From: Sedimentisphaerales bacterium
GTDB taxonomy: Bacteria > Planctomycetota > Phycisphaerae > Sedimentisphaerales > SM23-30
DNA length: 64,000 bases
Reading direction: 5' to 3'
Assembly: GCA_963663965.2 (NCBI GenBank)
Contig: CAXXFK010000032.1
Location: 64,001-128,000 of the forward strand
Part shown: positions 1-64,000 of the stretch, one piece after another
Layout: every line of letters starts with the position of its first letter
Numbering within the stretch: the first letter of the stretch is position 1
Translations under genes and position numbers: made by a program
The notes under the pieces: model-generated
What the model saw: only the letters and a program-made list of their open reading frames with translations
What the model was told of the DNA's origin: nothing
The model's database searches: none

Positions 1-2645
1 AACTTGAGGTCCATATCCACCTGGCCTTCGGCATCCCAGGGGATATGCTGACAATCAGGGGCTTCACAGATTAATGCCCTGAGAATATCATCGAGCTGGA
101 GTTTTTCTAATTCCAGATGAATTTCGCTGCCGGAAATACGACCCGAAAGGTCTATTCGCCCCTGTCCCCGCAGAGAACTAAGGCCACTGAAAGCCTGCAA
201 ATCTTGCACCTCGATCAGATCAGGATGTATGCTTATCCTGCCAACGGTATGATCGAAACGAAACGGTTTGTTTTTTATGCCGATATCACATTGTTTTAAA
301 TCGAGCCGGATATCATGATTGGTTTGATCGCCATCTTTATCGAATAAAAGTTCCGCCCCCATTTTCCCGGATACATCCAGATAATTGAGAATGCCGCTAT
401 ATGGCGATACCAGCTTTTTTATCTCATCATCGAATTCGATTTCATCGATCCGGACGGCTAAATTGAAATGATTGTTATCAACCAGATCCAGCGCGCCGGT
501 CAGAGGCTGATCTTTATAGTTCGCCGACAAATCAGATACCTCCAATCGGACTCCATCATAGATCGCCCTCCCGGACGCCTGGGCAAGGCGTATCGGAAAA
601 TTATTCGGATCGATGACCGCATTCTGAAACCGGGTATCGAAAGTCACCTGATAACCGGGATTCTTTATATCCGCAGAATCTGAGGGGGTATGGATATGGG
701 CGCTGCCATTTAACTGCGCTTGTAATCCAAACTGATTCCAGAGCCGGCCGGTATCCCCTCCCAATAACGCACCAAAATTAGGATCGGCCCGGATATCCCT
801 GAAGGTCAGATCCAGATCGGCCTCAATGGCGTCAAGATCCAGACCATTAACAGTGCCCTGGACGAACAGTTCCCCATCCAGCGCCCTGCCCTGTTGAATA
901 TTAACTGTTATCGACTGACTGTCCCAATTGATCTGACCGGCCAGATCACTCAATTCAACCGGCAGTATTTCTGGTTGGGCCTGACACCCTGAAATCATCA
1001 GCTTGAGTGATTGTTCAGACTCCTCATCAGGATGATGAACGATATGATAATCACCACTCACCCGGCCTTGCGGATGAAGTTGGTCCCAGATTTTTCGATA
1101 CTGGGTTGGCACAGCCTGATACAACCGGTCATTAAATTCCATCTCAGCGATTTTTACGGTCAGATCAAAATCGAGCCCTTCCGGCAGGCGATGGAAATCG
1201 CCATCGATAAAGACCGGTTGATAGCCGGGTTTGTTGTGAATCGGACCAATTTTAACCAGTTTATTGTCGAACTCAATGGATCCGGTCAGACCATCCACGG
1301 GATAGGGAAAATAGTGCGAGACGCCGGCCATATGAACCATATCGACGCGTCCCTTGATTACAGACGGTTTCTCAGGATCTTCAACAGCGACGGAGACACG
1401 CAGATCCATTTGACCCGTTGGCCGTTGATCATAGAGCGCTTTCTGGGCCTGAGGATGCAAAAAATTCAAAAGAGTCTTAAGCCCCTGGCGATTCAGCGGA
1501 ACATTGACAACATGATTGAAAACAAGGATATCGAGCGTACTTTTGGGTCTGACCTCGTTTACCGCAAAATCATCCCAGTAATCCGGCGGCAGGGAAAAAC
1601 CCTGAGTCTGGAATTCCAGCCAATATGGCACATTGCTGCGATAGCCATCGATATGCCCTTTGGCGCTGACCTGACAATTGTCATCCAGCGCGAGTTTCAA
1701 ATCGACTATTTCGATCCGCTCATTCAGGCAACGCACTGTAGCGTCTATATTCTCAACCAGAATATTCATTCCTGACTCAACCAGTGGCAGGATCATATTG
1801 CCCTGATGGATGGCGATGTCAAATGTAAATCCTTTGTCCAGGGTATATTGGCCACTGACCGCCACCTCGCCCTGCGGAATCATTTTTTCATAGAAGAGTT
1901 GCAACCGGCTCAGACTTTCCGGCACGGATTCCAGGTCGATCTGATTGAGTTGAAAATCCGTTTTCAGTTCAATTTGACGGCTTTCAACATTCAACGAAGC
2001 GATCAGGTGGGTATTCTTGAAAACGCCGATATCACGGCTATCCAGCACAATGGTATAAACAGACGGATCATTGAAACTGGGAACGATCCGGCCGGACACC
2101 TCCTGAACAAACCGCCCCATCGCCTTGGGACCTTCGTATTCGGCATATTCGAACCGGGCATTACGCAGAATAAATTCGGTTTGGGGCGCTTTGGAACCGC
2201 TGGATTTAAATGCCAGCCGATCGATATTACGGATTTTATTTTTTCGATCATACCAGATGTTTAAGCGGGCGCTGCCGGCAACGACTCGACCAAGGGTTAC
2301 TTTCCGGGCCAGTAACGATTCGGCCCGATATTCTAAAACCACATTGTCCGCCGAGAAAAATTTATTCTTATCGCTGCGCGGGCAATCAGGCAGGTAGATA
2401 TTCAGACCATGAATATGAATCTCACGAGGAAACTCCACTCTGGCCCATTCCAACTCCACCTCACCTCCAGTGGCGGCCTCCAGTGCCTTGATCGCCTGTT
2501 TTTTGATATGGTCATCATTGAGAAAATAGAAACCGAGAGCTATCAGGCCAAAAATGAATAAAAGAACTATGGCGGCCCACGAACGGCGTCGCCGGCATTG
2601 ATCCGGAGAACTGCTGCGCGGATGTTTGGACCGCAAAAGGTTCAA
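1..2645 (-). CDS. AsmA/YhdP-like envelope protein, >880 aa, runs off the window start
   Basis: Not in the ORF track because it has no stop in the window. Both ends, translated by eye, are in the same frame. N-terminus RRRRSWAAIVLLFIFGLIALGFYFL (TM anchor), then NDDHIKKQAIKALEAATGGEVELEWARVEF and beta-strand-rich sequence. The TTG start at 2645 is a guess. Confidence 0.6.
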   Translation of the reverse strand, partial: MNLLRSKHPRSSSPDQCRRRRSWAAIVLLFIFGLIALGFYFLNDDHIKKQAIKALEAATGGEVELEWARVEFPREIHIHGLNIYLPDCPRSDKNKFFSADNVVLEYRAESLLARKVTLGRVVAGSARLNIWYDRKNKIRNIDRLAFKSSGSKAPQTEFILRNARFEYAEYEGPKAMGRFVQEVSGRIVPSFNDPSVYTIVLDSRDIGVFKNTHLIASLNVESRQIELKTDFQLNQIDLESVPESLSRLQLFYEKMIPQGEVAVSGQYTLDKGFTFDIAIHQGNMILPLVESGMNILVENIDATVRCLNERIEIVDLKLALDDNCQVSAKGHIDGYRSNVPYWLEFQTQGFSLPPDYWDDFAVNEVRPKSTLDILVFNHVVNVPLNRQGLKTLLNFLHPQAQKALYDQRPTGQMDLRVSVAVEDPEKPSVIKGRVDMVHMAGVSHYFPYPVDGLTGSIEFDNKLVKIGPIHNKPGYQPVFIDGDFHRLPEGLDFDLTVKIAEMEFNDRLYQAVPTQYRKIWDQLHPQGRVSGDYHIVHHPDEESEQSLKLMISGCQAQPEILPVELSDLAGQINWDSQSITVNIQQGRALDGELFVQGTVNGLDLDAIEADLDLTFRDIRADPNFGALLGGDTGRLWNQFGLQAQLNGSAHIHTPSDSADIKNPGYQVTFDTRFQNAVIDPNNFPIRLAQASGRAIYDGVRLEVSDLSANYKDQPLTGALDLVDNNHFNLAVRIDEIEFDDEIKKLVSPYSGILNYLDVSGKMGAELLFDKDGDQTNHDIRLDLKQCDIGIKNKPFRFDHTVGRISIHPDLIEVQDLQAFSGLSSLRGQGRIDLSGRISGSEIHLELEKLQLDDILRALICEAPDCQHIPWDAEGQVDMDLK

Positions 2646-2802
2646 ACGGTCTTCAACCAGGTAGTTCTCAATCGTCGGGTGTTCGTCATAGCTTGACTGA
2701 ATTAAAAAACTGGGATTATCCCGGTAAGGGATTTTCTAGGAGAATTATTTTTGGGGGTACGAAACAATCAACATCCTGCCTCATGACGGGCGAAAACAAC
2801 AA

Positions 2803-3903
2803 TTATTTCATTTTCTCGATTTCTGCCAGCAGGGCCGCTACTGCCTGATCGGCTGGCACCGTGGCGATTCGTTCGCTTTTACGATAAATAACCGCCTTGT
2901 CGCGCCCGCCGCAAAGCGCCAGATCGGCTTCCTGGGCTTCACCCGGCCCGTTAACGACGCACCCCATGACCGCAACGGTTATTTTCTTCCGTACGGTTTT
3001 AAGCGCCGCTTCAACTTGTTCAACCATGGTCAGCAGATCGATTTCGGTCCGGCCACAGGTTGGACACGCGATCAGTTCCGGCCGTGCTCGTTGACGTAAA
3101 CCAAGACTGGTCAGGATTTCCCAGGCCACCTCCACCTCACAGCAGGGATCGCCGGCCAGCGACACGCGAATCGTATCGCCAATCCCTTCTGACAGCAGAG
3201 CCCCTAAAGCGGTGGCCGATCGCACCGAACCGGTCTGAACCGTTCCGGCATGGGTTACTCCCAGGTGTATCGGATAATTAAATTGCGCGCGAATGGCTCG
3301 ATTAACCAATATCGTATGGAGAGCATCATGGCATTTGGCCGATAGCACCAGCCGATCGAACTCCCGCCGCTCAAAGATCTCCACATAATCACGCAATTTA
3401 GCAACCATCAAATCCACCAGGGGGCGTTTCTGATCGGTGGATGACTTCTGATCGCGAATACTGCCTTCATTAACCCCGATCCGGATGGCTGTGCCATGGG
3501 CCTTGCAGGCGTCGATAACCTGATGAACCTGATCCCGGTCATTGATATTACCCGGATTAAGTCGAATCTTATGCACCCCCGCCTCGATAGCCTCCAACGC
3601 GCGGGCATAATGAAAATGCACATCCGCAACTATCGGGATACCGGCATGAGCGATAATCTCGGGAAGCGCCTGGGTATCTTCCGGTCTGGGAACAGCGACC
3701 CGAACGATCTCACAACCCGCATCCCGCAACCGGGCAATTTGCTCCAGACAGGCCTGGACGTTACGAGTCATGACATTGGTCATACTCTGGATACGGATCG
3801 GCTGACTATCTCCCAGGATTATTGTGCCAACCGGCGCAGGTCGGGTCGGAATTCGATTGATGTTATTTCTTGTATTTTCCATGTTTAGATACAGTAATCG
3901 CAT
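2803..3903 (-). CDS. ispG: 4-hydroxy-3-methylbut-2-en-1-yl diphosphate synthase
   Basis: Motifs IQSMTN, ADVHF, RLNPGN, HLGVTHAG, GIGDTIRVSL, CPTCGR, VAVMGCVVNGPGEA. True start may be 3882. Confidence 0.96.
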   Translation of the reverse strand: MRLLYLNMENTRNNINRIPTRPAPVGTIILGDSQPIRIQSMTNVMTRNVQACLEQIARLRDAGCEIVRVAVPRPEDTQALPEIIAHAGIPIVADVHFHYARALEAIEAGVHKIRLNPGNINDRDQVHQVIDACKAHGTAIRIGVNEGSIRDQKSSTDQKRPLVDLMVAKLRDYVEIFERREFDRLVLSAKCHDALHTILVNRAIRAQFNYPIHLGVTHAGTVQTGSVRSATALGALLSEGIGDTIRVSLAGDPCCEVEVAWEILTSLGLRQRARPELIACPTCGRTEIDLLTMVEQVEAALKTVRKKITVAVMGCVVNGPGEAQEADLALCGGRDKAVIYRKSERIATVPADQAVAALLAEIEKMK

Positions 3904-4285
3904 TGAGATATAGCGTCAAGCGCCTTTAGATTTTCTTTATGACTCCTCTCAGAATCATTGCTGATAACCAATTCTTTTTATCGACATCTCCCGTTCTGGA
4001 AGCGATGAGAAAATCACAAAAACATGCTATGTCATCAATCCCTGTTATGCAAGATGTTCAAGGATATCTTGTGACCGGTCGCATGAGAACTGATCGGAGC
4101 TGAATAACTCATAAAGCTTTATAGATCAACATGTTAGACACACACGGCCTACTACCCTTCTAATGATAAACTTTTGCAGTCTTCATGAGTTATGAATTTT
4201 CTTGCTCGTTGATGACCCCAGGCCTATGCTGGTAGGTTAAATGAAGTTTCCTCTAAACACGAAGCATTAAAAAGGAGACCCAGGC

Positions 4286-5041
4286 TTGAGTACATCGATA
4301 TCCCTCTTTTTAATCGTCTTTCTGGCCGGTTTGACAGGATGCCTGCAGAAGCCTGTGACCATAACCGTAAAACCAGCAATAAGTTATGAAACCAACCGCT
4401 CTTTCCCCGATCATCGTCTGGAAGTTGGCACCTTCAACGCGGGCACCGAAAATGCCCGGACATGGCTTCCATTCATTTCTCAATATCTTCAGCAGCAGCT
4501 GAATCAGAAACAGACCTCACAAAACCTGGCGGGACTTCCTCCAATCAGTATTGGAGGTAAACTCAGTATCTATTATGGCAGTTTTAATTATCGCAACAGT
4601 ACCAGCCAGTTAAAAATGGATTTGGAATTTCAATTCATTGATCCCCGGGAAAAAAGAATTTTGCGATCAGTTCAATCGACTCTGTTTACGCGGGATGAAA
4701 CCGGAATTGAAACTCAACTTCAAAGAGCGATCGATAATATGCTGGAGTCGCTATTCCCAAGCGGAATGCCCATTCCTGTTACCCTGGCAAAAGGATTTAC
4801 CCGCTATGACGCGGATGGCCGTAAACTGGCGTCTCTGGGCGACTATCGGCGGGCGGCTACCGCATTTCAGATGGCAATTGATGCCCGGCCTGATGATCAT
4901 AATGCTTTATTTAACTGTGGGGTCATGTTTGAAATTTTGAACCAGCCCAATCTGGCCCTGGATTATTATCGTCGTGCTAATCAGATCTCACCCCAGGCTG
5001 CCTATATCGACGGAATACGGAGAGTACAAAGTATTCAATAG
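4286..5041 (+). CDS. TPR-containing lipoprotein
   Basis: Lipobox GLTGC, AAGGAG RBS, C-terminal TPR helices (ALFNCGVMFE...ALDYYRRA). Confidence 0.7.
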   Translation: MSTSISLFLIVFLAGLTGCLQKPVTITVKPAISYETNRSFPDHRLEVGTFNAGTENARTWLPFISQYLQQQLNQKQTSQNLAGLPPISIGGKLSIYYGSFNYRNSTSQLKMDLEFQFIDPREKRILRSVQSTLFTRDETGIETQLQRAIDNMLESLFPSGMPIPVTLAKGFTRYDADGRKLASLGDYRRAATAFQMAIDARPDDHNALFNCGVMFEILNQPNLALDYYRRANQISPQAAYIDGIRRVQSIQ

Positions 5042-5161
5042 GGGCTGGCTGATCCGCATTTTTACTTATCTGAATCGCTAACACCATTAACCGAAGTGGA
5101 TATTTTTATATTTTTTTTACAATGACCCAAACCATAAACTCGTTAATCAACCAGTGAAACG

Positions 5162-6196
5162 GTGGAACATCCGTCCTGTAGTAATAACGGCATGAAAATC
5201 TATCGCAATATAGCAGATTATATCGCCCCGGCCAACGGAACTGTGGTCACGATTGGTAATTTCGATGGTGTTCACCTTGGCCACCAGGCTATTATCCATC
5301 AGGCGCGTGGTCTGGCCGACCAATTGGACCTGGAACTGGTCGTCTTTACTTTCGACCCTCCCCCAGCTCATCTGTTGCGGCCCGATAAGGCGCCCCGCCG
5401 CTTGAGTACGGCAGATCTCAAAGCCAGCTGGTTTGCCGATCTGCAAGTCGATTCCCTGGTGATCCAGGAGCCGACACCTGAATTTTTGCATATCGAACCA
5501 GAGGTTTTTGTTAGACGGATTCTGGCTGAAAAATTGAAGGTACGCCATATCATTGAAGGCCAGACTTTTAATTTTGGACACCGGGGCCGCGGTACCTTTG
5601 AAACATTAAAGGCAATGCAATCCGATTATGTTTACGAAACACACCTGGCGCCCTCCGTTCAGATATCGATGGACCGATCGATCCCTCATATCCCTATCTG
5701 TAGTTCGCTGATTCGCAATCTGGTGAGCGAAAATAAATTTCGTGAGGCCGGAAAATGCCTGGGAAGATGTTTTATGTTGCCCGGCCGTGTTGTCAAGGGG
5801 CGGGGCGAAGGCTCACGCCTGGGCTTCCCGACGATCAATATTGAACCGCTGCAACCGGATCTTCTGATCCCATCGGACGGGGTTTTTGCCGGCTGGGTAC
5901 GCTGGGGAGATTCCCCTGAAAAGGTCTATCGGGACGACCGGCAATACCCCGCCGCCATCAGCATCGGCAGCTGCGAAACTTATGAGGATGGCCGATGGCA
6001 GATCGAGGCTCACGTTCTTGATTACACCACAGACCGCCATCAACTGGTTGGCAACCATATTCTGCTGGCTTTTTGCGATAAATTGCGTGATCAGAGGAAA
6101 TTTGACTCAACAGATGACCTGAAAGATGCCATTGCGGAAGATTGCCTGATCGTCAAAACACTAGTCAATGAATGCGTCCTGAAGCGTCTGCAATAA
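5162..6196 (+). CDS. ribF: bifunctional riboflavin kinase/FAD synthetase
   Basis: IGNFDGVHLGHQ, FNFG, LGFPTIN, IEAHVLD, LRDQRKF. Likely ATG start at 5192. Confidence 0.94.
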   Translation: MEHPSCSNNGMKIYRNIADYIAPANGTVVTIGNFDGVHLGHQAIIHQARGLADQLDLELVVFTFDPPPAHLLRPDKAPRRLSTADLKASWFADLQVDSLVIQEPTPEFLHIEPEVFVRRILAEKLKVRHIIEGQTFNFGHRGRGTFETLKAMQSDYVYETHLAPSVQISMDRSIPHIPICSSLIRNLVSENKFREAGKCLGRCFMLPGRVVKGRGEGSRLGFPTINIEPLQPDLLIPSDGVFAGWVRWGDSPEKVYRDDRQYPAAISIGSCETYEDGRWQIEAHVLDYTTDRHQLVGNHILLAFCDKLRDQRKFDSTDDLKDAIAEDCLIVKTLVNECVLKRLQ

Positions 6197-6327
6197 ATGG
6201 TACGTTTAAAAATTGCTTTACAGATGCCCGGAAATTGCAAACGACCATTGTTTCCAGGGTTCACCGCTCGCGATAGAAATGACCAATTAATCCCCTTATT
6301 ATCTTAATCTGCCGATAGAATAAATAT

Positions 6328-7382
6328 ATGATTGACAAAATTCAGTTCAAGAAAGCGATCGACCTGATTGAACGATCCCGGCGAATCCTGATCAGTACCC
6401 ATGCCCGTCCGGATGGGGATGCCATGGGTAGTATTTGTGCCTTGCAACACTGTATCGAAGCGGCCGCTGCCTCTGCGGGACGCACCTGTCATGTCCAGAT
6501 GCTCATTCTGCGGGAAATCGGGGAAACTTATCAGTATCTGTTAACGAAAAACGCCTGGATTACCCAAGACAATTTTGCTGAAGAAGACATCGCCGCCGGA
6601 AAACTCGATGACTTCGATCTGATTATCATTGCGGACACCCGCGCGGTTCGGCAATTGCCCGTTCTTGGGGATTATCTGTTGAAACGCATGCAAAACGCCG
6701 CGGTATCGGGCCTTCAAACCCTGGTCATTGACCATCATCTGACCGGCGACAATATTGCCACTTGCGCAATCGTCGATAGTCACGCCGGGGCAGCCGGCGA
6801 AATCGTGTTTGACCTGATTCAGACGGCCGGTTGGCCATTGCCTTCCCGTCGCGGCAGAAGCATTGTTTGTCGCAATCAGTACCGACACTGGGTGGTTCCG
6901 TTTCGAAAATACCTCAGCTAAAACCCTGGAACAATCTGCCCATCTGGCCCGGTGCGGAGTCAGACCCAGCGAGGTCTATCAGAAATTATTCTTAAGCCAC
7001 CCGCACGGCAAACTCAAATTACTCGGTAAGTCTCTGGATACACTGGAGTTGCATGATGATGGCCGGCTGGCTGTCATGCAGATCACCCAGGCCATGCTGG
7101 ATGATTGTCAGGCTACCCGGCCCATGATCGAAAATATTGTCAATGAACCCATGCAGATCGAAAGCGTGATCGCTTCGCTGTTACTGGTCGAATTGCCAGA
7201 GGGCATGACCCAGATGCAGCCTGCGCAGCAAACATTCTCTGGATTGCGCCGATATTACCGGTAAATACGGTGGCGGCGGCCACGCCCGCGCGGCTGGCTT
7301 AACCTTGCATAAACCGCTTCAAGAAACAAGAGAAATTCTTATCAATGAAATTGCTAAATTCTTCTGTGAGGATAACCTGTAG
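6328..7382 (+). CDS. nrnA: DHH/DHHA1 phosphoesterase (NrnA-like), split by two apparent frameshifts
   Basis: THARPDGDAMGS and IDHH (6328-6921), AISTDTGWFRF (6863-7264), then GGGGHARAAG in a third frame ending TAG at 7382. Confidence 0.85.
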
Positions 7383-7555
7383 TAATCGAATTTTTTAATG
7401 ATTCTAATTAATCGTAAAGCACTGTGTATTATATAGTTACAAAACCTCAGGCGATTTATTCCATTTCTTGAAGAATTTTTATCGAAAATATTATGTGAAA
7501 TCGCTGTATATTTGTATAGTGATGGATAGATTTTTTTATTTTGGGAGACGTTCTG

Positions 7556-8464
7556 ATGAATAAAAAAAAGCGGATTTACTTTAATTGAATTACTGGTGGT
7601 TATTTCAATTATTGCTCTTCTAGTCGCCATTCTCATGCCGGCATTGAATAATGCCCGACAACAAGCGACCAGTTCGGTATGCCTTTGGAAATCAGAAAGC
7701 CTTAAGTACCGGATACATCATGTATGCTGACGATAATGAAGGCAGGCTGGCTGGCGGCTATGTTCCCAACGCGTCACAAACAGATCGATGGCGGATGCAC
7801 CAGTGGGTTTATCCTCCTTTTGATTCAACCATGTATCAAAACGGCTTGGGAACCCGATCTTATAATAGTTCAGGTTGGCATGAAACGACCAGCAAACAGG
7901 TTCCAACGCTACAGGATCGTATCACCGGTTTAAAGCTTGGCGTGTTATGGAAATATACACAAACCCATGAAGTTTACCATTGCCCTGGCGATAAACGTAT
8001 GGTCAAGGGCACCAAGTCAGGGATTGGGGATTATGGCTATCTCTACCGCAGTTATTCACTGCCCGATGGTCTGGCTGGAAGAAATGTCGCTCCTTATCAT
8101 CCGGAAGCTCTGGATAAAATGACCGAAGTCAAACGAGGCGCGGAAAGCTTTATGTTCGTCGAAGTCGAATTTCATGGCGCCGCCAGTTTTGTCTACAACC
8201 ATGGCGGTTGGTCATTCAAACCCTGGGATTTCCGGTTATGTCCGTTGGTGGGATCCCATGGCAACTTATCACAACAAGGCTGCCACCTTCAGTTTCTTCG
8301 ACGGTCATGCCGAGCTGCATAAATGGGAGCATAAAGGCACTTGGGAATATTGTCAAAATAATTCGAATAATGCGTTTAATCCCGCACTAGCTTTAAATCG
8401 CGACGTTCGCTGGCTTTGGTTCAATTACCCGGTCAAACACCCATTGACCTTTACCCCCCAGTAA
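7556..8464 (+). CDS. prepilin-type N-terminal cleavage / H-X9-DG planctomycete protein (DUF1559-like), apparent frameshifts
   Basis: [32 protein letters not shown] read by eye from ~7572 (out of frame with the ATG by one extra A in an A8 run). YHCPGD in ORF 7651-8322. [16 protein letters not shown] in ORF 8174-8464. Confidence 0.85.
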
Positions 8465-8491
8465 GCTTTACCCTTTTGATCCAATAGAATC

Positions 8492-8530
8492 AAGCCTTCC
8501 CAGCTTGTTGTAACGACGGGAAGGCTTTTT
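8492..8530. terminator. intrinsic terminator between convergent genes
   Basis: AAGCCTTCCC...GGGAAGGCTT stem followed by a T run. Confidence 0.7.
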
Positions 8531-9057
8531 TATTTTTCTTGCGTCCGTTCTTCCTCATAGACAGCGTCAATCTTGAGCAGACCATTGCGCGCCAGATTAC
8601 ACAGTTCATCACACCGTTCATTCTCCCGGATTCCAACGTGAGCCTTCACCCATTTAAAGGTCACTTCATGCCGGTCACACAAATCCAGTAACTGCTGCCA
8701 TAAATTCGCTGTTAAGCGCTTTGTACTGGGCCGATCGCTTGGTTTTATGACGATACCAGCCGCATTCTCGCCATTTGCGGGCCCAGCCCAATTCAATGGC
8801 GTCACAAACATATTTCGAATCGGCGTGCAAGACCACCTGGCAGTGTTCTTTCAATGCGCTCAATCCCACAATCGCGGCCATAATTTTCCATACGGTTATT
8901 CGTGGACAGCCGATACCCGCCCGACAACTCCTTTGCGGTGCTTGCCGTATAGCAAAACCACCCCATAGCCGCCCGGACCGGGATTCGGTGAACACCCGCC
9001 GTCTGTATATATCGTTACCTGTTTCAGTCCCGACTCACTCTTGCTCTTGGTCGCCAA
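8530..9057 (-). CDS. rnhA: ribonuclease HI, apparent frameshifts
   Basis: Stitched frames give [19 protein letters not shown]...STNNRME...ADSKYV...WQQL...[20 protein letters not shown] start at 9057 is inferred. Confidence 0.9.
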
Positions 9058-9689
9058 GGGCCGCCCTCTCTCAACTGAATAATCCGGTTATAGGATTGCA
9101 ATATTGCCTGCAGACTCTCGACGCACTCATCCTTGTCACCGTTGACCATGACGGCGTGCCGGTCTAGATTTTCGATATAAGTTAACTCAAGCCCCTGATC
9201 ACCGCACAACGCCGGTATCAGGTTCATCACGTGTTTAAGCATGTCCGCAATCAACACTTGACCCGGATCCATCGAAACGTCAACATCTGCGATAGAATGA
9301 TCGCATTCCTGATCCTCATCTGATTCCCATCCCGCTTGTTCCGTCAGCAATTGCTGCAGTTGATCCGGTCGAATCGGATGAATGCTCCCATCCGGCATAA
9401 GCCGGCACAGTTCGTTATGATCGCAATCGGGCAGCCGTTTGATATAAACGCAATCCGGCTGCATGTCAAAATATTGAAAGGCCGCCTGTTGCCCCGCGTC
9501 AGTCCGAACCTCCACGGGTTCCAGCAACTCAATTTTAAGATATTCCTGGCCCTGATCATCCAGTTCGGTACCGGTAATCCGGCCGACCTGAAGCCATTCA
9601 ACCGGAGGCCTGGAAGTCAGGGCAAAATGATCAGACGTTTCAAAACGTCTGCCTATTTCCACACGGATCGCAGGGAGATTCAAAATCAT
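9024..9689 (-). CDS. hypothetical protein
   Basis: 221-aa ORF with GGTGAG RBS, packed between the aminotransferase and rnhA. Confidence 0.65.
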
Positions 9690-9701
9690 GCATAACTCAC
9701 C

Positions 9702-11007
9702 TTAAGCAGAAGCGACATATTGACGAATGGCGTCGCCGATCGTGTTCCAGGTCCAGCGCCGTTTTTCATCGTCGCATTCCAGCAATGTCACCCGGAACCC
9801 GTGCCGTGTTTGCAGCAAAAACCCGTCAGGGGGACGACACAGGATCCCGGTCGCGCCCAATAAATAATAAACAAACCGCTTGTCCGGGGCCACCCCCTTC
9901 ACTTTTTCTTCGATATACTGACGAATCGCCGTATTTTCAATCGGAAGCGTCTGATGATCGTTTCAACAATCCGTTATCGAACAGGATGGACATATAAAAC
10001 GCGCCTTGGGGACGAACCACCATGATCTCATCCACACTGGCAAAAATATCGAAGGCTTCATTCGCCCGCTTTTCAAACATTTTTGCTCGATAATTCAAAT
10101 GGTCCCGGTATCGCGCATCCCCCATCACCAATGGAATTGAGAACTGCGGCAGGCTGGTAGAACACACCTCAAGCATTTTGGCATTGATCAAGCTTTTAAC
10201 ATATGAACGAAAAGAGGGGTATTGTTCCTGGTTAAAGACTTCGATCCATCCGCAACGCGACCCGGGCCAGGGATATTCTTTCGAAATACCTCGCAAAGCG
10301 ATCCCGGGCACATCCCCGATCACCTCACTTAAATGACAGGTCTTGGCGCCGTTATAAACAATATGAGTGTAGATCTCGTCGCACAAAATAAAGACCCGGT
10401 AACGGCGCGCGATATCGACTATCTGCTCAAGCAGGAGTTTGGGATAAACGGCCCCGGTTGGATTATCCGGGTTAATCAACAGGATTCCGGCGACCGAATC
10501 ATTATACCTGATTTTGTTTTCCAGATCCTGCAAATCCGGCATCCAGTTTTTCGCCGGATCCAGTTCATAAGTCAGATGATCATAACCGCTGTGAGCCGCC
10601 TCCGCGGATGAGTGGGTTGAATAAGCCGGCGAAGGTCCAATGACCCGCGCTTCACGTTTCATATATCCAAATACCCTGGCAACAGCATCGCCTAATCCGT
10701 TGAAAAAGACGATATCATCCGGACGGATCTGGCATCCACCCCGAATATTCACCTGCTCTGCCAGAAAATCCCGGACATGATACACGCCCTGGGTCGGTAC
10801 ATAGCCATAGACTTCATCCTGACCCGCCAGATCGATGACAATGTCCTTGATCCACTGGGGTAATTTCTCACCCTTCTGGATCGGATCGCCAATATTTTCC
10901 CACGTTATATCCTGCCCCAGTTTATTGAGGTCTTTGGCAACACTGACAATTTCACGAATTTCGTATGTCAGCTGCGAGGCTCCCTCATGCACTATATCGC
11001 GTCGCAT
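9702..11007 (-). CDS. PLP-dependent class I/II aminotransferase, frameshifted near the 3' end
   Basis: ENIGDP, INPDNPTG, DEIY, GISKEYPWPGSRCGW, PQGAFY. The C-terminus continues in ORF 9702-9902 (GFRVTLLE). Confidence 0.88.
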
Positions 11008-11268
11008 ATTAATTTCCTTTTTTGCAAATACTTATATCGGTCATTATCAAATCTACTAGTTACGGCCACAAATTGGGTCGTGTGTCTACAGTATTGTCTA
11101 TCGTCCAGTCCGGCAATAAAACAAAACATAAAATATACCCATCCCCGAAATAAATAGCAATGGTTCTTTTGTATCGTTTTTTGTCAAAGCTTATCCCAAA
11201 ACCTTCAATCTTAGTAACTTACGCAACATACCAGTCAATCCGGATTATCCTGCAGCCATACTGGAAAC

Positions 11269-11293
11269 CGCTTGGCATGTAACATGCCAAGCG
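11269..11293. repeat. perfect inverted repeat (12-bp arms) downstream of rarA
   Basis: CGCTTGGCATGT-A-ACATGCCAAGCG. Confidence 0.7.
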
Positions 11294-11314
11294 AATACCC
11301 GAAGGATTCCCCGT

Positions 11315-12680
11315 TCAATCCACTTTGGCTGTTGTATCACCCATCCGGATTTTTTTAAAAAATTCCAGATACCGGGACAGCTGCTTTTCCATACCCCGAT
11401 CGGTCGGGACGATAATAATTCTTCGTAACCTCCGCTGGGATATATTCCTGTCGAACCACACCATTGGAATAACTATGCGGATATTTATAGTCCACCCCCC
11501 GGCCCAGCTTTTTCGCTCCGCTGTAATGCGCATCCTTCAGATGATCCGGAACCGGTACCGTCCGCCCCTTGCGAACATCGCCGCAGGCCTGCCAGATCGC
11601 CTCGGCGCTTCGATTGCTTTTTGGCGCGCAGGCAATATAAATCGCCGCCTGGGCCAACGGCAGCTGCGCCTCCGGCAATCCAATAAACTCGCTGATCTGA
11701 ACGGCAGCCGCCGCCAGCACCGTGGCCATTGGATCGGCATTACCCACATCCTCCGCCGCGCATACCGCGATGCGCCTCGCGATAAAACGGGGATCCTCCC
11801 CTCCTTCAATCAACCGCGCCAGCCAATAGACCGTCGCGTCCGGATCACTGCCCCGCATCGATTTCTGCAATGCGCTGGCCAGATCATAATGATTATCACC
11901 CGACTTGTCCGAAACCAGCGATTTCTGCTGGATCGATTCCACTGCCAAAGCCTTATCGAATCGGATGGTCACCTCTTCGCCCCCATTCGCTCGCATCATG
12001 GCCAGTTGCGAAAATACCCCAATCTCCAAAGCCGTCAACGCCTTGCGGGCATCGCCATCGCTCATGATCGCCAGATAATCCACCGCCTCATCCGTGATCT
12101 CGACCGCCATCTGCCCCAATCCCAACTCACGGTTATTCAAAGCCCGCCGAATAATCAGCTTGATATCCTCCAGAGCCAGCGATTTAAACTCAAAAATCGT
12201 ACTCCGTGACACCAGCGCCGAATTAACCGAAAAAAAGGGATTTTCCGTGGTAGCCCCTATCAATATCACAACGCCATGTTCCACATCATCCAGCAGCACA
12301 TCCTGCTGCGCCTTGTTAAATCGATGGATTTCATCCAGAAACAGAACCGTTCGCTTCTCATCATTCACCAGGCGATAACGGGCATCTTCAATCATCTTAC
12401 GGATCTGGGCCACCCCAACCGTCGCCGCATTCGCCGAAACGAATACTGCCGAACAGTGATTCGCGATCACATGGGCCAGCGTCGTCTTACCCGTACCGGG
12501 CGGACCATAAAATATCAGGCTGCTGAGCCGATCCGCCTTGAGCATACGCCATAACAACATGCCTTCAGCCAGAAAGTGGCCCTGACCCACAAACTCCTCC
12601 AGACTGCGCGGCCGCATTCGTGCCGCCAGCGGTGAGGCATCATTTAATCGCTTCTTTTCAATTTCACGAAATAAATCCAT
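11315..12680 (-). CDS. rarA: replication-associated recombination protein A (RarA/MgsA)
   Basis: PLAARMRP, GPPGTGKT, FLDEIHRFNKAQQD, GATTENP, SALQKSMRGSDPDA, YKYPH. One frameshift near 11400; the C-terminus PTDRGMEK is in ORF 11315-11533. Confidence 0.93.
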
Positions 12681-13039
12681 GCCTGACATTGTAACCGCAA
12701 GCCCCATCCATTGACAAGAGACACCTCCACAGAAAGCCCTATAACTTACAGCCACTCTTGCCGGAGTGAGTATGATAATCATTAAGAATCCCGAACCTGA
12801 CAACTGCTTATCTTCTTGCAATACAAGGCCTTACAAAGGCAAGCGACTACTCCTCTTTTGTAAAACCAGTTCCTCAGGGTTTAAACCTGAATAGTCATAC
12901 AGTTTATACCGACTATAACGACAGAAACGATTATTTAAAGAACAGACGTTATCTTCAACTCGGATTGCACTGAATCTGAACCAGTCATTCCAGTAAATAT
13001 AATTGATTGTGATCCTTTTCGCCGACCAGGAATCTCATT

Positions 13040-14137
13040 ATGCAGCTACAGGAATACATTGAAAATCTCGCCCGGGATTGCATCCACTACAGCGACAATC
13101 ATCCCTGCCGAAAACATCTCAAAACCGGCGAGACCTGCAAATGCCAGTCGTATGAAAAACGCACCGGCAAAGCGCTGTTCATTCAATTGTCATCGCCCGA
13201 GACCGTCATACGCAGCAATGCCCTGCTCCAGCGCATCAGACAGGAAAACCCCGGCCTGCATATCGTCTATCTGACCAACTGGCCCGACCTGCTGGGCAAC
13301 TCGGTCACCGAAACGATTCGGCCCGATGGCGCCGGATTTGCCCGCGTACAATGCGAATTATACGATCAGGCCTGGAATCTGGATACTCATCGGGAAGCCT
13401 GCACGGTCATGCAGATGATCCAAAGCGAAACCAAAGGCGGAGTCGGCCTGTCAAAATGCCAGACCCAACCGATGGATTCCGCGGCCGGATTTTTCGCCAA
13501 TTCATTAATTCCTGCCCGTGAGCATCATAGCATGCGTACGATTCCCCTGCGTCGTCATATCCAGGATCTCTTTGCCATCTGCCAACTCGAATATAACCGC
13601 GAAATGCCTCGACTCAAACTATCGGCTTCACATATACCCAATCTGATTGATATTGCCAGCCCCATCTGCCTGATACACCTGAATGATCGTTGGCAGTTTA
13701 CAACCAACCAGTGGCAGGCCATACTGAATCGGCTGGAAGGAACCGTCATTCTAACCGGCGATGAAACCAGTGACCTTTACGCGCGTCATATCGCTCACCG
13801 CTGCGATGCCATTTATTCCGGCCCCATCTCCATGAGAAGCTGGATACATTACGCTGCCGTGTCGGACCTGGTGATAGCGCCCGCCGGCTGGCAGGCAGAA
13901 ACCGCCTGGGCCCTCGGTAAACAGGTATTCACCGTCCAGATGTCACCACAGGACCAGCTCTATCAACCGGATGACTTTCCCGGCCGCATGCTGCAAATCG
14001 GCCATCACCAACTGACCATCGAATCGCTCGCGTATGCGATTATCGAAAATCTCATTACCTACTCCTTCGATCCGGACGGCCTGTTGGCGCGCATGAAATA
14101 TCCTGAAAGATCATACAGTACACACACAACTCCCTGA
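13040..14137 (+). CDS. glycosyltransferase family 9 (heptosyltransferase)-like protein, divergent
   Basis: N-terminal DC.HY...HPC..H...C.C..Y motif, ALFIQL....VIRS..LL..I, and HYAAVSDLVI...AWALGKQV resembling the GT9 C-lobe. Confidence 0.55.
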   Translation: MQLQEYIENLARDCIHYSDNHPCRKHLKTGETCKCQSYEKRTGKALFIQLSSPETVIRSNALLQRIRQENPGLHIVYLTNWPDLLGNSVTETIRPDGAGFARVQCELYDQAWNLDTHREACTVMQMIQSETKGGVGLSKCQTQPMDSAAGFFANSLIPAREHHSMRTIPLRRHIQDLFAICQLEYNREMPRLKLSASHIPNLIDIASPICLIHLNDRWQFTTNQWQAILNRLEGTVILTGDETSDLYARHIAHRCDAIYSGPISMRSWIHYAAVSDLVIAPAGWQAETAWALGKQVFTVQMSPQDQLYQPDDFPGRMLQIGHHQLTIESLAYAIIENLITYSFDPDGLLARMKYPERSYSTHTTP

Positions 14138-14156
14138 TTTTCAAAGCTGCCTCTCG

Positions 14157-14195
14157 GGGTCGCAAGAATTAAATTTCTTTGCGACCCTTTTTTTT
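14157..14195 (+). terminator. intrinsic terminator
   Basis: GGGTCGCAA...TTGCGACCC followed by T8. Confidence 0.8.
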
Positions 14196-14266
14196 ACCCC
14201 TCAATATCCCGAATTATCCGATTTGCCATTGATTGCCGGGTCACATCATCTATAATGCCATAGACT

Positions 14267-15043
14267 ATGGCTAATAAATTACTGTTTTTAGGCACCGGAA
14301 CCAGTATGGGCATCCCAATGATCGGATGCGATTGCGCGGTATGCCGCAGCGATGACCCCAGAGACAAGCGGAACCGCTGCTGTGCCTTACTTAAGTTAAA
14401 TGGTAAACAGATCTTAATCGACACCCCCCCGGAACTCAGACTGGCCTGTATCGCCAACCATGTACGCTGGATCGATACCTGCTTGATTACTCACACCCAT
14501 GCCGACCATCTGTTCGGCCTGGACGACCTGAGACGCTTCAATCAAATCCAGCGCTCGACCATCGATCTGTGGGCCTCGCCCTTCCACATGGAAAAAATCG
14601 ATCGGACCTTCCGCTACGCCCGCCATACCGAACGTCCCGAATCGGTCGACTTGCCTCAACTCATTTTCCGTGAAATCCAACCGGACACACAGGAAGCCGA
14701 CTTATACGGCAACTCCCTCCGGGCATTTTCCCTGCCGCACGGTCATCATATATCCATGGGCTTTCGCATCAACGATTTCGCTTACTGCACCGATATGCAC
14801 GAAATGCCTCCATCGGTAATCGACGCCTTAGCCGGCGTAAAAACCATCGTGCTGGGCGCTTTACGGGATGAACCCCATCCCGCCCATCTCACCATCAACC
14901 AGGCGCTGGAAATCGTCGGACAGTTGGGAGTCGAACAAACCTGGCTGGTCCACATGAGCCACCATATCAGTCATGCCCGTGACAGCAAACGACTGCCGCC
15001 CGGCGTACAGTTCGCCTGGGACGGCCTCGAAATAGACATATAA
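14267..15043 (+). CDS. MBL-fold metallo-hydrolase (PhnP-like)
   Basis: LGTGTSMGIPMIGCDCAVC, THTHADHLFGLDDLR, AYCTD, HMSH. Confidence 0.9.
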   Translation: MANKLLFLGTGTSMGIPMIGCDCAVCRSDDPRDKRNRCCALLKLNGKQILIDTPPELRLACIANHVRWIDTCLITHTHADHLFGLDDLRRFNQIQRSTIDLWASPFHMEKIDRTFRYARHTERPESVDLPQLIFREIQPDTQEADLYGNSLRAFSLPHGHHISMGFRINDFAYCTDMHEMPPSVIDALAGVKTIVLGALRDEPHPAHLTINQALEIVGQLGVEQTWLVHMSHHISHARDSKRLPPGVQFAWDGLEIDI

Positions 15044-15063
15044 CTATTGGAAAGGGTAAAAGG

Positions 15064-15639
15064 ATGCGTTCATTAACAGTGCTGGTTCTATTCATGGTTA
15101 CTGTACCCGCCTGGGGCGGCCTGCTCATCGTCGGCCAGGATTACCAACTCCCCATTCCCGCACAACTTCACGACCCCGGCCAGATGCCCCCCGCCCGATT
15201 ATGGGTGGACTCTCATGTATCCATAATAGATCTGGATATCAAATTGAACATTGAACATACCGAAGTGGGCGATCTGGTCATCCGCTTAACCAGCCCATCG
15301 GGCACAACCGCCACCCTGAAACAAAGCTGGCTGCCGCTCTGGCGCCAGAACCGACCCAACATGATCGACACCATACTTGATGATGAAGCACCCCTCCCCC
15401 TCAAATCAGGCCAGGCCCCCTATACCGGTCGATTCCGGCCGGAAGTAAATCCCCTCTCACTCTTCGATGGCGAAGATGCCGGCGGCTGGTGGACACTGAA
15501 TATCGATGACCCCATTTACTACGACTATGGCCAACTCAACCGCTGGGAACTGCATATCACCCATGCCCCCGAGCCCTCCATGCTGACACTGGCAATCACC
15601 GGCCTCCTGTACTGCCAGAAAAGGCGGACCCATCCATGA
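15064..15639 (+). CDS. proprotein convertase P-domain protein with PEP-CTERM tail
   Basis: Signal peptide, IEHTEVGDLVIRLTSPSGT, GWWTLNIDD, and C-terminal APEPS + hydrophobic segment + KRR. Confidence 0.85.
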   Translation: MRSLTVLVLFMVTVPAWGGLLIVGQDYQLPIPAQLHDPGQMPPARLWVDSHVSIIDLDIKLNIEHTEVGDLVIRLTSPSGTTATLKQSWLPLWRQNRPNMIDTILDDEAPLPLKSGQAPYTGRFRPEVNPLSLFDGEDAGGWWTLNIDDPIYYDYGQLNRWELHITHAPEPSMLTLAITGLLYCQKRRTHP

Positions 15640-16778
15640 CTACGCCTCCCAACCGGCCGGACCATAAACCCCGGATCATGCAGTTGATCACCGACCTGGA
15701 ACTGGGCGGCGCGCCCATGATGGTTCAGAATTTATCCCTGGGCCTGCACCAGAGAGGCTACGAAGTAGCAGTAACATGCCTGGCCAAGGCCGGTCCCGTT
15801 GCCGACACCCTGCGCCACCACGGCATCATCGCCGCCGGATTTGATGCCTGGAGTGCGATAGACATATCGGTGTTATGGCGTCTGGCGCAATTTATCCGAA
15901 AATACCGCCCGGATATCCTCCACTGCCATCTGATGCACGCCAACGTAGTCGGCCGCCTTGTCGGCCGGCTATGCTACGTCCCCCGCATCATAGCAACCAT
16001 CCACACGGCCGAACGCAAAAAACACTGGCACCTCTGGCTCGAATCCCTGACCCAGCGTCTTTCCAACCGGATCATCTGCGTCTCCCCCTCCGTGCAACGC
16101 CACATGTCAACCTATATCGCTCAAAATCGGCTTAAAACCATCTGTAACGGAATTGACGTGGATAAATACCACGATGCCCAGCCATATAACCCCTGGGAAC
16201 TGGAATTGAACCCGGACCTCCCCATCCTGATCTTCACCGGCCGCCTCGATCCGGTCAAAAATATCGGTAAAATCATTCAGGCAATCAAACTCCTATCCGA
16301 ATCCGGCCACCAGGTCCAGCTGCTGATCGTCGGCGACGGCCCCATGAAATCCGAATTACTGGCCTCCACCCGGCTCCTCCAGCTCACCCGTCATATCCAC
16401 TTCCTGGGCGCCCGCCGCGATATCCCCCGACTCTTGAAGTCTGCCGACATCTTCATCATGGCCAGCCGCTGGGAAGGCATGAGCATATCCGCCCTGGAGG
16501 CCATGGCCGCCGAAACCCCCATCATCGCCTCCAACGTCCCCGGCCTGAATGACATGATCCGCGATCAGCAGAACGGCTTACTGTTCGACCCCGCCTCCCC
16601 CCAGCAGATCGCAACCAAAATCAAAACCCTGCTGGATAATAAACCCCAGGCCCGACAACTGGCCCAAAACGCCTCCCAGACCGTACGGCAACAATACTCC
16701 CTGACCGCCATGATCGACCACTACTGCACCCTCTACCACCAATTATCCCCCCACCCCCCACAACCATCCAGCCCATAA
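15636..16778 (+). CDS. GT4 glycosyltransferase
   Basis: GGA, GRLDPVKN, LGARRDI, SRWEGMSISALEAMA. Confidence 0.92.
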   Translation: MTTPPNRPDHKPRIMQLITDLELGGAPMMVQNLSLGLHQRGYEVAVTCLAKAGPVADTLRHHGIIAAGFDAWSAIDISVLWRLAQFIRKYRPDILHCHLMHANVVGRLVGRLCYVPRIIATIHTAERKKHWHLWLESLTQRLSNRIICVSPSVQRHMSTYIAQNRLKTICNGIDVDKYHDAQPYNPWELELNPDLPILIFTGRLDPVKNIGKIIQAIKLLSESGHQVQLLIVGDGPMKSELLASTRLLQLTRHIHFLGARRDIPRLLKSADIFIMASRWEGMSISALEAMAAETPIIASNVPGLNDMIRDQQNGLLFDPASPQQIATKIKTLLDNKPQARQLAQNASQTVRQQYSLTAMIDHYCTLYHQLSPHPPQPSSP

Positions 16779-16790
16779 TCCCCCCCTCTC

Positions 16791-17718
16791 GTGGCACGGG
16801 CATCCTGCCCGTGTATTCCCCCCTTCTCAAGTACCACACACATCCTGCCCATGTATTCCCCCCTTCTCAAGTACCACACACATCCTGCCCGTCTTCTCCC
16901 GCATTGCCCGTAAATCCTCCACTTGCCCCCCGTAGAGACGCAACGCTTGCGTCTCTATACTTTTTCTCAAATCTCAGATCTGCCCTCTCTTGTATACCTT
17001 CCGCAAATAATCCCATCATCACACAACACCAATCAGGCCCGCATGATCATTACTGAAACCCGAAGGGTTGCCAGTTTCTAGCCGGGGGTGTCAACCCGCC
17101 GGAATAAGTGCCCCCCATCCAATCAAAGGCCTGAAAGGCCGACAGAGGGGGAGTAAGGGAACATTCTGAATTTCAGCATTATTCCGTAGTCGGCCCCTTA
17201 GCCTTTCATAGTTATCTGCCTGTTTCATCTGCGTCCCTCAGTCCCGATGTACATTGGGATCTGCGGTTAGAACGGCTGTTATATTTTTTATCATACCTCA
17301 AATTCCAAAACCGACCCCATTAAAATAATAACTCTAACATCAGTAACGAAACGAGCTTAACGAAAAATAAAAACTCATCCGCCTCAAGGCGGATACAAAT
17401 AATATCTCGGAGAGATCAAAAGCGCATAGCCCCCCAATTCATTGGGGGGAATAGCCAAACCAGCGTTTAAAATTTTTAACCCACGCCTCGCAGAGGCATA
17501 CCGACAGGATTTCGCACCAGAGGCGAAAGATAACGTAGCATGGGCAACCCCCGGTTGCCCATGCCGCAGGTCCGCCGTGGCGGGCTGGTTAAATAAACCA
17601 TGAGCACAGCGAATACCAATACAAAACCAAACAAACCCAATATGAAAAAATATCACCCTAACCTCAACAACGAACTGAACTTAACCAAAATAAAACGAAC
17701 ATCCGCCTTAGGGCGGAT
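16791..17718. repeat. intergenic mosaic of REP-like palindromes plus a 40-bp tandem duplication
   Basis: GTGGCACGGGCATCCTGCCCGTG (16791); 40-bp unit x2.3 (16801-16892); GTAGAGACGCAA..TTGCGTCTCTA (16932); an arm like that of the TnpA element (17055-17145); ATCCGCCT..aGGCGGAT-type palindrome twice (17377, 17701); GTAGCATGGGCAAC..GTTGCCCATGC (17535). Confidence 0.8.
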
Positions 17719-17776
17719 ACCACAATTTTGCATTTTAAATTCTAAATTTTAAATTTCTAATCAGGAGGTACCAACC

Positions 17777-17995
17777 ATGTCATCTTCCCTACGAAGACTC
17801 AGAGCCAACCGTCGTAACGCCCAAAAATCCACCGGCCTGAAAAAACTCAACTGGCAATGGCATCCCGATATCTGCCAGGCCTCCCGAAAGGACCAGATCG
17901 GCAAACCCGAGACCCGGCCCTACCCGCCCCAACGTCGTGAAACCATCAATGGCGTCACGGTCAGTATTCAGGACACACCTGAAAGAGCCCACTAA
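17777..17995 (+). CDS. small protein with an 'ANRRNAQKSTG' N-terminal motif, possibly truncated
   Basis: Strong AGGAGG RBS. I recall this motif at the N-terminus of uncharacterised planctomycete/acidobacterial proteins. Confidence 0.55.
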   Translation: MSSSLRRLRANRRNAQKSTGLKKLNWQWHPDICQASRKDQIGKPETRPYPPQRRETINGVTVSIQDTPERAH

Positions 17996-18000
17996 CCTTT

Positions 18001-19068
18001 TTATTCTGGCGCTTTAAAAGTAACCACCGTCAACTCGGCGGTTGTCCAGCTTTTATTGTCCAGTATCTCATGCAGCTCACCCGGCTTCAGCTCCGGAGCA
18101 TTGTTCTTTCGCTCCACAACCACTAACGCCTTGGCTCCCTTGTTGATGGACTTGAAATTGCCGGTGTAATTTCCCGAATTCACCCCGGTCAGCAGCAAAG
18201 GCCGTCGTGTCGCGATCGCGCGCACCAGGAACTCACCGTGCGGGGGCTTGATTGCAATTTGAAAATCATCCAGCGGATCGGGGATCATCATCTTCCCACC
18301 CGCCTTAAGCAGCGACTGGCCTTGATGCAGGCGATTAGGATATAGCTGTGTCATATCCCCCTCGGGATCGAGCGCGATCAGCGTAATATAACAATCGGCT
18401 GTCGCCGTCAGGTTAAATTCGATAAACTCGCCTTCGGCATACACCCGCTTGAATTCAGGCGTCTCCAGCGTCACCTTAAATGGCTGGGTTGGATTAACCG
18501 AATCCATCAGATCGCTGTTCTCCAGGATAACCGGACCGTCAGGCCGCTCGCCCGGTTGGCCCGGCCCCGGCCGCGCCAGTTTCATATTCTCGATCAATTC
18601 CCGCGTCTTCACCGGCCACTGCTCCAGCTGATCCACCGGCGTCCAGCCCCGCCGAACCACCTTGGCCCCCGCGCAATCCAGCAGCCGCATACTCAAATGA
18701 TGCTTCTCACCCACCTTGGCCAGACTGCCCTGCAGCAGATAACGCACCTCGATCGAACGGCCGAACCGGGCCGCCTGCTCCGCGTTCGAATTCAACGCAC
18801 CCGGCTTCAACTGCTGCTTATCCAGCGCCTGCGCCAACTCACGCTCCTGATACAGCGGATACCGGCTGGCATCCACCTGACTCTGTATATACCGGCACAA
18901 CTGCTCACTCATCGGGTTGATCGGCGGATCGATCGCCTTGGACCGCACCGTAAACACCTCAAACGGTATCACCGCCAGCTTCCCTCCCGCCGGCGTATTC
19001 GGATCGGCCAAACCCGCGGCCGCCAGACAGGCAACCAGAACGATAACTATATTATATTTCCGTTTCAT
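18001..19068 (-). CDS. exported protein: CsgG/FlgO/TolB-N-like domain + DUF4384-like domain
   Basis: Signal peptide; LAVIPF...ERELAQAL...AARFGRSIEVRYLLQGSL; YAEGEFIEF...DCYITLI...LYPN...IP...PPHGEFLVRAIAT. Confidence 0.75.
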   Translation of the reverse strand: MKRKYNIVIVLVACLAAAGLADPNTPAGGKLAVIPFEVFTVRSKAIDPPINPMSEQLCRYIQSQVDASRYPLYQERELAQALDKQQLKPGALNSNAEQAARFGRSIEVRYLLQGSLAKVGEKHHLSMRLLDCAGAKVVRRGWTPVDQLEQWPVKTRELIENMKLARPGPGQPGERPDGPVILENSDLMDSVNPTQPFKVTLETPEFKRVYAEGEFIEFNLTATADCYITLIALDPEGDMTQLYPNRLHQGQSLLKAGGKMMIPDPLDDFQIAIKPPHGEFLVRAIATRRPLLLTGVNSGNYTGNFKSINKGAKALVVVERKNNAPELKPGELHEILDNKSWTTAELTVVTFKAPE

Positions 19069-19271
19069 TATCAGAACCTTCTATTGAAATTGTAATTGTT
19101 AAACACAACGTTCTCACGTCAAGAAATCACCAGCGTTTCTCTTCTTTGATATCACGCTTCCCCAAAGTACTATCCAATTTCCTTCAATCCCCCATCGCAT
19201 CAATAAACCCTAAAGGACGATAAACCACCTTAAGTGAGTCTGCCAAGCTCTAGCCAGCACAAGAGCCTGTA

Positions 19272-22200
19272 TCATAAAAAATGCATCAGAAGAACGCGAA
19301 ATCCGATAATCTCAGTACGAATAAAACGAGTATCACTTATACGTGCGGCTGAACGGCAATCAAATGGTGCACTAGTCCAGGATCCCCCACGCAGAATTCC
19401 CTTTGTTCCTCTGGATAATTTGGAACCGCTGCCAGAAGAATTATCGTACCAATTCCAACTCCATTCATATACATTTCCATGCATATCATATAAGTTCCAA
19501 CGATTGGGTTGAAAAGAGCCTTGCTTGCTGGTATAAATAAAGCCGTCCCGGCTTGAACTGGTTGGCGATTTGGGAAATTTATTTTTAAAACTAATATCCG
19601 CCATATTACCATAATACCCATGGTTATCCGGGTTATCACCCCAGAAATACAATGTATCCGTCCCCGACCGACAGGCATATTCCCATTGCGCTTCCGTTGG
19701 CAGGGTATAGAGACGGCCTTCTTTATTGCTTAACCATTCACAAAATGCTATGGCATCCTCCCAGGCAATGCAAACCACTGGGTGATCTGTACCCTGTTGA
19801 TAACCTGGCTGTTTCCAGTTAATGTTACCCCCCTTTTTTTCTTGAATAGTCACGTAGTGACTTGCAATAACAAATTGTTGAAATTGCTCAATATTCACTT
19901 CATATTGGCCAAGCCAGTATCCTGCATCAATCCTTTCAGTATGCTGCGGACGATCGTCGGTTATAATATAATCTTCTTCAACATTAAATTTTCTAGCTAT
20001 TTCACTATGCGATAATCTGCTGCCTAATTTAAATTCACCCGATGGTATCCATACAAGTTTCATTCCAATACTATTAGTCATTATATCGCCTGGTTCTGGT
20101 TCAAGATAACGTTCCAGCTTTGCTTTGAGTTGATTGGCTTCAGGATAAGCAGCATTGATCTCTAAAAGTTTATTGAGCATTTCTAAGCCTTTAGAGGCCG
20201 ATGTAATATCATCACAAGCCTGTGCCAAACGAAATAATTCCGATGCGTATACTTCGCGTGCGTGAGCAATCCGGTCAACTTCGTCCAGACTGCCTAGAAT
20301 CTCCTTCATCAGGGATAAAACACTCTTATAATCCGCCTTTTCGAAAGCCGCCGCCGCCTCTGCCATCAACCGCTCCAGCGCTTTCCAGTTTTCCCCGCCA
20401 TACCGCTGCATCAGGTCGGTATCATAACCGCTCATCCGGCGCTTCATCTGCTCAGCCGCCGCCTCTGCCAGTTCTTTCAACTGCACCTGCTCACGACCGG
20501 CTGCCTGTGCGCTCAACTGACCGGCCGCTTCGCTGATGTCATTAAACTGCTGACAAACTGAAGGCAGGTCCGCATCCGCCCGAACAATCTCTTTATAGTC
20601 CTGACGGAGTCTATCTAACTCCTCCGAACAAAACTCCTGGACCTTCGCATCATTTTGAGCCGCCGCCAGAACCGCCTGAGCATTCTCCTGCGCCTCGGTC
20701 AGCCGCTGCCGCCAGGCCGCCTGGCTCTCCTGCACGGCCAGTTCATATAAATCCGTAACGTCATTCATCACCCCCGCCGCTTCCAGTCGCCGGTCGGCGG
20801 ATAAGGCCCCCAGTGAGGCTTCTTTCTCGGCCGCGGTTTGACTGCGGTGCTGCGAATCGGCGATCTCAGCCGTTTGCCAGTGTTGCGCCCGGACTTTGGC
20901 CTGAGTCATTTTCTCACGGGCCGCATCATAGATGACCAATTCTTCCAATACCCGCCCGGTCTCCGCCTGTGCCCCGGAATAACCCTGGGCCGCCTGCTGA
21001 TAACTCCAGACTGCCCGGGCGTAATCACCTGACCGGTCATATTCCAATCCCCCATTATAACAGCTGTCAGCCTGGGCCATGGTCGCTTTGGCATGCAGCC
21101 GGGCCTCCTGGGCCTCTGCAACTTTTCGTGCATCCTGGGCACCCAGCTTGGACTGACCGGCATCCAACGCGCCAAAAGGATTTTCTATCTCTTTACCCAA
21201 CTCATACGCAGACAAATACGCCGGCCAATCCAGACAATCAGCCTGTTGCAGATAAACCTGCTTAAGAAAATCCACCTCCTCTAAATCCGCCAGATTCGGA
21301 TATGCTTCCCGCAGCTGTTCCATGGGTTGTTTCACGGATACGACTGGAGTGACGGGATCCGTATTGTGCGTGATCTCATTCTGCCCTCGATCAGGCATTG
21401 ATCTCGTATCCTCCCGATTCTGCCACCAGTAAATCCCTCCCACCAGCAGCAGAACCGCTACCAGCCCACCCGCCAGCATCTTGACAAGCCCACCACGTCC
21501 CGGCTTGGCCCCTGGCCTTTCCTCTCGTTTCAAAACTTGCGTTTTTTGCCCATCCAGGGTCTCATACCCACCCCCGCCGGCGGTCAGTTCTTCCACCAGT
21601 TCTCCCGCCGTACCCTGCCGCAACTCCGGCAATTTGGCCAGCGCCATGAGTATGGCATTATTGGCGGCCTTCGAGACGGCATCGATCGGATCGGCCTTTC
21701 GGCTCTTGATCTGCTCGCGGATATCCCCGGTATAAAAGGGAGGATGACCGGCCAGGCATTCGTACAACACGCACCCCAGCGAATAGATATCCATCCGCGC
21801 GTCCGGCTTATCCCCCATCAGCTGCTGCGGACTCATATACGGCAGCGTCCCCGAGGTCTCATTGCCCGTCAACCGGGTATAACTGTCCTTCATCTCCCGC
21901 GCGATCCCGAAATCCAGCACCTTCACCCGCCCATTCGGCCCCACCATGATATTGGTCGGCTTGATATCCCGGTGAAAGATCCCCTGACCATGCGCGTAAT
22001 CCAGCGCCGCCGCCACCTGCCTGGCCATCGGCAGCGCCTCCTCCAGCGTCATCACCTGCCCCTGTTCCAGCCGGTCGGCGATCAGATGATCCAGCGTCCG
22101 CCCCGCCACGTATTCCATCGTAATGAATTTCTCATGCCCCTCGCCATGCAGATCGTATATCCGCACAATATTATCATGGGCCAGCTTATGCGCCAGCGCC

Positions 22201-22397
22201 ACCTCCCGCCGCAGGTTATGCAGCGTTGTGCGATTCCCCGCCAGCGACGGCGGAATCATCTTAACCGCCACCCGCTCCCCAATCTCTACATCCTCCGCCA
22301 GATACACCAGCCCCATGCCGCCCTGACCCAGCTTTTCAATAACCCGGTAGCGACCGGCTAACAACTCACTCGGATAATCATCACTGGGCCTGGACAT
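19272..22397 (-). CDS. membrane Ser/Thr kinase with helical ectodomain and C-terminal FGE-sulfatase (C-lectin fold) domain
   Basis: LGQGGMG, VAVK, HRDIKPTN, DFG, GTLPYMSPQQ; TM LVAVLLLVGGIYWW; LPTEAQWEYACR, LYDMHGNVYEW, RGGSW, GFRV. Confidence 0.93.
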   Translation of the reverse strand: MSRPSDDYPSELLAGRYRVIEKLGQGGMGLVYLAEDVEIGERVAVKMIPPSLAGNRTTLHNLRREVALAHKLAHDNIVRIYDLHGEGHEKFITMEYVAGRTLDHLIADRLEQGQVMTLEEALPMARQVAAALDYAHGQGIFHRDIKPTNIMVGPNGRVKVLDFGIAREMKDSYTRLTGNETSGTLPYMSPQQLMGDKPDARMDIYSLGCVLYECLAGHPPFYTGDIREQIKSRKADPIDAVSKAANNAILMALAKLPELRQGTAGELVEELTAGGGGYETLDGQKTQVLKREERPGAKPGRGGLVKMLAGGLVAVLLLVGGIYWWQNREDTRSMPDRGQNEITHNTDPVTPVVSVKQPMEQLREAYPNLADLEEVDFLKQVYLQQADCLDWPAYLSAYELGKEIENPFGALDAGQSKLGAQDARKVAEAQEARLHAKATMAQADSCYNGGLEYDRSGDYARAVWSYQQAAQGYSGAQAETGRVLEELVIYDAAREKMTQAKVRAQHWQTAEIADSQHRSQTAAEKEASLGALSADRRLEAAGVMNDVTDLYELAVQESQAAWRQRLTEAQENAQAVLAAAQNDAKVQEFCSEELDRLRQDYKEIVRADADLPSVCQQFNDISEAAGQLSAQAAGREQVQLKELAEAAAEQMKRRMSGYDTDLMQRYGGENWKALERLMAEAAAAFEKADYKSVLSLMKEILGSLDEVDRIAHAREVYASELFRLAQACDDITSASKGLEMLNKLLEINAAYPEANQLKAKLERYLEPEPGDIMTNSIGMKLVWIPSGEFKLGSRLSHSEIARKFNVEEDYIITDDRPQHTERIDAGYWLGQYEVNIEQFQQFVIASHYVTIQEKKGGNINWKQPGYQQGTDHPVVCIAWEDAIAFCEWLSNKEGRLYTLPTEAQWEYACRSGTDTLYFWGDNPDNHGYYGNMADISFKNKFPKSPTSSSRDGFIYTSKQGSFQPNRWNLYDMHGNVYEWSWNWYDNSSGSGSKLSRGTKGILRGGSWTSAPFDCRSAARISDTRFIRTEIIGFRVLLMHFL

Positions 22398-22515
22398 ACA
22401 ACCTCTTCTATTGACTGGCGTAATCTATACTATAATCTTTCAACTCTTTGTTTTCTTAGCAAGCTTTTTGTTCTGACATTTTATAAGTATATTAATTTGA
22501 ATTCCTTATAGACTG

Positions 22516-22611
22516 CTTACAATTGAAAGTGCCCGCTGGGCCGTGATATAAGTTCTACATGAGTAAAAATTATCTTGCGAGCGATCGAGAATTATCATAC
22601 CCATTGGGTAT
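22516..22611. repeat. dispersed ~95-bp intergenic element, copy 1
   Basis: TTGAA..CCCGCTGGGCCG...GAGT...GCGAGCGA...ATACCCATTGGGTAT; aligns by eye with 30044-30139 and 62505-62600. Confidence 0.8.
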
Positions 22612-22745
22612 ACATCAAAATCGTTACCTTGAACTTTTTATCCTGTTGATCCTGTAATCCTGTCAAAATGGCTGTTAATCTTCGTGGCTTCGTGACTTTG
22701 TGTGAACTATTTCTTCTTTGGTTGCGGCTTGACTGCCCTGTATCA

Positions 22746-24590
22746 TCAATACTGCTTCGTCTGGCATTCCGGACAGAACCGGCTATCCGCCGGAATCGAT
22801 TTCTTACACTTGACACAGGTCTTTTCCGCACTGGGTTGCTGCGGATTGATCACTACCGGCGCGCCGATCCCGCCGGCCCCGGCCACCACGGTCTGCCCTG
22901 CCGGCATCGGCGCCTGCGCCCGGGTGGCCGCTGTCCAGCCCATCTGACCCATCGCCGTATTCATCATCCGCTCCAGCCGGTCGGCATGTTCGCGGCTGGT
23001 CTGCTGCTGCTGAGCCATGAACTGCTGCATCTGCTGGGTCTGCTGACTGTTGATCAATGCCTCCGCCTTGTATTTTTCCACCAGCACCTGCGCCACATGC
23101 GGGCTGTCTGCCGCCGTCAACGCGATTAACTGGTCCGGACTTAGTTTTTCTTTGATCCGCAGTTCTTCCAGCCGGGCAATCCGGTCGGCCGCCGGACCAT
23201 CCAATATCGCCATCAGCGCCTGGGCCGACGCCTCCGAGAACTGCTTCAGCTTCAATCCCTCATTTTCCACCCGCGCCTTTTCCTCCGCGATGGTCATCTG
23301 CTCATCTTTATGATCCAGATCGATCAACCGCTCCACCACACCCAGGTGATCATGCCTCTCCTTCATATCCTGCTGATGATCATCCACCCGGATGGTTCGG
23401 TCTGCGTTGGCATCTTCAACCTTCTGGGTACGGTCAAATTCCTTCTGTTTCCCTTTTAACCCCAACTGCGAATCCAGTTCTTTATGGGCCTCCTCCCGGC
23501 GCGCGTCATTGGCAATCCCTTCGATCTCGATCCGGTTCAGTAGAATTGCCATCTCCCGGTTTTGCTCAAATTGCCGTTTGAGCCGGTCCATCTCATCATC
23601 CCGGATCAGGTCTTTCAGCCCCAGTTCATGTTCCGTCTGACGCAGAAAATCTTCCAGATCGCTGGCTGTCTTGATCTGGCTCATCTTCTCGGCGCTTTCC
23701 TCTTTCCGCAACCGCTGGGTCAGCTTCAACCGGTCAATATCGATATCCGCGTTGCGGGTCTCCACGTAAAGTTCCGACTCCCGTTCACGGATCGGATCAT
23801 AGGTCGGACAGAAAAAGTCCACAAATCGTAACTGGACCATTTCCAGTCCGATCCGCTCCAGGATCGGTTCAACCGCCAGTTGCATCTGCCGTTCCACCTC
23901 CGGCCGCAAGGCCGTATTGCCATACAGATCTTCCACCGAATGCCCGCCGACGTAAGTCTGCAACGCGCCGCGGATCTCATCCGCCAGCGATCCGGCCAGG
24001 TACCCCACCGATAAAATATTCCGCCCTTTAAATGCGTTGGTATAAAACCGCTCCGGTTCGCGCAAACACACCACCGCCTTGAATGAAGCGTCCACATCCA
24101 CCTGCTCTCGGCTGTGCAGTTTCAACGCGTCCAGATGCAGCGTCACATCCCCCGCGTCAATCAACACCACCGAAGTGGGCGTTGTCTGGTTAAAATGGTT
24201 CACCCGTTTCAAAAATCCATTCACATCGTATCGTCCCGGATCGACCGTCCCGCAAAAGCGCCCCTGCTGAAAAATCAGCGCGCTGGTGCCATGCTCGACA
24301 ATCAGCCCCTTGTTCAGAAAGCCCTTGACATCGCATTCCTGAATCCGGATGGCATAATCCTCTTCTTCACGCACCCACCGGTTATTGAACAACCGTTCTT
24401 TCCCCAACTCGCTCTGGTCAGCCCCGCATTTCCAGCAGAACTTCGCGGTCGACCCGATGGTCGACCCGCACCGCCCGCAATTGGTATCAGCATGTGTGGC
24501 CGGAGTTCCGCAATGGCGGCAAAAACTAGCCGTCCGTAAAATCGGCCGTCGGCATTCCGGATTCGTACATCGATTGGAAAAAAGTCCCAT
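22746..24590 (-). CDS. double zinc-ribbon + SPFH/band-7-like + coiled-coil + zinc-ribbon protein
   Basis: N-terminal CxxxxC/CxxC x4; LIVEHGTSALIFQQG...PGRY (SPFH_9-like); long charged coiled coil; C-terminal CVKC...FCPEC. Confidence 0.8.
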   Translation of the reverse strand: MGLFSNRCTNPECRRPILRTASFCRHCGTPATHADTNCGRCGSTIGSTAKFCWKCGADQSELGKERLFNNRWVREEEDYAIRIQECDVKGFLNKGLIVEHGTSALIFQQGRFCGTVDPGRYDVNGFLKRVNHFNQTTPTSVVLIDAGDVTLHLDALKLHSREQVDVDASFKAVVCLREPERFYTNAFKGRNILSVGYLAGSLADEIRGALQTYVGGHSVEDLYGNTALRPEVERQMQLAVEPILERIGLEMVQLRFVDFFCPTYDPIRERESELYVETRNADIDIDRLKLTQRLRKEESAEKMSQIKTASDLEDFLRQTEHELGLKDLIRDDEMDRLKRQFEQNREMAILLNRIEIEGIANDARREEAHKELDSQLGLKGKQKEFDRTQKVEDANADRTIRVDDHQQDMKERHDHLGVVERLIDLDHKDEQMTIAEEKARVENEGLKLKQFSEASAQALMAILDGPAADRIARLEELRIKEKLSPDQLIALTAADSPHVAQVLVEKYKAEALINSQQTQQMQQFMAQQQQTSREHADRLERMMNTAMGQMGWTAATRAQAPMPAGQTVVAGAGGIGAPVVINPQQPSAEKTCVKCKKSIPADSRFCPECQTKQY

Positions 24591-24661
24591 GATTAACTCC
24601 TGAGTTCAGTTTTATTTTTCGAATGGTTCATAGCGGCACAATCACGTCGCCACAGCCAACA

Positions 24662-25810
24662 TTAACGCGGCGTCATAACCGATTTCATCATGCCCTTCAA
24701 TATCAACAACACAACGATACCGCCGATGACACCGCCAATAATCCAGACCCGTTTATCGTTCTGGGCGTTATCAACAATATCAAATGTGTCCAGCGGCCCC
24801 GATACCGTCAACAGATCAGGCGCCGGACTCCACAGGATCTCGCCGCTGTTCGCGTCCATCAGATAGAATGACAGCCGGACAAAAACCTGGTATTTATTCT
24901 TATCCACTCGTGCTTCATGAACCGTCCCATACAAAATCGCGTCACAACCCTTGTCTTTAGCAAAGGCGCACATCTTGGTACTGTCCATTGTATCCGCATT
25001 CAACTGAGTCCATTTAATCTCATTCAAGAACGTTTGCCACTCGCCACTGGAAGTTGGAATCGGCTTATAAGCGCTGCCGGCCAGTTGCCCTTGAACCGTA
25101 TCAGTGATCGCCCGGCCGGGATCGTTACCCCAGAATGGCAGCACGGCGAAATTTTTGATACTTAACGACTTGCTTTCCAGATCAGCCAACGCCTGTTGCG
25201 CGGCTTTCTGAATCGCTTTCACTAACGCCGGATTCAACACCACCGGTTGATCCGGGGTAATATCACCCGTCAAAGGTTTCGTTTTGACTATCTCCTGACT
25301 GCTCCACATCACCTCACCGGTCTCGACATCACCCAGGAACAGAATCAAACGGGTAATCGCCATTTGCTTATTGCTATCGGCCCCGCTTTCACGAACGGTA
25401 CCATAAATCACACCCTGGCACCCTTCAATCCGGCCAAACGATTTGATGGTATCAGGATTCATAATATCGGCCCGCTTGTCGCGCCATTCGATTTCACTCA
25501 GCAGACTGTTCCAGTCCTCTGTATTACGCTCCATCACTCGAAAAGGCCCACCGGCCAGCGCCGCCTTCACTGATTGGGCAATATAATCCTTATTGCCTTC
25601 TCCCCATAACGGCAGTATGGCGATATTCATCGTCCCGTCAACCGTTAACCCCTTCAACTGGCTGGCTGCTTCATTCGCCGCCTCTTTGATAGTCAAATCC
25701 AGCGCCCGGTCCAGATCGGCCTGATCATAATTCTGGGCGCCAACCGGCAGACAATAGAACGCAGCTAACATTAAAACAACCGCTCGAAATATGGCAGATG
25801 ACTTTGTCAT
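24662..25810 (-). CDS. exported protein with tandem CsgG/LpoB-like domains and C-terminal TM anchor
   Basis: Signal peptide; internal duplication (IAILPLWG...CQGVIYGTV...TGEVMWS / FAVLPFWG...CDAILYGTV...SGEILWS); WIIGGVIGGIVVLLIL + basic tail. Confidence 0.75.
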   Translation of the reverse strand: MTKSSAIFRAVVLMLAAFYCLPVGAQNYDQADLDRALDLTIKEAANEAASQLKGLTVDGTMNIAILPLWGEGNKDYIAQSVKAALAGGPFRVMERNTEDWNSLLSEIEWRDKRADIMNPDTIKSFGRIEGCQGVIYGTVRESGADSNKQMAITRLILFLGDVETGEVMWSSQEIVKTKPLTGDITPDQPVVLNPALVKAIQKAAQQALADLESKSLSIKNFAVLPFWGNDPGRAITDTVQGQLAGSAYKPIPTSSGEWQTFLNEIKWTQLNADTMDSTKMCAFAKDKGCDAILYGTVHEARVDKNKYQVFVRLSFYLMDANSGEILWSPAPDLLTVSGPLDTFDIVDNAQNDKRVWIIGGVIGGIVVLLILKGMMKSVMTPR

Positions 25811-25823
25811 GATTAACTCCTTC

Positions 25824-26780
25824 TTATTGAGGTATCGCCGTCTTATCGGTTTCCAGACCGGTCTTGTCCAAACGGGTCACTTTTAAATGAATGGTATCCA
25901 ATTGTTCCAGGTAAGCCGCAAGGTTATCTTTGATACCGGCGTCCATTCTTACCCAGAACAACGCCCGGCCGGTTTGCGAATCCCAACTGATCCTCGAAAC
26001 CGATTTGACTCCCGGCAACTTCTGTAATTCCGTCTCGATATAATCAACATACTTAACTCGTTTCAGGCCATCCACCTGAATCCTGCGCACCAATACCCCA
26101 CTTCCACTTTTTCGTAGAATCTCATAACTGAGTTCACCCGCCAATTCCTCCCCACACTTCTGGACCGTATTTTTCACAGCCTGGGACTGGTTGGTCGTAC
26201 GCTTACCGTATACATAAACATCTTTGGAAGCCAATACCTCGTTTCCGACAATCTGCAACACTTTGCCATCCGCTTCCGCTTCATAAAGATAATAATTGCC
26301 AAACTTATCCTTCTGGTCAACTCTCGTTAATCGGGCCAGAACCATTAAGTCAGCGTCATATTCATCCGCCAGACGTTCTACCGTTTCCGGCCGGGGGTTG
26401 TATCCCGGACATTTGTAAAAATCGAGAACCCGGTAATTCAAATTGACAAAATGACGCTTGATCTCATCCTTGAGATCATCCGCACCCGACTCGCCATCAC
26501 AACAGATCAACAGACGCAATAAGTCCAGCTTGGCCTGGTATACCAGATTACTTTCCTGATCACTAGATATAATATCGCCTGAATTATTATCTGGCCGCAA
26601 GATCGGATCGTCATTCTTTTTCGTTTCAACCGGTGTCGGTAAAATCGGAGGTTCCGTTTCCGGTTGGGTGACGACTCGAGGGTCCTGATAATCCGGTGTC
26701 CGTGGCTTACTACTGCCGCACCCACCGATAAATAATACCGTCAGTACAATACCCAAAGACAACACACACTTTTTCATCAC
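25824..26780 (-). CDS. putative lipoprotein
   Basis: Lipobox FIGGC, Pro-rich linker, AAGGAG RBS. Confidence 0.7.
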   Translation of the reverse strand: MMKKCVLSLGIVLTVLFIGGCGSSKPRTPDYQDPRVVTQPETEPPILPTPVETKKNDDPILRPDNNSGDIISSDQESNLVYQAKLDLLRLLICCDGESGADDLKDEIKRHFVNLNYRVLDFYKCPGYNPRPETVERLADEYDADLMVLARLTRVDQKDKFGNYYLYEAEADGKVLQIVGNEVLASKDVYVYGKRTTNQSQAVKNTVQKCGEELAGELSYEILRKSGSGVLVRRIQVDGLKRVKYVDYIETELQKLPGVKSVSRISWDSQTGRALFWVRMDAGIKDNLAAYLEQLDTIHLKVTRLDKTGLETDKTAIPQ

Positions 26781-26802
26781 AGGCTCCTTCTATTTAATAT
26801 AA

Positions 26803-27192
26803 TTATTTGCGTTTACTACCCTTACCGCCAGCCTCTTCAGTCTTATCTTGATGACTCTGGCAACGTTTGATCTTATTTACCCCAAAACATTCAGCACACA
26901 ATGCCGCCTGACACACCTCGCACCGCCCCTTGATTCCCAGTTCACTGACGATTTTCTCGCCACACCCCCCACATCGAATATCCATCATAGCGATATGATC
27001 CTGTCCCCTTACCTCACGATAAACATGCTGCTTTTGCTGTTCAATATAGGCCGCCAGATCGTCCGACGATACTCGATAGACGCGTCCTATCCGCGCGGCA
27101 GGGATCTCTCCACTCCGTACCAGCTTGTAAGCTGATTTATATTCAAGATTTAAGTACTCGGCAACCTCTTCGATTGTCATCAATTTGTCCAT
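26803..27192 (-). CDS. excisionase-type HTH protein with C-terminal Cys-rich zinc finger
   Basis: LMTIEEVAEYL...YKLVRSGEIPAARIGRVYRV; CGGC...CEVC...CAEC...C..H. Confidence 0.85.
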   Translation of the reverse strand: MDKLMTIEEVAEYLNLEYKSAYKLVRSGEIPAARIGRVYRVSSDDLAAYIEQQKQHVYREVRGQDHIAMMDIRCGGCGEKIVSELGIKGRCEVCQAALCAECFGVNKIKRCQSHQDKTEEAGGKGSKRK

Positions 27193-27485
27193 GTAGTCTT
27201 CCTTATATACCGGTTAACTCCGGACTCCCCTGGTCCGATATCCATAAGTGACCAGGCTATTACATTTCTCTTCATTTACTGACATTGGAATTATAACCTA
27301 CAATCGGCTATTTGGCAACCTTTTATTTCATTTATTTTGATTTTACTTACTTTTATTTCCCTAAAATTACACATAACCAAGCCTGTATCGTTTTCCTCAT
27401 CATCATTTCTACTGGATAAAATTAAATTAAATACATCTTATTTGGATTACATCTTCATAACCGGCATTGATTCTTTCCTGAGTTT

Positions 27486-30035
27486 TTATTGATTTTGATC
27501 GTCGATCAAAATGACCCTGAATCCGGTCTCATCATTTTTCTCACCCGGTTTCTCCCGGCTGCGCTCTGCCGCTCGGCAATTCAGCGCTTTAGTTTTCCAG
27601 GAACCGCCCCGCACCACTCGATAATCCCCCTGCGATACGGCCGGAGGATCGACCACCAGTTCCTGTGTATCATATTTGTCCCGATACCCATCCAGACACC
27701 ACTCCCAGACACTGCCATGCATATCACAGACGCCCCACGCGTTAGGCTTCTTTCGCCCGCCTTTATCCAGGTACGGCCTGCTGTAATCCGCGAACTGACT
27801 CAACTGAACATCGTCATCCCCGCAGCTATACCGGGTCGAACTGCCGGCCCGGCACACATATTCCCATTGCGCTTCTGTCGGCAAACTATAAGATTTTCCT
27901 TCCATTTCGCTCAATTTCTGACAAAACTGCACCGCCTCCTTCCAACTGACATTATTGGCCGGATTTTTATCGCCCCGAAAATTGCTGTCGTTATACCCCA
28001 TCACCCGGCGAAACTGCTCCTGCGTCACTTCACATACCCCAATATAAAACCCCTTGCTCAGCCTGACTTTATGTTGAGGCCCCTCATCGGCATCTCGCCC
28101 CGGCTCATTATTCGGCGAACCCATCAGATAGTCTCCTCTGGGTATCCAGATCAATTCCATTCCAATCGAATTAACCGCCGTTTCTCCCGCCTGAGGCGAA
28201 GCGCTGTCAACAATCAACGCCTTTAAAGCCAACCCCTGGGCATGAGTGCCATCCAGCGCCAGCAATGTATCCAATGTGCTCAGCGCTTCGGAAACCTGAC
28301 CCGAATTAAAACTCCCCTGCGCCTGTTTCCACAGCGCCTCCTTATATTGCTCCTGCGAATACCGTTCTACCTCCGGAATAAGCGTCATCGCCTTGCCGTA
28401 ATTCTCCAACGCCTTCTGATAATCCTGACCTGAGTTACTGGCGTTATTTAAAAACCCTTGCAACGCCTTCCATTTATCCCCGCCATAAGTCTCCCATAGT
28501 TTCAAATCATATCCCTTCAACGCCTCTTCACAACTGTGCCTGGCATCCACCACCATTTCTTTTAATTGAGCCTGTTTTACGGCTATTCGCTCTTTAGCCA
28601 GACCCGGCAACTTCAAATATAACTTTTCAGCCTTGCTATATAGCTCTGCGGCTTTGACATAATCGCCTCCCATATTTTTAGCCTGCGCCATCAATTGGCC
28701 CGCCTCGGTCAATTCCCCAGCACATTCCGCCTTCACCTGATCCGACAGCGCCAGTAACATTGCCCTCTCAGCCTTACCCCGATTCAATTCCATAACATTC
28801 TGCAAGCGCACCATCTCAGGATCAGGCCCCGGCACGGGCTCCGGGAGTATTGGTTGAGTATCAGGAATATTATTTTCAGAACGATCCGGGCTCGCACTCG
28901 TAATGGGTTCTGTTGACTCTTGTTGACCGTCGTTTGCTCCCGGCTTCACATAATTCTCCGATGGAGAAATAACCAAGTTCTCCGATGAGGGTGTATGAAC
29001 TTCCTGATGAACGACTTCCTGATTACCTTGCTCTCCGGCAATAATACCATTCTGTTTTAATACCCAGAACGCCCCGGCAATCCCAACCAGCGCCAGAACA
29101 ATCAAAACAGCAGCCAACCGCCCCCCTTTACCTGCGTTAATACCACGTAATGCCTGCACTAACTCTTCTGAGTCATATCGCTCCTCCGGTTTATCGCGCA
29201 AACACTTCGCCACAATCTCATCCCAGCGCGGATTCAATCCGGCCACTTCCTTAGTCGGTGGATTCGCGATTCCGACCGGCCGGCGCCCCGTCAGCAACCG
29301 ATAGGCCATCACCCCAAATGAATAAATATCGCTGCGTTCATCCGCCGGCAAGCCATCATGCTGCTCCGGCGACATATAGTCATAAGTTCCCAGGATCCCC
29401 GACGATCCCGCGCTGGCTCCTCGTCCGCTGTCGATTGTCGGCTGCCCGTTCAAGGTATTCACCATCGTTGGCCGGCCATTCAGTGTTCGCTCCGGCCTCA
29501 ATGAATTGTGTATCTGAGACATAATAAAATCCGAGCCCACTGCCCGCGCCAGGCCAAAATCGGTCAGCTTCACCATCCCATCCCGCGTCAGCAGAATATT
29601 CGCCGGCTTGATATCCCGGTGTACCACGCCCCGTTTATGCGCATACGCCAGCGCTCCCGCGATCTGCACTAGCCACCGGTATGCCTGGTCCGGATCCAGC
29701 CGGCTGTGGCTCTTTTCTTTGATCATATCATGCAACGAACAGGACTCACCGGCCGGCCCCTCCACATAATCCATCACCAGGTAATAGATCCCTTCATGTT
29801 CGCCAATATGATGCACCCGGACAATATTCGGATGATCCAGTTCACTCATCACCCGTGCCTCATCGAAAAACCGATGCCGGAAATCCGGCCGCTTCGCCAG
29901 TTCGTCCGGCATGACTTTCAAGGCGTAGATCTTCTTATGATGGACATTCTCAGCCAGATAGACCTGCCCCATTCCTCCGGCGCCGATGGATTTCAATACC
30001 CGGTAATCACCAATACATTGTCCAATAAGTTCCAT
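27486..30035 (-). CDS. membrane Ser/Thr kinase with C-terminal FGE-sulfatase domain
   Basis: IGAGGMG, HRDIKPAN, DFGLAR, GTYDYMSPEQ; TM; LPTEAQWEY, DMHGSVWEW, RGGSW, GFRV. Confidence 0.93.
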   Translation of the reverse strand: MELIGQCIGDYRVLKSIGAGGMGQVYLAENVHHKKIYALKVMPDELAKRPDFRHRFFDEARVMSELDHPNIVRVHHIGEHEGIYYLVMDYVEGPAGESCSLHDMIKEKSHSRLDPDQAYRWLVQIAGALAYAHKRGVVHRDIKPANILLTRDGMVKLTDFGLARAVGSDFIMSQIHNSLRPERTLNGRPTMVNTLNGQPTIDSGRGASAGSSGILGTYDYMSPEQHDGLPADERSDIYSFGVMAYRLLTGRRPVGIANPPTKEVAGLNPRWDEIVAKCLRDKPEERYDSEELVQALRGINAGKGGRLAAVLIVLALVGIAGAFWVLKQNGIIAGEQGNQEVVHQEVHTPSSENLVISPSENYVKPGANDGQQESTEPITSASPDRSENNIPDTQPILPEPVPGPDPEMVRLQNVMELNRGKAERAMLLALSDQVKAECAGELTEAGQLMAQAKNMGGDYVKAAELYSKAEKLYLKLPGLAKERIAVKQAQLKEMVVDARHSCEEALKGYDLKLWETYGGDKWKALQGFLNNASNSGQDYQKALENYGKAMTLIPEVERYSQEQYKEALWKQAQGSFNSGQVSEALSTLDTLLALDGTHAQGLALKALIVDSASPQAGETAVNSIGMELIWIPRGDYLMGSPNNEPGRDADEGPQHKVRLSKGFYIGVCEVTQEQFRRVMGYNDSNFRGDKNPANNVSWKEAVQFCQKLSEMEGKSYSLPTEAQWEYVCRAGSSTRYSCGDDDVQLSQFADYSRPYLDKGGRKKPNAWGVCDMHGSVWEWCLDGYRDKYDTQELVVDPPAVSQGDYRVVRGGSWKTKALNCRAAERSREKPGEKNDETGFRVILIDDQNQ

Positions 30036-30043
30036 TATATACC

Positions 30044-30139
30044 TTTACTATTGAATTTTCCCGTTTGGCCGGGATATAAATACTTGACGAGTATATGTCA
30101 ACTTTCGAGCGATCAAGATGTTTCATACCCATCGGGTAC
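30044..30139. repeat. dispersed ~95-bp intergenic element, copy 2 (more diverged)
   Basis: TTGAA..CCCGTTTGGCCG...ACGAGT...CGAGCGATC...ATACCCATCGGGTAC. Confidence 0.7.
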
Positions 30140-30145
30140 CACCTG

Positions 30146-30982
30146 CTATTGGGTTTGATTAGCTTTCTGGTCTTTCTTGGGCTCCATATACATCTGATAG
30201 GCCAGGTTATAAACCATCTCCCTGTCCCCCACCCGTATCCGGTCTCCCGCCGCCAGCGGCATCAATTCAGCCGGATTCAACTTATATCCGTTCACCTCTA
30301 CACTCCCTTCACGACTCAGGGCTTCAAGATAGAAACAGCCGCGCGCGGTTACCAGCGCGGCATGAACCGGTAGAATACCATCCTGCTCAATCCGTAAAGC
30401 ACACCCGGCCTCACTGCCAATCAAGATCCGCCGATAGACGATCAGATACGATTCAGTCCCTGCCGGATCGTCTTCACCCAGAGTCGTCTTTCGTTCCAGG
30501 GCCAGACTCGAAACACCCGCCCGTCCGGCCGCCTGCCAGAGAAGATCACCGCCTGCTTCCAGTGCCTGCTCATAATCCTGCCATAAGACCGCATCACTAC
30601 AACTTGGATATAATCGCAGTGACATCTCAAATAAATTCGCCAAAATCATCTGGTTGCTTTCACTTCTTAAGATATTTCCTTCTCGTCCTGTCAGTCTGCC
30701 ATTAATTTCCAGACCGTTTTTGGCCTCGCCCGATTCGATCACCCGGGGTCCCTTATCCGTCAATTCAATCAGGCAATGCTGGCGTCCAATCTTCCCGGAT
30801 CGCCGATCGTTTTCTCCGCCTTGATCTGAGGGAAGACAGCGTATGATCATGTCACAGTCCCGATTTCGCCCCAGCGTCACGGTTTCAGCATTATATAGAA
30901 ATATCCGATTCAAGCCACAGGTGCCCGACATGGTCAGAGTCGCCTTCTTCTCATCCTTCTGCCATTGTAACTGATGTAACAC
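30146..30982 (-). CDS. double FHA-domain protein, possibly the 3' half of one gene with 31003-31854
   Basis: VTLGRNRDCD...IGRQHC...NGLEING; ILIGS...HA...VEVNG...GDRIRVG. The frame stays open upstream across the stop of the 31003 ORF. Confidence 0.8.
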   Translation of the reverse strand: MLHQLQWQKDEKKATLTMSGTCGLNRIFLYNAETVTLGRNRDCDMIIRCLPSDQGGENDRRSGKIGRQHCLIELTDKGPRVIESGEAKNGLEINGRLTGREGNILRSESNQMILANLFEMSLRLYPSCSDAVLWQDYEQALEAGGDLLWQAAGRAGVSSLALERKTTLGEDDPAGTESYLIVYRRILIGSEAGCALRIEQDGILPVHAALVTARGCFYLEALSREGSVEVNGYKLNPAELMPLAAGDRIRVGDREMVYNLAYQMYMEPKKDQKANQTQ

Positions 30983-31002
30983 CAGCCCGCGCCCCTTCTG
31001 AA

Positions 31003-31854
31003 CTACCGCCGCCGCGCCGGTCCATCCACCCAGACCGGATCAAATTGCAGCTTCAATAACTCAAAACTGGGACCCAGTCGCCTGTATTCACGTAAAAGCT
31101 CATCAAAATTCCGTACCTGGCCACGATCAACCAGCACCTGGATATTATTCTTGATCAGATTACTGTGGATATCCCCGCCACTGGCATTGCCGATATGCAC
31201 CATCTTGTCGATATCCATATTGATCGTATCGAGTTGCTGGTCTTTCTCGAATACCATGATCTGACCATCCGCCCAGAATGCCCTGGTCTGACCGTCTTTC
31301 ATCGCGATCACCCGGAACTCCACCAGCAGAAAACCCGAATCATCCGGCCGGACATGCAAAAGACCGGTTCCCGCTTCACAAGGCCGCAGACTGAAATTCT
31401 TGCACGCCACTCTCTCAAACAGCGGTCCCCCGACTTCCACTCGCACCCGTTCAAAAGGATCATTGGATAGATTCTCCACTTTGAATTCGATTACCCCCGC
31501 CTTCCCTTCCACGTACAACTGATTATAATTGATATACAGCGCCAACCCATCCGAATGAGACATGCCCATTCGAGCCAGGCATCCATCTCCGGCAGAATGA
31601 ACCTCAACAGACTTGCCATCGGCTATGGCCGGGTTTGTTGCCCTTGCCAGGCCATTTTCTTTATCATCATGATATTCAACCACCGGCGGTTGCCCTGACT
31701 CGGACAACGCCTCGCACCTCATCGCTTCGCAATCCGCCGGCGCAGACGTCGATCCTTTCGCTTCGACATTCCGCATCTTGAATCCGCAGAATTGACAAAA
31801 GTTATCTTCGGGATCAACCGGTTTTCCACATTGGGTACACTGATTCATAATCAT
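31003..31854 (-). CDS. zinc-ribbon + beta-sandwich hypothetical protein
   Basis: CTQCG...FCQFCG; central beta-rich Ig-like segment. Confidence 0.7.
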   Translation of the reverse strand: MIMNQCTQCGKPVDPEDNFCQFCGFKMRNVEAKGSTSAPADCEAMRCEALSESGQPPVVEYHDDKENGLARATNPAIADGKSVEVHSAGDGCLARMGMSHSDGLALYINYNQLYVEGKAGVIEFKVENLSNDPFERVRVEVGGPLFERVACKNFSLRPCEAGTGLLHVRPDDSGFLLVEFRVIAMKDGQTRAFWADGQIMVFEKDQQLDTINMDIDKMVHIGNASGGDIHSNLIKNNIQVLVDRGQVRNFDELLREYRRLGPSFELLKLQFDPVWVDGPARRR

Positions 31855-31946
31855 TTTCCTTATATATCCTGTTTGGCCTCACTCACGATTCCATCAATCC
31901 AGAAAGATACTTCTGGATTTAGGTAATCTATAAAAGAACAGCTATC

Positions 31947-33626
31947 CTAAATCTCGCCATCACAATCGCTCAGCGCTTTAAGGCTTTGTTTCAGATGATC
32001 CTCTTCAACCATAATATTGCGTTTCTTACAATAATCATGACAATAGCAGTAATAGCGAGCCGCCTGAATCTGGATCTCATCACTCTTCTTCCGGCCCCTG
32101 GCGTTATTATAAGCCGCATTCAGGAAATTGGCGTACTGAATCACATTCTTGTCCAGATCGTTCGCTATTTTAGTTACGGCCAGTTCTTTTAATTGGGTTT
32201 CCAGATCAATTTTGTCCCCAGGCTTTACTGAGGCGTTTTCGTCAGGACTGGTCTTGCCATCGGCTGTGATCATATAACCGCTGCTGCCGTATTTTATCGT
32301 AAAGGGAACAATCCTATCGAGAAGTTCCGGCTTGCTGTCCTTTTCATAGGTTCCCTTTTTGTAAAAAGAATAGGATAATTCGATCACGCCCATATCTTTA
32401 GAATCCACTTTAAACTGGGTGATATCTCCTGTCACTTGAAAATCACAGGCGCTTAAATCGGCATTTTCTGAACCATCCAGAATAACGAACTGCCTCATGT
32501 TGTTACTGGTAATTCTCCCTATCACATGTTTCGTAAGATACCGGCCTAAGCCGGATTGGTCATCATTATTTACTGTCTTGAAAACATCAATACCCAGTTT
32601 TTCAGGGATTTGACTCTCGATCGTACCGACTGCAGCAAAATAAGCTTGCTCCATCTTTTGATCATTGAATCCCTTATTTTTGGGGACCAATCCGTCGTTT
32701 TCATCGTTCATAATAAGACGAGCCCGGGTCAGATCCAGATAAGTGCGTGCGATATCACCTTTACTGACTGATTCCCCCGCCCGCTCCAGATAATGATTGA
32801 TCGCTTTTGTACGATCAAATTCACTACGATCAATCGCCTTTTTCCTGATCATTTCAAATACGGCAAAATACTCCTTTTTTTCCATATGATCATTAAATTG
32901 AGTATCGAATTCTTCTACGCTATCTTCAATTGCTTTTTTCAAATCCTCAACACAACTCTTACCATCAATCTGCACATCCTTAATTTGATTTATTTCTTCC
33001 ATCAGTTTTTCTAAATTTTCTCGATCTGTATCAGCTTTGAATTTATTGATCTGTTCTTGATAATAGTCTTTCACTGCTTCACACCAACCCTTAATGTTTT
33101 CAGGCTTTTCCGATGGCTTCTGCCAACCGAGTTTTTTGTCAAGAATATTATGGGCTTCCTTCCACTTATGGGTTGCCATTGCTACTTCATACTCAGCTTC
33201 ATAGCTATGATACTCCTCTTCTTTTTGTCCTTTTTTACCTTTGAATGCTTGAATTTTATTTTGCAGTTTTATTGTATCGCCATACTTGTTTTGGCATTCT
33301 TCAAGGGTTGCCAATGCCGTCTCATACTCTGATAATGTTGTGGGAGTTTCCATTCCCTGGATGACCAAATCAGCAATACAGTCAGTGGCATAATCGCGAT
33401 TTTTCTGCTTTTGCATATACTCCGTATCATGAACCGACCAGCCAGACGCTTTCATGTCCTCCATACAATTACATAATTTATTGTAATTGCTTATCCAGTC
33501 TTCCAGAGAAGCATTGTCGGCCTTCGTAATAACATCGATATTCTTGCAACTGGTCGGTAAAGATTTGCATCCCGCCACGATAGCCAGTAAGCAGGTTATA
33601 ACCATGAGTCTGAGAGTCATTACCAT
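31947..33626 (-). CDS. helical-repeat lipoprotein with CsgG-like C-terminal region (paralog of 49512-51362)
   Basis: Lipobox IVAGC; shares KLGIDVF/KIGVADF, GDITQF/GNVTNF and IQAARYYCYC/YAALGYYYC with the 49.5-kb ORF; visibly AT-rich. Confidence 0.7.
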   Translation of the reverse strand: MVMTLRLMVITCLLAIVAGCKSLPTSCKNIDVITKADNASLEDWISNYNKLCNCMEDMKASGWSVHDTEYMQKQKNRDYATDCIADLVIQGMETPTTLSEYETALATLEECQNKYGDTIKLQNKIQAFKGKKGQKEEEYHSYEAEYEVAMATHKWKEAHNILDKKLGWQKPSEKPENIKGWCEAVKDYYQEQINKFKADTDRENLEKLMEEINQIKDVQIDGKSCVEDLKKAIEDSVEEFDTQFNDHMEKKEYFAVFEMIRKKAIDRSEFDRTKAINHYLERAGESVSKGDIARTYLDLTRARLIMNDENDGLVPKNKGFNDQKMEQAYFAAVGTIESQIPEKLGIDVFKTVNNDDQSGLGRYLTKHVIGRITSNNMRQFVILDGSENADLSACDFQVTGDITQFKVDSKDMGVIELSYSFYKKGTYEKDSKPELLDRIVPFTIKYGSSGYMITADGKTSPDENASVKPGDKIDLETQLKELAVTKIANDLDKNVIQYANFLNAAYNNARGRKKSDEIQIQAARYYCYCHDYCKKRNIMVEEDHLKQSLKALSDCDGEI

Positions 33627-33643
33627 ATTATTATACTCCTTAA

Positions 33644-36577
33644 TTAAAAATTAGTTGTCTCGCGAACCAGATCATACAACGCCGTAAATGGCACCCGCAT
33701 CATAACCCGAAATCCCGTATACGGATATTTGCTGCCGGCAGATACCTCGTTTTTCAGAATGTTAATCATTTTCCCCCGGTCATCCGCATAGCTCCCTCCC
33801 GCTTGTATCGCCATAACACTAGCCGCAGAGCCATTCAGGTCACTACTTCCCGGGCTATCGCTTTCTACCCATTCGGCCACATTGCCCATCATATGAAAAA
33901 GCCCCCACGTATTGGCATAACGAAGTTCAGATGGATCGACCGGTTTCGGCCCAACCAGATCTTTCTGATTCGACCAGCAGTCACCCTGGACAACGATACC
34001 CGGCGCCTGGTTACATTGATAAGCATACTGCCATTGCCTCAGACTGGGTAAGCCGCACTCGCAACCATACCCGATCTGTTTCTCCAACCTGTGGCAGAAT
34101 TCCCGGGCTTCAAAGAATGTCATATTCACCACCGGGTACCTGTTATATGCGGACAGATTATCACCTGACAGCCAGGCCACTCCATCCCGGGGCATTATCC
34201 CCATAAGTAGCTCCCATTGTCTCCTGGTCACCTCAAAGCGGCTGATAAAAAACCATTCGCGCTCATCCGCGCTTCCGGTTCCTGTGGACCGGGCTATTTC
34301 CACCAGTTCCATATCCCCTATTTCGATAATGGAACGTAACCCATTATCCTCCCATATCCCCCGCTTGACCCTCAACGCGTCTGCATGACTGCCATCCAGT
34401 TTTAGCATCAAATGAGCCGCCTTAATTCGTTTTTGGGGATCGGTTTCACCCAGCAGAGGATGGATCTGCCTGATTAAACTTTCCTTGAGTTGATTAATTT
34501 TATCGACATAATAAGCTCCATCCTGGCTGAATTGTCCGACGAATTGTTGATAGTTGCCGATCAATTGGTTCAAACCATCCAGATCCTTCTGGTCTTTTAT
34601 CTGGCCTTCAACTTCTCCGATCCGTTGATTAAAATCGCTCATTCGCTGCTCATGATTCAAACGTTGCTCGGTTTGGGCAATAAGCTCCTGCAACGGCTCT
34701 CCTTCATAACGGGCCAGTCTGGGTATCGACTCTATGACCGCCGTATCCATTCCATCCAGTAACTGAATCGCCTGACGCAGCCGTACTTTCGCGCCCTCAC
34801 GATCATCATCCAGACAGGCGCGCGCCCGCTCATAGCCGGCATTCGTGATGGCTTCATCCGCCTCCAGCGCTTTCAATCCCGCCTCACAGCAGGCTCGCCG
34901 AAAATCCAGGTCTTTAATATACTGTATATGTTTTCCCAGCAGTGGCTCTGGTATTTCTTTGGTATATTTGGCGGCATGCACTTCCTTGACATCATCACAA
35001 ATTCTAATGAATGATTTGAGCGTATCAGACTCGCTGATATCATTTTTAGGCAGATTATCCAGTTCCTGCTTCCATAAGGCCGCGCTCTTCTTGAACATAC
35101 TGTCAGATAAAGTTGCGATCACACAGTTCAAATATTTATAGTTCGGATATTTGCCAAGAAATTCATAAACATTGTTTATCACTATCTCCAGTCGATCTAC
35201 TTTACCGCCATCGGTTGTAATGTTTTCCAGATTATTACTGATATCTTTAAATACACTATCCGCATGGATATTCTCTTCTATGACATTCAATAATGAAATG
35301 ACCTGAGGGCGCTTGGTATAATTTGGACATTGCTCCAGGATAAAATTCAAACTGGCTTTTGCCTGATCATAGGCATCCCGGTAATAATCTTCCCGCCCCT
35401 GACGATAAAGCCCGTCCGCACGCCATTCCTGATAAGAACGAGTCAACTCCGCCCGGTTAAAAAATAATCCCGCCAGCATAATCCCCAGGATAAACGTACC
35501 GATCGTCCGCAATACCTTATGCGAGGGTTTGGCAACCGGGGTAAAGTCATCCGAATCATGCGTATCCCAGCTGTCCGATGAGGTTTCGGACATCAATGGC
35601 TTAGGCTCCTCCACTGGCGCTTTTTTATTATCCGCCTCCTGAGCCGGCGGTTCCGGCGTGCTCTGCATGCGCTTATAAGCCTCTAACAGCAAATCCACCA
35701 GTTCCCGCGCCGAACCCGGACGCTCCAGCGGCTTTTTCGCCAGCGCGTAGCGCAGCGCCCCGTTGATCTCTTCATTGTAACCATCAATCGGATCCGGCTG
35801 TTTATTCTTGATTTGCTCGCGCAAATCGCCCCGGTAAAACGGCGGATGCCCCGCCAGACACTCATACATCAACGCCCCGAAGGAATAGATATCCATCAGC
35901 GAGGTCGGCTGCTCGCCCAGCAGTTGTTCCGGGCTCATATACGGCAGCGTCCCCGTCGCCTGCTCCTTGCCCGTTACCCGCGTATAGGTGTCTTTCAACT
36001 CCCGCGCGATCCCGAAGTCCAGAATCTTGATCTGATATCGATCTCCGTACACCATGACATTGGATGGCTTCAGGTCGCGATGCAGAACATGACAGCTATG
36101 GGCGTAATCCAGCCCGATGGCGATCTGGCGGCCCAGGTAGATCGTATCGCTCAACCCGAGTTTACCCCTGGTCTTCTTCGCCAGGATCTGTTCCAGGGTT
36201 CGTCCCGGAATATACTCCATCACGATAAAATACTGAAACCCATCGGTATGCATATCGTATAACCGCACAATATAAGGATGGGTCAGTTGCCGCGTGGTCT
36301 GGGCCTCCTGCTTCAAACTCTTGATCGCCCTGGGGTTACTGGCCAGCGTCGGCGGAATAAATTTGATCGCCACCTGCGCCCCTTCCAGCATATCATCCGT
36401 GGCCAGATAGACCATCCCCATTCCCCCTTCACCCAGCTTGCGCAAGATCCGGAACCGGTCTGCCAGCAGTTTGCAGGCATCACCACCCTCCGTCTTCACC
36501 GTGGGCAATCGGTCCAGCGTATGATAAACATCATCCAGATCCTTCTTTAACAGATTTTTATTCGGGAATTCTACCAT
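33644..36577 (-). CDS. membrane Ser/Thr kinase with divergent FGE-sulfatase domain
   Basis: LGEGGMG, VAIK, HRDLKPSN, DFG, GTLPYMSPEQ; TM; LPSLRQWQYA, HMMGNVAEW, GGSY, GFRV. Likely ATG at 36577, ~13 nt after the ESCRT-III-like stop (ORF track start 36631). Confidence 0.9.
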   Translation of the reverse strand: MVEFPNKNLLKKDLDDVYHTLDRLPTVKTEGGDACKLLADRFRILRKLGEGGMGMVYLATDDMLEGAQVAIKFIPPTLASNPRAIKSLKQEAQTTRQLTHPYIVRLYDMHTDGFQYFIVMEYIPGRTLEQILAKKTRGKLGLSDTIYLGRQIAIGLDYAHSCHVLHRDLKPSNVMVYGDRYQIKILDFGIARELKDTYTRVTGKEQATGTLPYMSPEQLLGEQPTSLMDIYSFGALMYECLAGHPPFYRGDLREQIKNKQPDPIDGYNEEINGALRYALAKKPLERPGSARELVDLLLEAYKRMQSTPEPPAQEADNKKAPVEEPKPLMSETSSDSWDTHDSDDFTPVAKPSHKVLRTIGTFILGIMLAGLFFNRAELTRSYQEWRADGLYRQGREDYYRDAYDQAKASLNFILEQCPNYTKRPQVISLLNVIEENIHADSVFKDISNNLENITTDGGKVDRLEIVINNVYEFLGKYPNYKYLNCVIATLSDSMFKKSAALWKQELDNLPKNDISESDTLKSFIRICDDVKEVHAAKYTKEIPEPLLGKHIQYIKDLDFRRACCEAGLKALEADEAITNAGYERARACLDDDREGAKVRLRQAIQLLDGMDTAVIESIPRLARYEGEPLQELIAQTEQRLNHEQRMSDFNQRIGEVEGQIKDQKDLDGLNQLIGNYQQFVGQFSQDGAYYVDKINQLKESLIRQIHPLLGETDPQKRIKAAHLMLKLDGSHADALRVKRGIWEDNGLRSIIEIGDMELVEIARSTGTGSADEREWFFISRFEVTRRQWELLMGIMPRDGVAWLSGDNLSAYNRYPVVNMTFFEAREFCHRLEKQIGYGCECGLPSLRQWQYAYQCNQAPGIVVQGDCWSNQKDLVGPKPVDPSELRYANTWGLFHMMGNVAEWVESDSPGSSDLNGSAASVMAIQAGGSYADDRGKMINILKNEVSAGSKYPYTGFRVMMRVPFTALYDLVRETTNF

Positions 36578-36590
36578 GACACACCTGCTA

Positions 36591-37190
36591 TTATCCGTTG
36601 GTTTCCTTCTTAAGTTTCGTTTCGATTTCACGCAGCATCAAGTCAATATGATTCTCGGTCGCGCTGGCCTGACCTTCCGCCTCCCGCCCAATCAATTCAT
36701 CGATCTGTTCGATCCCCGGCAGACCATCATCATCCGGTTCATAATCCAGCGTACTGCCGCTGACCCGGTCCAGCACCATATTCATGGTCCGGTCCATCTG
36801 CCGGGCGTTGGCCATCGCCAGATTCAACTCTCCGATCGTCTTGGTCAGATCGATGTTCTTGAACACCGACGCGATCGATTTGGTCGCCGCCTGCAATCCC
36901 TTGGCAAACTCGCCATAACTCTCGATCCGCTCCTTCGTCTGCACCATCGCTTCAAACGTCAGCAGCGCGCTCTCCAGCCGCCGCCGCTCGGCCATTGTCT
37001 GCAATAGCAGCTTCGCCAGCTTCTGATAATTCTCCGGATCCCCGATCTGGCGTGCCCGCACTGCTTTTTCGCAGTAGCCCCGCTCATGCTTCTTCAACTC
37101 CTTGATACGGCGCCGGTGCAAATCCAGCACATTCTGGATCGCCAGATCCCGTTCCAACTGCTTCTGCTGCTTGCTCTTAAATAATCCCAT
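36591..37190 (-). CDS. ESCRT-III/Snf7-superfamily-like protein (Vps2/Vps24/Did2-like)
   Basis: 199 aa, all-helical; MGLF start; basic hairpin (EKAVRARQIGD..NYQKLAKLLL...RRRL); FAKGLQAATKSIASVFKNIDL; acidic linker (YEPDDDG..IEQIDELI); terminal amphipathic helix HIDLMLREIETKLKK; adjacent to the Vps4-like ATPase. Confidence 0.72.
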   Translation of the reverse strand: MGLFKSKQQKQLERDLAIQNVLDLHRRRIKELKKHERGYCEKAVRARQIGDPENYQKLAKLLLQTMAERRRLESALLTFEAMVQTKERIESYGEFAKGLQAATKSIASVFKNIDLTKTIGELNLAMANARQMDRTMNMVLDRVSGSTLDYEPDDDGLPGIEQIDELIGREAEGQASATENHIDLMLREIETKLKKETNG

Positions 37191-37242
37191 TAAATAAACT
37201 CCTGTATCAAGTTTGCCTGGTTGTCATTTTGCCGGTTATCCA

Positions 37243-38431
37243 CTAAGACACCCCGTTCCCCCACCTCTCAAACCGTTCCAGATCCTCACCTCCCGTTCCC
37301 GGCCGGATCCGCTCCAGCGCCGCCTCCAGATCTGCCACCCGGATCGCTTCCACCTTCAGTTCATAACTCTCCAGCGCCACCCGGCCCGACTCCGCCACCC
37401 GCGCCAGATCCGGGTTCGCCCGCGAGATCATCCGCCGGATCAGTTCTTTCCCAATCTGCTCCAGCTCCCGGCCGCTATAACCCTCCGTCCGGGCAGCCCA
37501 CTCAGCCAGATCGCCCTCAACCTGATACCCCCGCCGGGTCAGCAGCAACTCCAGAATCGTCTCCCGCGCCGCTCCATCCGGCAGATTCACATACGATAGC
37601 TTGCCAAACCGCGACAGCACCGCCGAATCGATCAGCCACGGCTTATTCGTCGCCGCGATCACCAGCACCAGCCGGCCATCCGACTTGCTCTCGAAGCCAT
37701 CCATACTGGTCAGCAATTCCGCCAGCACCCGCCGTTCAGCGCCATCGGCCCGCCCATCCCGGTCCGGCACCAGCGACTCAAAATCATCCAGAAAGATCAC
37801 CGATGGATGCATCCGCGCCGCCAGTTCAAACACCGCGTTAATCAGCTTGCCCGACTCGCCAAAATACTTGCTCAGCAGATCGCTCACCTTACACGAAAAA
37901 AACGTCGCCTCCAGCCCTTTCGAAATCGCCGCCGCCACCAGCGTCTTGCCCGTTCCCGGCGGGCCGTACAGCAGCAGGTTGGCATGCCGCGGCAGCCCCA
38001 CCCCCTCCGGCCGCTTCGCCAGCGCCAGTGCGAACGTCTCCTTGATAAACTGCTTGATCTCATCCAGACCCGCGATATCTTCCCAGCCAACCTTCGCCTT
38101 GCGGATCAACTGCCGCGCGTTCTCAAAATAACCCGCCTCCTCCGGCCCCACCGCCGCTTCCACATCTCTATCCGCCCCATCCGCCTCAGTATCCTCAGCC
38201 GAGCCTCCCGCGCGCAACTGCTCCGCCAGCTTCTTCAGCTTCTCCGCGTCCGCCAGCCGCCTGGCCCGCACCGATTCGCTCACCGCGCTCCTGGCATACC
38301 GGGCCATCAACTCACCCGCCCGCGCATACCGCACCGCCGCCGCCTCACCCTGACCCGCCGCCTCCAGCGCACGCGCCTCCACCAACACCCCGTTCCAACT
38401 GCTCACCGGTTACACCACTCAAATCTACCAT
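37243..38431 (-). CDS. Vps4/CdvC-like AAA+ ATPase with N-terminal MIT-like domain
   Basis: MIT-like ARALEAAG..EAAAVRYARAGELM...SVRARRLADAEKLKKL; VGWEDIAGL; GPPGTGKT; SDLLSKYFGESGKL; PSVIFLDD; AATNKPWLIDSAVLSRF; TEGYSG; Vps4_C-like DLEAALERIRP...EDLERFERW. ATG 38431 with an AAGGA RBS needs removal of one G from a G run; the ORF track start is GTG 38406. Confidence 0.85.
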
Positions 38432-38511
38432 AAAATTCTAATTTCCTTGTTCTAAAAGTCAGGCTTTTCCAAAGTACTATCCAAATTCCATCCATCTCCC
38501 ATCGCATTACT

Positions 38512-39149
38512 GAGGTCCAAAGGACCGCCAGTTCCTAGCCGGGGGCGTCAGCCCCCGGAAAACGAGCTCCCCCCACACAACAAGCCCCGGAGGGGCGACA
38601 GAATTAATCAAAAATATAACGCTTATCATATTCCACTCCATGTTTATCCAGCAACTGGATCAACTCCGTTTCATAACTCATCACCTCATGATGCGCCTGC
38701 TGGCCGTTGACATAATCGACAACCTTCTGCAAACCGGAATACGAAACCGTAAACGACGAATACCCTGTTTGCCAGGCAAAAAACGAACAGCCGCCATCAG
38801 TCTCTTTATACCATTTCGAGGAATTGGCTTTCACATCTCTGACAAAATCAGCCAGACACTCTGCCGGCTTCAGTTTCGCCACCAGATGAATATGGTCCGG
38901 CATACCATTGGCAGTAACCAAAACCTGACCTCGATTCCTGACAATCCCGCCAAGATAATCACACAAGCGCGGAATCGTTTCAATATTAATCAATCGCCTC
39001 CTCTCTTTGGTCGAAAAGACAATATGATAATATAACTGAGTAAAAGACACTAATAATATCCTTTCGCCCTTTCAGGGCTTTGTTTTATTCTACTATCCTG
39101 TCCCGGGGCCTCACGGCCCCGGCTAAAAACTCGCGGCCCGTCGGGCCTC
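38512..39149 (-). mobile_element. IS200/IS605-family (REP-associated, RAYT-like) element: tnpA flanked by ~90-bp imperfect inverted arms
   Basis: Arms 38512-38601 and 39061-39149 are imperfect reverse complements, each with three hairpins (e.g. CTAGCCGGGGGCGTCAGCCCCCGG). Confidence 0.8.
38604..39050 (-). CDS. tnpA: Y1 (HUH) transposase
   Basis: YHIVFSTKER, DHIH (HUH), KANSSKW, FAWQTGYSSFTVS, YVNGQQAHH. Confidence 0.93.
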   Translation of the reverse strand: MSFTQLYYHIVFSTKERRRLINIETIPRLCDYLGGIVRNRGQVLVTANGMPDHIHLVAKLKPAECLADFVRDVKANSSKWYKETDGGCSFFAWQTGYSSFTVSYSGLQKVVDYVNGQQAHHEVMSYETELIQLLDKHGVEYDKRYIFD

Positions 39150-39232
39150 TCCAATGGACGATGTTATTTTCATGTCAATTGACAGATCACATCTTCATTT
39201 CAACAATCATTTTTTTCTTAAAATCACAATTC

Positions 39233-39345
39233 CCAAAGAACTATCCAAATTCCATCCACCCCCCATCGCACCACCGAAGCCCGAAGGTCGAAGATCCGCC
39301 TCAGGAGGAACCGCCAGTTCCTAGCCGGGGGCGTCAGGCGTCAGA
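39233..39345. repeat. partial REP arm with 38-nt leader and inserted ATCCGCCTCAGGAGGA
   Basis: Near-identical to 39832-39944. Confidence 0.75.
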
Positions 39346-39418
39346 GTCTTTATTGTATTTTTCAATCACACATTTCCAAAGAACTATCCAAACTCCATTC
39401 ATCCCCCATCGCACTCCT

Positions 39419-39632
39419 GAGGTCCAAAGGACCGCCAGTTCCTAGCCGGGGGCGTCAGCCCCCGGAAAAAGACTCCCCCCACACAACAAGCCCCGGAGGG
39501 GCGACAGAATATTTATTCATTTCTTTCAATCTCAAACAAAACGCTTTCGCCCTTTCAGGGCTTTGTTTTATTCTACTATCCTGGTCCGGAGCCTCACGGC
39601 CCCGGCTAAAAACTCACGGCCCTTCGGGCCTC
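39419..39632. mobile_element. non-autonomous (MITE/REPIN-like) copy of the tnpA element
   Basis: Both arms are near-identical to 38512-38601 and 39061-39149, but only 36 nt apart with no tnpA between them. Confidence 0.8.
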
Positions 39633-39831
39633 TCTAATGGCTAGGTTATTTTTAGCGCTATTGACGCTTATCATGCACATTAAACACAAATCAAGAACAC
39701 CTCTTATAACTATCCATTCCATCCTTCTTCTAAAATAACAAATCGCCAAAACACTTCAAATAACCAAATCTCCTCATCATCATTTCATATACAGAAATGA
39801 TGAAACTTCTTTTTCTTATAATCTCATATTT

Positions 39832-39986
39832 CCAAAGAACTATCCAAATTCCATCCATCCCCCATCGCACACCTGAAGCCCGAAGGTCGAAGATCCGCCT
39901 CAGGAGGAACCGCCAGTTCCTAGCCGGGGGCGTCAGGCGTCAGAATAAAAGCACGCTCCCATCTCAAGGCCCGAAGGGCCGAAAGA
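39832..39986. repeat. REP arm variant with 38-nt leader
   Basis: Same leader and CTAGCCGGGGGCGTCAG core, ending in the GGCCCGAAGGGCC hairpin. Confidence 0.75.
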
Positions 39987-40095
39987 TTTTCCCTTTCGCC
40001 CTCCACCCAAATATCCCTATTATCAAAAAAACTTCTATTCAATTTTTCATACTCCAGGGGACCTACCCCCTAGCCCCCCAAAAAGAGTAACCAAA

Positions 40096-42321
40096 TCAGT
40101 CCAGACCTCCAACGCACAACACCCGAAAACCTAAATCGCGGCAGACAGGGATGATCCAGTAGCGATTGGCGGTGCGGCAGCTGATTTCACCATTGTTCCA
40201 ACTGCCGCCGCGCAGAACACGGCGGGCGCCACTGGTCGGCCCAATTGGATCACTAGCTGGACTTTTACTGTAATAATTCTCATCATACCAGTCCAGACAC
40301 CATTCCCATACATTGCCATGCATATCATATAATCCCCAGCCATTCGACTGCTTCTGGCCCACTGGATGAGTCTTACCACCACTATTGTCATCATACCAGG
40401 CATAATTACCCAACTGGCTCACGCTATCACCAAAACTATAGTCTGTTTTCGTTCCAGCCCTACAGGCATATTCCCATTGCGCTTCCGTTGGCAAAGTATA
40501 AGTCTTTCCTTCCAACTCACCTAACTTCTTACAAAATGCCATGGCATCTTCCCAACTCACACTCTCCACCGGATTGTTATCACCTTTAAAACTACTGGGA
40601 TTCGTCCCCATCACTTTTTCATATTGGGCCTGGGTCACTTCATACTGTCCCAGCCAGAAGCCCTTCGTAATCTTCACCTGATGAACCGGCTTCACATTAC
40701 CCTTTCCATTATGACTCCCCATCATAAACTCACCCGGCCCGATCCACACCAGTTTCATGCCGATACGATTGGTCATCAAATCACCCGGTTCGGGCCCATA
40801 GTATCCAGCAATTTTCTTATATAATGACAACGCCTCTAAATGTCCCGGTTCCAATTTTAAAAGTTCATCCAGCGCCTTAAGGGCCTCTCTTCCATCAGTC
40901 TTATTATCCTTAGCGCGCGCCAAAATTAACAGCCTGTCAATCTTTTGACGAACAATAATTTTTTGCGGCCGCTGGATTCTTTTCGTTTTCTCTTCTATCG
41001 CGTCCAGCATGCGGCTCAATCGCCTGGCCGGCTGACTGCCATTGGCCACGCCGGCAATGGCGGCTGATATCTCCCGGTCTTTATCATCCAGATAGTCAGC
41101 CGCTTCTTGCCGGGCCTTCACCATTGCCTCGGCAAATTGATAGTCTTCCAGTCCAAGCTCTTCATCCAGGTACATCTCCCATAACGCTTTCAGATCAATA
41201 AAGACACCAGACTGACCGGTTCCAGATGAACTTGATTGCGCCTCGATCTGAAAATCCCGCCAGTATTGACGCGCCTTTTCGAGATCTTCACCACTCAGGC
41301 CGACCGCGATCGCCAGCGGCATCCGTCGCGCGTTTTCTGACGCGTCCAGTCGCGGTTGCGGGATATGCTCCCAGGCCACGGAGGGCTTGTTGCGGACTAT
41401 CCAGCGGCGCACGCCATCAGCCACATATTGATTCAAGGTGCCCACTGTGACAAAGCCGCCTTCATCCGCCTTCGCCTGTCCGCGTAAACCCTGCAATAAA
41501 AAATGGGTAAATACCCCATAACCGCTGTCGGGGTCTTCATAACTGAGTTGACCAATGCCGCAACTGGTCAGGGTAATCTGGCCCCGCCCGGCGGCAAAGG
41601 CTTTCATAAAGGCTTCACTCATCGCCGGCCCGGCGCCACCCGACTTGCTGCGGCCCACCCGTTCCCGGCAGGCGTCCAGAATAACCATCTTCTTGCCCGC
41701 CCTGGATTCACTGATGGTATCGGTCAATATCTTGGAACGCAGGGCCGTATCGCTCAGATAGGCGCGCAGACCATCGGACGGCATGATATAAATGCTGTTA
41801 TCATCTTCAAAGCCATGTGAACTGACTGATACGATTACCAGGTCTTCACCGGATACCGGCATGCGGGTGGCAATAATCAGTCCATTCAGGATATCGCTTT
41901 TAGCCGCGTTTTTCAATTCCGCGCCGGCAGCTTTCAATCGCCGCAACTGCTCTACGGCAACCGGCAGGGTTGGCTGACCGGACAGACACAAAATACAGTT
42001 ATTGGCCGGAATCAGTTTCAGCTCTTCTACGAAAAGATACGCCTGACTGACCGCGTCATTCACCGCGCAATTTAATGAGGCCAGACTCGAATCTTTGGTA
42101 AATTCATTAACTCCGACAAATAGTCCGGCGCTATTACTCCTGGCCAGTGGAGTAACAGCCTGGAGTTCATTTTTTGGTAATTCCACTACCATGAGTGCTT
42201 TGGATCGATCTGACTCTGTATCGGCATTCACAGCGAATAGAAGCCAATGATTCAGTATCAACAATGCTGCTGCAAACCATAATTTCTGAGATCGCATATC
42301 ACTACTCCATATCCATCCCAT
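40096..42321 (-). CDS. exported caspase-like (peptidase C14) protein with C-terminal FGE-sulfatase domain
   Basis: Signal peptide; SVSSHG and ILDACR catalytic dyad; GVFTHFLLQGLRG; LPTEAQWEYACRAG, LYDMHGNVWEW, RGGSW, GFRV. Confidence 0.9.
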   Translation of the reverse strand: MGWIWSSDMRSQKLWFAAALLILNHWLLFAVNADTESDRSKALMVVELPKNELQAVTPLARSNSAGLFVGVNEFTKDSSLASLNCAVNDAVSQAYLFVEELKLIPANNCILCLSGQPTLPVAVEQLRRLKAAGAELKNAAKSDILNGLIIATRMPVSGEDLVIVSVSSHGFEDDNSIYIMPSDGLRAYLSDTALRSKILTDTISESRAGKKMVILDACRERVGRSKSGGAGPAMSEAFMKAFAAGRGQITLTSCGIGQLSYEDPDSGYGVFTHFLLQGLRGQAKADEGGFVTVGTLNQYVADGVRRWIVRNKPSVAWEHIPQPRLDASENARRMPLAIAVGLSGEDLEKARQYWRDFQIEAQSSSSGTGQSGVFIDLKALWEMYLDEELGLEDYQFAEAMVKARQEAADYLDDKDREISAAIAGVANGSQPARRLSRMLDAIEEKTKRIQRPQKIIVRQKIDRLLILARAKDNKTDGREALKALDELLKLEPGHLEALSLYKKIAGYYGPEPGDLMTNRIGMKLVWIGPGEFMMGSHNGKGNVKPVHQVKITKGFWLGQYEVTQAQYEKVMGTNPSSFKGDNNPVESVSWEDAMAFCKKLGELEGKTYTLPTEAQWEYACRAGTKTDYSFGDSVSQLGNYAWYDDNSGGKTHPVGQKQSNGWGLYDMHGNVWEWCLDWYDENYYSKSPASDPIGPTSGARRVLRGGSWNNGEISCRTANRYWIIPVCRDLGFRVLCVGGLD

Positions 42322-42351
42322 CAGTCTGGGACACCTCGATAACGTGACAGC

Positions 42352-42981
42352 CTAAACGCCTTCTTCCTTCTCCATCTCCTCCTCCACCTTAAACACCTTC
42401 TTCTCAATATCATCCCACGCCCGCTCATCCAGTTCCTGGCCGCCCGCCTCTTCCATCGCCGCCATAATCTTTTCGATCTCCGGATCGACTGTTTCCACTT
42501 CGCTATCCCCTTCACCCAATATATCCAGCAGCCGCCGGCTCTGCGCGTCCCCCTGCTTGCTCTTCACCTTGACATCCAGCATGAATTTCTCCAGCGCCTC
42601 CGGCTCCACCGAACTGATCATCCCCCATAGCCCCTCGCTCTTGAGCAGGTTCTCCCGCTTCTTGATCTGCAACAGTTTCCCCGTCACCATAATCTGCCGG
42701 CTGACAATTGTATTAGCCTTCAACACATCCTTCACCTCATCATCCACCTGCTTGATCTGAATCGCCATCGACTGCCGTTCGATCGTACTGGTTTTCTTGC
42801 GCCCCTCCTCAAACAACGCCCGTTTCTTCGCCTCCAATTCCCGTACCTCCTTGATAAACCCATCCTGAACGGTTTGTAACCGGATCTTCTCATTCTCCAG
42901 CTCATTCGTACTCAGCTTCTCGATCGCAACCAGTTTCCGGTTCCCGCCAAACAATCCCGCTAATTTATTCAACATGTTCAT
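42352..42981 (-). CDS. second ESCRT-III-like helical protein
   Basis: ~209 aa; N-terminal amphipathic MLNKLAGLFGG; long helical hairpin; acidic tail (DSEVETVDPEIEKIM...WDDIEKKV). ATG 42981 follows a GAAGGA RBS (ORF track start 43029). Confidence 0.55.
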   Translation of the reverse strand: MNMLNKLAGLFGGNRKLVAIEKLSTNELENEKIRLQTVQDGFIKEVRELEAKKRALFEEGRKKTSTIERQSMAIQIKQVDDEVKDVLKANTIVSRQIMVTGKLLQIKKRENLLKSEGLWGMISSVEPEALEKFMLDVKVKSKQGDAQSRRLLDILGEGDSEVETVDPEIEKIMAAMEEAGGQELDERAWDDIEKKVFKVEEEMEKEEGV

Positions 42982-43039
42982 AACGCATTCCTTCGTCATC
43001 TGGTTTATGATTAATGTAGTTGTAACCATTTAAACACTA

Positions 43040-43801
43040 TCACCCTTCCACCCTCCGCTTAATCACCATCCCCACCTCCTTAATCTTCACTACCGTCAAC
43101 CGGTGATCCTCCTCCGCCAGCTTCCGCGCCACTTTTTCCACCAGCCCAGACTCCCAGTAATGCTCCAGCGCCAGCTGTTCCAACCCGGCAAACTCCCTCA
43201 CCCGCAATTCATGAACCATCGCGTCACGACAGGCCGCCTCCCGCTCCTGCCGGGTTAAACCCGAAAAGATCGGTACATGACGCAGTATCAGTTCCTGTTT
43301 CCTATCCCAGACCAGCGAGGTAATGTCCGGCCCGATCAATATCGGCAGCACCCGTCCTCCCGGCCAGCCGCTGCCCGGCGGATCGTTAACCACATAATCC
43401 CGCGCGCCCTGATTCCACCCCGTCGGGCTATACAATCCCAGTATCAACGCCTCATTCGCCATTCCCAATGACTGCTCCCGTTCCTTTAATAATGTATGTA
43501 AATCACCCTGGCCCATCGGCTCATCATACCCACCATCAGCCACCAGCAGGTCATACCTCAACACCACCTTCCCAGCCAATTGTACCCCCGGCAGACTCTC
43601 CCCAAACAGTTTCTTTACCGGCGCCAGCCGTAATCCCAACTCTTTCCCCAAAGGGTAACGCGCACATAACTCATTACGCAGCAACTGGTTATTCGTCAGT
43701 TTGCGTAAAATAGCGATCCCATCCCCCTCCCGTAACTGGATTCCACCGGCCAGATCAGACAGATTCGCCCGCAACCGGCTGATAAACTGCTCTTCCTTCA
43801 A
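43040..43801 (-). CDS. hypothetical protein: alpha/beta (restriction-endonuclease-like) domain + C-terminal winged helix
   Basis: LILGLYSPTGWNQGARDYV; C-terminal helix-FAGLEQLALE-helix(SGLVEKVARKL)-beta hairpin (LTVVKIKEVGMVIKR). First gene of the cluster. Confidence 0.55.
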   Translation of the reverse strand: MKEEQFISRLRANLSDLAGGIQLREGDGIAILRKLTNNQLLRNELCARYPLGKELGLRLAPVKKLFGESLPGVQLAGKVVLRYDLLVADGGYDEPMGQGDLHTLLKEREQSLGMANEALILGLYSPTGWNQGARDYVVNDPPGSGWPGGRVLPILIGPDITSLVWDRKQELILRHVPIFSGLTRQEREAACRDAMVHELRVREFAGLEQLALEHYWESGLVEKVARKLAEEDHRLTVVKIKEVGMVIKRRVEG

Positions 43802-44238
43802 TTTGAATAGCTCAGTATCCAGTTTAATATATCCTTATCAATTAAATTGTTTCATGTTTTCTGCACAAAGAGCGCTGGTCTTCAATCAAACCAGCTATTT
43901 CCCCTTTTTCCATCCTTATCTATTCACTTCTCGATCACCAATCTTGCCAATCATTTCTCCCACTCTCCTGAATCCAGCTCCCTTAAACCGAGCAAAAATA
44001 TTCATAATGTACTTTAATTAAATGTCTTACATATTTCATATATTCACTGTTTCTCTATGACCGCTTGTTCGTCATTTACCTAAATTTGCCTTCTTTTCTT
44101 AATTTTACACCCATTTCTAAAAAAAGCAATAAAAATGTTGTATTTCATTATATGACATAAATTGCCCAATTATAACACTTTAATTCTCTCTAATACTCCC
44201 ATATGGAAACAAAAGGTAATAAAATCCAATAAAAACAT

Positions 44239-44266
44239 TTGCATTCCCGCTTCGCCGTGTCATAAT
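44239..44266 (+). promoter_or_regulatory. putative sigma70-type promoter of the divergent operon
   Basis: TTGCAT-16 nt-CATAAT with extended -10 TG, in an AT-rich divergent spacer. Confidence 0.4.
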
Positions 44267-44320
44267 AGCTATAGTGAAAAAATTAATTTCTTTTAAAACC
44301 CTTTTAATGGAGGTATCGCA

Positions 44321-45028
44321 ATGAAAACCAAAGTAACAATCCTGGCAGCAATCGCATCCAGCCTGATGGTGTTTCTGCTCGCCGGATGCGGTTCAAAACC
44401 CGCATCTAAAACCCAGACAACCGTTTTGCCCTCCGACGACCAGGCATCGTTAATGATGGCCGAGGGCATGATCCGCGAATCGCTGTTCGACAGCGCTCTG
44501 GCCGAGTTAAACAAGGTCACCAATAAGTCCGGTAGCAATTACCACTATCTGGTGGCCCAGTGCTATCTCGGTCAGGACAATACCGCCGAGGCCTACACCC
44601 ATATCGAACAGGCCCTGCAGAATAATCCCAACAGTTACCGGAATCTGTCAGTATTGGGCCAGATCCGGTTCCTGCAAAAACAGTACCCCCAAAGTGCTGA
44701 AGCCTATCGCCAGGCGCTCAATTATGCCGCCAATGATGAAGTTCGCAGCCAGTTGCAGTACAACCTGGCCATGACCTGCATGGCGGCCGGCCAGTTTACC
44801 CGCGCCGATGAACACTTTCAGGAGTACCTCAAGCATCAGAACTACGTCACCAACGATGACAAAATGACTGCCGGCGCCATCGCCTACGCCGTGGGCGACC
44901 ATAAACGCGCCTTTAATTACTGGAAAGACCTTTCCACCGATGACAAAAACAAAATCCTCGTCTCCGTACAAAGTGAATCCGAACAATATCAGAATCTCGT
45001 AACCTCCAGTGAAGTAGAAAGGTGGTAA
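44321..45028 (+). CDS. TPR lipoprotein
   Basis: GGAGG RBS, lipobox LLAGC, several TPRs. Confidence 0.85.
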   Translation: MKTKVTILAAIASSLMVFLLAGCGSKPASKTQTTVLPSDDQASLMMAEGMIRESLFDSALAELNKVTNKSGSNYHYLVAQCYLGQDNTAEAYTHIEQALQNNPNSYRNLSVLGQIRFLQKQYPQSAEAYRQALNYAANDEVRSQLQYNLAMTCMAAGQFTRADEHFQEYLKHQNYVTNDDKMTAGAIAYAVGDHKRAFNYWKDLSTDDKNKILVSVQSESEQYQNLVTSSEVERW

Positions 45029-45033
45029 TCACT

Positions 45034-46023
45034 ATGAAACGCTCAATAACAATTCTCACACTCGTTATCTCTGTAATCGCTCCGACCGCTCTGTTCGCGC
45101 AGTCGACAGTTGAAGGAACCGGCTACCTGCCCAAATTCGAACCCAAAAGCAACATGAAAGTTTTGGAGGAAAACCTCAAAAAGACCGGCGAACTGGCGGA
45201 CCTGCTCAAAAATGGCAACGACGAACTCAGCGAAGCCGTTAAACAGTACAAAGACAACCGCCAGCCGGATACCAAGGCCCGCGTCTACAACCTCCTGGGA
45301 GAATTAGCCAATAAAACCGTCACTCAGATCGACAACATTGTTTCCAACAAAGACCGCATGAAAGACGGCATGCTCGAAATGAACTATAAAATGGCCAAAA
45401 TCAAGGCCTCGCTGGATGAACGCAACAACGCCTTCTCCCAGCACGACAAAACCATCCACCAGGAAGCGGACGAACTGAAGAAAGAAATGCAGGATCTGGC
45501 CCGTCAAATCAAAAATGATCCGGAAAACCAGGAACTCCGCTTCCAGTTCCGCAGCAAACTGATCAAACTCTACCACCTGGACAAACGCTTGAAAACCATC
45601 CAGGCCCACAAACGCCTGAATACTACTTTCGGCGAACAACTGGCCAAGATCGACACCTTCTTCCGTGACATGAATCAGAACATGGATCATTTCGTGATGA
45701 ACCTGAAAATCCAGAAGCAATCGCTTATCGAAGAAATCAAACTGATCCAGTATTCCGCCGAACTCAATGACTGGCTGCTGGCCCAGACCGGTGACAGTCA
45801 ATCGGCCTTCGCCATGATCGGCAAAATCAAGGACCTGAGTTCCGCTCTGAAACAGTTTGAAGTCGCCACCGACGCCATGATCTGCATGGATGACATGAAT
45901 GAAATCATCCAGACCCTTCCCGATGTCAGCGATCTGCTGGGTGAATCCAGCGGTCTCAACCTCAATGATCTGGATAAAATGATCGATACTTTCGCCAATA
46001 TGGATGTCACTGCCAGCAAATAA
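45034..46023 (+). CDS. exported coiled-coil protein
   Basis: Signal peptide ending ALFA-Q; continuous heptad-like K/E/L/M-rich sequence. Confidence 0.75.
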   Translation: MKRSITILTLVISVIAPTALFAQSTVEGTGYLPKFEPKSNMKVLEENLKKTGELADLLKNGNDELSEAVKQYKDNRQPDTKARVYNLLGELANKTVTQIDNIVSNKDRMKDGMLEMNYKMAKIKASLDERNNAFSQHDKTIHQEADELKKEMQDLARQIKNDPENQELRFQFRSKLIKLYHLDKRLKTIQAHKRLNTTFGEQLAKIDTFFRDMNQNMDHFVMNLKIQKQSLIEEIKLIQYSAELNDWLLAQTGDSQSAFAMIGKIKDLSSALKQFEVATDAMICMDDMNEIIQTLPDVSDLLGESSGLNLNDLDKMIDTFANMDVTASK

Positions 46024-46061
46024 TGATAGTAATATTAACCTACCTTCTCAAGGAGATAGCC

Positions 46062-46727
46062 ATGAAAAAATTCAATACCTTAATCGTTCTGATCGTAACC
46101 CTCGCCGGCATCGGCGCGTTGCAGGCCCAGGAAACCCAATCCGGCTCGCTTATTCCCGAACTCAATAAGACGAATAACGGCGAAACGTCACTGACCAATG
46201 CCATTGAACCAATTCAACAATATTATCAACAACTCGGTTGAAGGCGAATACGACAGCCTCAAACAGAATAACGAGTACAACAAACAACGGATCGTCGAAC
46301 TGCAAAAACAAATCGAACTCAAAAACAAAGAGCTCGAAATGATCCCTCAGATCGTCAGCCGCCAGTTTGATGAACTCATGCAGCTGTACGCCAACGCTTC
46401 TCAAAAAGAAAAGAACAAGGCCGCCGAAGACCTGCACCAGCGCTGGCAGATGCGTGAAAAAGAAATCCAGACGGAACTGAAAATGCTCAACGAACAATTG
46501 TCGCTCGCCCAGACTCGCGAAATCGATTCCAACCAGGAAATGGCCCAGATCCGGATCAAGTCAGCCATTGAGAAATATCAAACCTGAACATCCCGGAAGA
46601 ACCGGCCGCGAAACCCGGCCCCGCCGGCCCCAACGAGCCCTATCAGATACTCATGGATATGTCTACCCGGCGTAAACTCGCCCAGATCCAGATGTTCTGT
46701 CCCATCAAAGTCAAAACCATTCTCTGA
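46062..46727 (+). CDS. exported coiled-coil protein, two apparent frameshifts
   Basis: AGGAG RBS, signal peptide ending ALQA-Q; ORFs 46023-46241 and 46198-46587 plus a tail ending TGA at 46727. Confidence 0.6.
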
Positions 46728-46764
46728 TTATTGCAAATTCTCGCCCAGGAAAGGATATGGTATC

Positions 46765-47346
46765 ATGAAAACGCTACTTACACTCACAGGCAACATCGAT
46801 CCGATTATGGCAGCCCTCTTTCTCTTGTCGGTTATTTGCCTGGCGGCAATTCTGGATCGATTCCTCTTTTGGCTCTGCTCAGGACTTCGTTATCGTCGCA
46901 TCGATACGGAATTGTTTGGCCCCACTGAACCCGGCCGCCGCCTCTTATTGCAGCGTCTGCAAAACCGTAGGAACCTCCATTTCACTGAAGCGGTTATGGT
47001 GGCCGGGCTTCAGGAGCCCCATAGTGTAAGTCGTCTTCATCAGGCTGCGGGAGAACAGATCGAGTTGATGTCCAGGCGACTGGGCACGCTCGATCTGATC
47101 GCCCGTATCGCCCCCCTCGTCGGGATTCTCGGCACCGTCGTCGGCATGTCCCGCAGCTTCGGCGGCATCAGCGCCATTGTCACAGCCTCTCCCGACGCCA
47201 TCAGCCAGGGCATCAGCCTGGCCCTGCGTACCACTGCCTGCGGCCTGGTTATCAGCCTGGCAGCCACCATTGCCGCGGTCACCTTCCGCAAAAAAATCCG
47301 TCAGGCCTCGCTGGATATGGGGAGGATTATCTGTGAATTCGAATAA
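46765..47346 (+). CDS. exbB: MotA/TolQ/ExbB proton-channel protein
   Basis: APLVGILGTVVGM..SF...GISLALRTTACGL. Confidence 0.9.
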   Translation: MKTLLTLTGNIDPIMAALFLLSVICLAAILDRFLFWLCSGLRYRRIDTELFGPTEPGRRLLLQRLQNRRNLHFTEAVMVAGLQEPHSVSRLHQAAGEQIELMSRRLGTLDLIARIAPLVGILGTVVGMSRSFGGISAIVTASPDAISQGISLALRTTACGLVISLAATIAAVTFRKKIRQASLDMGRIICEFE

Positions 47347-47824
47347 TTCCAATCCGACTTTCGTACCGTTTGGCGCAAACCTCGCCGATAATACGGCCTC
47401 GGCGGATCTCACCCCGATGCTCGACACGATCTTCCTGATCATCCTGCTGCTCTTGTCGACCCTGATCAACAGCACCATCGTCAGGGGATTCGAAGTGAGC
47501 CTGCCCGCCGTCAACGGAGAAATGGCTGTCCAGAAAGAACAGGACCGCATCGAAATCTCCGTGGATCAGACCGGCCAGGTCTATATCGGCAAAGAGATCA
47601 TTTCACCCAATGCACTGGCCACAACGCTGTCTGATCAAGCCCGGCAATCACCCGATGCCCGCATCTTCCTGCGGGCCGACGATTCAGCCAACTATGGCCG
47701 TGTCGCCCAGGTTCTCAACCTGATCTCCAGACACATGCCGGGCCATCCGCTTGTTATTATCGCCGAACAGGCCGCCCATCCAACCGCCACTACCCAACCC
47801 CGAAAGGAGTCCGATCAATCATGA
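47333..47824 (+). CDS. exbD: ExbD/TolR family protein
   Basis: DLTPMLDTIFLIILLLL, VSLP, IFLRAD..ANYGRV; GTG start after GGGAGG. Confidence 0.88.
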   Translation: MNSNNSNPTFVPFGANLADNTASADLTPMLDTIFLIILLLLSTLINSTIVRGFEVSLPAVNGEMAVQKEQDRIEISVDQTGQVYIGKEIISPNALATTLSDQARQSPDARIFLRADDSANYGRVAQVLNLISRHMPGHPLVIIAEQAAHPTATTQPRKESDQS

Positions 47825-48847
47825 AAACTCGATGGATCATATGTCTGATACTCTCATTAGCTGTACATGCCGGCTGGTTATTTTACCAGAACATTAAGAC
47901 CTCCCAGGCGCCCGACCAGTCTCTGGCCCAGTCTTTAGCCAAAATCCAGTTGCTCATGCAAACCATACAACAGCAAGCCGAACCGCCGGCCCCAATCGAA
48001 TCCAATGCTCCGGAAGAACCAACCCAGGCACAAAACGAACCACAACCCGAACTAACCCCCGAAATGGACACCGTCATTCCCGAAGAATTGAAATTCAAAC
48101 CCAATTTAGAGGAAGGAGCTCTCGCAGAAAATGAAACCGAACTACCCCAACCCATCGAACCAGAATCCGAATCCGTCGCATCCCAGCCAGAATCCCTCCA
48201 GCCAGCCGCCGAGGAACTTGTGGATCGAATACCGGCTGAAACAATCCGCCCGCAAACGAACGATAATCCTGAGGAACATCAGGTTTTTCGCCGACGATTG
48301 CTCCAGGACATGGACGAAAACTGGCAAAGCATTCCAGACCTTAATACAAAAATTCCGGACCTTGTTCAACTGCCTGATATCGACCGTCATTTCGGTATTG
48401 TTCTGATGGCCTACTGCTTTAAAGACCACAAACCCTCTGCGCCCTTCCTGGTCTTCGATCGTGAATCCGGGGCCTTCGTTCCCAACGATACCCTCGACTT
48501 CTCACGCTTTTCCAATCGCATGAAGGAACGATCCCTCACTCCCGATCAGCAGCAGCAGCTCCAGTGTCGGAAAGAAGCCAGCCAGATTACCTCGCTGACC
48601 AAAACCGTCCGGCTTGATCCCGGTCGAAACCGACCGCTATTTCGCCGGAAAACAGATCGCCGCCATCCGCCAGGCCGGTGTATCACTCGACAAAGTCGCC
48701 GCCACCAACGGCCACTACGAACTAAACTGCTCCGGCGGCTACAGCCTTATCATCGATACCGTGCATACGACCGATGGTCAATTAATCCCTGTCCAGGATG
48801 AAGAAGTCGTCTATTCCAAAGCGCAGTCCGTTTGCCAGAATATTTGA
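47821..48847 (+). CDS. TonB/TolA-like energy transducer with non-canonical C-terminal domain, one apparent frameshift
   Basis: TM anchor with SLAVH (SxxxH); Pro/Glu-rich linker; C-terminus continues in ORF 48614-48847. Confidence 0.7.
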
Positions 48848-48868
48848 TCTTTCTGAAAGGAGCTTACC

Positions 48869-49456
48869 ATGCCACGTTATGTCTATTATTTCGCCGCAAC
48901 GTTAGCCGTTTTGATCGCCCTGTTATTGATCACCGAAAGGTGCCCCGGTCAGTCCATACCCGCCACGGATAAACTGCATGCCGCCTTTCTGATCGAAGAC
49001 CACACTCCATCCGAAACGGTACTCGACAAAAACTACGACGACCAGTCACTGCTGCACCTTATGCAGGCTGAATCCCATCGCTTCAATCGGTATGACGTGC
49101 TTCCATTCCAACCCCTGCTGCTACAATACGACCGGGAACTGATTGACAACGCCGTGTTCGAACTTCTACTAACTGAAGATCTCGCCTACACCATAGACCG
49201 CCTGCGCCAGATGGACAACGACCGTTACCGCCTCTCTGAATTCTGCCGGCTCGCCCGCCAGAACCAGATCGACTGCCTGATCGTCATCACTCTCACCAAG
49301 GGCTCCAAAACAAATGAGTATCGCTGCGACTACCTCGATACCGCATCCACCCAGTGCGTCCGCTATGACACGGTCACCATGACCAGAAACGAATCTCAGG
49401 CCACCTTGTGCCGCCAACTGACTCGCACACTCTGGAAACTGGCGCCCAAAGAATAA
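48869..49456 (+). CDS. exported hypothetical protein
   Basis: AAGGAG RBS, N-terminal hydrophobic segment. Confidence 0.65.
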   Translation: MPRYVYYFAATLAVLIALLLITERCPGQSIPATDKLHAAFLIEDHTPSETVLDKNYDDQSLLHLMQAESHRFNRYDVLPFQPLLLQYDRELIDNAVFELLLTEDLAYTIDRLRQMDNDRYRLSEFCRLARQNQIDCLIVITLTKGSKTNEYRCDYLDTASTQCVRYDTVTMTRNESQATLCRQLTRTLWKLAPKE

Positions 49457-49511
49457 CCCCCCGGCCACGTGAAAGTTCACGTGGCCCTTCTGGTTCAGGC
49501 GCCGGGCCCGC

Positions 49512-51362
49512 CTATTCGGTCAGTTCTAACAAAGCCAGCTGCTTCAGCGTCAGAAAATCCTCATCGGTCGGCAACACCTTATCCGGATCATGCAAACAAT
49601 AATAATACCCCAGGGCCGCGTACTGGATCGCCAGTTCCTTCTCCTGCCGTCCCTGGTGATACCGGACTTTGTCCAGGTAATAACGTTGACGGGGTTCAAA
49701 GTAATCCATACACCAATTGACCACCTTTTCCACAACTTCCTCTTTAATTTTCCTTTCAACATCCAGCATCGTCTCTTTCTCCTCTAATGGGTCTTCTTTG
49801 ATTCCCGCCACTTCAACCGCATCCTGATAGGTATCATCTATTTTGCATGGGGCTTTGAACTCCTCGCTTGCTACTACCCGGTCTTCCTCAGCTGAATACA
49901 AACGGGGGATTACTATTATCAATCCTTCCAGATGCTTCTCTCCCGCCTGATATTTTATTGTTTCAAACCGTTCTTTCTTTTTGCTCTTTTCAGGAATATA
50001 CGGCCATCTGGTCTGATCGGCCCCATGGGTTGCCAGCATCAGATCATATTGGGGATTGGGCTCTTCATCGACTAACTTGACGACGGCCGTTTTGTCGACA
50101 ACTTTACTATTATCGCTGGTTACAAAATTCGTTACATTCCCAAAAATGGCATATTGATGATTCAGTAAAACCACCGTTTTAACTAATCCGTTCTGATTGA
50201 TATCAAATCTCGGCTTGGTCGGCTCATCAATATGAACTCCATAGGGCAAACGCTTTGTCAGGCGGGCGATAATGGAGGCAGTGATTTCCTTGCCGATATC
50301 CGATTTATCTTTGGGTGATTCAAAGTCCGCGACCCCGATTTTCACCTTCAGCAATTCTTGCATCCGGTCTTCACAAGCCACTTTAAGTTGATCGATTTCT
50401 GCGTCTTTCGAATTGATCAGATCCGCTTTGGCCGACGCGACATAAGCCAGATAATCATGAGCTTGCGCCTGTTCCTTATAGCCCAGATTTTTATAATATT
50501 CCGCCCCGTCCTTTTGTATCCGCGCGTACAGATCATCGCAATTGCCCACCTTCACCTGATGGAACAACACATAAGCGCTGTAATACTGCTTATTCTTCAG
50601 GTAGGCCTCCAGTTTGGCTCGCACCGCCTTTTCCGTCATCGCCTTTACCTTGTTCACGATGGGATCGGCGACTGTTTTCACCGGGACCGGATCTTCCGCC
50701 AGCCACTTCCCAAGGGTCTCCTGCGCCAGCGCGTATTGTGCATTATCACAATTCGACTGAATCGTTTGCATATAATGCTGATCCCTGGCCTGAATAATTC
50801 CGGTGCGTTGCTGAACCAGGCCCTGATTCTCTGTATCGATGGCTATCGCCTGGGCAATCGCCGCGTAGCCGGCCTGCCAGTTGCCTTCCGCTTTCATGGT
50901 CTGCGCCACCGTCACATACTGGTCGCGCGCCTCTTTCAGCTTAACCAGCTGACTTTCATACCGCGACAATACTGCCGCGATTTCTGCCTTGCCATTATCG
51001 TAACGAGCTTTGGTTTTCAACAGGGTAATCGCGTTCTGATGTTCCACCAGGGTTTTGCCATCTTTCATCAACCGTTCCGCCTGGGCGACGGTCGCGCCGG
51101 TAATTTTGTCCTTTATCAAATCGATCTGCAATTGGACCTTCGCTTTCTCCGCTTCGCCCGAAAACGGTGCGCCCTGAACTTCATTCAAGCAGATCGTCAG
51201 CGAGTCCACCGCCTTCTCCCATTCTTCCGCCTGGACAAACGCCTCGCCATCCAGACAGGACTGGGGCTTCTGACATCCGGTCGAAAAACTGAAAACGACC
51301 AGTCCCGCTGCCAATAAAACCAACTGCCATCGATTACGATTTTTCATAAATAAACCTCTCAA
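49512..51362 (-). CDS. helical-repeat lipoprotein with CsgG-like region
   Basis: Lipobox FSTGC; TPR-like helices; KIGVADF...AIFGNVTNF; paralog of 31947-33626. Confidence 0.75.
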   Translation of the reverse strand: MRGLFMKNRNRWQLVLLAAGLVVFSFSTGCQKPQSCLDGEAFVQAEEWEKAVDSLTICLNEVQGAPFSGEAEKAKVQLQIDLIKDKITGATVAQAERLMKDGKTLVEHQNAITLLKTKARYDNGKAEIAAVLSRYESQLVKLKEARDQYVTVAQTMKAEGNWQAGYAAIAQAIAIDTENQGLVQQRTGIIQARDQHYMQTIQSNCDNAQYALAQETLGKWLAEDPVPVKTVADPIVNKVKAMTEKAVRAKLEAYLKNKQYYSAYVLFHQVKVGNCDDLYARIQKDGAEYYKNLGYKEQAQAHDYLAYVASAKADLINSKDAEIDQLKVACEDRMQELLKVKIGVADFESPKDKSDIGKEITASIIARLTKRLPYGVHIDEPTKPRFDINQNGLVKTVVLLNHQYAIFGNVTNFVTSDNSKVVDKTAVVKLVDEEPNPQYDLMLATHGADQTRWPYIPEKSKKKERFETIKYQAGEKHLEGLIIVIPRLYSAEEDRVVASEEFKAPCKIDDTYQDAVEVAGIKEDPLEEKETMLDVERKIKEEVVEKVVNWCMDYFEPRQRYYLDKVRYHQGRQEKELAIQYAALGYYYCLHDPDKVLPTDEDFLTLKQLALLELTE

Positions 51363-51635
51363 TCATAGTATTTTCCTTGGAATCAAAAACTGTCTTATTG
51401 ATTATTGTCATTTTATTCAGAAACAATCTTACTGTTTCAATCAACGTCAAAATCAAGCCTCTGAGTCTTCTTAACGCTTATCCATCCCGATCGATCGGGA
51501 TTCGTGGTTCACTTCCTGGGTGTTTTCTGAGTGGCTTCGCTTTGTGTGAGATATTTTCTTATCGGGTGGCGGCTTGACCGCCCTGAGCTCATTCGTAGTT
51601 CTGCTATAACAACTGCTTACCGGCGTTCCTCCGCG

Positions 51636-53546
51636 TCATTCCATCTCCCTCTGACAATCCACCACCAGCACCACCCGAAATCCAAGATTGTCACTGCTGC
51701 CTTTTGCCGGCACCCCCCGCCGGGCCGCCGACCGGCACAAAAATGGCATATCGCGCCAGGAACCGCCTCGCACCACCCTGGTCGTCCCCTGCGTATTGAG
51801 CGGATCGACAGCGGTCGCGTCGCTGTAATTCCCAAAGGAATCTTCACACCATTCCGCCACATTTCCGTGCATATCGTACAGCTGCCAGCGGTTCGGTTTC
51901 AACGCCCCCACCAGACCCGGCGATTTGACTTTAAGGGGATAGCTGCACCGGCAGATCTGATGCACGCCGCTCATATTGTCATTCCCGTTATTATAGGCCG
52001 TATATCTCACCTTTTCATTGGGCTTCTCTATGGTGGCCCGGCACGCATATTCCCACTCTGCCTCGGTGGGCAATCGATAAGTCCGACCTTCCACCAGCGA
52101 CAGCTTGCTGCAAAAGGTTTTCGCCTGATCCCAGGTAATATCTACGATCGGAAAATTGGGGTCCAATTGTTTATAGGTGCTGGGGTTCGTCTCCATCAAA
52201 CGTTCCCACTGCCCCTGGGTTACCTCACAGGCGCCGATGAAAAACGATTTCGTCAGGATAACTTTATGACGGGGCCGCTCACTCTCATCATGCCCTTCCT
52301 CATTGCTGTCACTGCCTTGTAGAAAGGTCCCCGGCTGAACGTGAACCAGCTTCATCCCGATCGAATTCACATAAGTCGGCATCGAACAGATATCAAACAT
52401 AAGCGCTCGCAATTCCGCTGTCTTTTGAATCGCCCGCTCTCTTTGCTCGTTATATGGCGTTAATCGGTCCGGTTCCGCCGGCAAGGATTTCATTTTCGCG
52501 TTTAACTCACCGATCGCTTCTTCCTGAACGGCCAGAGCCAGTTCCAAATCGTTAACCGGCTGCCAGTCTGGCCGGCGGTCCATCTCAACTTCGATCTCGT
52601 CCAGACGCTGCGCTATCGCACCCAGATGACTTAAGACCGTATCCCACGGATCCCGGTTGGCAAGAATCATCTGACCGCTCGTATACCCCCGCAAGATCGG
52701 GGTCTGTTCTTTGCCATTTGCCAGACACCAATTGGCGACCCCTTCGACCACATAGCCAAACAATTCATGGACTGTCACCTTGTGATCCTTATTGCCGTCC
52801 ACCTCCATATCCGCCATTCCCGCCAACCCCTTGATCAACTCCGCCGTAAACACTCCCAGCTTTTCGGCATCATTCTCGTAGGATAACTGGCTGGCATCAC
52901 AACTGCTCATGGTCAGAAAACCGGCCTTATCGAAATTACGGCTGATATTATCCGCCGCGCTGGAACTGGCATCGGCATCCTTGCCCCCGCTGTGACAGGC
53001 ATCCAGGATTAACAGCCGCTGCTTGGCCGCACTGGTCTCCAGTAACTCTTTGACCAGCGACATGGCGATCATCTTAGTCGTGTCTTTGCCATCCGCCGCA
53101 GTATCCAGGGGTAACAGATAACCGGTATTGGTCCCATGCCCGGAATAATAGACAATCAGCAAATCATCCTTTTTCACCTTCCCGGTTATGGCAGTCAGTC
53201 GGTCCCGGATATTTGATGTTATCGGACTATTTACCCCCTCCGAATCGTCCGTCATCACAAAAACATGATCCGATTTAAATCCGACGGTTTTCAAACACTC
53301 AGCGAAATGGGTGGCATCGTTGCAGGCATATTGTAACTCAGGCACTTTCCAATTCTTATAATTCAATCCAATCACAATCGCCCAGCGATCCCCGATCGCA
53401 CCGCCATTATTATCCGGGGGCACAATCTCAAACTGCTTACCGGCTGGCGACACTCCGGACTCTTGCGCCCACACAACCAGACCTGACATCAGCACAAACA
53501 AACTGATCCACACCTTAACGGTTCTCATTTTAATCGATCCAGCCAC
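51636..53546 (-). CDS. exported caspase-like (peptidase C14) protein with FGE-sulfatase domain
   Basis: Signal peptide; WAIVIG, YYSGHG, LILDACHSG, GVFT; LPTEAEWEYACRA, LYDMHGNVAEW, RGGSW, LGFRV. Confidence 0.92.
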   Translation of the reverse strand: MAGSIKMRTVKVWISLFVLMSGLVVWAQESGVSPAGKQFEIVPPDNNGGAIGDRWAIVIGLNYKNWKVPELQYACNDATHFAECLKTVGFKSDHVFVMTDDSEGVNSPITSNIRDRLTAITGKVKKDDLLIVYYSGHGTNTGYLLPLDTAADGKDTTKMIAMSLVKELLETSAAKQRLLILDACHSGGKDADASSSAADNISRNFDKAGFLTMSSCDASQLSYENDAEKLGVFTAELIKGLAGMADMEVDGNKDHKVTVHELFGYVVEGVANWCLANGKEQTPILRGYTSGQMILANRDPWDTVLSHLGAIAQRLDEIEVEMDRRPDWQPVNDLELALAVQEEAIGELNAKMKSLPAEPDRLTPYNEQRERAIQKTAELRALMFDICSMPTYVNSIGMKLVHVQPGTFLQGSDSNEEGHDESERPRHKVILTKSFFIGACEVTQGQWERLMETNPSTYKQLDPNFPIVDITWDQAKTFCSKLSLVEGRTYRLPTEAEWEYACRATIEKPNEKVRYTAYNNGNDNMSGVHQICRCSYPLKVKSPGLVGALKPNRWQLYDMHGNVAEWCEDSFGNYSDATAVDPLNTQGTTRVVRGGSWRDMPFLCRSAARRGVPAKGSSDNLGFRVVLVVDCQREME

Positions 53547-54118
53547 CAGATCACCTCATTAATATTCGAATCCAGGCTTTCATTCCTTATTGGGCTCAGG
53601 CATTTTATCCGACAGCAATAGCCCACTGTCATAGTAAATTTTATTTAATAAATGCCGGCTGCTCCTATAGGCCTCAAAATAAAATTTTATCCTAACATCC
53701 CAACGCTTAACTTGCAAGAAAATATCCAGTTTCGATTTTTACCCGGGTTGGATGCGGTTGAAATTTTGACTTGTTTAAACTGAAAATCGTGTTAAAATAG
53801 ATGAATAGTTATCGGTTTTGGCTCAAAAGTCATTGTATAGATAGTTCTTGGCCTCGGATTGGGGATCCTTTTGGCAACCCCATATCCTGGACCCGCCTTT
53901 AATATAAATATTAAATATTATTATTGTAGCACTGCTTATTATGCTAAATAATTTATCTGGCGCTCGAAAAGAGATTATTTTGATTTACTTTGTCCCCGAT
54001 AAACTGCCCGCCTTATGCTCCCCAGGTCTTCAGGTTTGTATGCGGCTACTCACACTTAATGAGTATTTCTAATAGGCGCGCTCAACTATAAAATTTCGTC
54101 TATCAGTGAGGCATAATC

Positions 54119-57100
54119 ATGATAAAGTTTAAATCTTTTGATTTGTATTGGATCATATCTGTCTGCATTGCCTTATCCTCACTCGCATCCGGAGCCATTA
54201 TCTACGTAGATGACAATGCGCCCGGTTCCAATAACGGGACCTCCTGGGCCCACGCCTATCGCTCATTACAATCGGCCCTGAATGCGGCGACTTCGGGCGC
54301 CAATATCTGGGTAGCCGCAGGGACTTACAAACCGTCCAGTAGCGATCCGGCAGTCAGCTTCACCCTGAAAAACGGGGTCAAACTCTATGGAGGTTTCGCC
54401 GGAAACGAACCGTCGAACTACAATCTCAACCATCGCGATCTCGAGAATAATGTCAGCTTATTATACGGCTTGCTGGGGAGCAATACCTACTCCTACAATA
54501 TTGTATATGCCGGCGGATTGAGTGAAGCAACCGTATTGGATGGATTTGAGATTCAGGGCAGCGTGGCTCAAGGCAGTGCCGCCGCCCAGCAGTGCGGCGG
54601 TGGCATCTACTGCAATAACAGTTCAATGGTCATATCGAACTGCCGCTTTACCTTCAATTCGGCCCTCGATAAAGGGGGCGCCATCTACGTCAACGGCAGT
54701 AACAGTCCCAAAATCAGAAATTGCCAATTCATGTTTAATACCGGCATCAACGGCGGTGGTGCGATTTATGTCTATGGGGTAAATTCCAATCTTGAGATTG
54801 TCAACTGTGAGTTCATCTTTAATATGTCCCATCGATACGGGGCCGGACTCTACCTGTATAACAGTAGCGGCACCATTGCCAACTGCGCCTTCGGGAAAAA
54901 CCGGGAATACGACGCCGGTTATCACTCTTACGGCGGCGGCATGATGGTGCACGCCTATAATAACACCTGGTTTTACAGCATGACCATTCCGGTCAATATC
55001 ATCAACTGCTCGTTCTATGGCAACAGCACCAATACCGCAGGAGGCGTGTATGCCCAGTCCGACTATGCCGGTTTTCTGGGCTCAACCTATCTCAATTTAA
55101 ATATTCTGAATAGTATCATCTATAACAATCCCGGCGGTGAAATCGCCCAGGTCCAGAATGGCGCCGGAGGAATCACCCTCAATGTGCAATGCTGTGATGT
55201 CAAGGGAGGCTATAGCGGATTGGGAAATTTCGATACCAATCCCCAATTTATCGATACCTATTCGGATGATAGCGACTATGAACTCGATTTACGCTTGAAA
55301 TACTATTCACCCTGTCTGGACCGGGGCGATAATGCCTATGTACTCTCCGGTTACAACGATACCGATCCCGATGGCCACAATCGGATACTGGATGCCAACC
55401 GTGATGGTCTGGCGGCTGTGGATATCGGCGCCTATGAATATGTCGATGGCGGTCCCAGAACCATTTTTGTCAACGCCTCGGCCGCCGGCGGCGATGGATT
55501 GAGCTGGCCCCAGGCATTTCGTTATCTCCAGGATGCCCTGGGAGCGGCCCTGCCTGGTGATACTGTCTGGATCGCCAAAGGCAGTTACCAGACAGATCGG
55601 GGCAATGGCATATCCGCCGGTGACCGAAACAGTAATTTCCTCCTGAAAAATAATGTCAAATTATACGGCGGCTTCGCCGGTTATGAAGATCCCGCCACCT
55701 TCGATCTGAACGCTCGTGATTTCACTACTAATGATACCCGGTTGCATGGCAATATCGGCTCCTCAGCGGTATCGGATAATGCCTATCATGTGCTTCAGGT
55801 TGCCGCCAACGCCCAGGCGGTGGTCGTGGACGGCTTTGAAATTGCCGGCGGTAACAGTTCCAGCGCCTCCAGTCCCGGCGACCGGGGAGGCGGTATTTTA
55901 ATCAACAGCAATGCCAGAGTCGATATTCACAACTGTATTTTTGTCTCCAACCAGGCCGACCGCGACGGAGGCGCCCTGTATAGTTATTCCGGCGCCCTGC
56001 TCGATATCCGCAACTGCGTATTCGAAAATAATTACGCCCATAATTACAGCGGCGGCGCGATCTATGTCAATACCATCAACAGCGCGTCATTAATTCTGGG
56101 CTGTATCTTCAACGATAATCAGGTCGGCGGCTCATCCTACGGTGGAGCCGCCATCACCAACGCCTCAGCCAGTTATTCAATCATTAATTGCGTATTCCTG
56201 CATAACACCGCCGGCTACCTTGGCGGCGGGATTTACAATCACATATCATCGCCAGACATCATTAATTGCACTTTCAACCTTAACCAGGCCGCCAACGGCG
56301 CATCGATCTACAATTACAATTCCTCTCCCCATATTTATAACTCCATTCTCTGGGGCAACACCGCAACCACGTCCGGTCTGGAACTGGAAAATGCCACTGG
56401 CAGTGCTCCAGTGGTCACCAGGTGTAACGTAGCCGGCGGCTATGCCGGCGAAGGCAACATCGACGCCAACCCCGGCTTCATCGGCGCCACCTACCGAATT
56501 ACCCGCAGTTCGCCCTGTGTGGATGCCGGTAACAACACCCTCATACCCGGCGACATCCTGCAGGATATCGAAGGGAATCCACGCTATATCGACGGAGACG
56601 GTGATGGCAACGCGATCATCGATATGGGAGCATTTGAAACCTCAACCCGGCTGCATCTCTTCGTTAATGACAATGCCGCCGGCAACAACGACGGCGCCAA
56701 CTGGACCGACGCCTTCACCTCGCTGGCCGACGCTCTCACCCTGGCCGAAGGCGGCGACACGGTCTGGGTAGCCGGCGGAACCTACCAGACCGATTTCATC
56801 GCCGGCGCCAATACCGGCAATAAATATCTGAGCTTTGCCATCCCCAACGGCCTCAATCTCTACGGCGGTTTCGCCGGCAATGAAGATCCGGCCGGTTTCG
56901 ACCTGTCAACACGAGATTTCGTTACCAACGAAACCATCTTAACCGGTGAAATCAACGATCTGAACAGTATCGAAGACAACGCCCTTCATGTCCTCAAAGC
57001 CGAAAACCTTTCCGCCGCAACCATGCTGGATGGCTTCACCATTACCGGCGGTTATGCCGACGACGATGAATCAGACAATCTCTGGAGTCGCGCCGAGGCG

Positions 57101-60100
57101 GTGGACTGTATTGCGCGGACTCGGCCCTGTTGATTGCCAATTGCAACTTCATCGAAAACACCGCGCTGGAAAACGGCGGCGGACTCTATTACATCGGTGA
57201 CACCATACCAACGCTGTCAAATTGCCGCTTTATTCTTAATCAGGCCCGCTGGTGAAGGCGGCGGTGCGTATTTAACCTTCCAATCCCCTCTCGCCCCGGA
57301 TATCATCAAATGTGAATTTATCGCCAACCACGCCGAAACAGCCGGCGGCGGTTTATCCCTCTTCTACAGTAACGCAAACCTGACCAACTGCCTGTTCAAA
57401 AACAACACCACCTCCGGCAACGGCGCGGGTCTCTATAACACGATCAGCTCACCAACCATTCTCAACGCCTCCTTCTATAACAACCAGGCAACCGGAACCG
57501 GCGGAGCCATATATAACGATACCTCCTCGTCCCAACCCAGCCTGCTCAATAGCATTTTCTGGGACGACAGCCCCGATGAGATCGCCGGAGCTGGCGAAGC
57601 AACCGCGCAATATTGCGACATCAAGGGCGGCTTCGACGGGCATTGGCATCATCAATAGCGATCCACAGTTCATCAGCGCCGAAAACCTGACCCTGCGCGC
57701 CGTCTCGCCCCTGTATCGATCAGGGCGTCAATGACTGGATACCCGATTCTCTCCAAACTGACCTGGCCGGCCGTCGAACGAATCCTCGACGGCAACCGCG
57801 ACAAGGTCAAAGTCCGTTGACCTGGGTGCCTACGAAAGCGATATCGTCTCATCCCTGCAACGGGAAGTATGGGTTGATGATGACTACAGCGCCGGCGGCC
57901 TCAACGATGGCCATCAATGGGGGATCGACGCCTTCGATAATATCCAGGATGGGATCAACGCGATTAATCCGGCCGATCCAACCGATTTGAATCTCTGGCC
58001 CCTGCCCGGCGTGGTCAATGTATTGCCTGGCGCCTATTACGAAAATATTCAACTGAAACGCTTTGTCCAGATTCACGGGGCCGGCGCGGACACAACGACA
58101 CTCGTCGGCCTCGGCAACAACTCAGTTATAACCGCCCAGACCGTCACAGAAACCACCATAATCCGCGGCCTGACGATCACCGGCGGCACCGGCCGCGAAA
58201 TCGATGATGGCTGGGGAACGATCACCCGCTACGGCGGCGCGGTCTTCTGTTCCAGTATCGGTTCACCGACATTCATCAACTGTGTCTTCTGCAACAACAG
58301 CGCCGATTACGGCGGCGGTATCTACACCATTTCCTCCGCGCCCAACTTTATCAACTGCACCTTCTCTGACAACAGCGCCAATGAAAAAGGAGCCGTTATC
58401 TACAGTACCCTGGGATATAAACCCACCTTCACCAACTGTATTCTCTGGGACCAGCCAACCGCCCCCGTCAAGGAAATCGAATACGACTGGTATGAAGCCG
58501 CCCCCCTCGTCACCTGTTGCGATGTCTACCTGGAAAATGCCTCCAGTTCCTATTTCGGCGCCGGCAATATCAATCAGGATCCCCAGTTCACCGACACCGG
58601 ACCGGGCGGATTCCACATAAGCAATTCATCGCCCTGTATCGATGCCGGTTATAACGGCGCCATGTTCCTGCCGGATACCGATTTCGAAGGTCAACTTCGG
58701 GTATGTGATGGCAATTTCGATCAGATCCCGGTCTGTGATATCGGTGCGGATGAATTGATACAATCGGGTTACGTACCACCTGCCCTGGTTTGGGTGGATG
58801 ATAACTGGGCCGCAACAGCCATCATCGGAGCAGACCCGGACGGTCCCGGCCCGGCCGAACGGTTTGGTTATGATTCGTTTGGCACGATCCAGGAAGCCAT
58901 CGGCGCCGTCGCTCCCGGCGGCACGGTTCGCGTTCTGGCCGGCGCTTATGATGAACGTTTATATCTGCGCTCCGGCGTTGCGGTCATCGGTGCCGGCATA
59001 GACCTCTCCATCATCGATCGCAACTACACCGATACCGGCGCCACTTTTGTCTTCACCAACGCCGACACCCGGCTGGAAGGATTCACCCTGAGCCGCTGCA
59101 AAGGATCTCTCGATGGCGGCGGGGCCATCTTTATGCTGGGCGCCGATTCCACCATCGCCAACTGCGCCCTCCGGGATAACCAGGCGGACGCTTTCGGCGG
59201 CGGCATGCGCTGCTGGTTTTCCAGCCCGCTTATCTACAATGTCGAGTTCACCCGCAACCTGACGGGATTAAACACCCAGGGCTATGGTTCCGGTCTCAGT
59301 TGCCGCGAATCAACCGCCATGGTAGTCAATTGCATCTTCACCCGAAACGAAAAAGGCGCCGGCGATCACGAACATTTCGGCGCCGCAATTTACAGCGAAC
59401 TCTCCACCTGCACCATCCTGAACGGCACATTCTACCGCAACACAGCCAATTCCGGCGGCGGCTCGGTCTATAGCGGCCTGGAATCAGACCTGACCATCAC
59501 CAACTCTATTCTCTGGCGGAATCTGCCTGATGAAATTGTCAGTTCATCGGAGAAAACTACCGTCTCATACAGCAATGTCTATCAAACTGCCGGCCTCTAT
59601 CCCGGCGACGGAAACATCAATGCCGATCCCTTGTATACCGACGCCAACAACGGCGATTTCCGGTTAAAGGTCGGGTCGCCCTGTATCGATACCGGTCTGG
59701 ATGCGGCGGTCCCGATCTGGCTCACCTGGGATTTCCAAGGGGATCAGCGCAAGTTTGATTATCCCGAAGTCCCCACCCCGGACCATGCCCAATCGGTCGA
59801 TATGGGCGCCGATGAATTGGTGATACACGCCCTTGATGTCACCACCGCCCCACTAACCGACTTAACCGACATCAGCGCCCTGGGCGGCGGTTCGGTTTCC
59901 AGCCCCGTTACGGTGGAGGTAACCGAACGGGGACTCTGCTTTAACACCATTGGCAATCCCACCATCGCCGACGAAACGGTAACTGCCGGCTCGGGTCTTG
60001 GCGATTTCACCGCCCCACTCGACACCCTCACCCCCAATACCACCTATTATGTCAAGGCCTACGCCATTCAGTCGGACCTGGTCTTCTATGGTGAATCGAT

Positions 60101-61667
60101 CACATTCAAAACACATGGCCCCCCGCTCATCACCACCGACGAAGTCACCGATATCGACGCTACCCAGGCCCTCTGCACCGCCACGATCACGGATGAAAAC
60201 GGAGCCGCCATCAGCGAACGCGGCATCTGCTGGAACCTCTCCGGCGATCCGGATATCAACGATAACATTATTTTCGACCAGACCGACACCGCCCGGTTCA
60301 GCTGCCACATAACCGGCCTCGATCCCAATACTACCTGTTATGTCCGCGGATGGGCCTCAAATGCCTGCGGAACCGGCTACGGGACCATCCTGGAATTCAC
60401 AACCTCAGAATTTCCCACTACCGTCTGGGTGGATGATGACTTCTCCCCCGACCCGGCCGACAACGACGGCCATACCTGGCAGTTTGATGCCTTCAATAAT
60501 ATCCAGCAGGCCATCAGTGCCGTCAATAAACCCGGCGGCGCCGTTCATATCAATCCGGGCGTCTATTACGAGAATATTCTTCTAACCAACGATGAATCCC
60601 TGCTTTACAACGACCTCCAGTTAATCGGCGCCGGCCCGCACAATACCATCATCGACGGCGGCTGCAACAACCCCGTTTTGACGTTACAAGCCGTATCCTC
60701 CTGCACCATCCAGGGCCTCACCCTCCGCAACGGCAGCGGCCGCAGCCTCCAGGATAACCCCGATCTCGCCGAAGAAACCTACGGCGGCGGTCTCTTCCTG
60801 GCCACCAGTTCTCCTGTTGTTCTCGACTGTATCTTCGAACAGAACTCCGCCACTGTTCACGGCGGCGCGATTTTTGGTTTCCTGGGCTCCTACCCCTTTA
60901 TCAACCGCTGCATCTTCCGGCACAACACCGCCGGACTCTATGGCGGCGCGATCTGTAATTATGCCGCCATTGTCACCGGAGATCAGGCCCCCGAAATCAG
61001 CAATTGCCTCTTTACCGACAATCAGGCCGTGTTCGGCGGCGCCATTGCCAATGATAATTCTTATTTCGTCACGATCAACTCCTGCACCTTCACCAGCAAC
61101 CATGTCGTGCCATTGCCCGGCGTCTATGAAAACAACACCGGCGGCGCGCTCTTCAATGCCGCTTCCCTGGTAAATCTCTACAACAGCATCATCTGGGCCA
61201 ACGACCCCAACCAGATCGAAAGCGCTGCCGGCAGTATCACGACCGTCCAATATTGCGATGTCCAGGGTGGCTACGGAACCACCGAAGATCACAACATCGA
61301 TCTCGATCCCCAGTTCACCAGTCTCGACTCCCTCCAGCCGGCCCCCGGCTCGCCGGTTATCGACGCCGGCAATAACGACCTGATCCCGGACAATATCACC
61401 ACCGACCTGACCGGCTACGACCGGATCGCCGACGGCAACTGTGACAATACCATCCTCACCGATATGGGCGCTTACGAACTCAACTTCGCCCGCTCCGGCG
61501 ACTGCGACGGCGACTGCGATATCGACCTGGCCGACTTCGACACCCTGTCCAACTCCTGGTACGATGACACCTGCAACGATTGCCCGGCCGATATCAACGA
61601 TGACCAATCCGTCGACCTGATAGACCTCTACATCCAGGCCGCCAATTGGCTGCTGGGAGTTCAATAA
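54119..61667 (+). CDS. giant (~2500 aa) exported right-handed beta-helix repeat protein (Pmp-like GGAI/FxxN, choice-of-anchor-Q-like) with FN3-like and dockerin-like C-terminus; frameshifts at ~57.1-57.9 kb
   Basis: Repeated modules (YVDDNA.G.NNG.SW..A...LQ.AL; GGAIY; SPC.D.G; D.GA.E); two L.PNTTY.V..YA FN3-like units; GDCDGDCDIDLADF...ADINDDQSVDLIDL...NWL. ORFs 54119-57133, 57134-57658 and 57987-61667 join by frame shifts. Confidence 0.8.
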
Positions 61668-61800
61668 AATAGAGACTGAATAAAGACCGCTTAAGGATTC
61701 TGCACCCGCTGCTCATGAAAATGGGAGAGTTTACCCACACGGTTTTATCTTTTAAACCATTATGCGTCAATATCAATAATTATCACACTGGGCGTATCTT

Positions 61801-62286
61801 CTAATCTGGTGAATACTCACTCTCCACCACCACCCCATCTCTGGTCTTGAAGATAATAGCCGTACAATTCCCCGCTTGCTGAGACATCAGTGAGACATGA
61901 ATCCTGTTCTCCTCTTCAGTAATCCTGGGAAGCACAAAACCGCTCCCATCATACGCCTCTGTCACAACCCGCTCAATGGCATCGGCGGGCGTCCCCACCG
62001 GGATCCTCAACCAGGCCGCCCGCAGAATCCGTTCCGAAGGAGCCGGCAGCACGAAATTCGCCGCCAGTACCCCAAACACCACCACCCCAACCCAGATGGC
62101 CTGTTGCTTCTTAATACTCGTGGCCCATACCCCATAGAATAACAGAGCCGCCATAACACAAAACAATAAATACCGATAAGTAAACGCAACAACCCCCATC
62201 CACTGGTCCAGACCATATACGAACCATACCACAAAAGCAAGCAAACCAGTTAATAACACAACCAGGAACGTTTTCATATCAAACAC
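61801..62286 (-). CDS. membrane protein (3 TM + small soluble domain)
   Basis: Three hydrophobic segments. Confidence 0.65.
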   Translation of the reverse strand: MFDMKTFLVVLLTGLLAFVVWFVYGLDQWMGVVAFTYRYLLFCVMAALLFYGVWATSIKKQQAIWVGVVVFGVLAANFVLPAPSERILRAAWLRIPVGTPADAIERVVTEAYDGSGFVLPRITEEENRIHVSLMSQQAGNCTAIIFKTRDGVVVESEYSPD

Positions 62287-62504
62287 CTGACAAGTTTTCT
62301 TCTGTATTCAACTCTGATATTATATAATTCTTTATATAAGAACAGGTATTCCATTTAAACTTTGATGATTATATAAAATTACTTCCCTGAAGTCAAATCT
62401 ACCTTTTTCAGTGACGCTGCCCCAACTTTCACATCTCCGATCTAATTTCCTGCTGTAATTGTGAATTTTCATTTTGGCAAAATTTTATCTTGAATGGTAT
62501 ACCG

Positions 62505-62600
62505 TTTACGTTTGAAAATACCCGCTGGGCCGTAAAATAAGTCTTTTACGAGTCATTACTTATGTTGCGAGCGACCGGGCATTCCATACCCATTGGGTAT
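62505..62600. repeat. dispersed ~95-bp intergenic element, copy 3
   Basis: TTGAAAATACCCGCTGGGCCG...ACGAGT...GCGAGCGA...ATACCCATTGGGTAT. Confidence 0.8.
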
Positions 62601-62605
62601 AATAA

Positions 62606-63184
62606 TCAAAACGGCCTGATTTCACCCCAATGCGCGACCGGCTTCGCCTGACCACCAATCCTTGCCGCGCGATAGGTGGTAATGAGAAATTCTCTAGATG
62701 ACTTATCTTCTCCCCCCTGGGATAAAACCAACGAAATCCGCATCAAACCATCGTATCGATTGTAATCCTCAACGGTCACTTCTCTATGGTTTCGATCATA
62801 AAAATAAAATTGCAATTCCTGTATTGTTCCTCCAATCATCTCCATCTCCCCGCATCGTCCATAATACAGATTCCCATCACAACCGGTTCGACAAATCTGA
62901 ATATTGCCGGCGCTATCTCGAAATCGAATAAATCCCATCCCATCACGGGAATTCCTCACTTCCAGCACTTGCGCGATACGAGACAACTGGGTATATAAAA
63001 AGTCGCGCAGCAATCGCTCCTTTTTATCCATACGATCGGCTGCTGTTGTCATCGCATCCACGGATGATATCATGCGCACTGGAGGCGCGAAAACCACCCA
63101 TAGCACCCAAAAGATGGCAATCCCGATGATCGTTTCAATCGGCGTCCATGAATGATATTTAACTTGACCAGACCGCCATGACAT
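62606..63184 (-). CDS. pilin/pseudopilin-like protein with atypical cleavage site
   Basis: SWTPIETIIGIAIFWVLWVVF resembles G-FTLIE. Confidence 0.55.
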   Translation of the reverse strand: MSWRSGQVKYHSWTPIETIIGIAIFWVLWVVFAPPVRMISSVDAMTTAADRMDKKERLLRDFLYTQLSRIAQVLEVRNSRDGMGFIRFRDSAGNIQICRTGCDGNLYYGRCGEMEMIGGTIQELQFYFYDRNHREVTVEDYNRYDGLMRISLVLSQGGEDKSSREFLITTYRAARIGGQAKPVAHWGEIRPF

Positions 63185-63196
63185 GATTGGATTCCT

Positions 63197-63538
63197 CTAT
63201 TGCCAATGAGTACAACCGACGCGATGGTTCTTGGAATTATAGTAATAGTTCCCTCCCAAAGGGCACCTGAGCGGACCATCAGGAAAAAATTCACTGGGGC
63301 GCTCTGGAGTCCCCAATACGCGAACTATCCACTCGCTTTCGGTTAATTCATGATCCGCCTGGTTCGCTTCCAATAATTGACCGGTGGCATAATCCAGCAT
63401 TTCCAAATTGGTCGCGCAACATTTTTTATCTCCATTACTGGCGCTTTGGGCCAGTTTGGGTATTGATATCAATGCGATAGCAATTAGAAAAATGCCTGTG
63501 ATCAGTATTTCCAGATTGGATAAACCCTGGTTTCTCAT
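63197..63538 (-). CDS. type IV pilin/ComGC-like small protein
   Basis: QGLSNLEILITGIFLIAIALISIP, C..NL, CPLGGNY...VGCTH. Confidence 0.7.
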   Translation of the reverse strand: MRNQGLSNLEILITGIFLIAIALISIPKLAQSASNGDKKCCATNLEMLDYATGQLLEANQADHELTESEWIVRVLGTPERPSEFFPDGPLRCPLGGNYYYNSKNHRVGCTHWQ

Positions 63539-63568
63539 AGCCTGACAATCGGCCCATCCGTATTTTGA

Positions 63569-63790
63569 TTAATGGGTTATCCCGATAGCCGTCTGATTAT
63601 CCGGTTGCATGGGTGGATTTCGGTATTTCTCGCTTTTTTCCACGGCTTGCAAACAGCACCAGATGGCCGCTTTGGTCTTCGCGTCAATCTCTTTATCTTT
63701 CAATAACAGATTGGCTTCATCAATGAGTTTTTTTACATAATCTGGACCAAATCTCATTGGGGGCTCTCCCTTCTTGGCTTTGTAATCCAA
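63569..63790 (-). CDS. small hypothetical protein
   Basis: 73-aa ORF, internal AAGGGAG RBS before MRFGP. Confidence 0.4.
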   Translation of the reverse strand: MDYKAKKGEPPMRFGPDYVKKLIDEANLLLKDKEIDAKTKAAIWCCLQAVEKSEKYRNPPMQPDNQTAIGITH

Positions 63791-64000
63791 AGTATTATTT
63801 CAGTCACTATCGTTATACTCGACACAATCAACCACCCAATTTAAGATTAAACCCAATCCTGATCCGATAACCCCGTTTCTTGCCACTTTATCGGACCTCT
63901 TACCGAGATAGATTCTTTTAGCCCGCCGATAGCCATCCCGGTTGCCTTATGAGATATCACATTAAATGCTCAACCTGTTTCAGGAAATTGACAGATGTGA

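Follow-up and report, generated by a model that had tools for sequence, protein, structure and literature searches.

To our knowledge, reviews hold that the archaeal-type ESCRT-III/Vps4 membrane-cutting machine is absent from bacteria. The planctomycete cluster described here very probably encodes a machine of this kind, beside receptor kinases and a phosphopeptide adaptor. Its core corresponds gene for gene to the euryarchaeal 'Main-clade' ESCRT locus, as found on a Thermococcus peptonophilus plasmid (Makarova et al. 2024, PMC10936438): both have a Vps4-type MIT-AAA ATPase, ESCRT-III proteins of arCOG07402 and arCOG09747/09749, an arCOG09748-type winged-helix (wH) protein and a membrane Ser/Thr kinase, in similar order. 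Membrane kinases and phosphatases are also part of archaeal Main-clade loci, for which the same authors inferred a phosphorylated cargo. In contrast to these loci, the cluster has a bacterial host; of arCOG09748 it retains just the C-terminal ~250 aa, the N-terminal part being replaced by an HTH-Zn finger, and in its kinases the catalytic domain precedes an FGE ectodomain. It adds SPFH, Zn-ribbon (ZnR)-Ig-FHA and LpoB-like proteins, lipoproteins and caspases, and relatives (4/5 close ones) add a second, Cdc48-like MIT-AAA. The locus in the window (the whole 64,000-nt stretch analysed) lacks arCOG08177 and the PP2C phosphatase, and is therefore a derived variant.

The Halo_FHA and Meth_adaptin loci (PMC10936438) are alike at the domain level, with FHA beside Vps4/ESCRT-III, SPFH with coiled coil and Zn ribbon, and a Zn-ribbon, Ig-like adaptor, but no CdvA-like part was detected in the present FHA protein, and no TBP, GOLD or ProX genes were seen. 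With the eukaryotic/Asgard ESCRT-II-III-Vps4 and crenarchaeal CdvABC systems the cluster shares CHMP3/Snf7-like ESCRT-III, a VPS4-like MIT and a Vps22-like wH, whereas no ubiquitin, UEV or CdvA was seen in it; many unrelated wH domains resemble its wH at least as closely as ESCRT-II does. Bacterial PspA/Vipp1 and the loci of Ravi et al. 2024 (PMC11237479) likewise place the ESCRT-III superfamily in bacteria, with Band-7 links. As described there, AAA+ ATPases and ABC transporters adjoin some Snf7-clade members of bacteria that have a TM segment; in the bacterial Vps4 loci a TPR-6TM gene takes the place of snf7, and no wH, kinase or FHA partners are described. The proteins of the cluster are, in contrast, Snf7-type, not PspA, and without TM. 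C-terminal FGS domains and caspase-like peptidases are also found, as variable parts, in the conflict systems of Kaur et al. 2020 (PMC7159879), but the cluster lacks the MoxR/vWA or GTPase core described for them; ESCRT and Snf7 are absent from the main text of that paper.

Results

The cluster comprises 17 ORFs, all on the minus strand, from 43801 down to 18001 (Table 1), with gaps from g01 to g17 of 10, 30, 1045, 197, 52, -41, 17, 92, 20, 110, 293, 22, 13, 71, 348 and 203 nt. The co-oriented series and gene order of the initial annotation were confirmed for all 17 ORFs, and its domain calls held, with Pfam and other models returning three kinase+FGE, one caspase+FGE, two FHA, HTH_17, DZR+Band_7, two LpoB-like, DUF4384 and Y1_Tnp. 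In this search the AAA ORF gave only a weak Vps4_C match and the Snf7 match was weak too; the wH, MIT and both ESCRT-III identities were settled by profiles or structure models.

Table 1. Features of the cluster and its probable extension, in order along the minus strand.
Feature	Position	Strand	Basis
Probable island extension: 616-aa lipoprotein-like gene and 636-aa caspase-FGE gene	49512..53546	-	Orthologues inside relatives' ESCRT clusters
g01, ESCRT-II-like: N-terminal alpha/beta domain, C-terminal wH	43040..43801	-	AF2 model, profile
g02, ESCRT-III B, arCOG09747/09749 type	42352..43029	-	Profile matches to Thermococcus Snf7 proteins
g03, exported caspase-like protease with FGE/FGS (C-lectin fold), variable cassette	40096..42321	-	Pfam Peptidase_C14, FGE-sulfatase
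IS200/RAYT-type tnpA among REP-like GC-rich hairpin repeats	38459..39986 (tnpA 38604-39050)	- (tnpA)	Y1_Tnp E 1e-22
g05, Vps4-like MIT + single AAA+ ATPase (AAA1)	37243..38431	-	Profiles, clade, motifs
g06, ESCRT-III A, arCOG07402 type, CHMP3/Snf7-like	36591..37190	-	Profile vs PDB
g07, Ser/Thr kinase - TM - helical stalk - degenerate FGE	33644..36577	-	Pfam
g08, 559-aa lipoprotein	31947..33626	-	Lipobox
g09+g10, one ZnR - Ig-like - FHA - FHA adaptor gene	30146..31854	-	Fusion in relatives, X1 contig
g11, Ser/Thr kinase - TM - TPR-like stalk - FGE	27486..30035	-	Pfam, motifs/topology
Sigma70-like promoter upstream of g12, 11/12 match	27290..27318	-	Top site of promoter scan
g12, HTH_17 + Cys-rich Zn finger	26803..27192	-	Pfam HTH_17 E 1e-17
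g13, 318-aa lipoprotein, family not assigned	25824..26780	-	Lipobox
g14, exported, 2 x LpoB/CsgG-like domains, C-terminal TM anchor	24662..25810	-	Pfam LpoB E 5e-12, 2 stretches
g15, double Zn ribbon - SPFH/Band7 - coiled coil - Zn ribbon scaffold	22746..24590	-	Pfam
g16, Ser/Thr kinase - TM - helical stalk - FGE	19272..22397	-	Pfam, motifs/topology
g17, exported protein with DUF4384	18001..19068	-	DUF4384 E 1e-19

The g06 profile (A2) matched CHMP3 (E 2.7e-6), Snf7 (7e-4) and CHMP2A (0.011) in the PDB and scored Thermococcus WP_062390961 at 67.3 bits; the protein has an N-terminal amphipathic segment and a C-terminal MIM-like helix. A PspA/Vipp1 identity was rejected, as none appeared among its eight PDB matches at E<=1. 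For g02, a profile of the window protein and four close homologues scored two Thermococcus Snf7 proteins at 58.9 and 40.7 bits, the best of 260 shuffles reaching 4.8. Its model is a long helical hairpin, a fold match not diagnostic by itself, and its start is probably near 42981. In the AF2 model of g01 (pLDDT 91), residues 182-253 form the wH (UFL1 Z 8.9; ESCRT-II 3cuq_A Z 7.8, rmsd 3.1, 66 aligned), and residues 1-180, which match the YqgP NTD (Z 8.2, rmsd 3.1, 120 aligned), are predicted to adopt either a restriction-endonuclease-like or a YqgP-NTD-like fold. Judged from a profile match of 65.7 bits to residues 355-592 of Thermococcus WP_062390970, a protein listed under arCOG09748, g01 is homologous to the C-terminal half of this family. 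The missing N-terminal half corresponds to g12, on a separate gene; homologues of g12 and g01 are joined as one gene in four of nine metagenome loci (L108, L109, L113, L114; Chloroflexota-type), and the Zn finger is joined to the wH in Chlorohelix and in 4/40 distant planctomycete loci.

The MIT profile of g05 had the VPS4B MIT as top PDB match (E 0.0013). Its score against the CdvC model was 159 bits over residues 11-325, below the cut-off of 650, and its clade is sister to three euryarchaeal Vps4. The Walker B motif given initially had to be corrected: it reads DD instead of DE, and the catalytic Glu is absent. DD is common to L001-L004 and 30 of the 120 best homologues, and is therefore a conserved clade trait. 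The start is probably ATG 38431, with a frame change in a G run of the assembly (38388-38391) that none of the read pieces listed from public run X1 crosses. No second MIT-AAA was found in the source genome (G000). Profiles, PDB matches and the structure model thus backed the ESCRT-III, Vps4 and wH identities first proposed, and we regard this identity of the core as highly probable. The tnpA gene exceeds the cut-off of the IS200 family model and lies among repeats D1, D3, D6, D8 and I1-I9; there were 17 blast matches genome-wide. Gene and repeats are not in the cores of L001-L004 or G431, and are an insertion into the ESCRT core.

The three kinases are single-pass proteins (TM of g07 at 373-391) with intact catalytic motifs and lectin-fold domains on the predicted periplasmic side. 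A start of g07 at 36577 is probable and abolishes its overlap with g06. The caspase-like g03 has intact His-Gly and DAC motifs, an N-terminal hydrophobic segment and a full-length orthologue (32%) in the L003 cluster. For the adaptor, the ZnR and FHA domains of the initial annotation stood (FHA E 1e-14, Pfam) but the separate ORFs (31003-31854 and 30146-30982) did not: both almost certainly belong to a single gene that a 1-nt assembly difference has divided, because an X1 contig (4820 nt, depth 2.9, no mismatches) has one additional base at 31005 and the fusion exists in 4/5 close relatives (L002/G514, L003/G401, L004, G431). The true gene count is then almost certainly 15 plus tnpA. The middle domain resembles CARDB/Ig and, as a lead, 122-aa archaeal proteins (ESM Atlas). 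FHA domains carry a conserved Ser and a Gly-Arg motif; here the first has Gly at the Ser position and the second lacks Gly-Arg.

The lipoprotein g08 matched no Pfam family; its similarity to a member of the 616-aa family (23% identity, E 1.7e-6) marks it as a distant paralogue of the protein at 49512-51362. The other lipoprotein, g13, is by its occurrence co-distributed with the ESCRT system (4/251 genomes of the order, all four ESCRT-positive). The label 'CsgG-like' for g14 is valid at fold level, the family match being LpoB (Pfam/NCBIfam), and a weak profile link (E 3e-4, prob. 41%) leads to an LpoB-like membrane protein of 12/40 distant loci. The SPFH protein recurs in 5/5 close and 23/40 distant loci, Band_7 being detected in 7/23 family members. 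A search with g17 found no homologue in 5/5 ESCRT-positive relatives, and the gene is probably accessory.

Full-length orthologues of the extension genes lie in the ESCRT clusters of G431 (31%, 94% covered) and L003 (36%, 97% covered), and the island probably reaches 53546. Three of the ten Hanks-type kinases of G000 sit in 26 kb out of 7.24 Mb, so that their crowding exceeds chance. A sigma70-like scan gave 40 sites, by consensus match alone, versus 21.4 +/- 4.2 in shuffles. A separate promoter inside the cluster (27318) is likely, and a single transcript for the whole unlikely. The idea that all genes form one fixed unit was not supported, in view of this promoter, of kinases that match relatives over at most 48% of their length, with no full-length orthologues there, and of several parts found in 0/40 distant loci. 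The kinase-FGE and caspase-FGE genes are individually variable, exchangeable cassettes.

The ESCRT-III-A gene was found in 75/401 Planctomycetota genomes. It is present in 7/251 genomes of the source order and 0/24 of the source family, and fixed in two other orders (19/19 and 9/9 genomes) that were selected after the matches were known. Given this patchiness in its own order, the system does not account for the elaborate membranes of Planctomycetota generally, as had been suggested. Among five close relatives, two with loci cut by contig ends, the order wH, ESCRT-III-B, AAA1, ESCRT-III-A is kept in 5/5, HTH-Zn and SPFH are present in 5/5, and the 318-aa lipoprotein, LpoB-like protein, ZnR-FHA fusion, kinases and second AAA in 4/5 each; in G431 the system is a self-contained 20.7-kb block. 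Forty distant loci from 24 families, chosen by hand among 74 positives to favour long contigs and a wide range of families, were counted with family profiles built from the same loci: 35 had the wH, 37 a further ESCRT-III, 35 any MIT-AAA and 14 a co-oriented kinase (opposite-strand kinases, 7/40), while FHA, a separate HTH-Zn gene, the 318-aa lipoprotein and the double LpoB-like gene were each found in 0/40. The Ca. Chlorohelix plasmid has the same core with three FHA genes, six kinase genes (one kinase-FGE), PP2C and an HTH gene, and Chloroflexota-type loci have HTH-Zn and wH fused, with kinases and FHA added. The neighbourhood survey proposed at the outset thus found the partners recurring in distant planctomycete families, Chloroflexota-type loci and the archaeal Main clade.

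Discussion

The system is probably an accessory bacterial version of the euryarchaeal Main-clade ESCRT, horizontally acquired and rewired toward sensing in the periplasm. From gene context we infer a signalling link, by which the receptor kinases and phosphopeptide adaptor probably switch on the ESCRT machine. In the mechanism that we favour, with a probability of about 0.5 for the whole and every functional step conjectural, a periplasmic ligand or envelope damage would cluster the kinase-FGE receptors, aided by LpoB-like proteins and lipoproteins; the kinases would phosphorylate themselves or cargo, and the FHA adaptor and SPFH cage would mark a membrane patch. There g12/g01 would nucleate ESCRT-III-B, then ESCRT-III-A. 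The ATPase would grip the ESCRT-III C-terminal helices through its MIT and remodel the polymer, perhaps slowly owing to its Walker B Asp; where a second MIT-AAA is present, it would assist. The inner-membrane patch would be pinched off into the periplasm and processed there by the caspase-like proteases. Canonical ESCRT-III topology leads to budding away from the cytoplasm, and the invagination initially considered was set aside on this ground. If the mechanism is true, its net role would be triggered membrane removal, sorting or repair, and phosphorylation would take the role that ubiquitin has in eukaryotes. Points against this mechanism are the co-oriented kinases in only 14/40 distant loci, the opposite-strand kinases in 7/40 and FHA in 0/40; further ones are the short match of the window's kinases to relatives, the interruption of the core by tnpA/REPs, the likely separate promoter, two atypical FHA domains, a Walker B without catalytic Glu and the lack of a second MIT-AAA in G000.

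The core (wH/Zn, two ESCRT-III, MIT-AAA, SPFH) could instead be a self-sufficient membrane-repair machine that substitutes for PspA, the kinase, caspase and FGE genes being passengers in an insertion hotspot. The variable genes do differ in number and position among the five close relatives, GC per gene spans 0.41 to 0.65, dispersed repeats (89 and 34 copies genome-wide) precede g11 and g16, FGE domains are common elsewhere in G000, no PspA was found in G000, and in 7/7 f59 loci neither a co-oriented Hanks-type kinase nor SPFH lies within 10 kb. We nevertheless find this unlikely, as kinases adjoin the core in 13/24 distant planctomycete families, in Chloroflexota-type loci and in Thermococcus, three of ten G000 kinases are here, and the FHA adaptor and 318-aa lipoprotein travel with the core. 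An anti-phage or anti-predator conflict system would work in largely the same way as the favoured mechanism, the trigger being different: invaders at the envelope would be recognised by diversifying FGS receptors, and ESCRT-III would cut out the attacked membrane or kill the cell. FGS and caspase domains are recurrent bacterial conflict effectors in the systems described by Kaur et al. (PMC7159879), the distribution is patchy and island-like, receptor ectodomains turn over fast, and the Chlorohelix plasmid copy includes a kinase-TIR protein; but no nuclease, NADase or pore effector was found in the window's cluster, a template-repeat search for diversity-generating mutagenesis was negative at 5/5 FGE ends, and the core is fixed in two other orders, which makes this reading rather improbable.

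That fixation, the place of the f59 ESCRT-III-A gene among housekeeping genes and the failure to find FtsZ in G000 or in 17/17 f59 genomes would fit a role in the division of planctomycetes without FtsZ, or in constitutively forming their endomembranes, like Cdv in Sulfolobales. However, FtsZ is normally present in Chloroflexota carriers, the two fixed orders were picked with the matches in view, and the scarcity of the system in the source order and family implies that relatives divide without it; this is the least probable of the readings considered. Decay of the G000 copy into a non-working one, also very improbable, would explain the DD Walker B, the single MIT-AAA, the tnpA/REP insertion and two frame changes in the assembly. 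Yet DD is a clade trait, and the X1 contig lacks the break at 31005 and departs from the assembly by single bases at two intergenic positions as well, so that an assembly error is indicated; the core proteins are still 59-75% identical to those of relatives.

Homology of the core proteins

The cluster is genuine: a bacterial variant of euryarchaeal ESCRT of unusual completeness, in which a system resembling the archaeal Main clade is joined to a trans-envelope kinase layer. For ESCRT-III-A (g06), a 47-row profile was compared with PDB sequences. All eight sequences at E<=1 were CHMP3, Snf7 or CHMP2A, and none was PspA/Vipp1; PspA_IM30 (PF04012) had no match in the Sedimentisphaerales genome (G000). 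The last helix of g06 is conserved and amphipathic, and lacks the Arg-Leu pair that we take to be canonical for MIM1. The profile of ESCRT-III-B (g02) matched no PDB sequence, neither CHMP/Snf7 nor PspA. It was assigned to the Snf7 type because archaeal Snf7 proteins match its profile, with 58.9 bits for arCOG09747 and 40.7 bits for arCOG09749 (best of 260 shuffles, 4.8). In the g02 model a long hairpin of helices 1 and 2 precedes short helices. ESCRT-III chains stand high among its structural matches, level with unrelated hairpins, and Foldseek and VIA on this model were set aside as non-diagnostic for the fold. A profile comparison between ESCRT-III-A and -B was weak (E 0.01). Polymerisation on membranes and their remodelling are predicted for g02 and g06.

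The g05 ATPase is flanked on both sides by ESCRT-III genes. With a 26-row profile of its N-terminus, the VPS4B MIT domain ranked first in the PDB (E 0.0013), and the best PDB sequence hits of g05 were two-domain Cdc48/VAT proteins. Its Vps4_C score was 19.4 for a cut-off of 21.3, and it scored 159 bits with the CdvC model NF041006 (cut-off 650) and 165 bits with the CDC48 model. Two MIT-AAA families occur in the neighbourhoods, AAA1, to which g05 belongs, and AAA2. In the alignment, AAA1 consists of MIT and a single AAA domain with an aromatic pore loop 1, and has no Cdc48-type insert ahead of the arginine finger, whereas AAA2 carries one; these motifs are presumed to have the same meaning as in Vps4. 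AAA2 is present in four of five close relatives, and was not found in G000. ATP-driven disassembly of ESCRT-III by g05 is predicted.

In a 61-row tree, the 45 AAA1 rows grouped together (99/94), with three euryarchaeal Vps4 as their sister group. The Vps4 trees were built without TACK, Asgard and eukaryotic rows and their root was unstable, so that they do not give the direction of transfer. The window's AAA1 subclade, on a long branch, falls among rows of Chloroflexota type, away from 18 rows of other planctomycete type. A smaller tree of 20 rows, from which unnamed rows and five redundant rows had been removed, joined it to Chloroflexota (91/88), but the AU test did not reject monophyly of the planctomycete rows (p 0.059), and a separate origin of this clade from the other planctomycete AAA1 was not adopted.

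Comparison with known systems

The decisive comparison for the core was a Thermococcus peptonophilus locus found by a plasmid search, whose genes are labelled Vps4, arCOG09748, arCOG09747, arCOG09749, arCOG07402 and arCOG08177 in Table S2 of Makarova et al. (PMC10936438). With the Main clade the window shares an MIT-bearing Vps4-like ATPase next to ESCRT-III, and ESCRT-III proteins of the arCOG09747/09749 and arCOG07402 types, the latter at 67.3 bits with the g06 family profile. The wH protein (g01) keeps the central domain and wH of arCOG09748 (residues 355-592, 65.7 bits with the family profile), without the N-terminal ~350 aa. Its profile found nothing among PDB sequences. In the g01 model (pLDDT 91), a wH forms the C-terminal part and the N-terminal domain resembles YqgP NTD, AF1548 and Rpb5-N; since Z is only 7-8, this likeness is a lead. 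For the arCOG09748 domain that matches this N-terminal part, Makarova et al. reported no structural match. The predicted complex of g01 and g02 (median 0.31, mark 0.32) weighs neither way.

Main-clade systems often include a membrane Ser/Thr kinase; the window has three, each with one TM segment and a different ectodomain. A Ser/Thr phosphatase, also frequent there, is absent from the window cluster, and the only PP2C-like match lies on another G000 contig. According to the same source, arCOG08177 (a protein with an inactive Cas2 and a TBP fold) is in all Main-clade systems. A single-query search of low sensitivity (tblastn of G000 and phmmer of the ORFs from the fetched loci, both at E<=0.01) detected no copy, and no unassigned cytoplasmic gene remains for it in the window cluster. 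From the g01, g02 and g06 profile matches to Main-clade arCOGs, and with arCOG08177 not found, we conclude that the system would work like the Main clade and comes from the same stock, yet is no member in the strict sense.

In the bacterial Vps4 loci of Ravi et al. 2024 (PMC11237479), a TPR-6TM gene displaces snf7, whereas in the window two Snf7-type genes flank the ATPase. G000 probably also has a system of the Vps4-like/TPR-6TM type (C18:47785-50418), a TPR-AAA ATPase followed by a 416-aa gene with a putative 6TM part.

Sensing proteins

All three kinases (g07, g11, g16) keep the Gly loop, the VAIK-type lysine, HRD and DFG, and by hydropathy their TM segment lies between kinase and FGE; they are three of the ten kinases of G000. 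The caspase (g03) keeps His-Gly and DAC, preceded by an N-terminal hydrophobic segment. The first catalytic Cys is absent from all five FGE domains, consistent with ligand-binding FGS domains rather than catalytic FGE. The first FHA domain keeps Arg, His and Asn and has lost Ser; the second is degenerate. A role of the FGE genes as DGR targets was rejected: no template repeat matching any of the five FGE gene ends was found in G000 (~95% complete).

Conservation of the partners

Five close relatives were compared: L002, L003, G431 and, truncated at contig ends, L001 and L004. All five keep the order wH > B > AAA1 > A, with kinases inserted in some. HTH-Zn and SPFH each occur in 5/5, and the 318-aa lipoprotein, the LpoB-like gene, ZnR-FHA and kinases in 4/5 each; g17 (DUF4384) was found in none. 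The 318-aa lipoprotein was found in four of the 251 genomes of the order, all four ESCRT-positive. In these assemblies Vps4, the 318-aa lipoprotein and HTH-Zn are split by frame changes (L004 3048-4497 and 5734-6757, L001 12229-13143, L002 13886-14531), probably through sequencing errors.

A more distant set covered up to 20 kb around g06 in 40 of the 74 other positive genomes, selected to favour long contigs and many families (24). The counts have limits: the profiles derive from the very loci counted, related genomes are not independent, and contig ends truncate several loci. The wH gene was counted in 35 loci, a further ESCRT-III in 37, AAA1 in 28, AAA2 in 24, either ATPase in 35 and both in 17. 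SPFH-like genes were present in 23, LpoB-like membrane proteins in 12, and kinases in 14 (co-oriented) and 7 (opposite strand). Thus the partner recurrence for which the initial annotation proposed a survey was recovered for wH, SPFH and co-oriented kinases, but not for ZnR-FHA (0/40); a separate HTH-Zn gene, the 318-aa lipoprotein and the double LpoB-like gene were likewise absent from all 40.

Nine metagenome loci were found with the Levilinea ATPase as query. ESCRT-III-B directly precedes AAA1 in seven, and a kinase directly follows it in three. In four of the nine, HTH-Zn (g12) and wH (g01) are fused in one protein, which links g12 to the core across 16 kb.

Two further loci were observed. 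L103 (G597, same order; 13748-20539) is of another subtype, with a 788-aa wH-bearing protein, AAA1 and AAA2, and several caspase, FGE and DUF4384 genes in its flanks. L105 (G401; 5460-7991) has a membrane-anchored Zn-ribbon/Ig-like adaptor paralogue, and further caspase genes lie downstream of the cluster.

Distribution

Of 401 Planctomycetota genomes, 75 (counting G000) had a match to g06. Searching the whole library yielded 597 clusters (E<=0.001); the small number with a name belonged to Phycisphaerales, Planctomycetales, Pseudomonadota and Acetothermia. Named carriers are Levilinea saccharolytica (ATPase) and a plasmid of the cultivated Ca. Chlorohelix allophototropha. The ~50-kb plasmid cluster (L107, L085) has both ESCRT-III types, AAA1, a Zn-wH protein, three FHA genes, six kinase genes, among them a kinase-FGE and a kinase-TIR, as well as PP2C and an HTH gene. 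WD40, NHL, FGE and TIR domains are borne by its kinases or exported proteins, and the annotation calls every core gene hypothetical or ATP-binding.

The ESCRT-III-A gene is fixed in two further orders, which were picked once the hits were known, among genomes at least 85% complete: 19/19 (19/20 in the class) and 9/9. FtsZ was found in 0/17 genomes of the planctomycete family f59, which belongs to the first of these orders, and not in G000 (controls positive in 13/14). Seven f59 loci (L051-L053, L057-L059, L061) carry, among housekeeping genes, a minimal operon of wH, two ESCRT-III, AAA1 and ESCRT-III-A, which is the best candidate for a division role.

Proposed mechanism and alternatives

Composition, homology, hydropathy topology and co-occurrence are the observed basis of the mechanism we propose. 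Ligand or damage would cluster the receptors, and clustering would lead to phosphorylation. The machinery would then be recruited via the adaptor, SPFH and g12/g01; ESCRT-III-B would assemble first and -A after it, followed by MIT-dependent remodelling of ESCRT-III. The inner membrane would be cut toward the periplasm, the usual ESCRT topology. To this receptor-triggered scission as a whole we give a probability of about 0.5.

The receptors might instead be passengers beside a stand-alone repair core. Kinase and caspase-FGE genes differ in number and position among the close relatives, and no window kinase aligns to relatives over more than 48% of its length; we consider this reading possible if unlikely. 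A conflict system is improbable. Decay of the copy is a very improbable account. The Walker B motif is DD, with Asp for the catalytic Glu, in the window and L001-L004, and has Glu in every other locus where it was read. Among the 120 best g05 homologues, 30 had DD and 85 DE (5 unread). Being common to L001-L004 and to 30/120 homologues, DD is a conserved clade trait, which likely slows ATP hydrolysis, as far as AAA+ knowledge tells.

Division or endomembrane biogenesis in G000 is likewise very improbable. In its order, g06 matches occur in 7/251 genomes, one as a fragment, and in 0/24 of its own family, and G431 carries the whole system as one 20.7-kb block amid unrelated genes; the system is therefore accessory here. 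A wider reading, which we hold to be improbable, is a full bacterial ESCRT-II/III/Vps4-like pathway: kinases would tag cargo by phosphorylation instead of ubiquitin, the FHA/Ig adaptor would sort it into periplasm-budded vesicles, and in the fixed orders the core would be a division or scission machine. For division it draws on the two fixed orders, with no FtsZ in the 17/17 genomes examined of the first.

Relation to published work

A 2025 review (PMC7619361) describes Vps4-like ATPases as apparently absent from bacteria, Makarova et al. find ESCRT components not identifiable there, and Liu et al. (PMC8281802) confine Snf7-type proteins to archaea and eukaryotes. Makarova et al. treat archaea only, and describe STK, FHA, SPFH, wH and Ig partners. 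Ravi et al. report, beside bacterial Vps4-like ATPases with snf7 displaced, some bacterial Snf7 members adjoining AAA+ ATPases, so the bacterial pairing is not wholly unreported; further entries of their Table S3 and the web app may hold relatives. None of the titles and abstracts found described a bacterial Main-clade-type system, and a full-text search found no paper combining ESCRT, Vps4 and Planctomycetota; most subscription papers lay outside both searches.

The presence of an ESCRT-III/Vps4/wH set in about one fifth of the Planctomycetota genomes sampled, as well as in Chloroflexota, with named organisms among the carriers, bears on Vps4 and Snf7 as archaeo-eukaryotic signatures. It makes testable the role of the uncharacterised euryarchaeal Main-clade ESCRT, the question whether phosphorylation preceded ubiquitin as ESCRT cargo tag, and membrane cutting in some FtsZ-less planctomycetes.

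Locus organisation and neighbouring elements

G000, of which the window is C32:64001-128000, comprises 7.24 Mb in 42 contigs and is 94.6% complete; the nearest named loci to the window are Sedimentisphaerales, Planctomycetota. The gene order and content of the initial annotation were recovered for 17/17 ORFs, numbered along the minus strand from g01 (43040-43801) to g17 (18001-19068), and its domain calls hold. Its separate ZnR (g09) and FHA (g10) genes are almost certainly one: a contig of run X1, at depth 2.9 and possibly from the source sample, has one more base at 31005, and the homologue is fused in four of five close relatives. "CsgG-like" stands as a fold-type label based on LpoB hits. 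The g05 gene probably starts at ATG 38431, since that frame begins like its homologues, with a frame shift in the G run at 38388-38391, which no piece of the compared runs spans.

The core is interrupted by tnpA and REP-like hairpins. An X2 joint (38507-40300) was left out, as it ends within a conserved FGE stretch. A sigma70-like site (at 27318) matching 11/12 consensus positions lies upstream of g12, so that one transcript across the whole cluster is unlikely.

Features around and within the cluster
Feature	Position	Strand	Remark
616-aa lipoprotein-like and 636-aa caspase-FGE genes	49512-53546	-	orthologous over full length to genes within other ESCRT clusters
Divergent module: TPR lipoprotein, 333-aa exported coiled coil, 129-aa protein, ExbB, ExbD, TonB-like, 195-aa protein	44321-49456	+	
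Two large choice-of-anchor Q / POMP-repeat surface proteins, 1004 and 1226 aa	54119-61667	+	just past the island
Dispersed ~100-bp intergenic elements, two kinds	22511-22612, 22630-22740, 30045-30138		89 and 34 genome copies
REP-like GC-rich hairpins around IS200/RAYT-type tnpA	38459-39986, 17048-17145, 19158-19274		17 blast hits genome-wide

The 616-aa family gene follows FGE genes in G613 and G514. In G613 (L117) the first four genes of the divergent module appear in the same sequence, pointing away from a kinase gene that resembles g07/g16, and the module may be part of the same island.

The dispersed elements may be MITE-like or small RNA. A 94-nt repeat before g11 and g16 was rejected as a cluster-specific leader, being a genome-wide element. 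A second tnpA was seen on contig C19. Three imperfect 40-nt tandem copies lie at 16780-16899, directly after a glycosyltransferase gene, and the plus strand has a strong C-over-G skew at 10000-52000, mostly -0.15 to -0.39.

Follow-up and report, generated by a model that had tools for sequence, protein, structure and literature searches.

A probable archaeal-type ESCRT-III/Vps4 cassette in a bacterium of the order Sedimentisphaerales

Described ESCRT-III/Vps4 systems and the layout of the locus

The euryarchaeal ESCRT systems of the Main clade comprise Vps4, a pair of Snf7 proteins, the winged-helix (wH) protein arCOG09748, arCOG08177 and kinases. Main and FHA systems are tied to kinases, and an SPFH-zinc-ribbon protein is tied to the Meth_adaptin systems; vesicle formation and protein sorting have been proposed, the euryarchaeal function itself being a proposal (Makarova et al. 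2024, PMC10936438). Euryarchaeal Cdv proteins have been argued to be devoid of recognisable interaction motifs (Frohn 2022, PMC8970359). PspA and Vipp1 form one superfamily with ESCRT-III (PMC8281802). A bacterial MIT-Vps4 with a TPR-6TM partner, in which snf7 was reportedly displaced, was described together with a transfer from archaea to bacteria and with Planctomycetes among the hosts; in the same study, TM-fused bacterial Snf7 adjoins a two-domain AAA ATPase (Ravi et al. 2024, PMC11237479). According to a 2025 review, a Vps4-like ATPase is apparently absent from bacteria (PMC7619361). In our literature searches, a bacterial operon of Vps4 with a Snf7-type gene was not found in print. In the first-pass annotation, PspA and Vipp1 were the recognised bacterial ESCRT-III relatives, with no Vps4 partner; Ravi et al. 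report a bacterial Vps4 without Snf7.

The window, i.e. the whole stretch of DNA analysed, is 64,000 nt long, and all coordinates are positions within it. A Vps4-like ATPase next to a Vps2/Vps24-like ESCRT-III gene had been annotated; both ORFs are located on the minus strand, and family profiles and the ATPase tree agree with this assignment. The island is larger than had been claimed: a second ESCRT-III-like gene and a wH-family gene lie upstream, which gives at least four core genes, and genes for kinases, FHA and SPFH proteins follow downstream. In the order of transcription, the features are:

43040..43801, minus: winged-helix-family protein, 253 aa, with a profile match to archaeal loci; probably of the arCOG09748 type, as inferred from homology
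42352..43029, minus: E3b, second ESCRT-III-like protein, 225 aa when read from the first ATG, with 42981 as the probable start (209 aa)
40096..42321, minus: caspase-like (Peptidase_C14) and FGE-sulfatase-like protein (Pfam), which interrupts the cassette
38459..39986, no strand assigned: repeated palindromic elements around an IS200-like Y1 transposase (38604..39050, minus; Pfam Y1_Tnp)
37243..38431, minus: MIT and AAA Vps4-type ATPase, homologue-like ATG at 38431; in-frame GTG at 38406 gives 387 aa
36591..37190, minus: E3a, Vps2/24 (A-type) ESCRT-III protein, 199 aa (family profiles, AF2)
33644..36631, minus: Ser/Thr kinase with membrane segment and FGE-like domain (Pfam)
31947..33626, minus: probable lipoprotein of no family (Cys-containing signal peptide, by visual inspection)
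31003..31854, minus: zinc-ribbon protein (Pfam); homologue in related locus L104, order kept
30146..30982, minus: double-FHA protein (Pfam FHA, two stretches); homologue in L104
27486..30035, minus: Ser/Thr kinase and FGE-like protein (Pfam)
25824..26780, minus: conserved probable lipoprotein, 318 aa; homologues 41-43% identical in loci L103, L115, L117 and L122
24662..25810, minus: LpoB-like exported protein (Pfam LpoB); homologues in the same four loci
22746..24590, minus: SPFH/Band-7 protein with zinc ribbons (Pfam Band_7, E 8e-12)
19272..22397, minus: Ser/Thr kinase and FGE-like protein (Pfam), last gene of the island

The gap between the ATPase stop and the E3a start, previously given as about 50 nt, was 52 nt, and the 3' end of E3a is overlapped by 41 nt by the kinase ORF 33644..36631. 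Homologues of the SPFH protein were 55-62% identical in L103, L104, L115, L117 and L122. Kinase genes adjoin the cassette in most related loci, and caspase genes akin to 40096..42321 flank it in L115; no homologue of the lipoprotein 31947..33626 was found in the related loci searched. The transposase and palindromic repeats are located immediately upstream of the ATPase gene, outside the conserved module, and a 24-nt repeat core near the transposase occurs in four exact copies, every one on this contig.

The locus resembles the euryarchaeal Main clade in that its ATPase shares a clade with Halobacteriota Vps4 and carries LSRF, E3b and the wH-family protein have archaeal homologues, and kinases and FHA occur in the locus. 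In contrast, the host is a bacterium with two membranes, the wH-family protein is devoid of the long N-terminal half of its archaeal counterparts, and one B-like gene is combined with the A-type E3a, whereas most archaeal loci fetched contain two E3b-like genes. FGE-fused kinases, the caspase, lipoproteins, SPFH and the Walker B DD are additional to the Main clade, and no candidate ORF for arCOG08177 (Cas2-TBP) was recognised in the island, judged without a profile. Gene content and size, rather than accessions in common, lead us to infer that the archaeal loci compared represent Makarova's Main clade. With Asgard and eukaryotic ESCRT-IIIA/B and Vps4 the locus shares an E3a that matches CHMP2A, CHMP3 and Asgard A-type proteins best, a homologous MIT and the pairing of A and B-like proteins, but no ubiquitin or ESCRT-I genes were seen, the MIM1 is non-canonical and the ATPase lies outside Asgard and CdvC. 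As in CdvABC of TACK archaea, MIT-AAA and ESCRT-III are encoded in one operon, and the alignment of the NCBIfam CdvC model to the ATPase began at residue 11 and took in the MIT (E 1.5e-46, well short of the model cut-off). The ATPase clade is, however, separate from CdvC, the distribution is too patchy for division, and no Pfam match to CdvA was obtained among the island proteins scanned. Unlike bacterial PspA/Vipp1, the system has a Vps4 partner, and neither the E3a nor the E3b family matched PspA. It also differs from the MIT-Vps4 of Ravi et al. in having kept the wH gene along with a pair of ESCRT-III genes, and its architecture is not that of TM-fused Snf7 with a two-domain AAA ATPase.

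The ATPase and its ESCRT-III partners

The ATPase ORF reads from the GTG through 37243..38406 (minus strand). Its 387-aa translation contains SVRARRLADAEKLKKL, SDLLSKYFGESGKL and ATNKPWLIDSA, and the motifs quoted earlier were thus recovered. Pfam matched AAA with E 2e-37 and Vps4_C with E 0.0011, the latter below the curated cut-off, and Pfam MIT was not matched by the window ATPase itself. A profile of 113 ATPase-family N-termini aligned in HHalign to 26 Asgard Vps4 N-termini, taken from Pfam-MIT-positive loci, with P 95.5 and E 1.5e-8 (helical controls, P <2), and the AF2 model of the 387-aa protein showed three N-terminal helices (2-16, 20-38 and 44-65), as the first reading of a MIT-like N-terminus had suggested. 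When the PDB was searched with the MIT region, weak matches to NRBF2, Sulfolobus Vps4 and the VPS4A MIT were obtained (E 0.1-4). Fold searches tied p97, spastin, fidgetin-like, katanin and Vps4 and barely covered the MIT region; two-domain Cdc48 predominated in the PDB sequence search, and generic AAA proteins were the majority among the matches listed in scans of genome contigs and of viral loci. Identity as a Cdc48 fragment was rejected; the protein has a single AAA domain, and the tree places it in archaeal Vps4.

Canonical Vps4 has a Walker B DE and an RR finger. The window ATPase showed a Walker B DD, a pore loop YF and an LSRF arginine region with a single arginine where Asgard and CdvC carry RRF. 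LSRF is also found in the Halobacteriota Vps4 group, whereas DD is specific to the subgroup of the window ATPase (DD in 50/51 top-tier homologues, DE in 67/69 of the next tier). Because of the DD and the single arginine, ATPase activity may be low.

The annotated end at 38431 was partly sustained. The ATG at this position begins MVDLSG..., a motif that the homologues carry at their N-termini, and is preceded at about 12 nt by an AAGGA element, but a single open frame from 38431 was not confirmed: the frame stops after 28 codons and the gene then continues in a different one, with the one-base break at four consecutive G of the coding strand (38388-38391). A frameshift census found 0 events in 27 loci, but it also missed this known break and is therefore insensitive. 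A read-set search yielded one DNA set with the locus, whose contigs were without the break site, and no RNA set was listed. The bridging contig probably comes from the source sample itself.

E3a is a Vps2/24-type ESCRT-III protein by its profile matches. A 101-member E3a profile matched CHMP2A with E 2.5e-7 over 145 gap-free columns and CHMP3 with 3e-6, followed by CHMP1B, Snf7 and CdvB, and eight of the nine matches of a 25-sequence bacterial profile up to E 5 were ESCRT-III chains, none of them PspA. In HHalign, Asgard A-type ESCRT-III scored P 93-96, B-type P 16-69 and PspA P <5, the last from three sequences only. E3a alone matched Pfam Snf7 with E 0.0012, below the curated cut-off, under which the Sulfolobus acidocaldarius control also remained; 31/101 family members matched at E<=0.01. 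The AF2 model (pLDDT 79) comprises helices 7-49, 52-109, 116-145, 161-172 and 178-198, and the basic N-half and acidic C-half noted before correspond to net charges of +8 and -8. Foldseek gave CHMP1B, CHMP2A and CHMP3 as leading natural rows, all at E>0.05, with nothing at E<=0.001, and the hits of a wide fold search were generic coiled coils, CHMP4B and Shrub (Z 8.8-8.9) being among the tied entries. The first-pass annotation had considered that the protein might prove to be PspA or an unrelated coiled coil; CHMP2A, CHMP3, Snf7 and CdvB were matched instead. PspA/Vipp1 identity was rejected, since the family profiles matched no PspA/Vipp1 chain. Neighbours of E3a in the ESM Atlas were mostly bacterial clusters (Chloroflexota, Planctomycetota, Bacillota); in the first cluster, 13% of members carried Snf7, with recognition under the reliable level.

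The canonical MIM1 pattern is LxxRLxxL[KR]. The C-terminal helix of E3a, previously likened to MIM1, is indeed amphipathic, and its invariant I182, L186 and I189 have a MIM1-like hydrophobic spacing, but the canonical Arg and Lys positions are occupied by M185 and E190. Complex prediction for ATPase residues 1-75 with E3a 150-199 gave a score of 0.02 and a mark of 0.32 in a run without folded controls, which speaks neither for nor against an interaction.

E3b is homologous to ESCRT-III, with weaker support than E3a. As a single sequence it matched the ESCRT-III-like pair adjoining Halobacteriota Vps4, and HHalign gave P 90 with pooled Asgard ESCRT-III, 65 with B-type against 22 with A-type, and 71 with the E3a family; no ESCRT-III chain was found in the PDB search. 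The wH-family protein corresponds by homology to the C-terminal half of proteins of 538-651 aa that are encoded next to Halobacteriota Vps4, and a six-sequence bacterial profile matched six archaeal loci (E 9e-28 to 8e-9). arCOG09748, with 608 aa, falls within this size range, and the protein is probably of the arCOG09748 type; its wH fold is predicted from homology. Pfam gave no match, the PDB profile search no credible relative, and an arCOG09748 motif search in the supplements of Makarova et al. found nothing.

Descent, host and distribution

In IQ-TREE, the window ATPase and Halobacteriota Vps4 formed a 100/100 clade, which joined Asgard and CdvC at 99/96, apart from Cdc48, PAN and FtsH; FastTree supported the archaeal Vps4 grouping with 0.957. 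The window ATPase is sister to the Asgard and CdvC group, not within it. The trees comprised non-eukaryotic sequences, without eukaryotic Vps4, katanin or spastin, and viral loci were excluded from every profile and tree. An ATPase outside the Vps4 clade or without a MIT fold, as had been contemplated, was thus not what was found. Of the proposed archaeal/eukaryote-style module the archaeal part held; the nearest relatives are euryarchaeal (Halobacteriota), not eukaryotic, Asgard or CdvBC. The cassette was probably transferred laterally between domains, in one direction or the other; monophyly of the archaeal group was not rejected in the AU test (p 0.14).

Close homologues carry the names Sedimentisphaerales, Phycisphaerae or Planctomycetes, in line with the planctomycete host presumed before. 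The order wH-E3b-Vps4-E3a was kept in 5/12 close loci and in the Chloroflexota locus L001, and SPFH was present in five of the twelve. Among the 12 archaeal loci fetched, an ESCRT-III-like gene lay near the ATPase in nine and a wH-family gene in six.

A second, distinct MIT-ATPase co-occurred with an ESCRT-III family in 74/300 genomes of the same class. It was placed as sister (100/93) to the whole set of archaeal Vps4 sequences in the sample, and its union with the window lineage was rejected (AU p 0.004). The related ESCRT-III family and this ATPase were near-universal in families f17 (18/18), f8 (10-12/12), f20 (10-12/12) and f11 (35/43); neither query matched in f6 (0/42), f9 (0/44), f2 (0/23) and f7 (0/22).

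Proposed function and rival explanations

The cassette is very probably an archaeal-type ESCRT-III/Vps4 system carried by a bacterium, nearest to the euryarchaeal systems of Main-clade type. By analogy, we lean slightly towards an accessory, phosphorylation-controlled machine for inner-membrane budding or repair. The wH protein and the SPFH scaffold would label a patch of the inner membrane on its cytoplasmic side, where E3b and E3a would co-polymerise into spirals. Hexameric Vps4 might grip the acidic C-terminal helices via its MIT and thread subunits through its pore, thereby constricting the filament, cutting the neck and recycling subunits. The membrane would then bud outwards, from the cytoplasm towards the periplasm, or a lesion would be sealed, and membrane kinases and FHA proteins could switch the machine on or select phosphorylated cargo.

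The same genes might instead act at the membrane for a conflict or stress-response island. Attack by a phage, predator or toxin would be detected by the kinases, caspase-like proteases and FHA proteins, and these would activate ESCRT-III so that the membrane is mended or the cell is killed. This is unlikely, yet worth serious consideration, given the patchy spread (3/200 other genomes of the host order, 0/24 of the host family, 2/251 of the Chloroflexota phylum, 14/251 of the archaeal phylum), the kinase-FGE and caspase genes that vary in number and position between loci, and the failure of the PspA family to match in this genome or in genomes G316 and G378. In PADLOC, however, only the generic AAA core was matched (by the IetA and TRIP13 models), with 10 other island proteins giving no match, and no close relative of the ATPase was present among the 80 viral loci listed (best match 39%, over the AAA core only). 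In mechanism it overlaps the budding and repair view, the chief difference being the trigger. The same patchiness (3/200) argues against a role in cell division, and an accessory function of the window cassette is preferred. That the system is an FtsZ-independent division machine of Phycisphaerae, as CdvBC in Sulfolobus, is very improbable, even though no FtsZ/tubulin match was obtained in this genome (94.6% complete), FtsZ-less fission of an unexplained kind is described for Phycisphaerae (PMC6952346), and the related ESCRT-III family with the second MIT-ATPase is near-universal in f17, f8, f20 and f11. The cassette was not found in 197/200 genomes of its own order, the families with neither query must nevertheless divide, and the kinase-rich island resembles non-division archaeal systems. 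CdvBC-type division was rejected for the window cassette on the 3/200 and the missing CdvA Pfam match among the island proteins scanned.

Decay of the window copy, with the ATPase a pseudogene or shortened at MIT helix 1 and severed from its promoter by the transposase, is improbable and would apply to this copy alone, not to the ATPase family. The one-base break follows a homologue-like ATG with its AAGGA element, the transposase and repeats lie immediately upstream, and the GC of the ATPase gene (0.65) is the highest among ten island genes measured. Nevertheless, the remaining core ORFs are open, the ESCRT-III genes are 63-74% identical to their homologues, related loci carry intact genes, and translation from the GTG still gives three helices in the AF2 model. 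Elsewhere in the window, an aminotransferase gene with no relation to the ATPase is likewise broken, which suggests assembly indels. Admixture of archaeal DNA by chimeric assembly or contamination is hardly conceivable and was rejected. The genome bin has 5.4% contamination, but IspG, RibF and LpoB-like bacterial genes are located on the contig, GC and skew are smooth across the window, and about 50 homologues per gene at 58-73% identity were found, several named Planctomycetota. The same cassette occurs on long contigs (281 kb and 68 kb) in two further genomes from the order; this recurrence of the four-gene order on bacterial contigs indicates that it is not a chimera, a doubt raised in the first-pass annotation.

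As a conserved multi-gene cassette, the locus contradicts the review statement that bacteria have no Vps4-like ATPase, and it would provide a small ESCRT system of a bacterium, at work on bacterial lipids in a cell with two membranes. A broader reading of the sequences, which is doubtful and put forward tentatively, is that functional ESCRT-III/Vps4 machines with ATPases of two separate lineages exist in bacteria, i.e. the sporadic archaeal-like cassette and the near-fixed MIT-ATPase type of four families, the latter possibly serving FtsZ-less division fission or internal membrane shaping, and that the pairing of Vps4 with ESCRT-III was maybe no archaeal invention. The related, widespread system is a concrete candidate for membrane remodelling or division in the FtsZ-less Phycisphaerae (PMC6952346).

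Identity of E3a and of the ATPase

The first-pass annotation had reported an AAA ATPase and a 199-aa helical protein side by side, and both ORFs were recovered at their positions, 52 nt apart. They belong to a core of four genes:

36591..37190, minus strand, ORF of E3a, the 199-aa helical protein
37243..38406, minus strand, ORF of the AAA ATPase, 387 aa
42352..43029, upstream of the ATPase, E3b, a second ESCRT-III-like gene
43040..43801, upstream of the ATPase, 253-aa winged-helix-family gene

As a single sequence, E3a matched Pfam Snf7 with E 0.0012, under the Snf7 cut-off. Among 220 candidates, 56 homologues showed 59-73% identity, and searching 1.84 billion representatives with a profile yielded 202 proteins at E<=0.001. 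E3a and 100 of the best 150 of these matches, mostly full-length, were aligned; 31 of the 101 members matched Pfam Snf7 at E<=0.01, while each other Pfam family listed (25 of 31 families in total) matched one member. Against structure chains, the 101-member profile found CHMP2A (E 2.5e-7 over 145 gap-free columns) and CHMP3 (3e-6), with further matches to CHMP1B, Snf7, CdvB and CdvB2; rank 2 was a designed repeat protein, and no PspA or Vipp1 chain was matched to E 1. Because this set may contain archaeal or eukaryotic rows, the search was repeated with bacterial sequences alone, and a profile of 25 E3a sequences of bacterial origin gave CHMP3, Snf7 or CdvB in 8/9 matches to E 5 (best E 0.0017). 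Profile-profile comparison gave P 93-96 for Asgard A-type ESCRT-III, 16-69 for B-type and <5 for three PspA sequences; the type labels were given by motifs that we take to mark the A- and B-types. The AF2 model of E3a showed helices as expected for ESCRT-III. In a Foldseek check, CHMP1B, CHMP2A and CHMP3 were the top natural rows, none of them significant. In the proposed MIM1-like C-terminal helix, the hydrophobic residues are invariant and spaced as in MIM1, but the Arg and Lys that the MIM1 pattern includes are lacking. The family profiles support the original reading of the protein as ESCRT-III and not PspA; judged by sequence, E3a is a Vps2/24-type ESCRT-III protein.

The ATPase matched Pfam AAA (E 2e-37) and, under the cut-off, Vps4_C (E 0.0011). 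A profile of 113 ATPase N-termini matched 26 Asgard Vps4 N-termini, taken from loci found with Pfam MIT, with P 95.5 (E 1.5e-8, 84 columns). The same profile gave P 98 against 13 Halobacteriota and P 74 against 20 CdvC N-termini; the controls, PAN coiled coils and ESCRT-III hairpins, both gave <2. Among 5,586 ORFs, its best 75 matches were without exception AAA-motif proteins or ORFs of Asgard MIT-positive loci. Three N-terminal helices were present in the structure model, and with the Asgard match these uphold the MIT-like N-terminus noticed earlier.

An AAA phylogeny, set as a check, was calculated with IQ-TREE from 68 AAA domains and 273 columns, after 55/123 rows had been dropped and without eukaryotic or viral rows. 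The window's ATPase fell among further rows of bacterial or metagenomic origin (99/95); that group joined 11 Halobacteriota ATPases (100/100), and the resulting clade joined Asgard Vps4 and CdvC (99/96), away from Cdc48 D1/D2, PAN and FtsH. FastTree with all 123 rows agreed with this placement in the Vps4 group. Archaeal monophyly inside the 100/100 clade was not rejected (AU p 0.14), so that no transfer direction is established; one Chloroflexi sequence branched apart, among archaeal rows (88/92). The arginine region LSRF is common to the window's ATPase and the Halobacteriota group, with RRF in Asgard and CdvC. Walker B was DD in 50/51 top-tier homologues and DE in 67/69 of the next tier. 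The protein is, from profiles and tree, classified as Vps4.

The wider cassette and its distribution

E3b is separated from the ATPase by two insertions, a caspase-FGE gene (FGE, FGE-sulfatase-like domain) and an IS200-like transposase accompanied by repeats. A single-sequence search with E3b found an ESCRT-III-like pair adjoining Halobacteriota Vps4, and for the 253-aa family a profile made from six bacterial members matched, at six archaeal loci, the C-terminal half of 538-651-aa proteins (E 9e-28 to 8e-9). With profiles built partly from those very rows, an ESCRT-III-like gene was found in 9/12 archaeal loci and a 253-aa-family protein in 6/12. Three kinase-FGE genes, a zinc-ribbon gene, a double-FHA gene, lipoproteins and an SPFH-zinc-ribbon gene lie 3' of E3a. 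Twelve close loci were compared (two genomes and ten metagenome contigs, several short, with L103 and L122 near kin): ATPase and E3a occurred in nine, the four core genes in order in five and the SPFH gene in five. The order of the four core genes was identical in the Chloroflexota locus L001. Third-codon-position G was 53-64% in the four core genes (37243-43801) versus 23-41% in the six accessory genes measured.

E3a matched 3/200 other genomes of the order, one match being a fragment, and 0/24 of the family; in contrast to this rarity, a more distant relative was found in 75/300 other genomes of the class. The ESCRT-III family was present in 2/251 Chloroflexota-phylum genomes. In the archaeal phylum sampled around a Methanophagales genome, 14/251 genomes had the window's ATPase type, and 13 further matches were Cdc48-sized.

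At 38459-39986, the Y1 transposase lies between several 100-117-nt repeats with GC-rich palindromes, an arrangement like that of REP-associated transposases and their repeats; one distant paralogue is located on contig C19 of the genome. A divergent operon beside the cassette (44321-48801, plus) encodes a TPR lipoprotein, coiled-coil proteins, a MotA/ExbB-family protein and an ExbD-like protein identified by eye; no homologues of its first two genes were found in related loci. A second caspase and FGE-like gene lies 9 kb upstream of the cassette (51636-53546, minus). At locus L115, a short extra fragment of the E3a 5' end (7401-7529) precedes the full gene, which suggests that the island has been duplicated or rearranged locally.

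A second MIT-ATPase type

A distinct MIT-ATPase with an RPGR motif was found in 79 of the same 300 class genomes. Both lists shared 74 genomes, with the ESCRT-III relative alone in one and the ATPase alone in five, including the unpublished G283, used solely in this count; the 74 co-occurrences are not independent, the genomes being kin and the matches lying in six families. Second-type loci also carry a homologue of E3b, as well as a gene in which the 253-aa family is fused to an E3b-like part. In the 68-domain tree this type branched as the sister of the Vps4 rows as a whole (100/93), and a topology uniting it with the window's lineage was rejected (AU p 0.004). The window's genome gave no match to the second type, which stands beside the first in L001, L103 and L122.

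A conserved Phycisphaerae cluster was observed in same-class loci (L106:3116-9542, L110, L113 and others), comprising a zinc-ribbon kinase, a winged-helix-family/E3b-like fusion (about 470-515 aa), E3b and E3a; the second ATPase type is often present too. Within the window's clade, the N-terminus of one archaeal Vps4 (L261:5377-6576, G734) matched the MIT profile of the second bacterial type (E 3e-5), hinting at domain exchange. At a Chloroflexi locus (L253:366-4543, G465), a winged-helix-family gene and two E3b-like genes accompany a Vps4 that branches among archaeal rows, possibly a separate transfer; G465 also has two second-type ATPase copies, each adjoining an E3a gene. L001 (59-7936) combines both ATPase types with an HTH_17-fused winged-helix-family protein and a PQQ-propeller/TPR/zinc-ribbon protein, which recalls the partners, PQQ and IG, that adaptin-type systems have in archaea. 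In Rhodospirillaceae (L002:9950-11191), a window-type MIT-AAA ATPase stands alone: the surrounding ORFs listed include no ESCRT-III gene, and the gene next to it was judged by eye to be aquaporin-like.

Alternative explanations, putative function and published systems

The bacterial genes IspG, RibF and LpoB-like lie on the contig (C32, 172 kb), which belongs to a 7.2-Mb genome with 94.6% completeness and 5.4% contamination, and close homologues of the ATPase and E3a bear the names Sedimentisphaerales, Phycisphaerae or Planctomycetes. The host is therefore taken to be a planctomycete, as first surmised, and one of the Phycisphaerae; its genome gave no match to FtsZ/tubulin or the PspA family. 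A chimera is hardly conceivable. That the window's copy has decayed is unlikely, although its ATPase may be damaged: MVDLSG, the motif with which the homologues begin (DLS in 32/50 of the top tier), opens from ATG 38431, in a frame that stops after 28 codons and is split from the remaining gene by a one-base break at the four-G run 38388-38391. No public contig compared spanned this position. An assembly indel is plausible, because an unrelated PLP aminotransferase ORF in the window (9600-11007, minus) spans just 351/434 profile positions and its coding sequence also seems to run on in another frame past an early stop. A conflict or stress island including the cassette is possible but doubtful, as PADLOC matched the generic AAA core only. 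A role as division machinery is very improbable.

Gene identities, linkage and conservation of the module have been demonstrated. According to the accessible text of PMC7619361 and PMC8281802, membranes are deformed by ESCRT-III polymers, which Vps4 takes apart via MIT contacts. By analogy, the winged-helix-family protein and the SPFH scaffold would nucleate assembly on the inner membrane, an A/B co-polymer of the ESCRT-III proteins would form and Vps4 would drive its constriction; the outcome would be a bud into the periplasm or the repair of a lesion, controlled by kinases and FHA proteins. Taken as a whole, this mode of action is somewhat probable.

Main-clade loci (euryarchaeal ESCRT systems) are described in the accessible part of PMC10936438 as combining kinases and paired Snf7 genes with arCOG09748, whose C-terminal part is a winged helix; judged by gene content and size, the window's module probably matches them. 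Term searches of ten supplements of that paper returned no planctomycete or Chloroflexota names. The part of PMC11237479 seen reports transfer of Vps4 to bacteria, Planctomycetes included, with snf7 displaced, as well as bacterial Snf7 proteins that are TM-fused and accompanied by a two-domain ATPase; the window's cassette, in contrast, retains its Snf7-type genes. No description of a bacterial operon of Vps4 and Snf7-type genes was found in the mostly non-subscription literature covered, and the web application of PMC11237479 may list more.

Profiles, the MIT match, the tree and conserved gene order all indicate that the archaeal-style module first proposed is real, a bacterial variant of the archaeal ESCRT-III/Vps4 system with a putative function. 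In their accessible text, PMC10936438 restricts vps4 and ESCRT-III systems to archaea and eukaryotes, PMC8281802 assigns Snf7-type proteins to the same groups, and Vps4 appears absent in bacteria according to PMC7619361; a bacterial ESCRT-III/Vps4 module runs contrary to current reviews.
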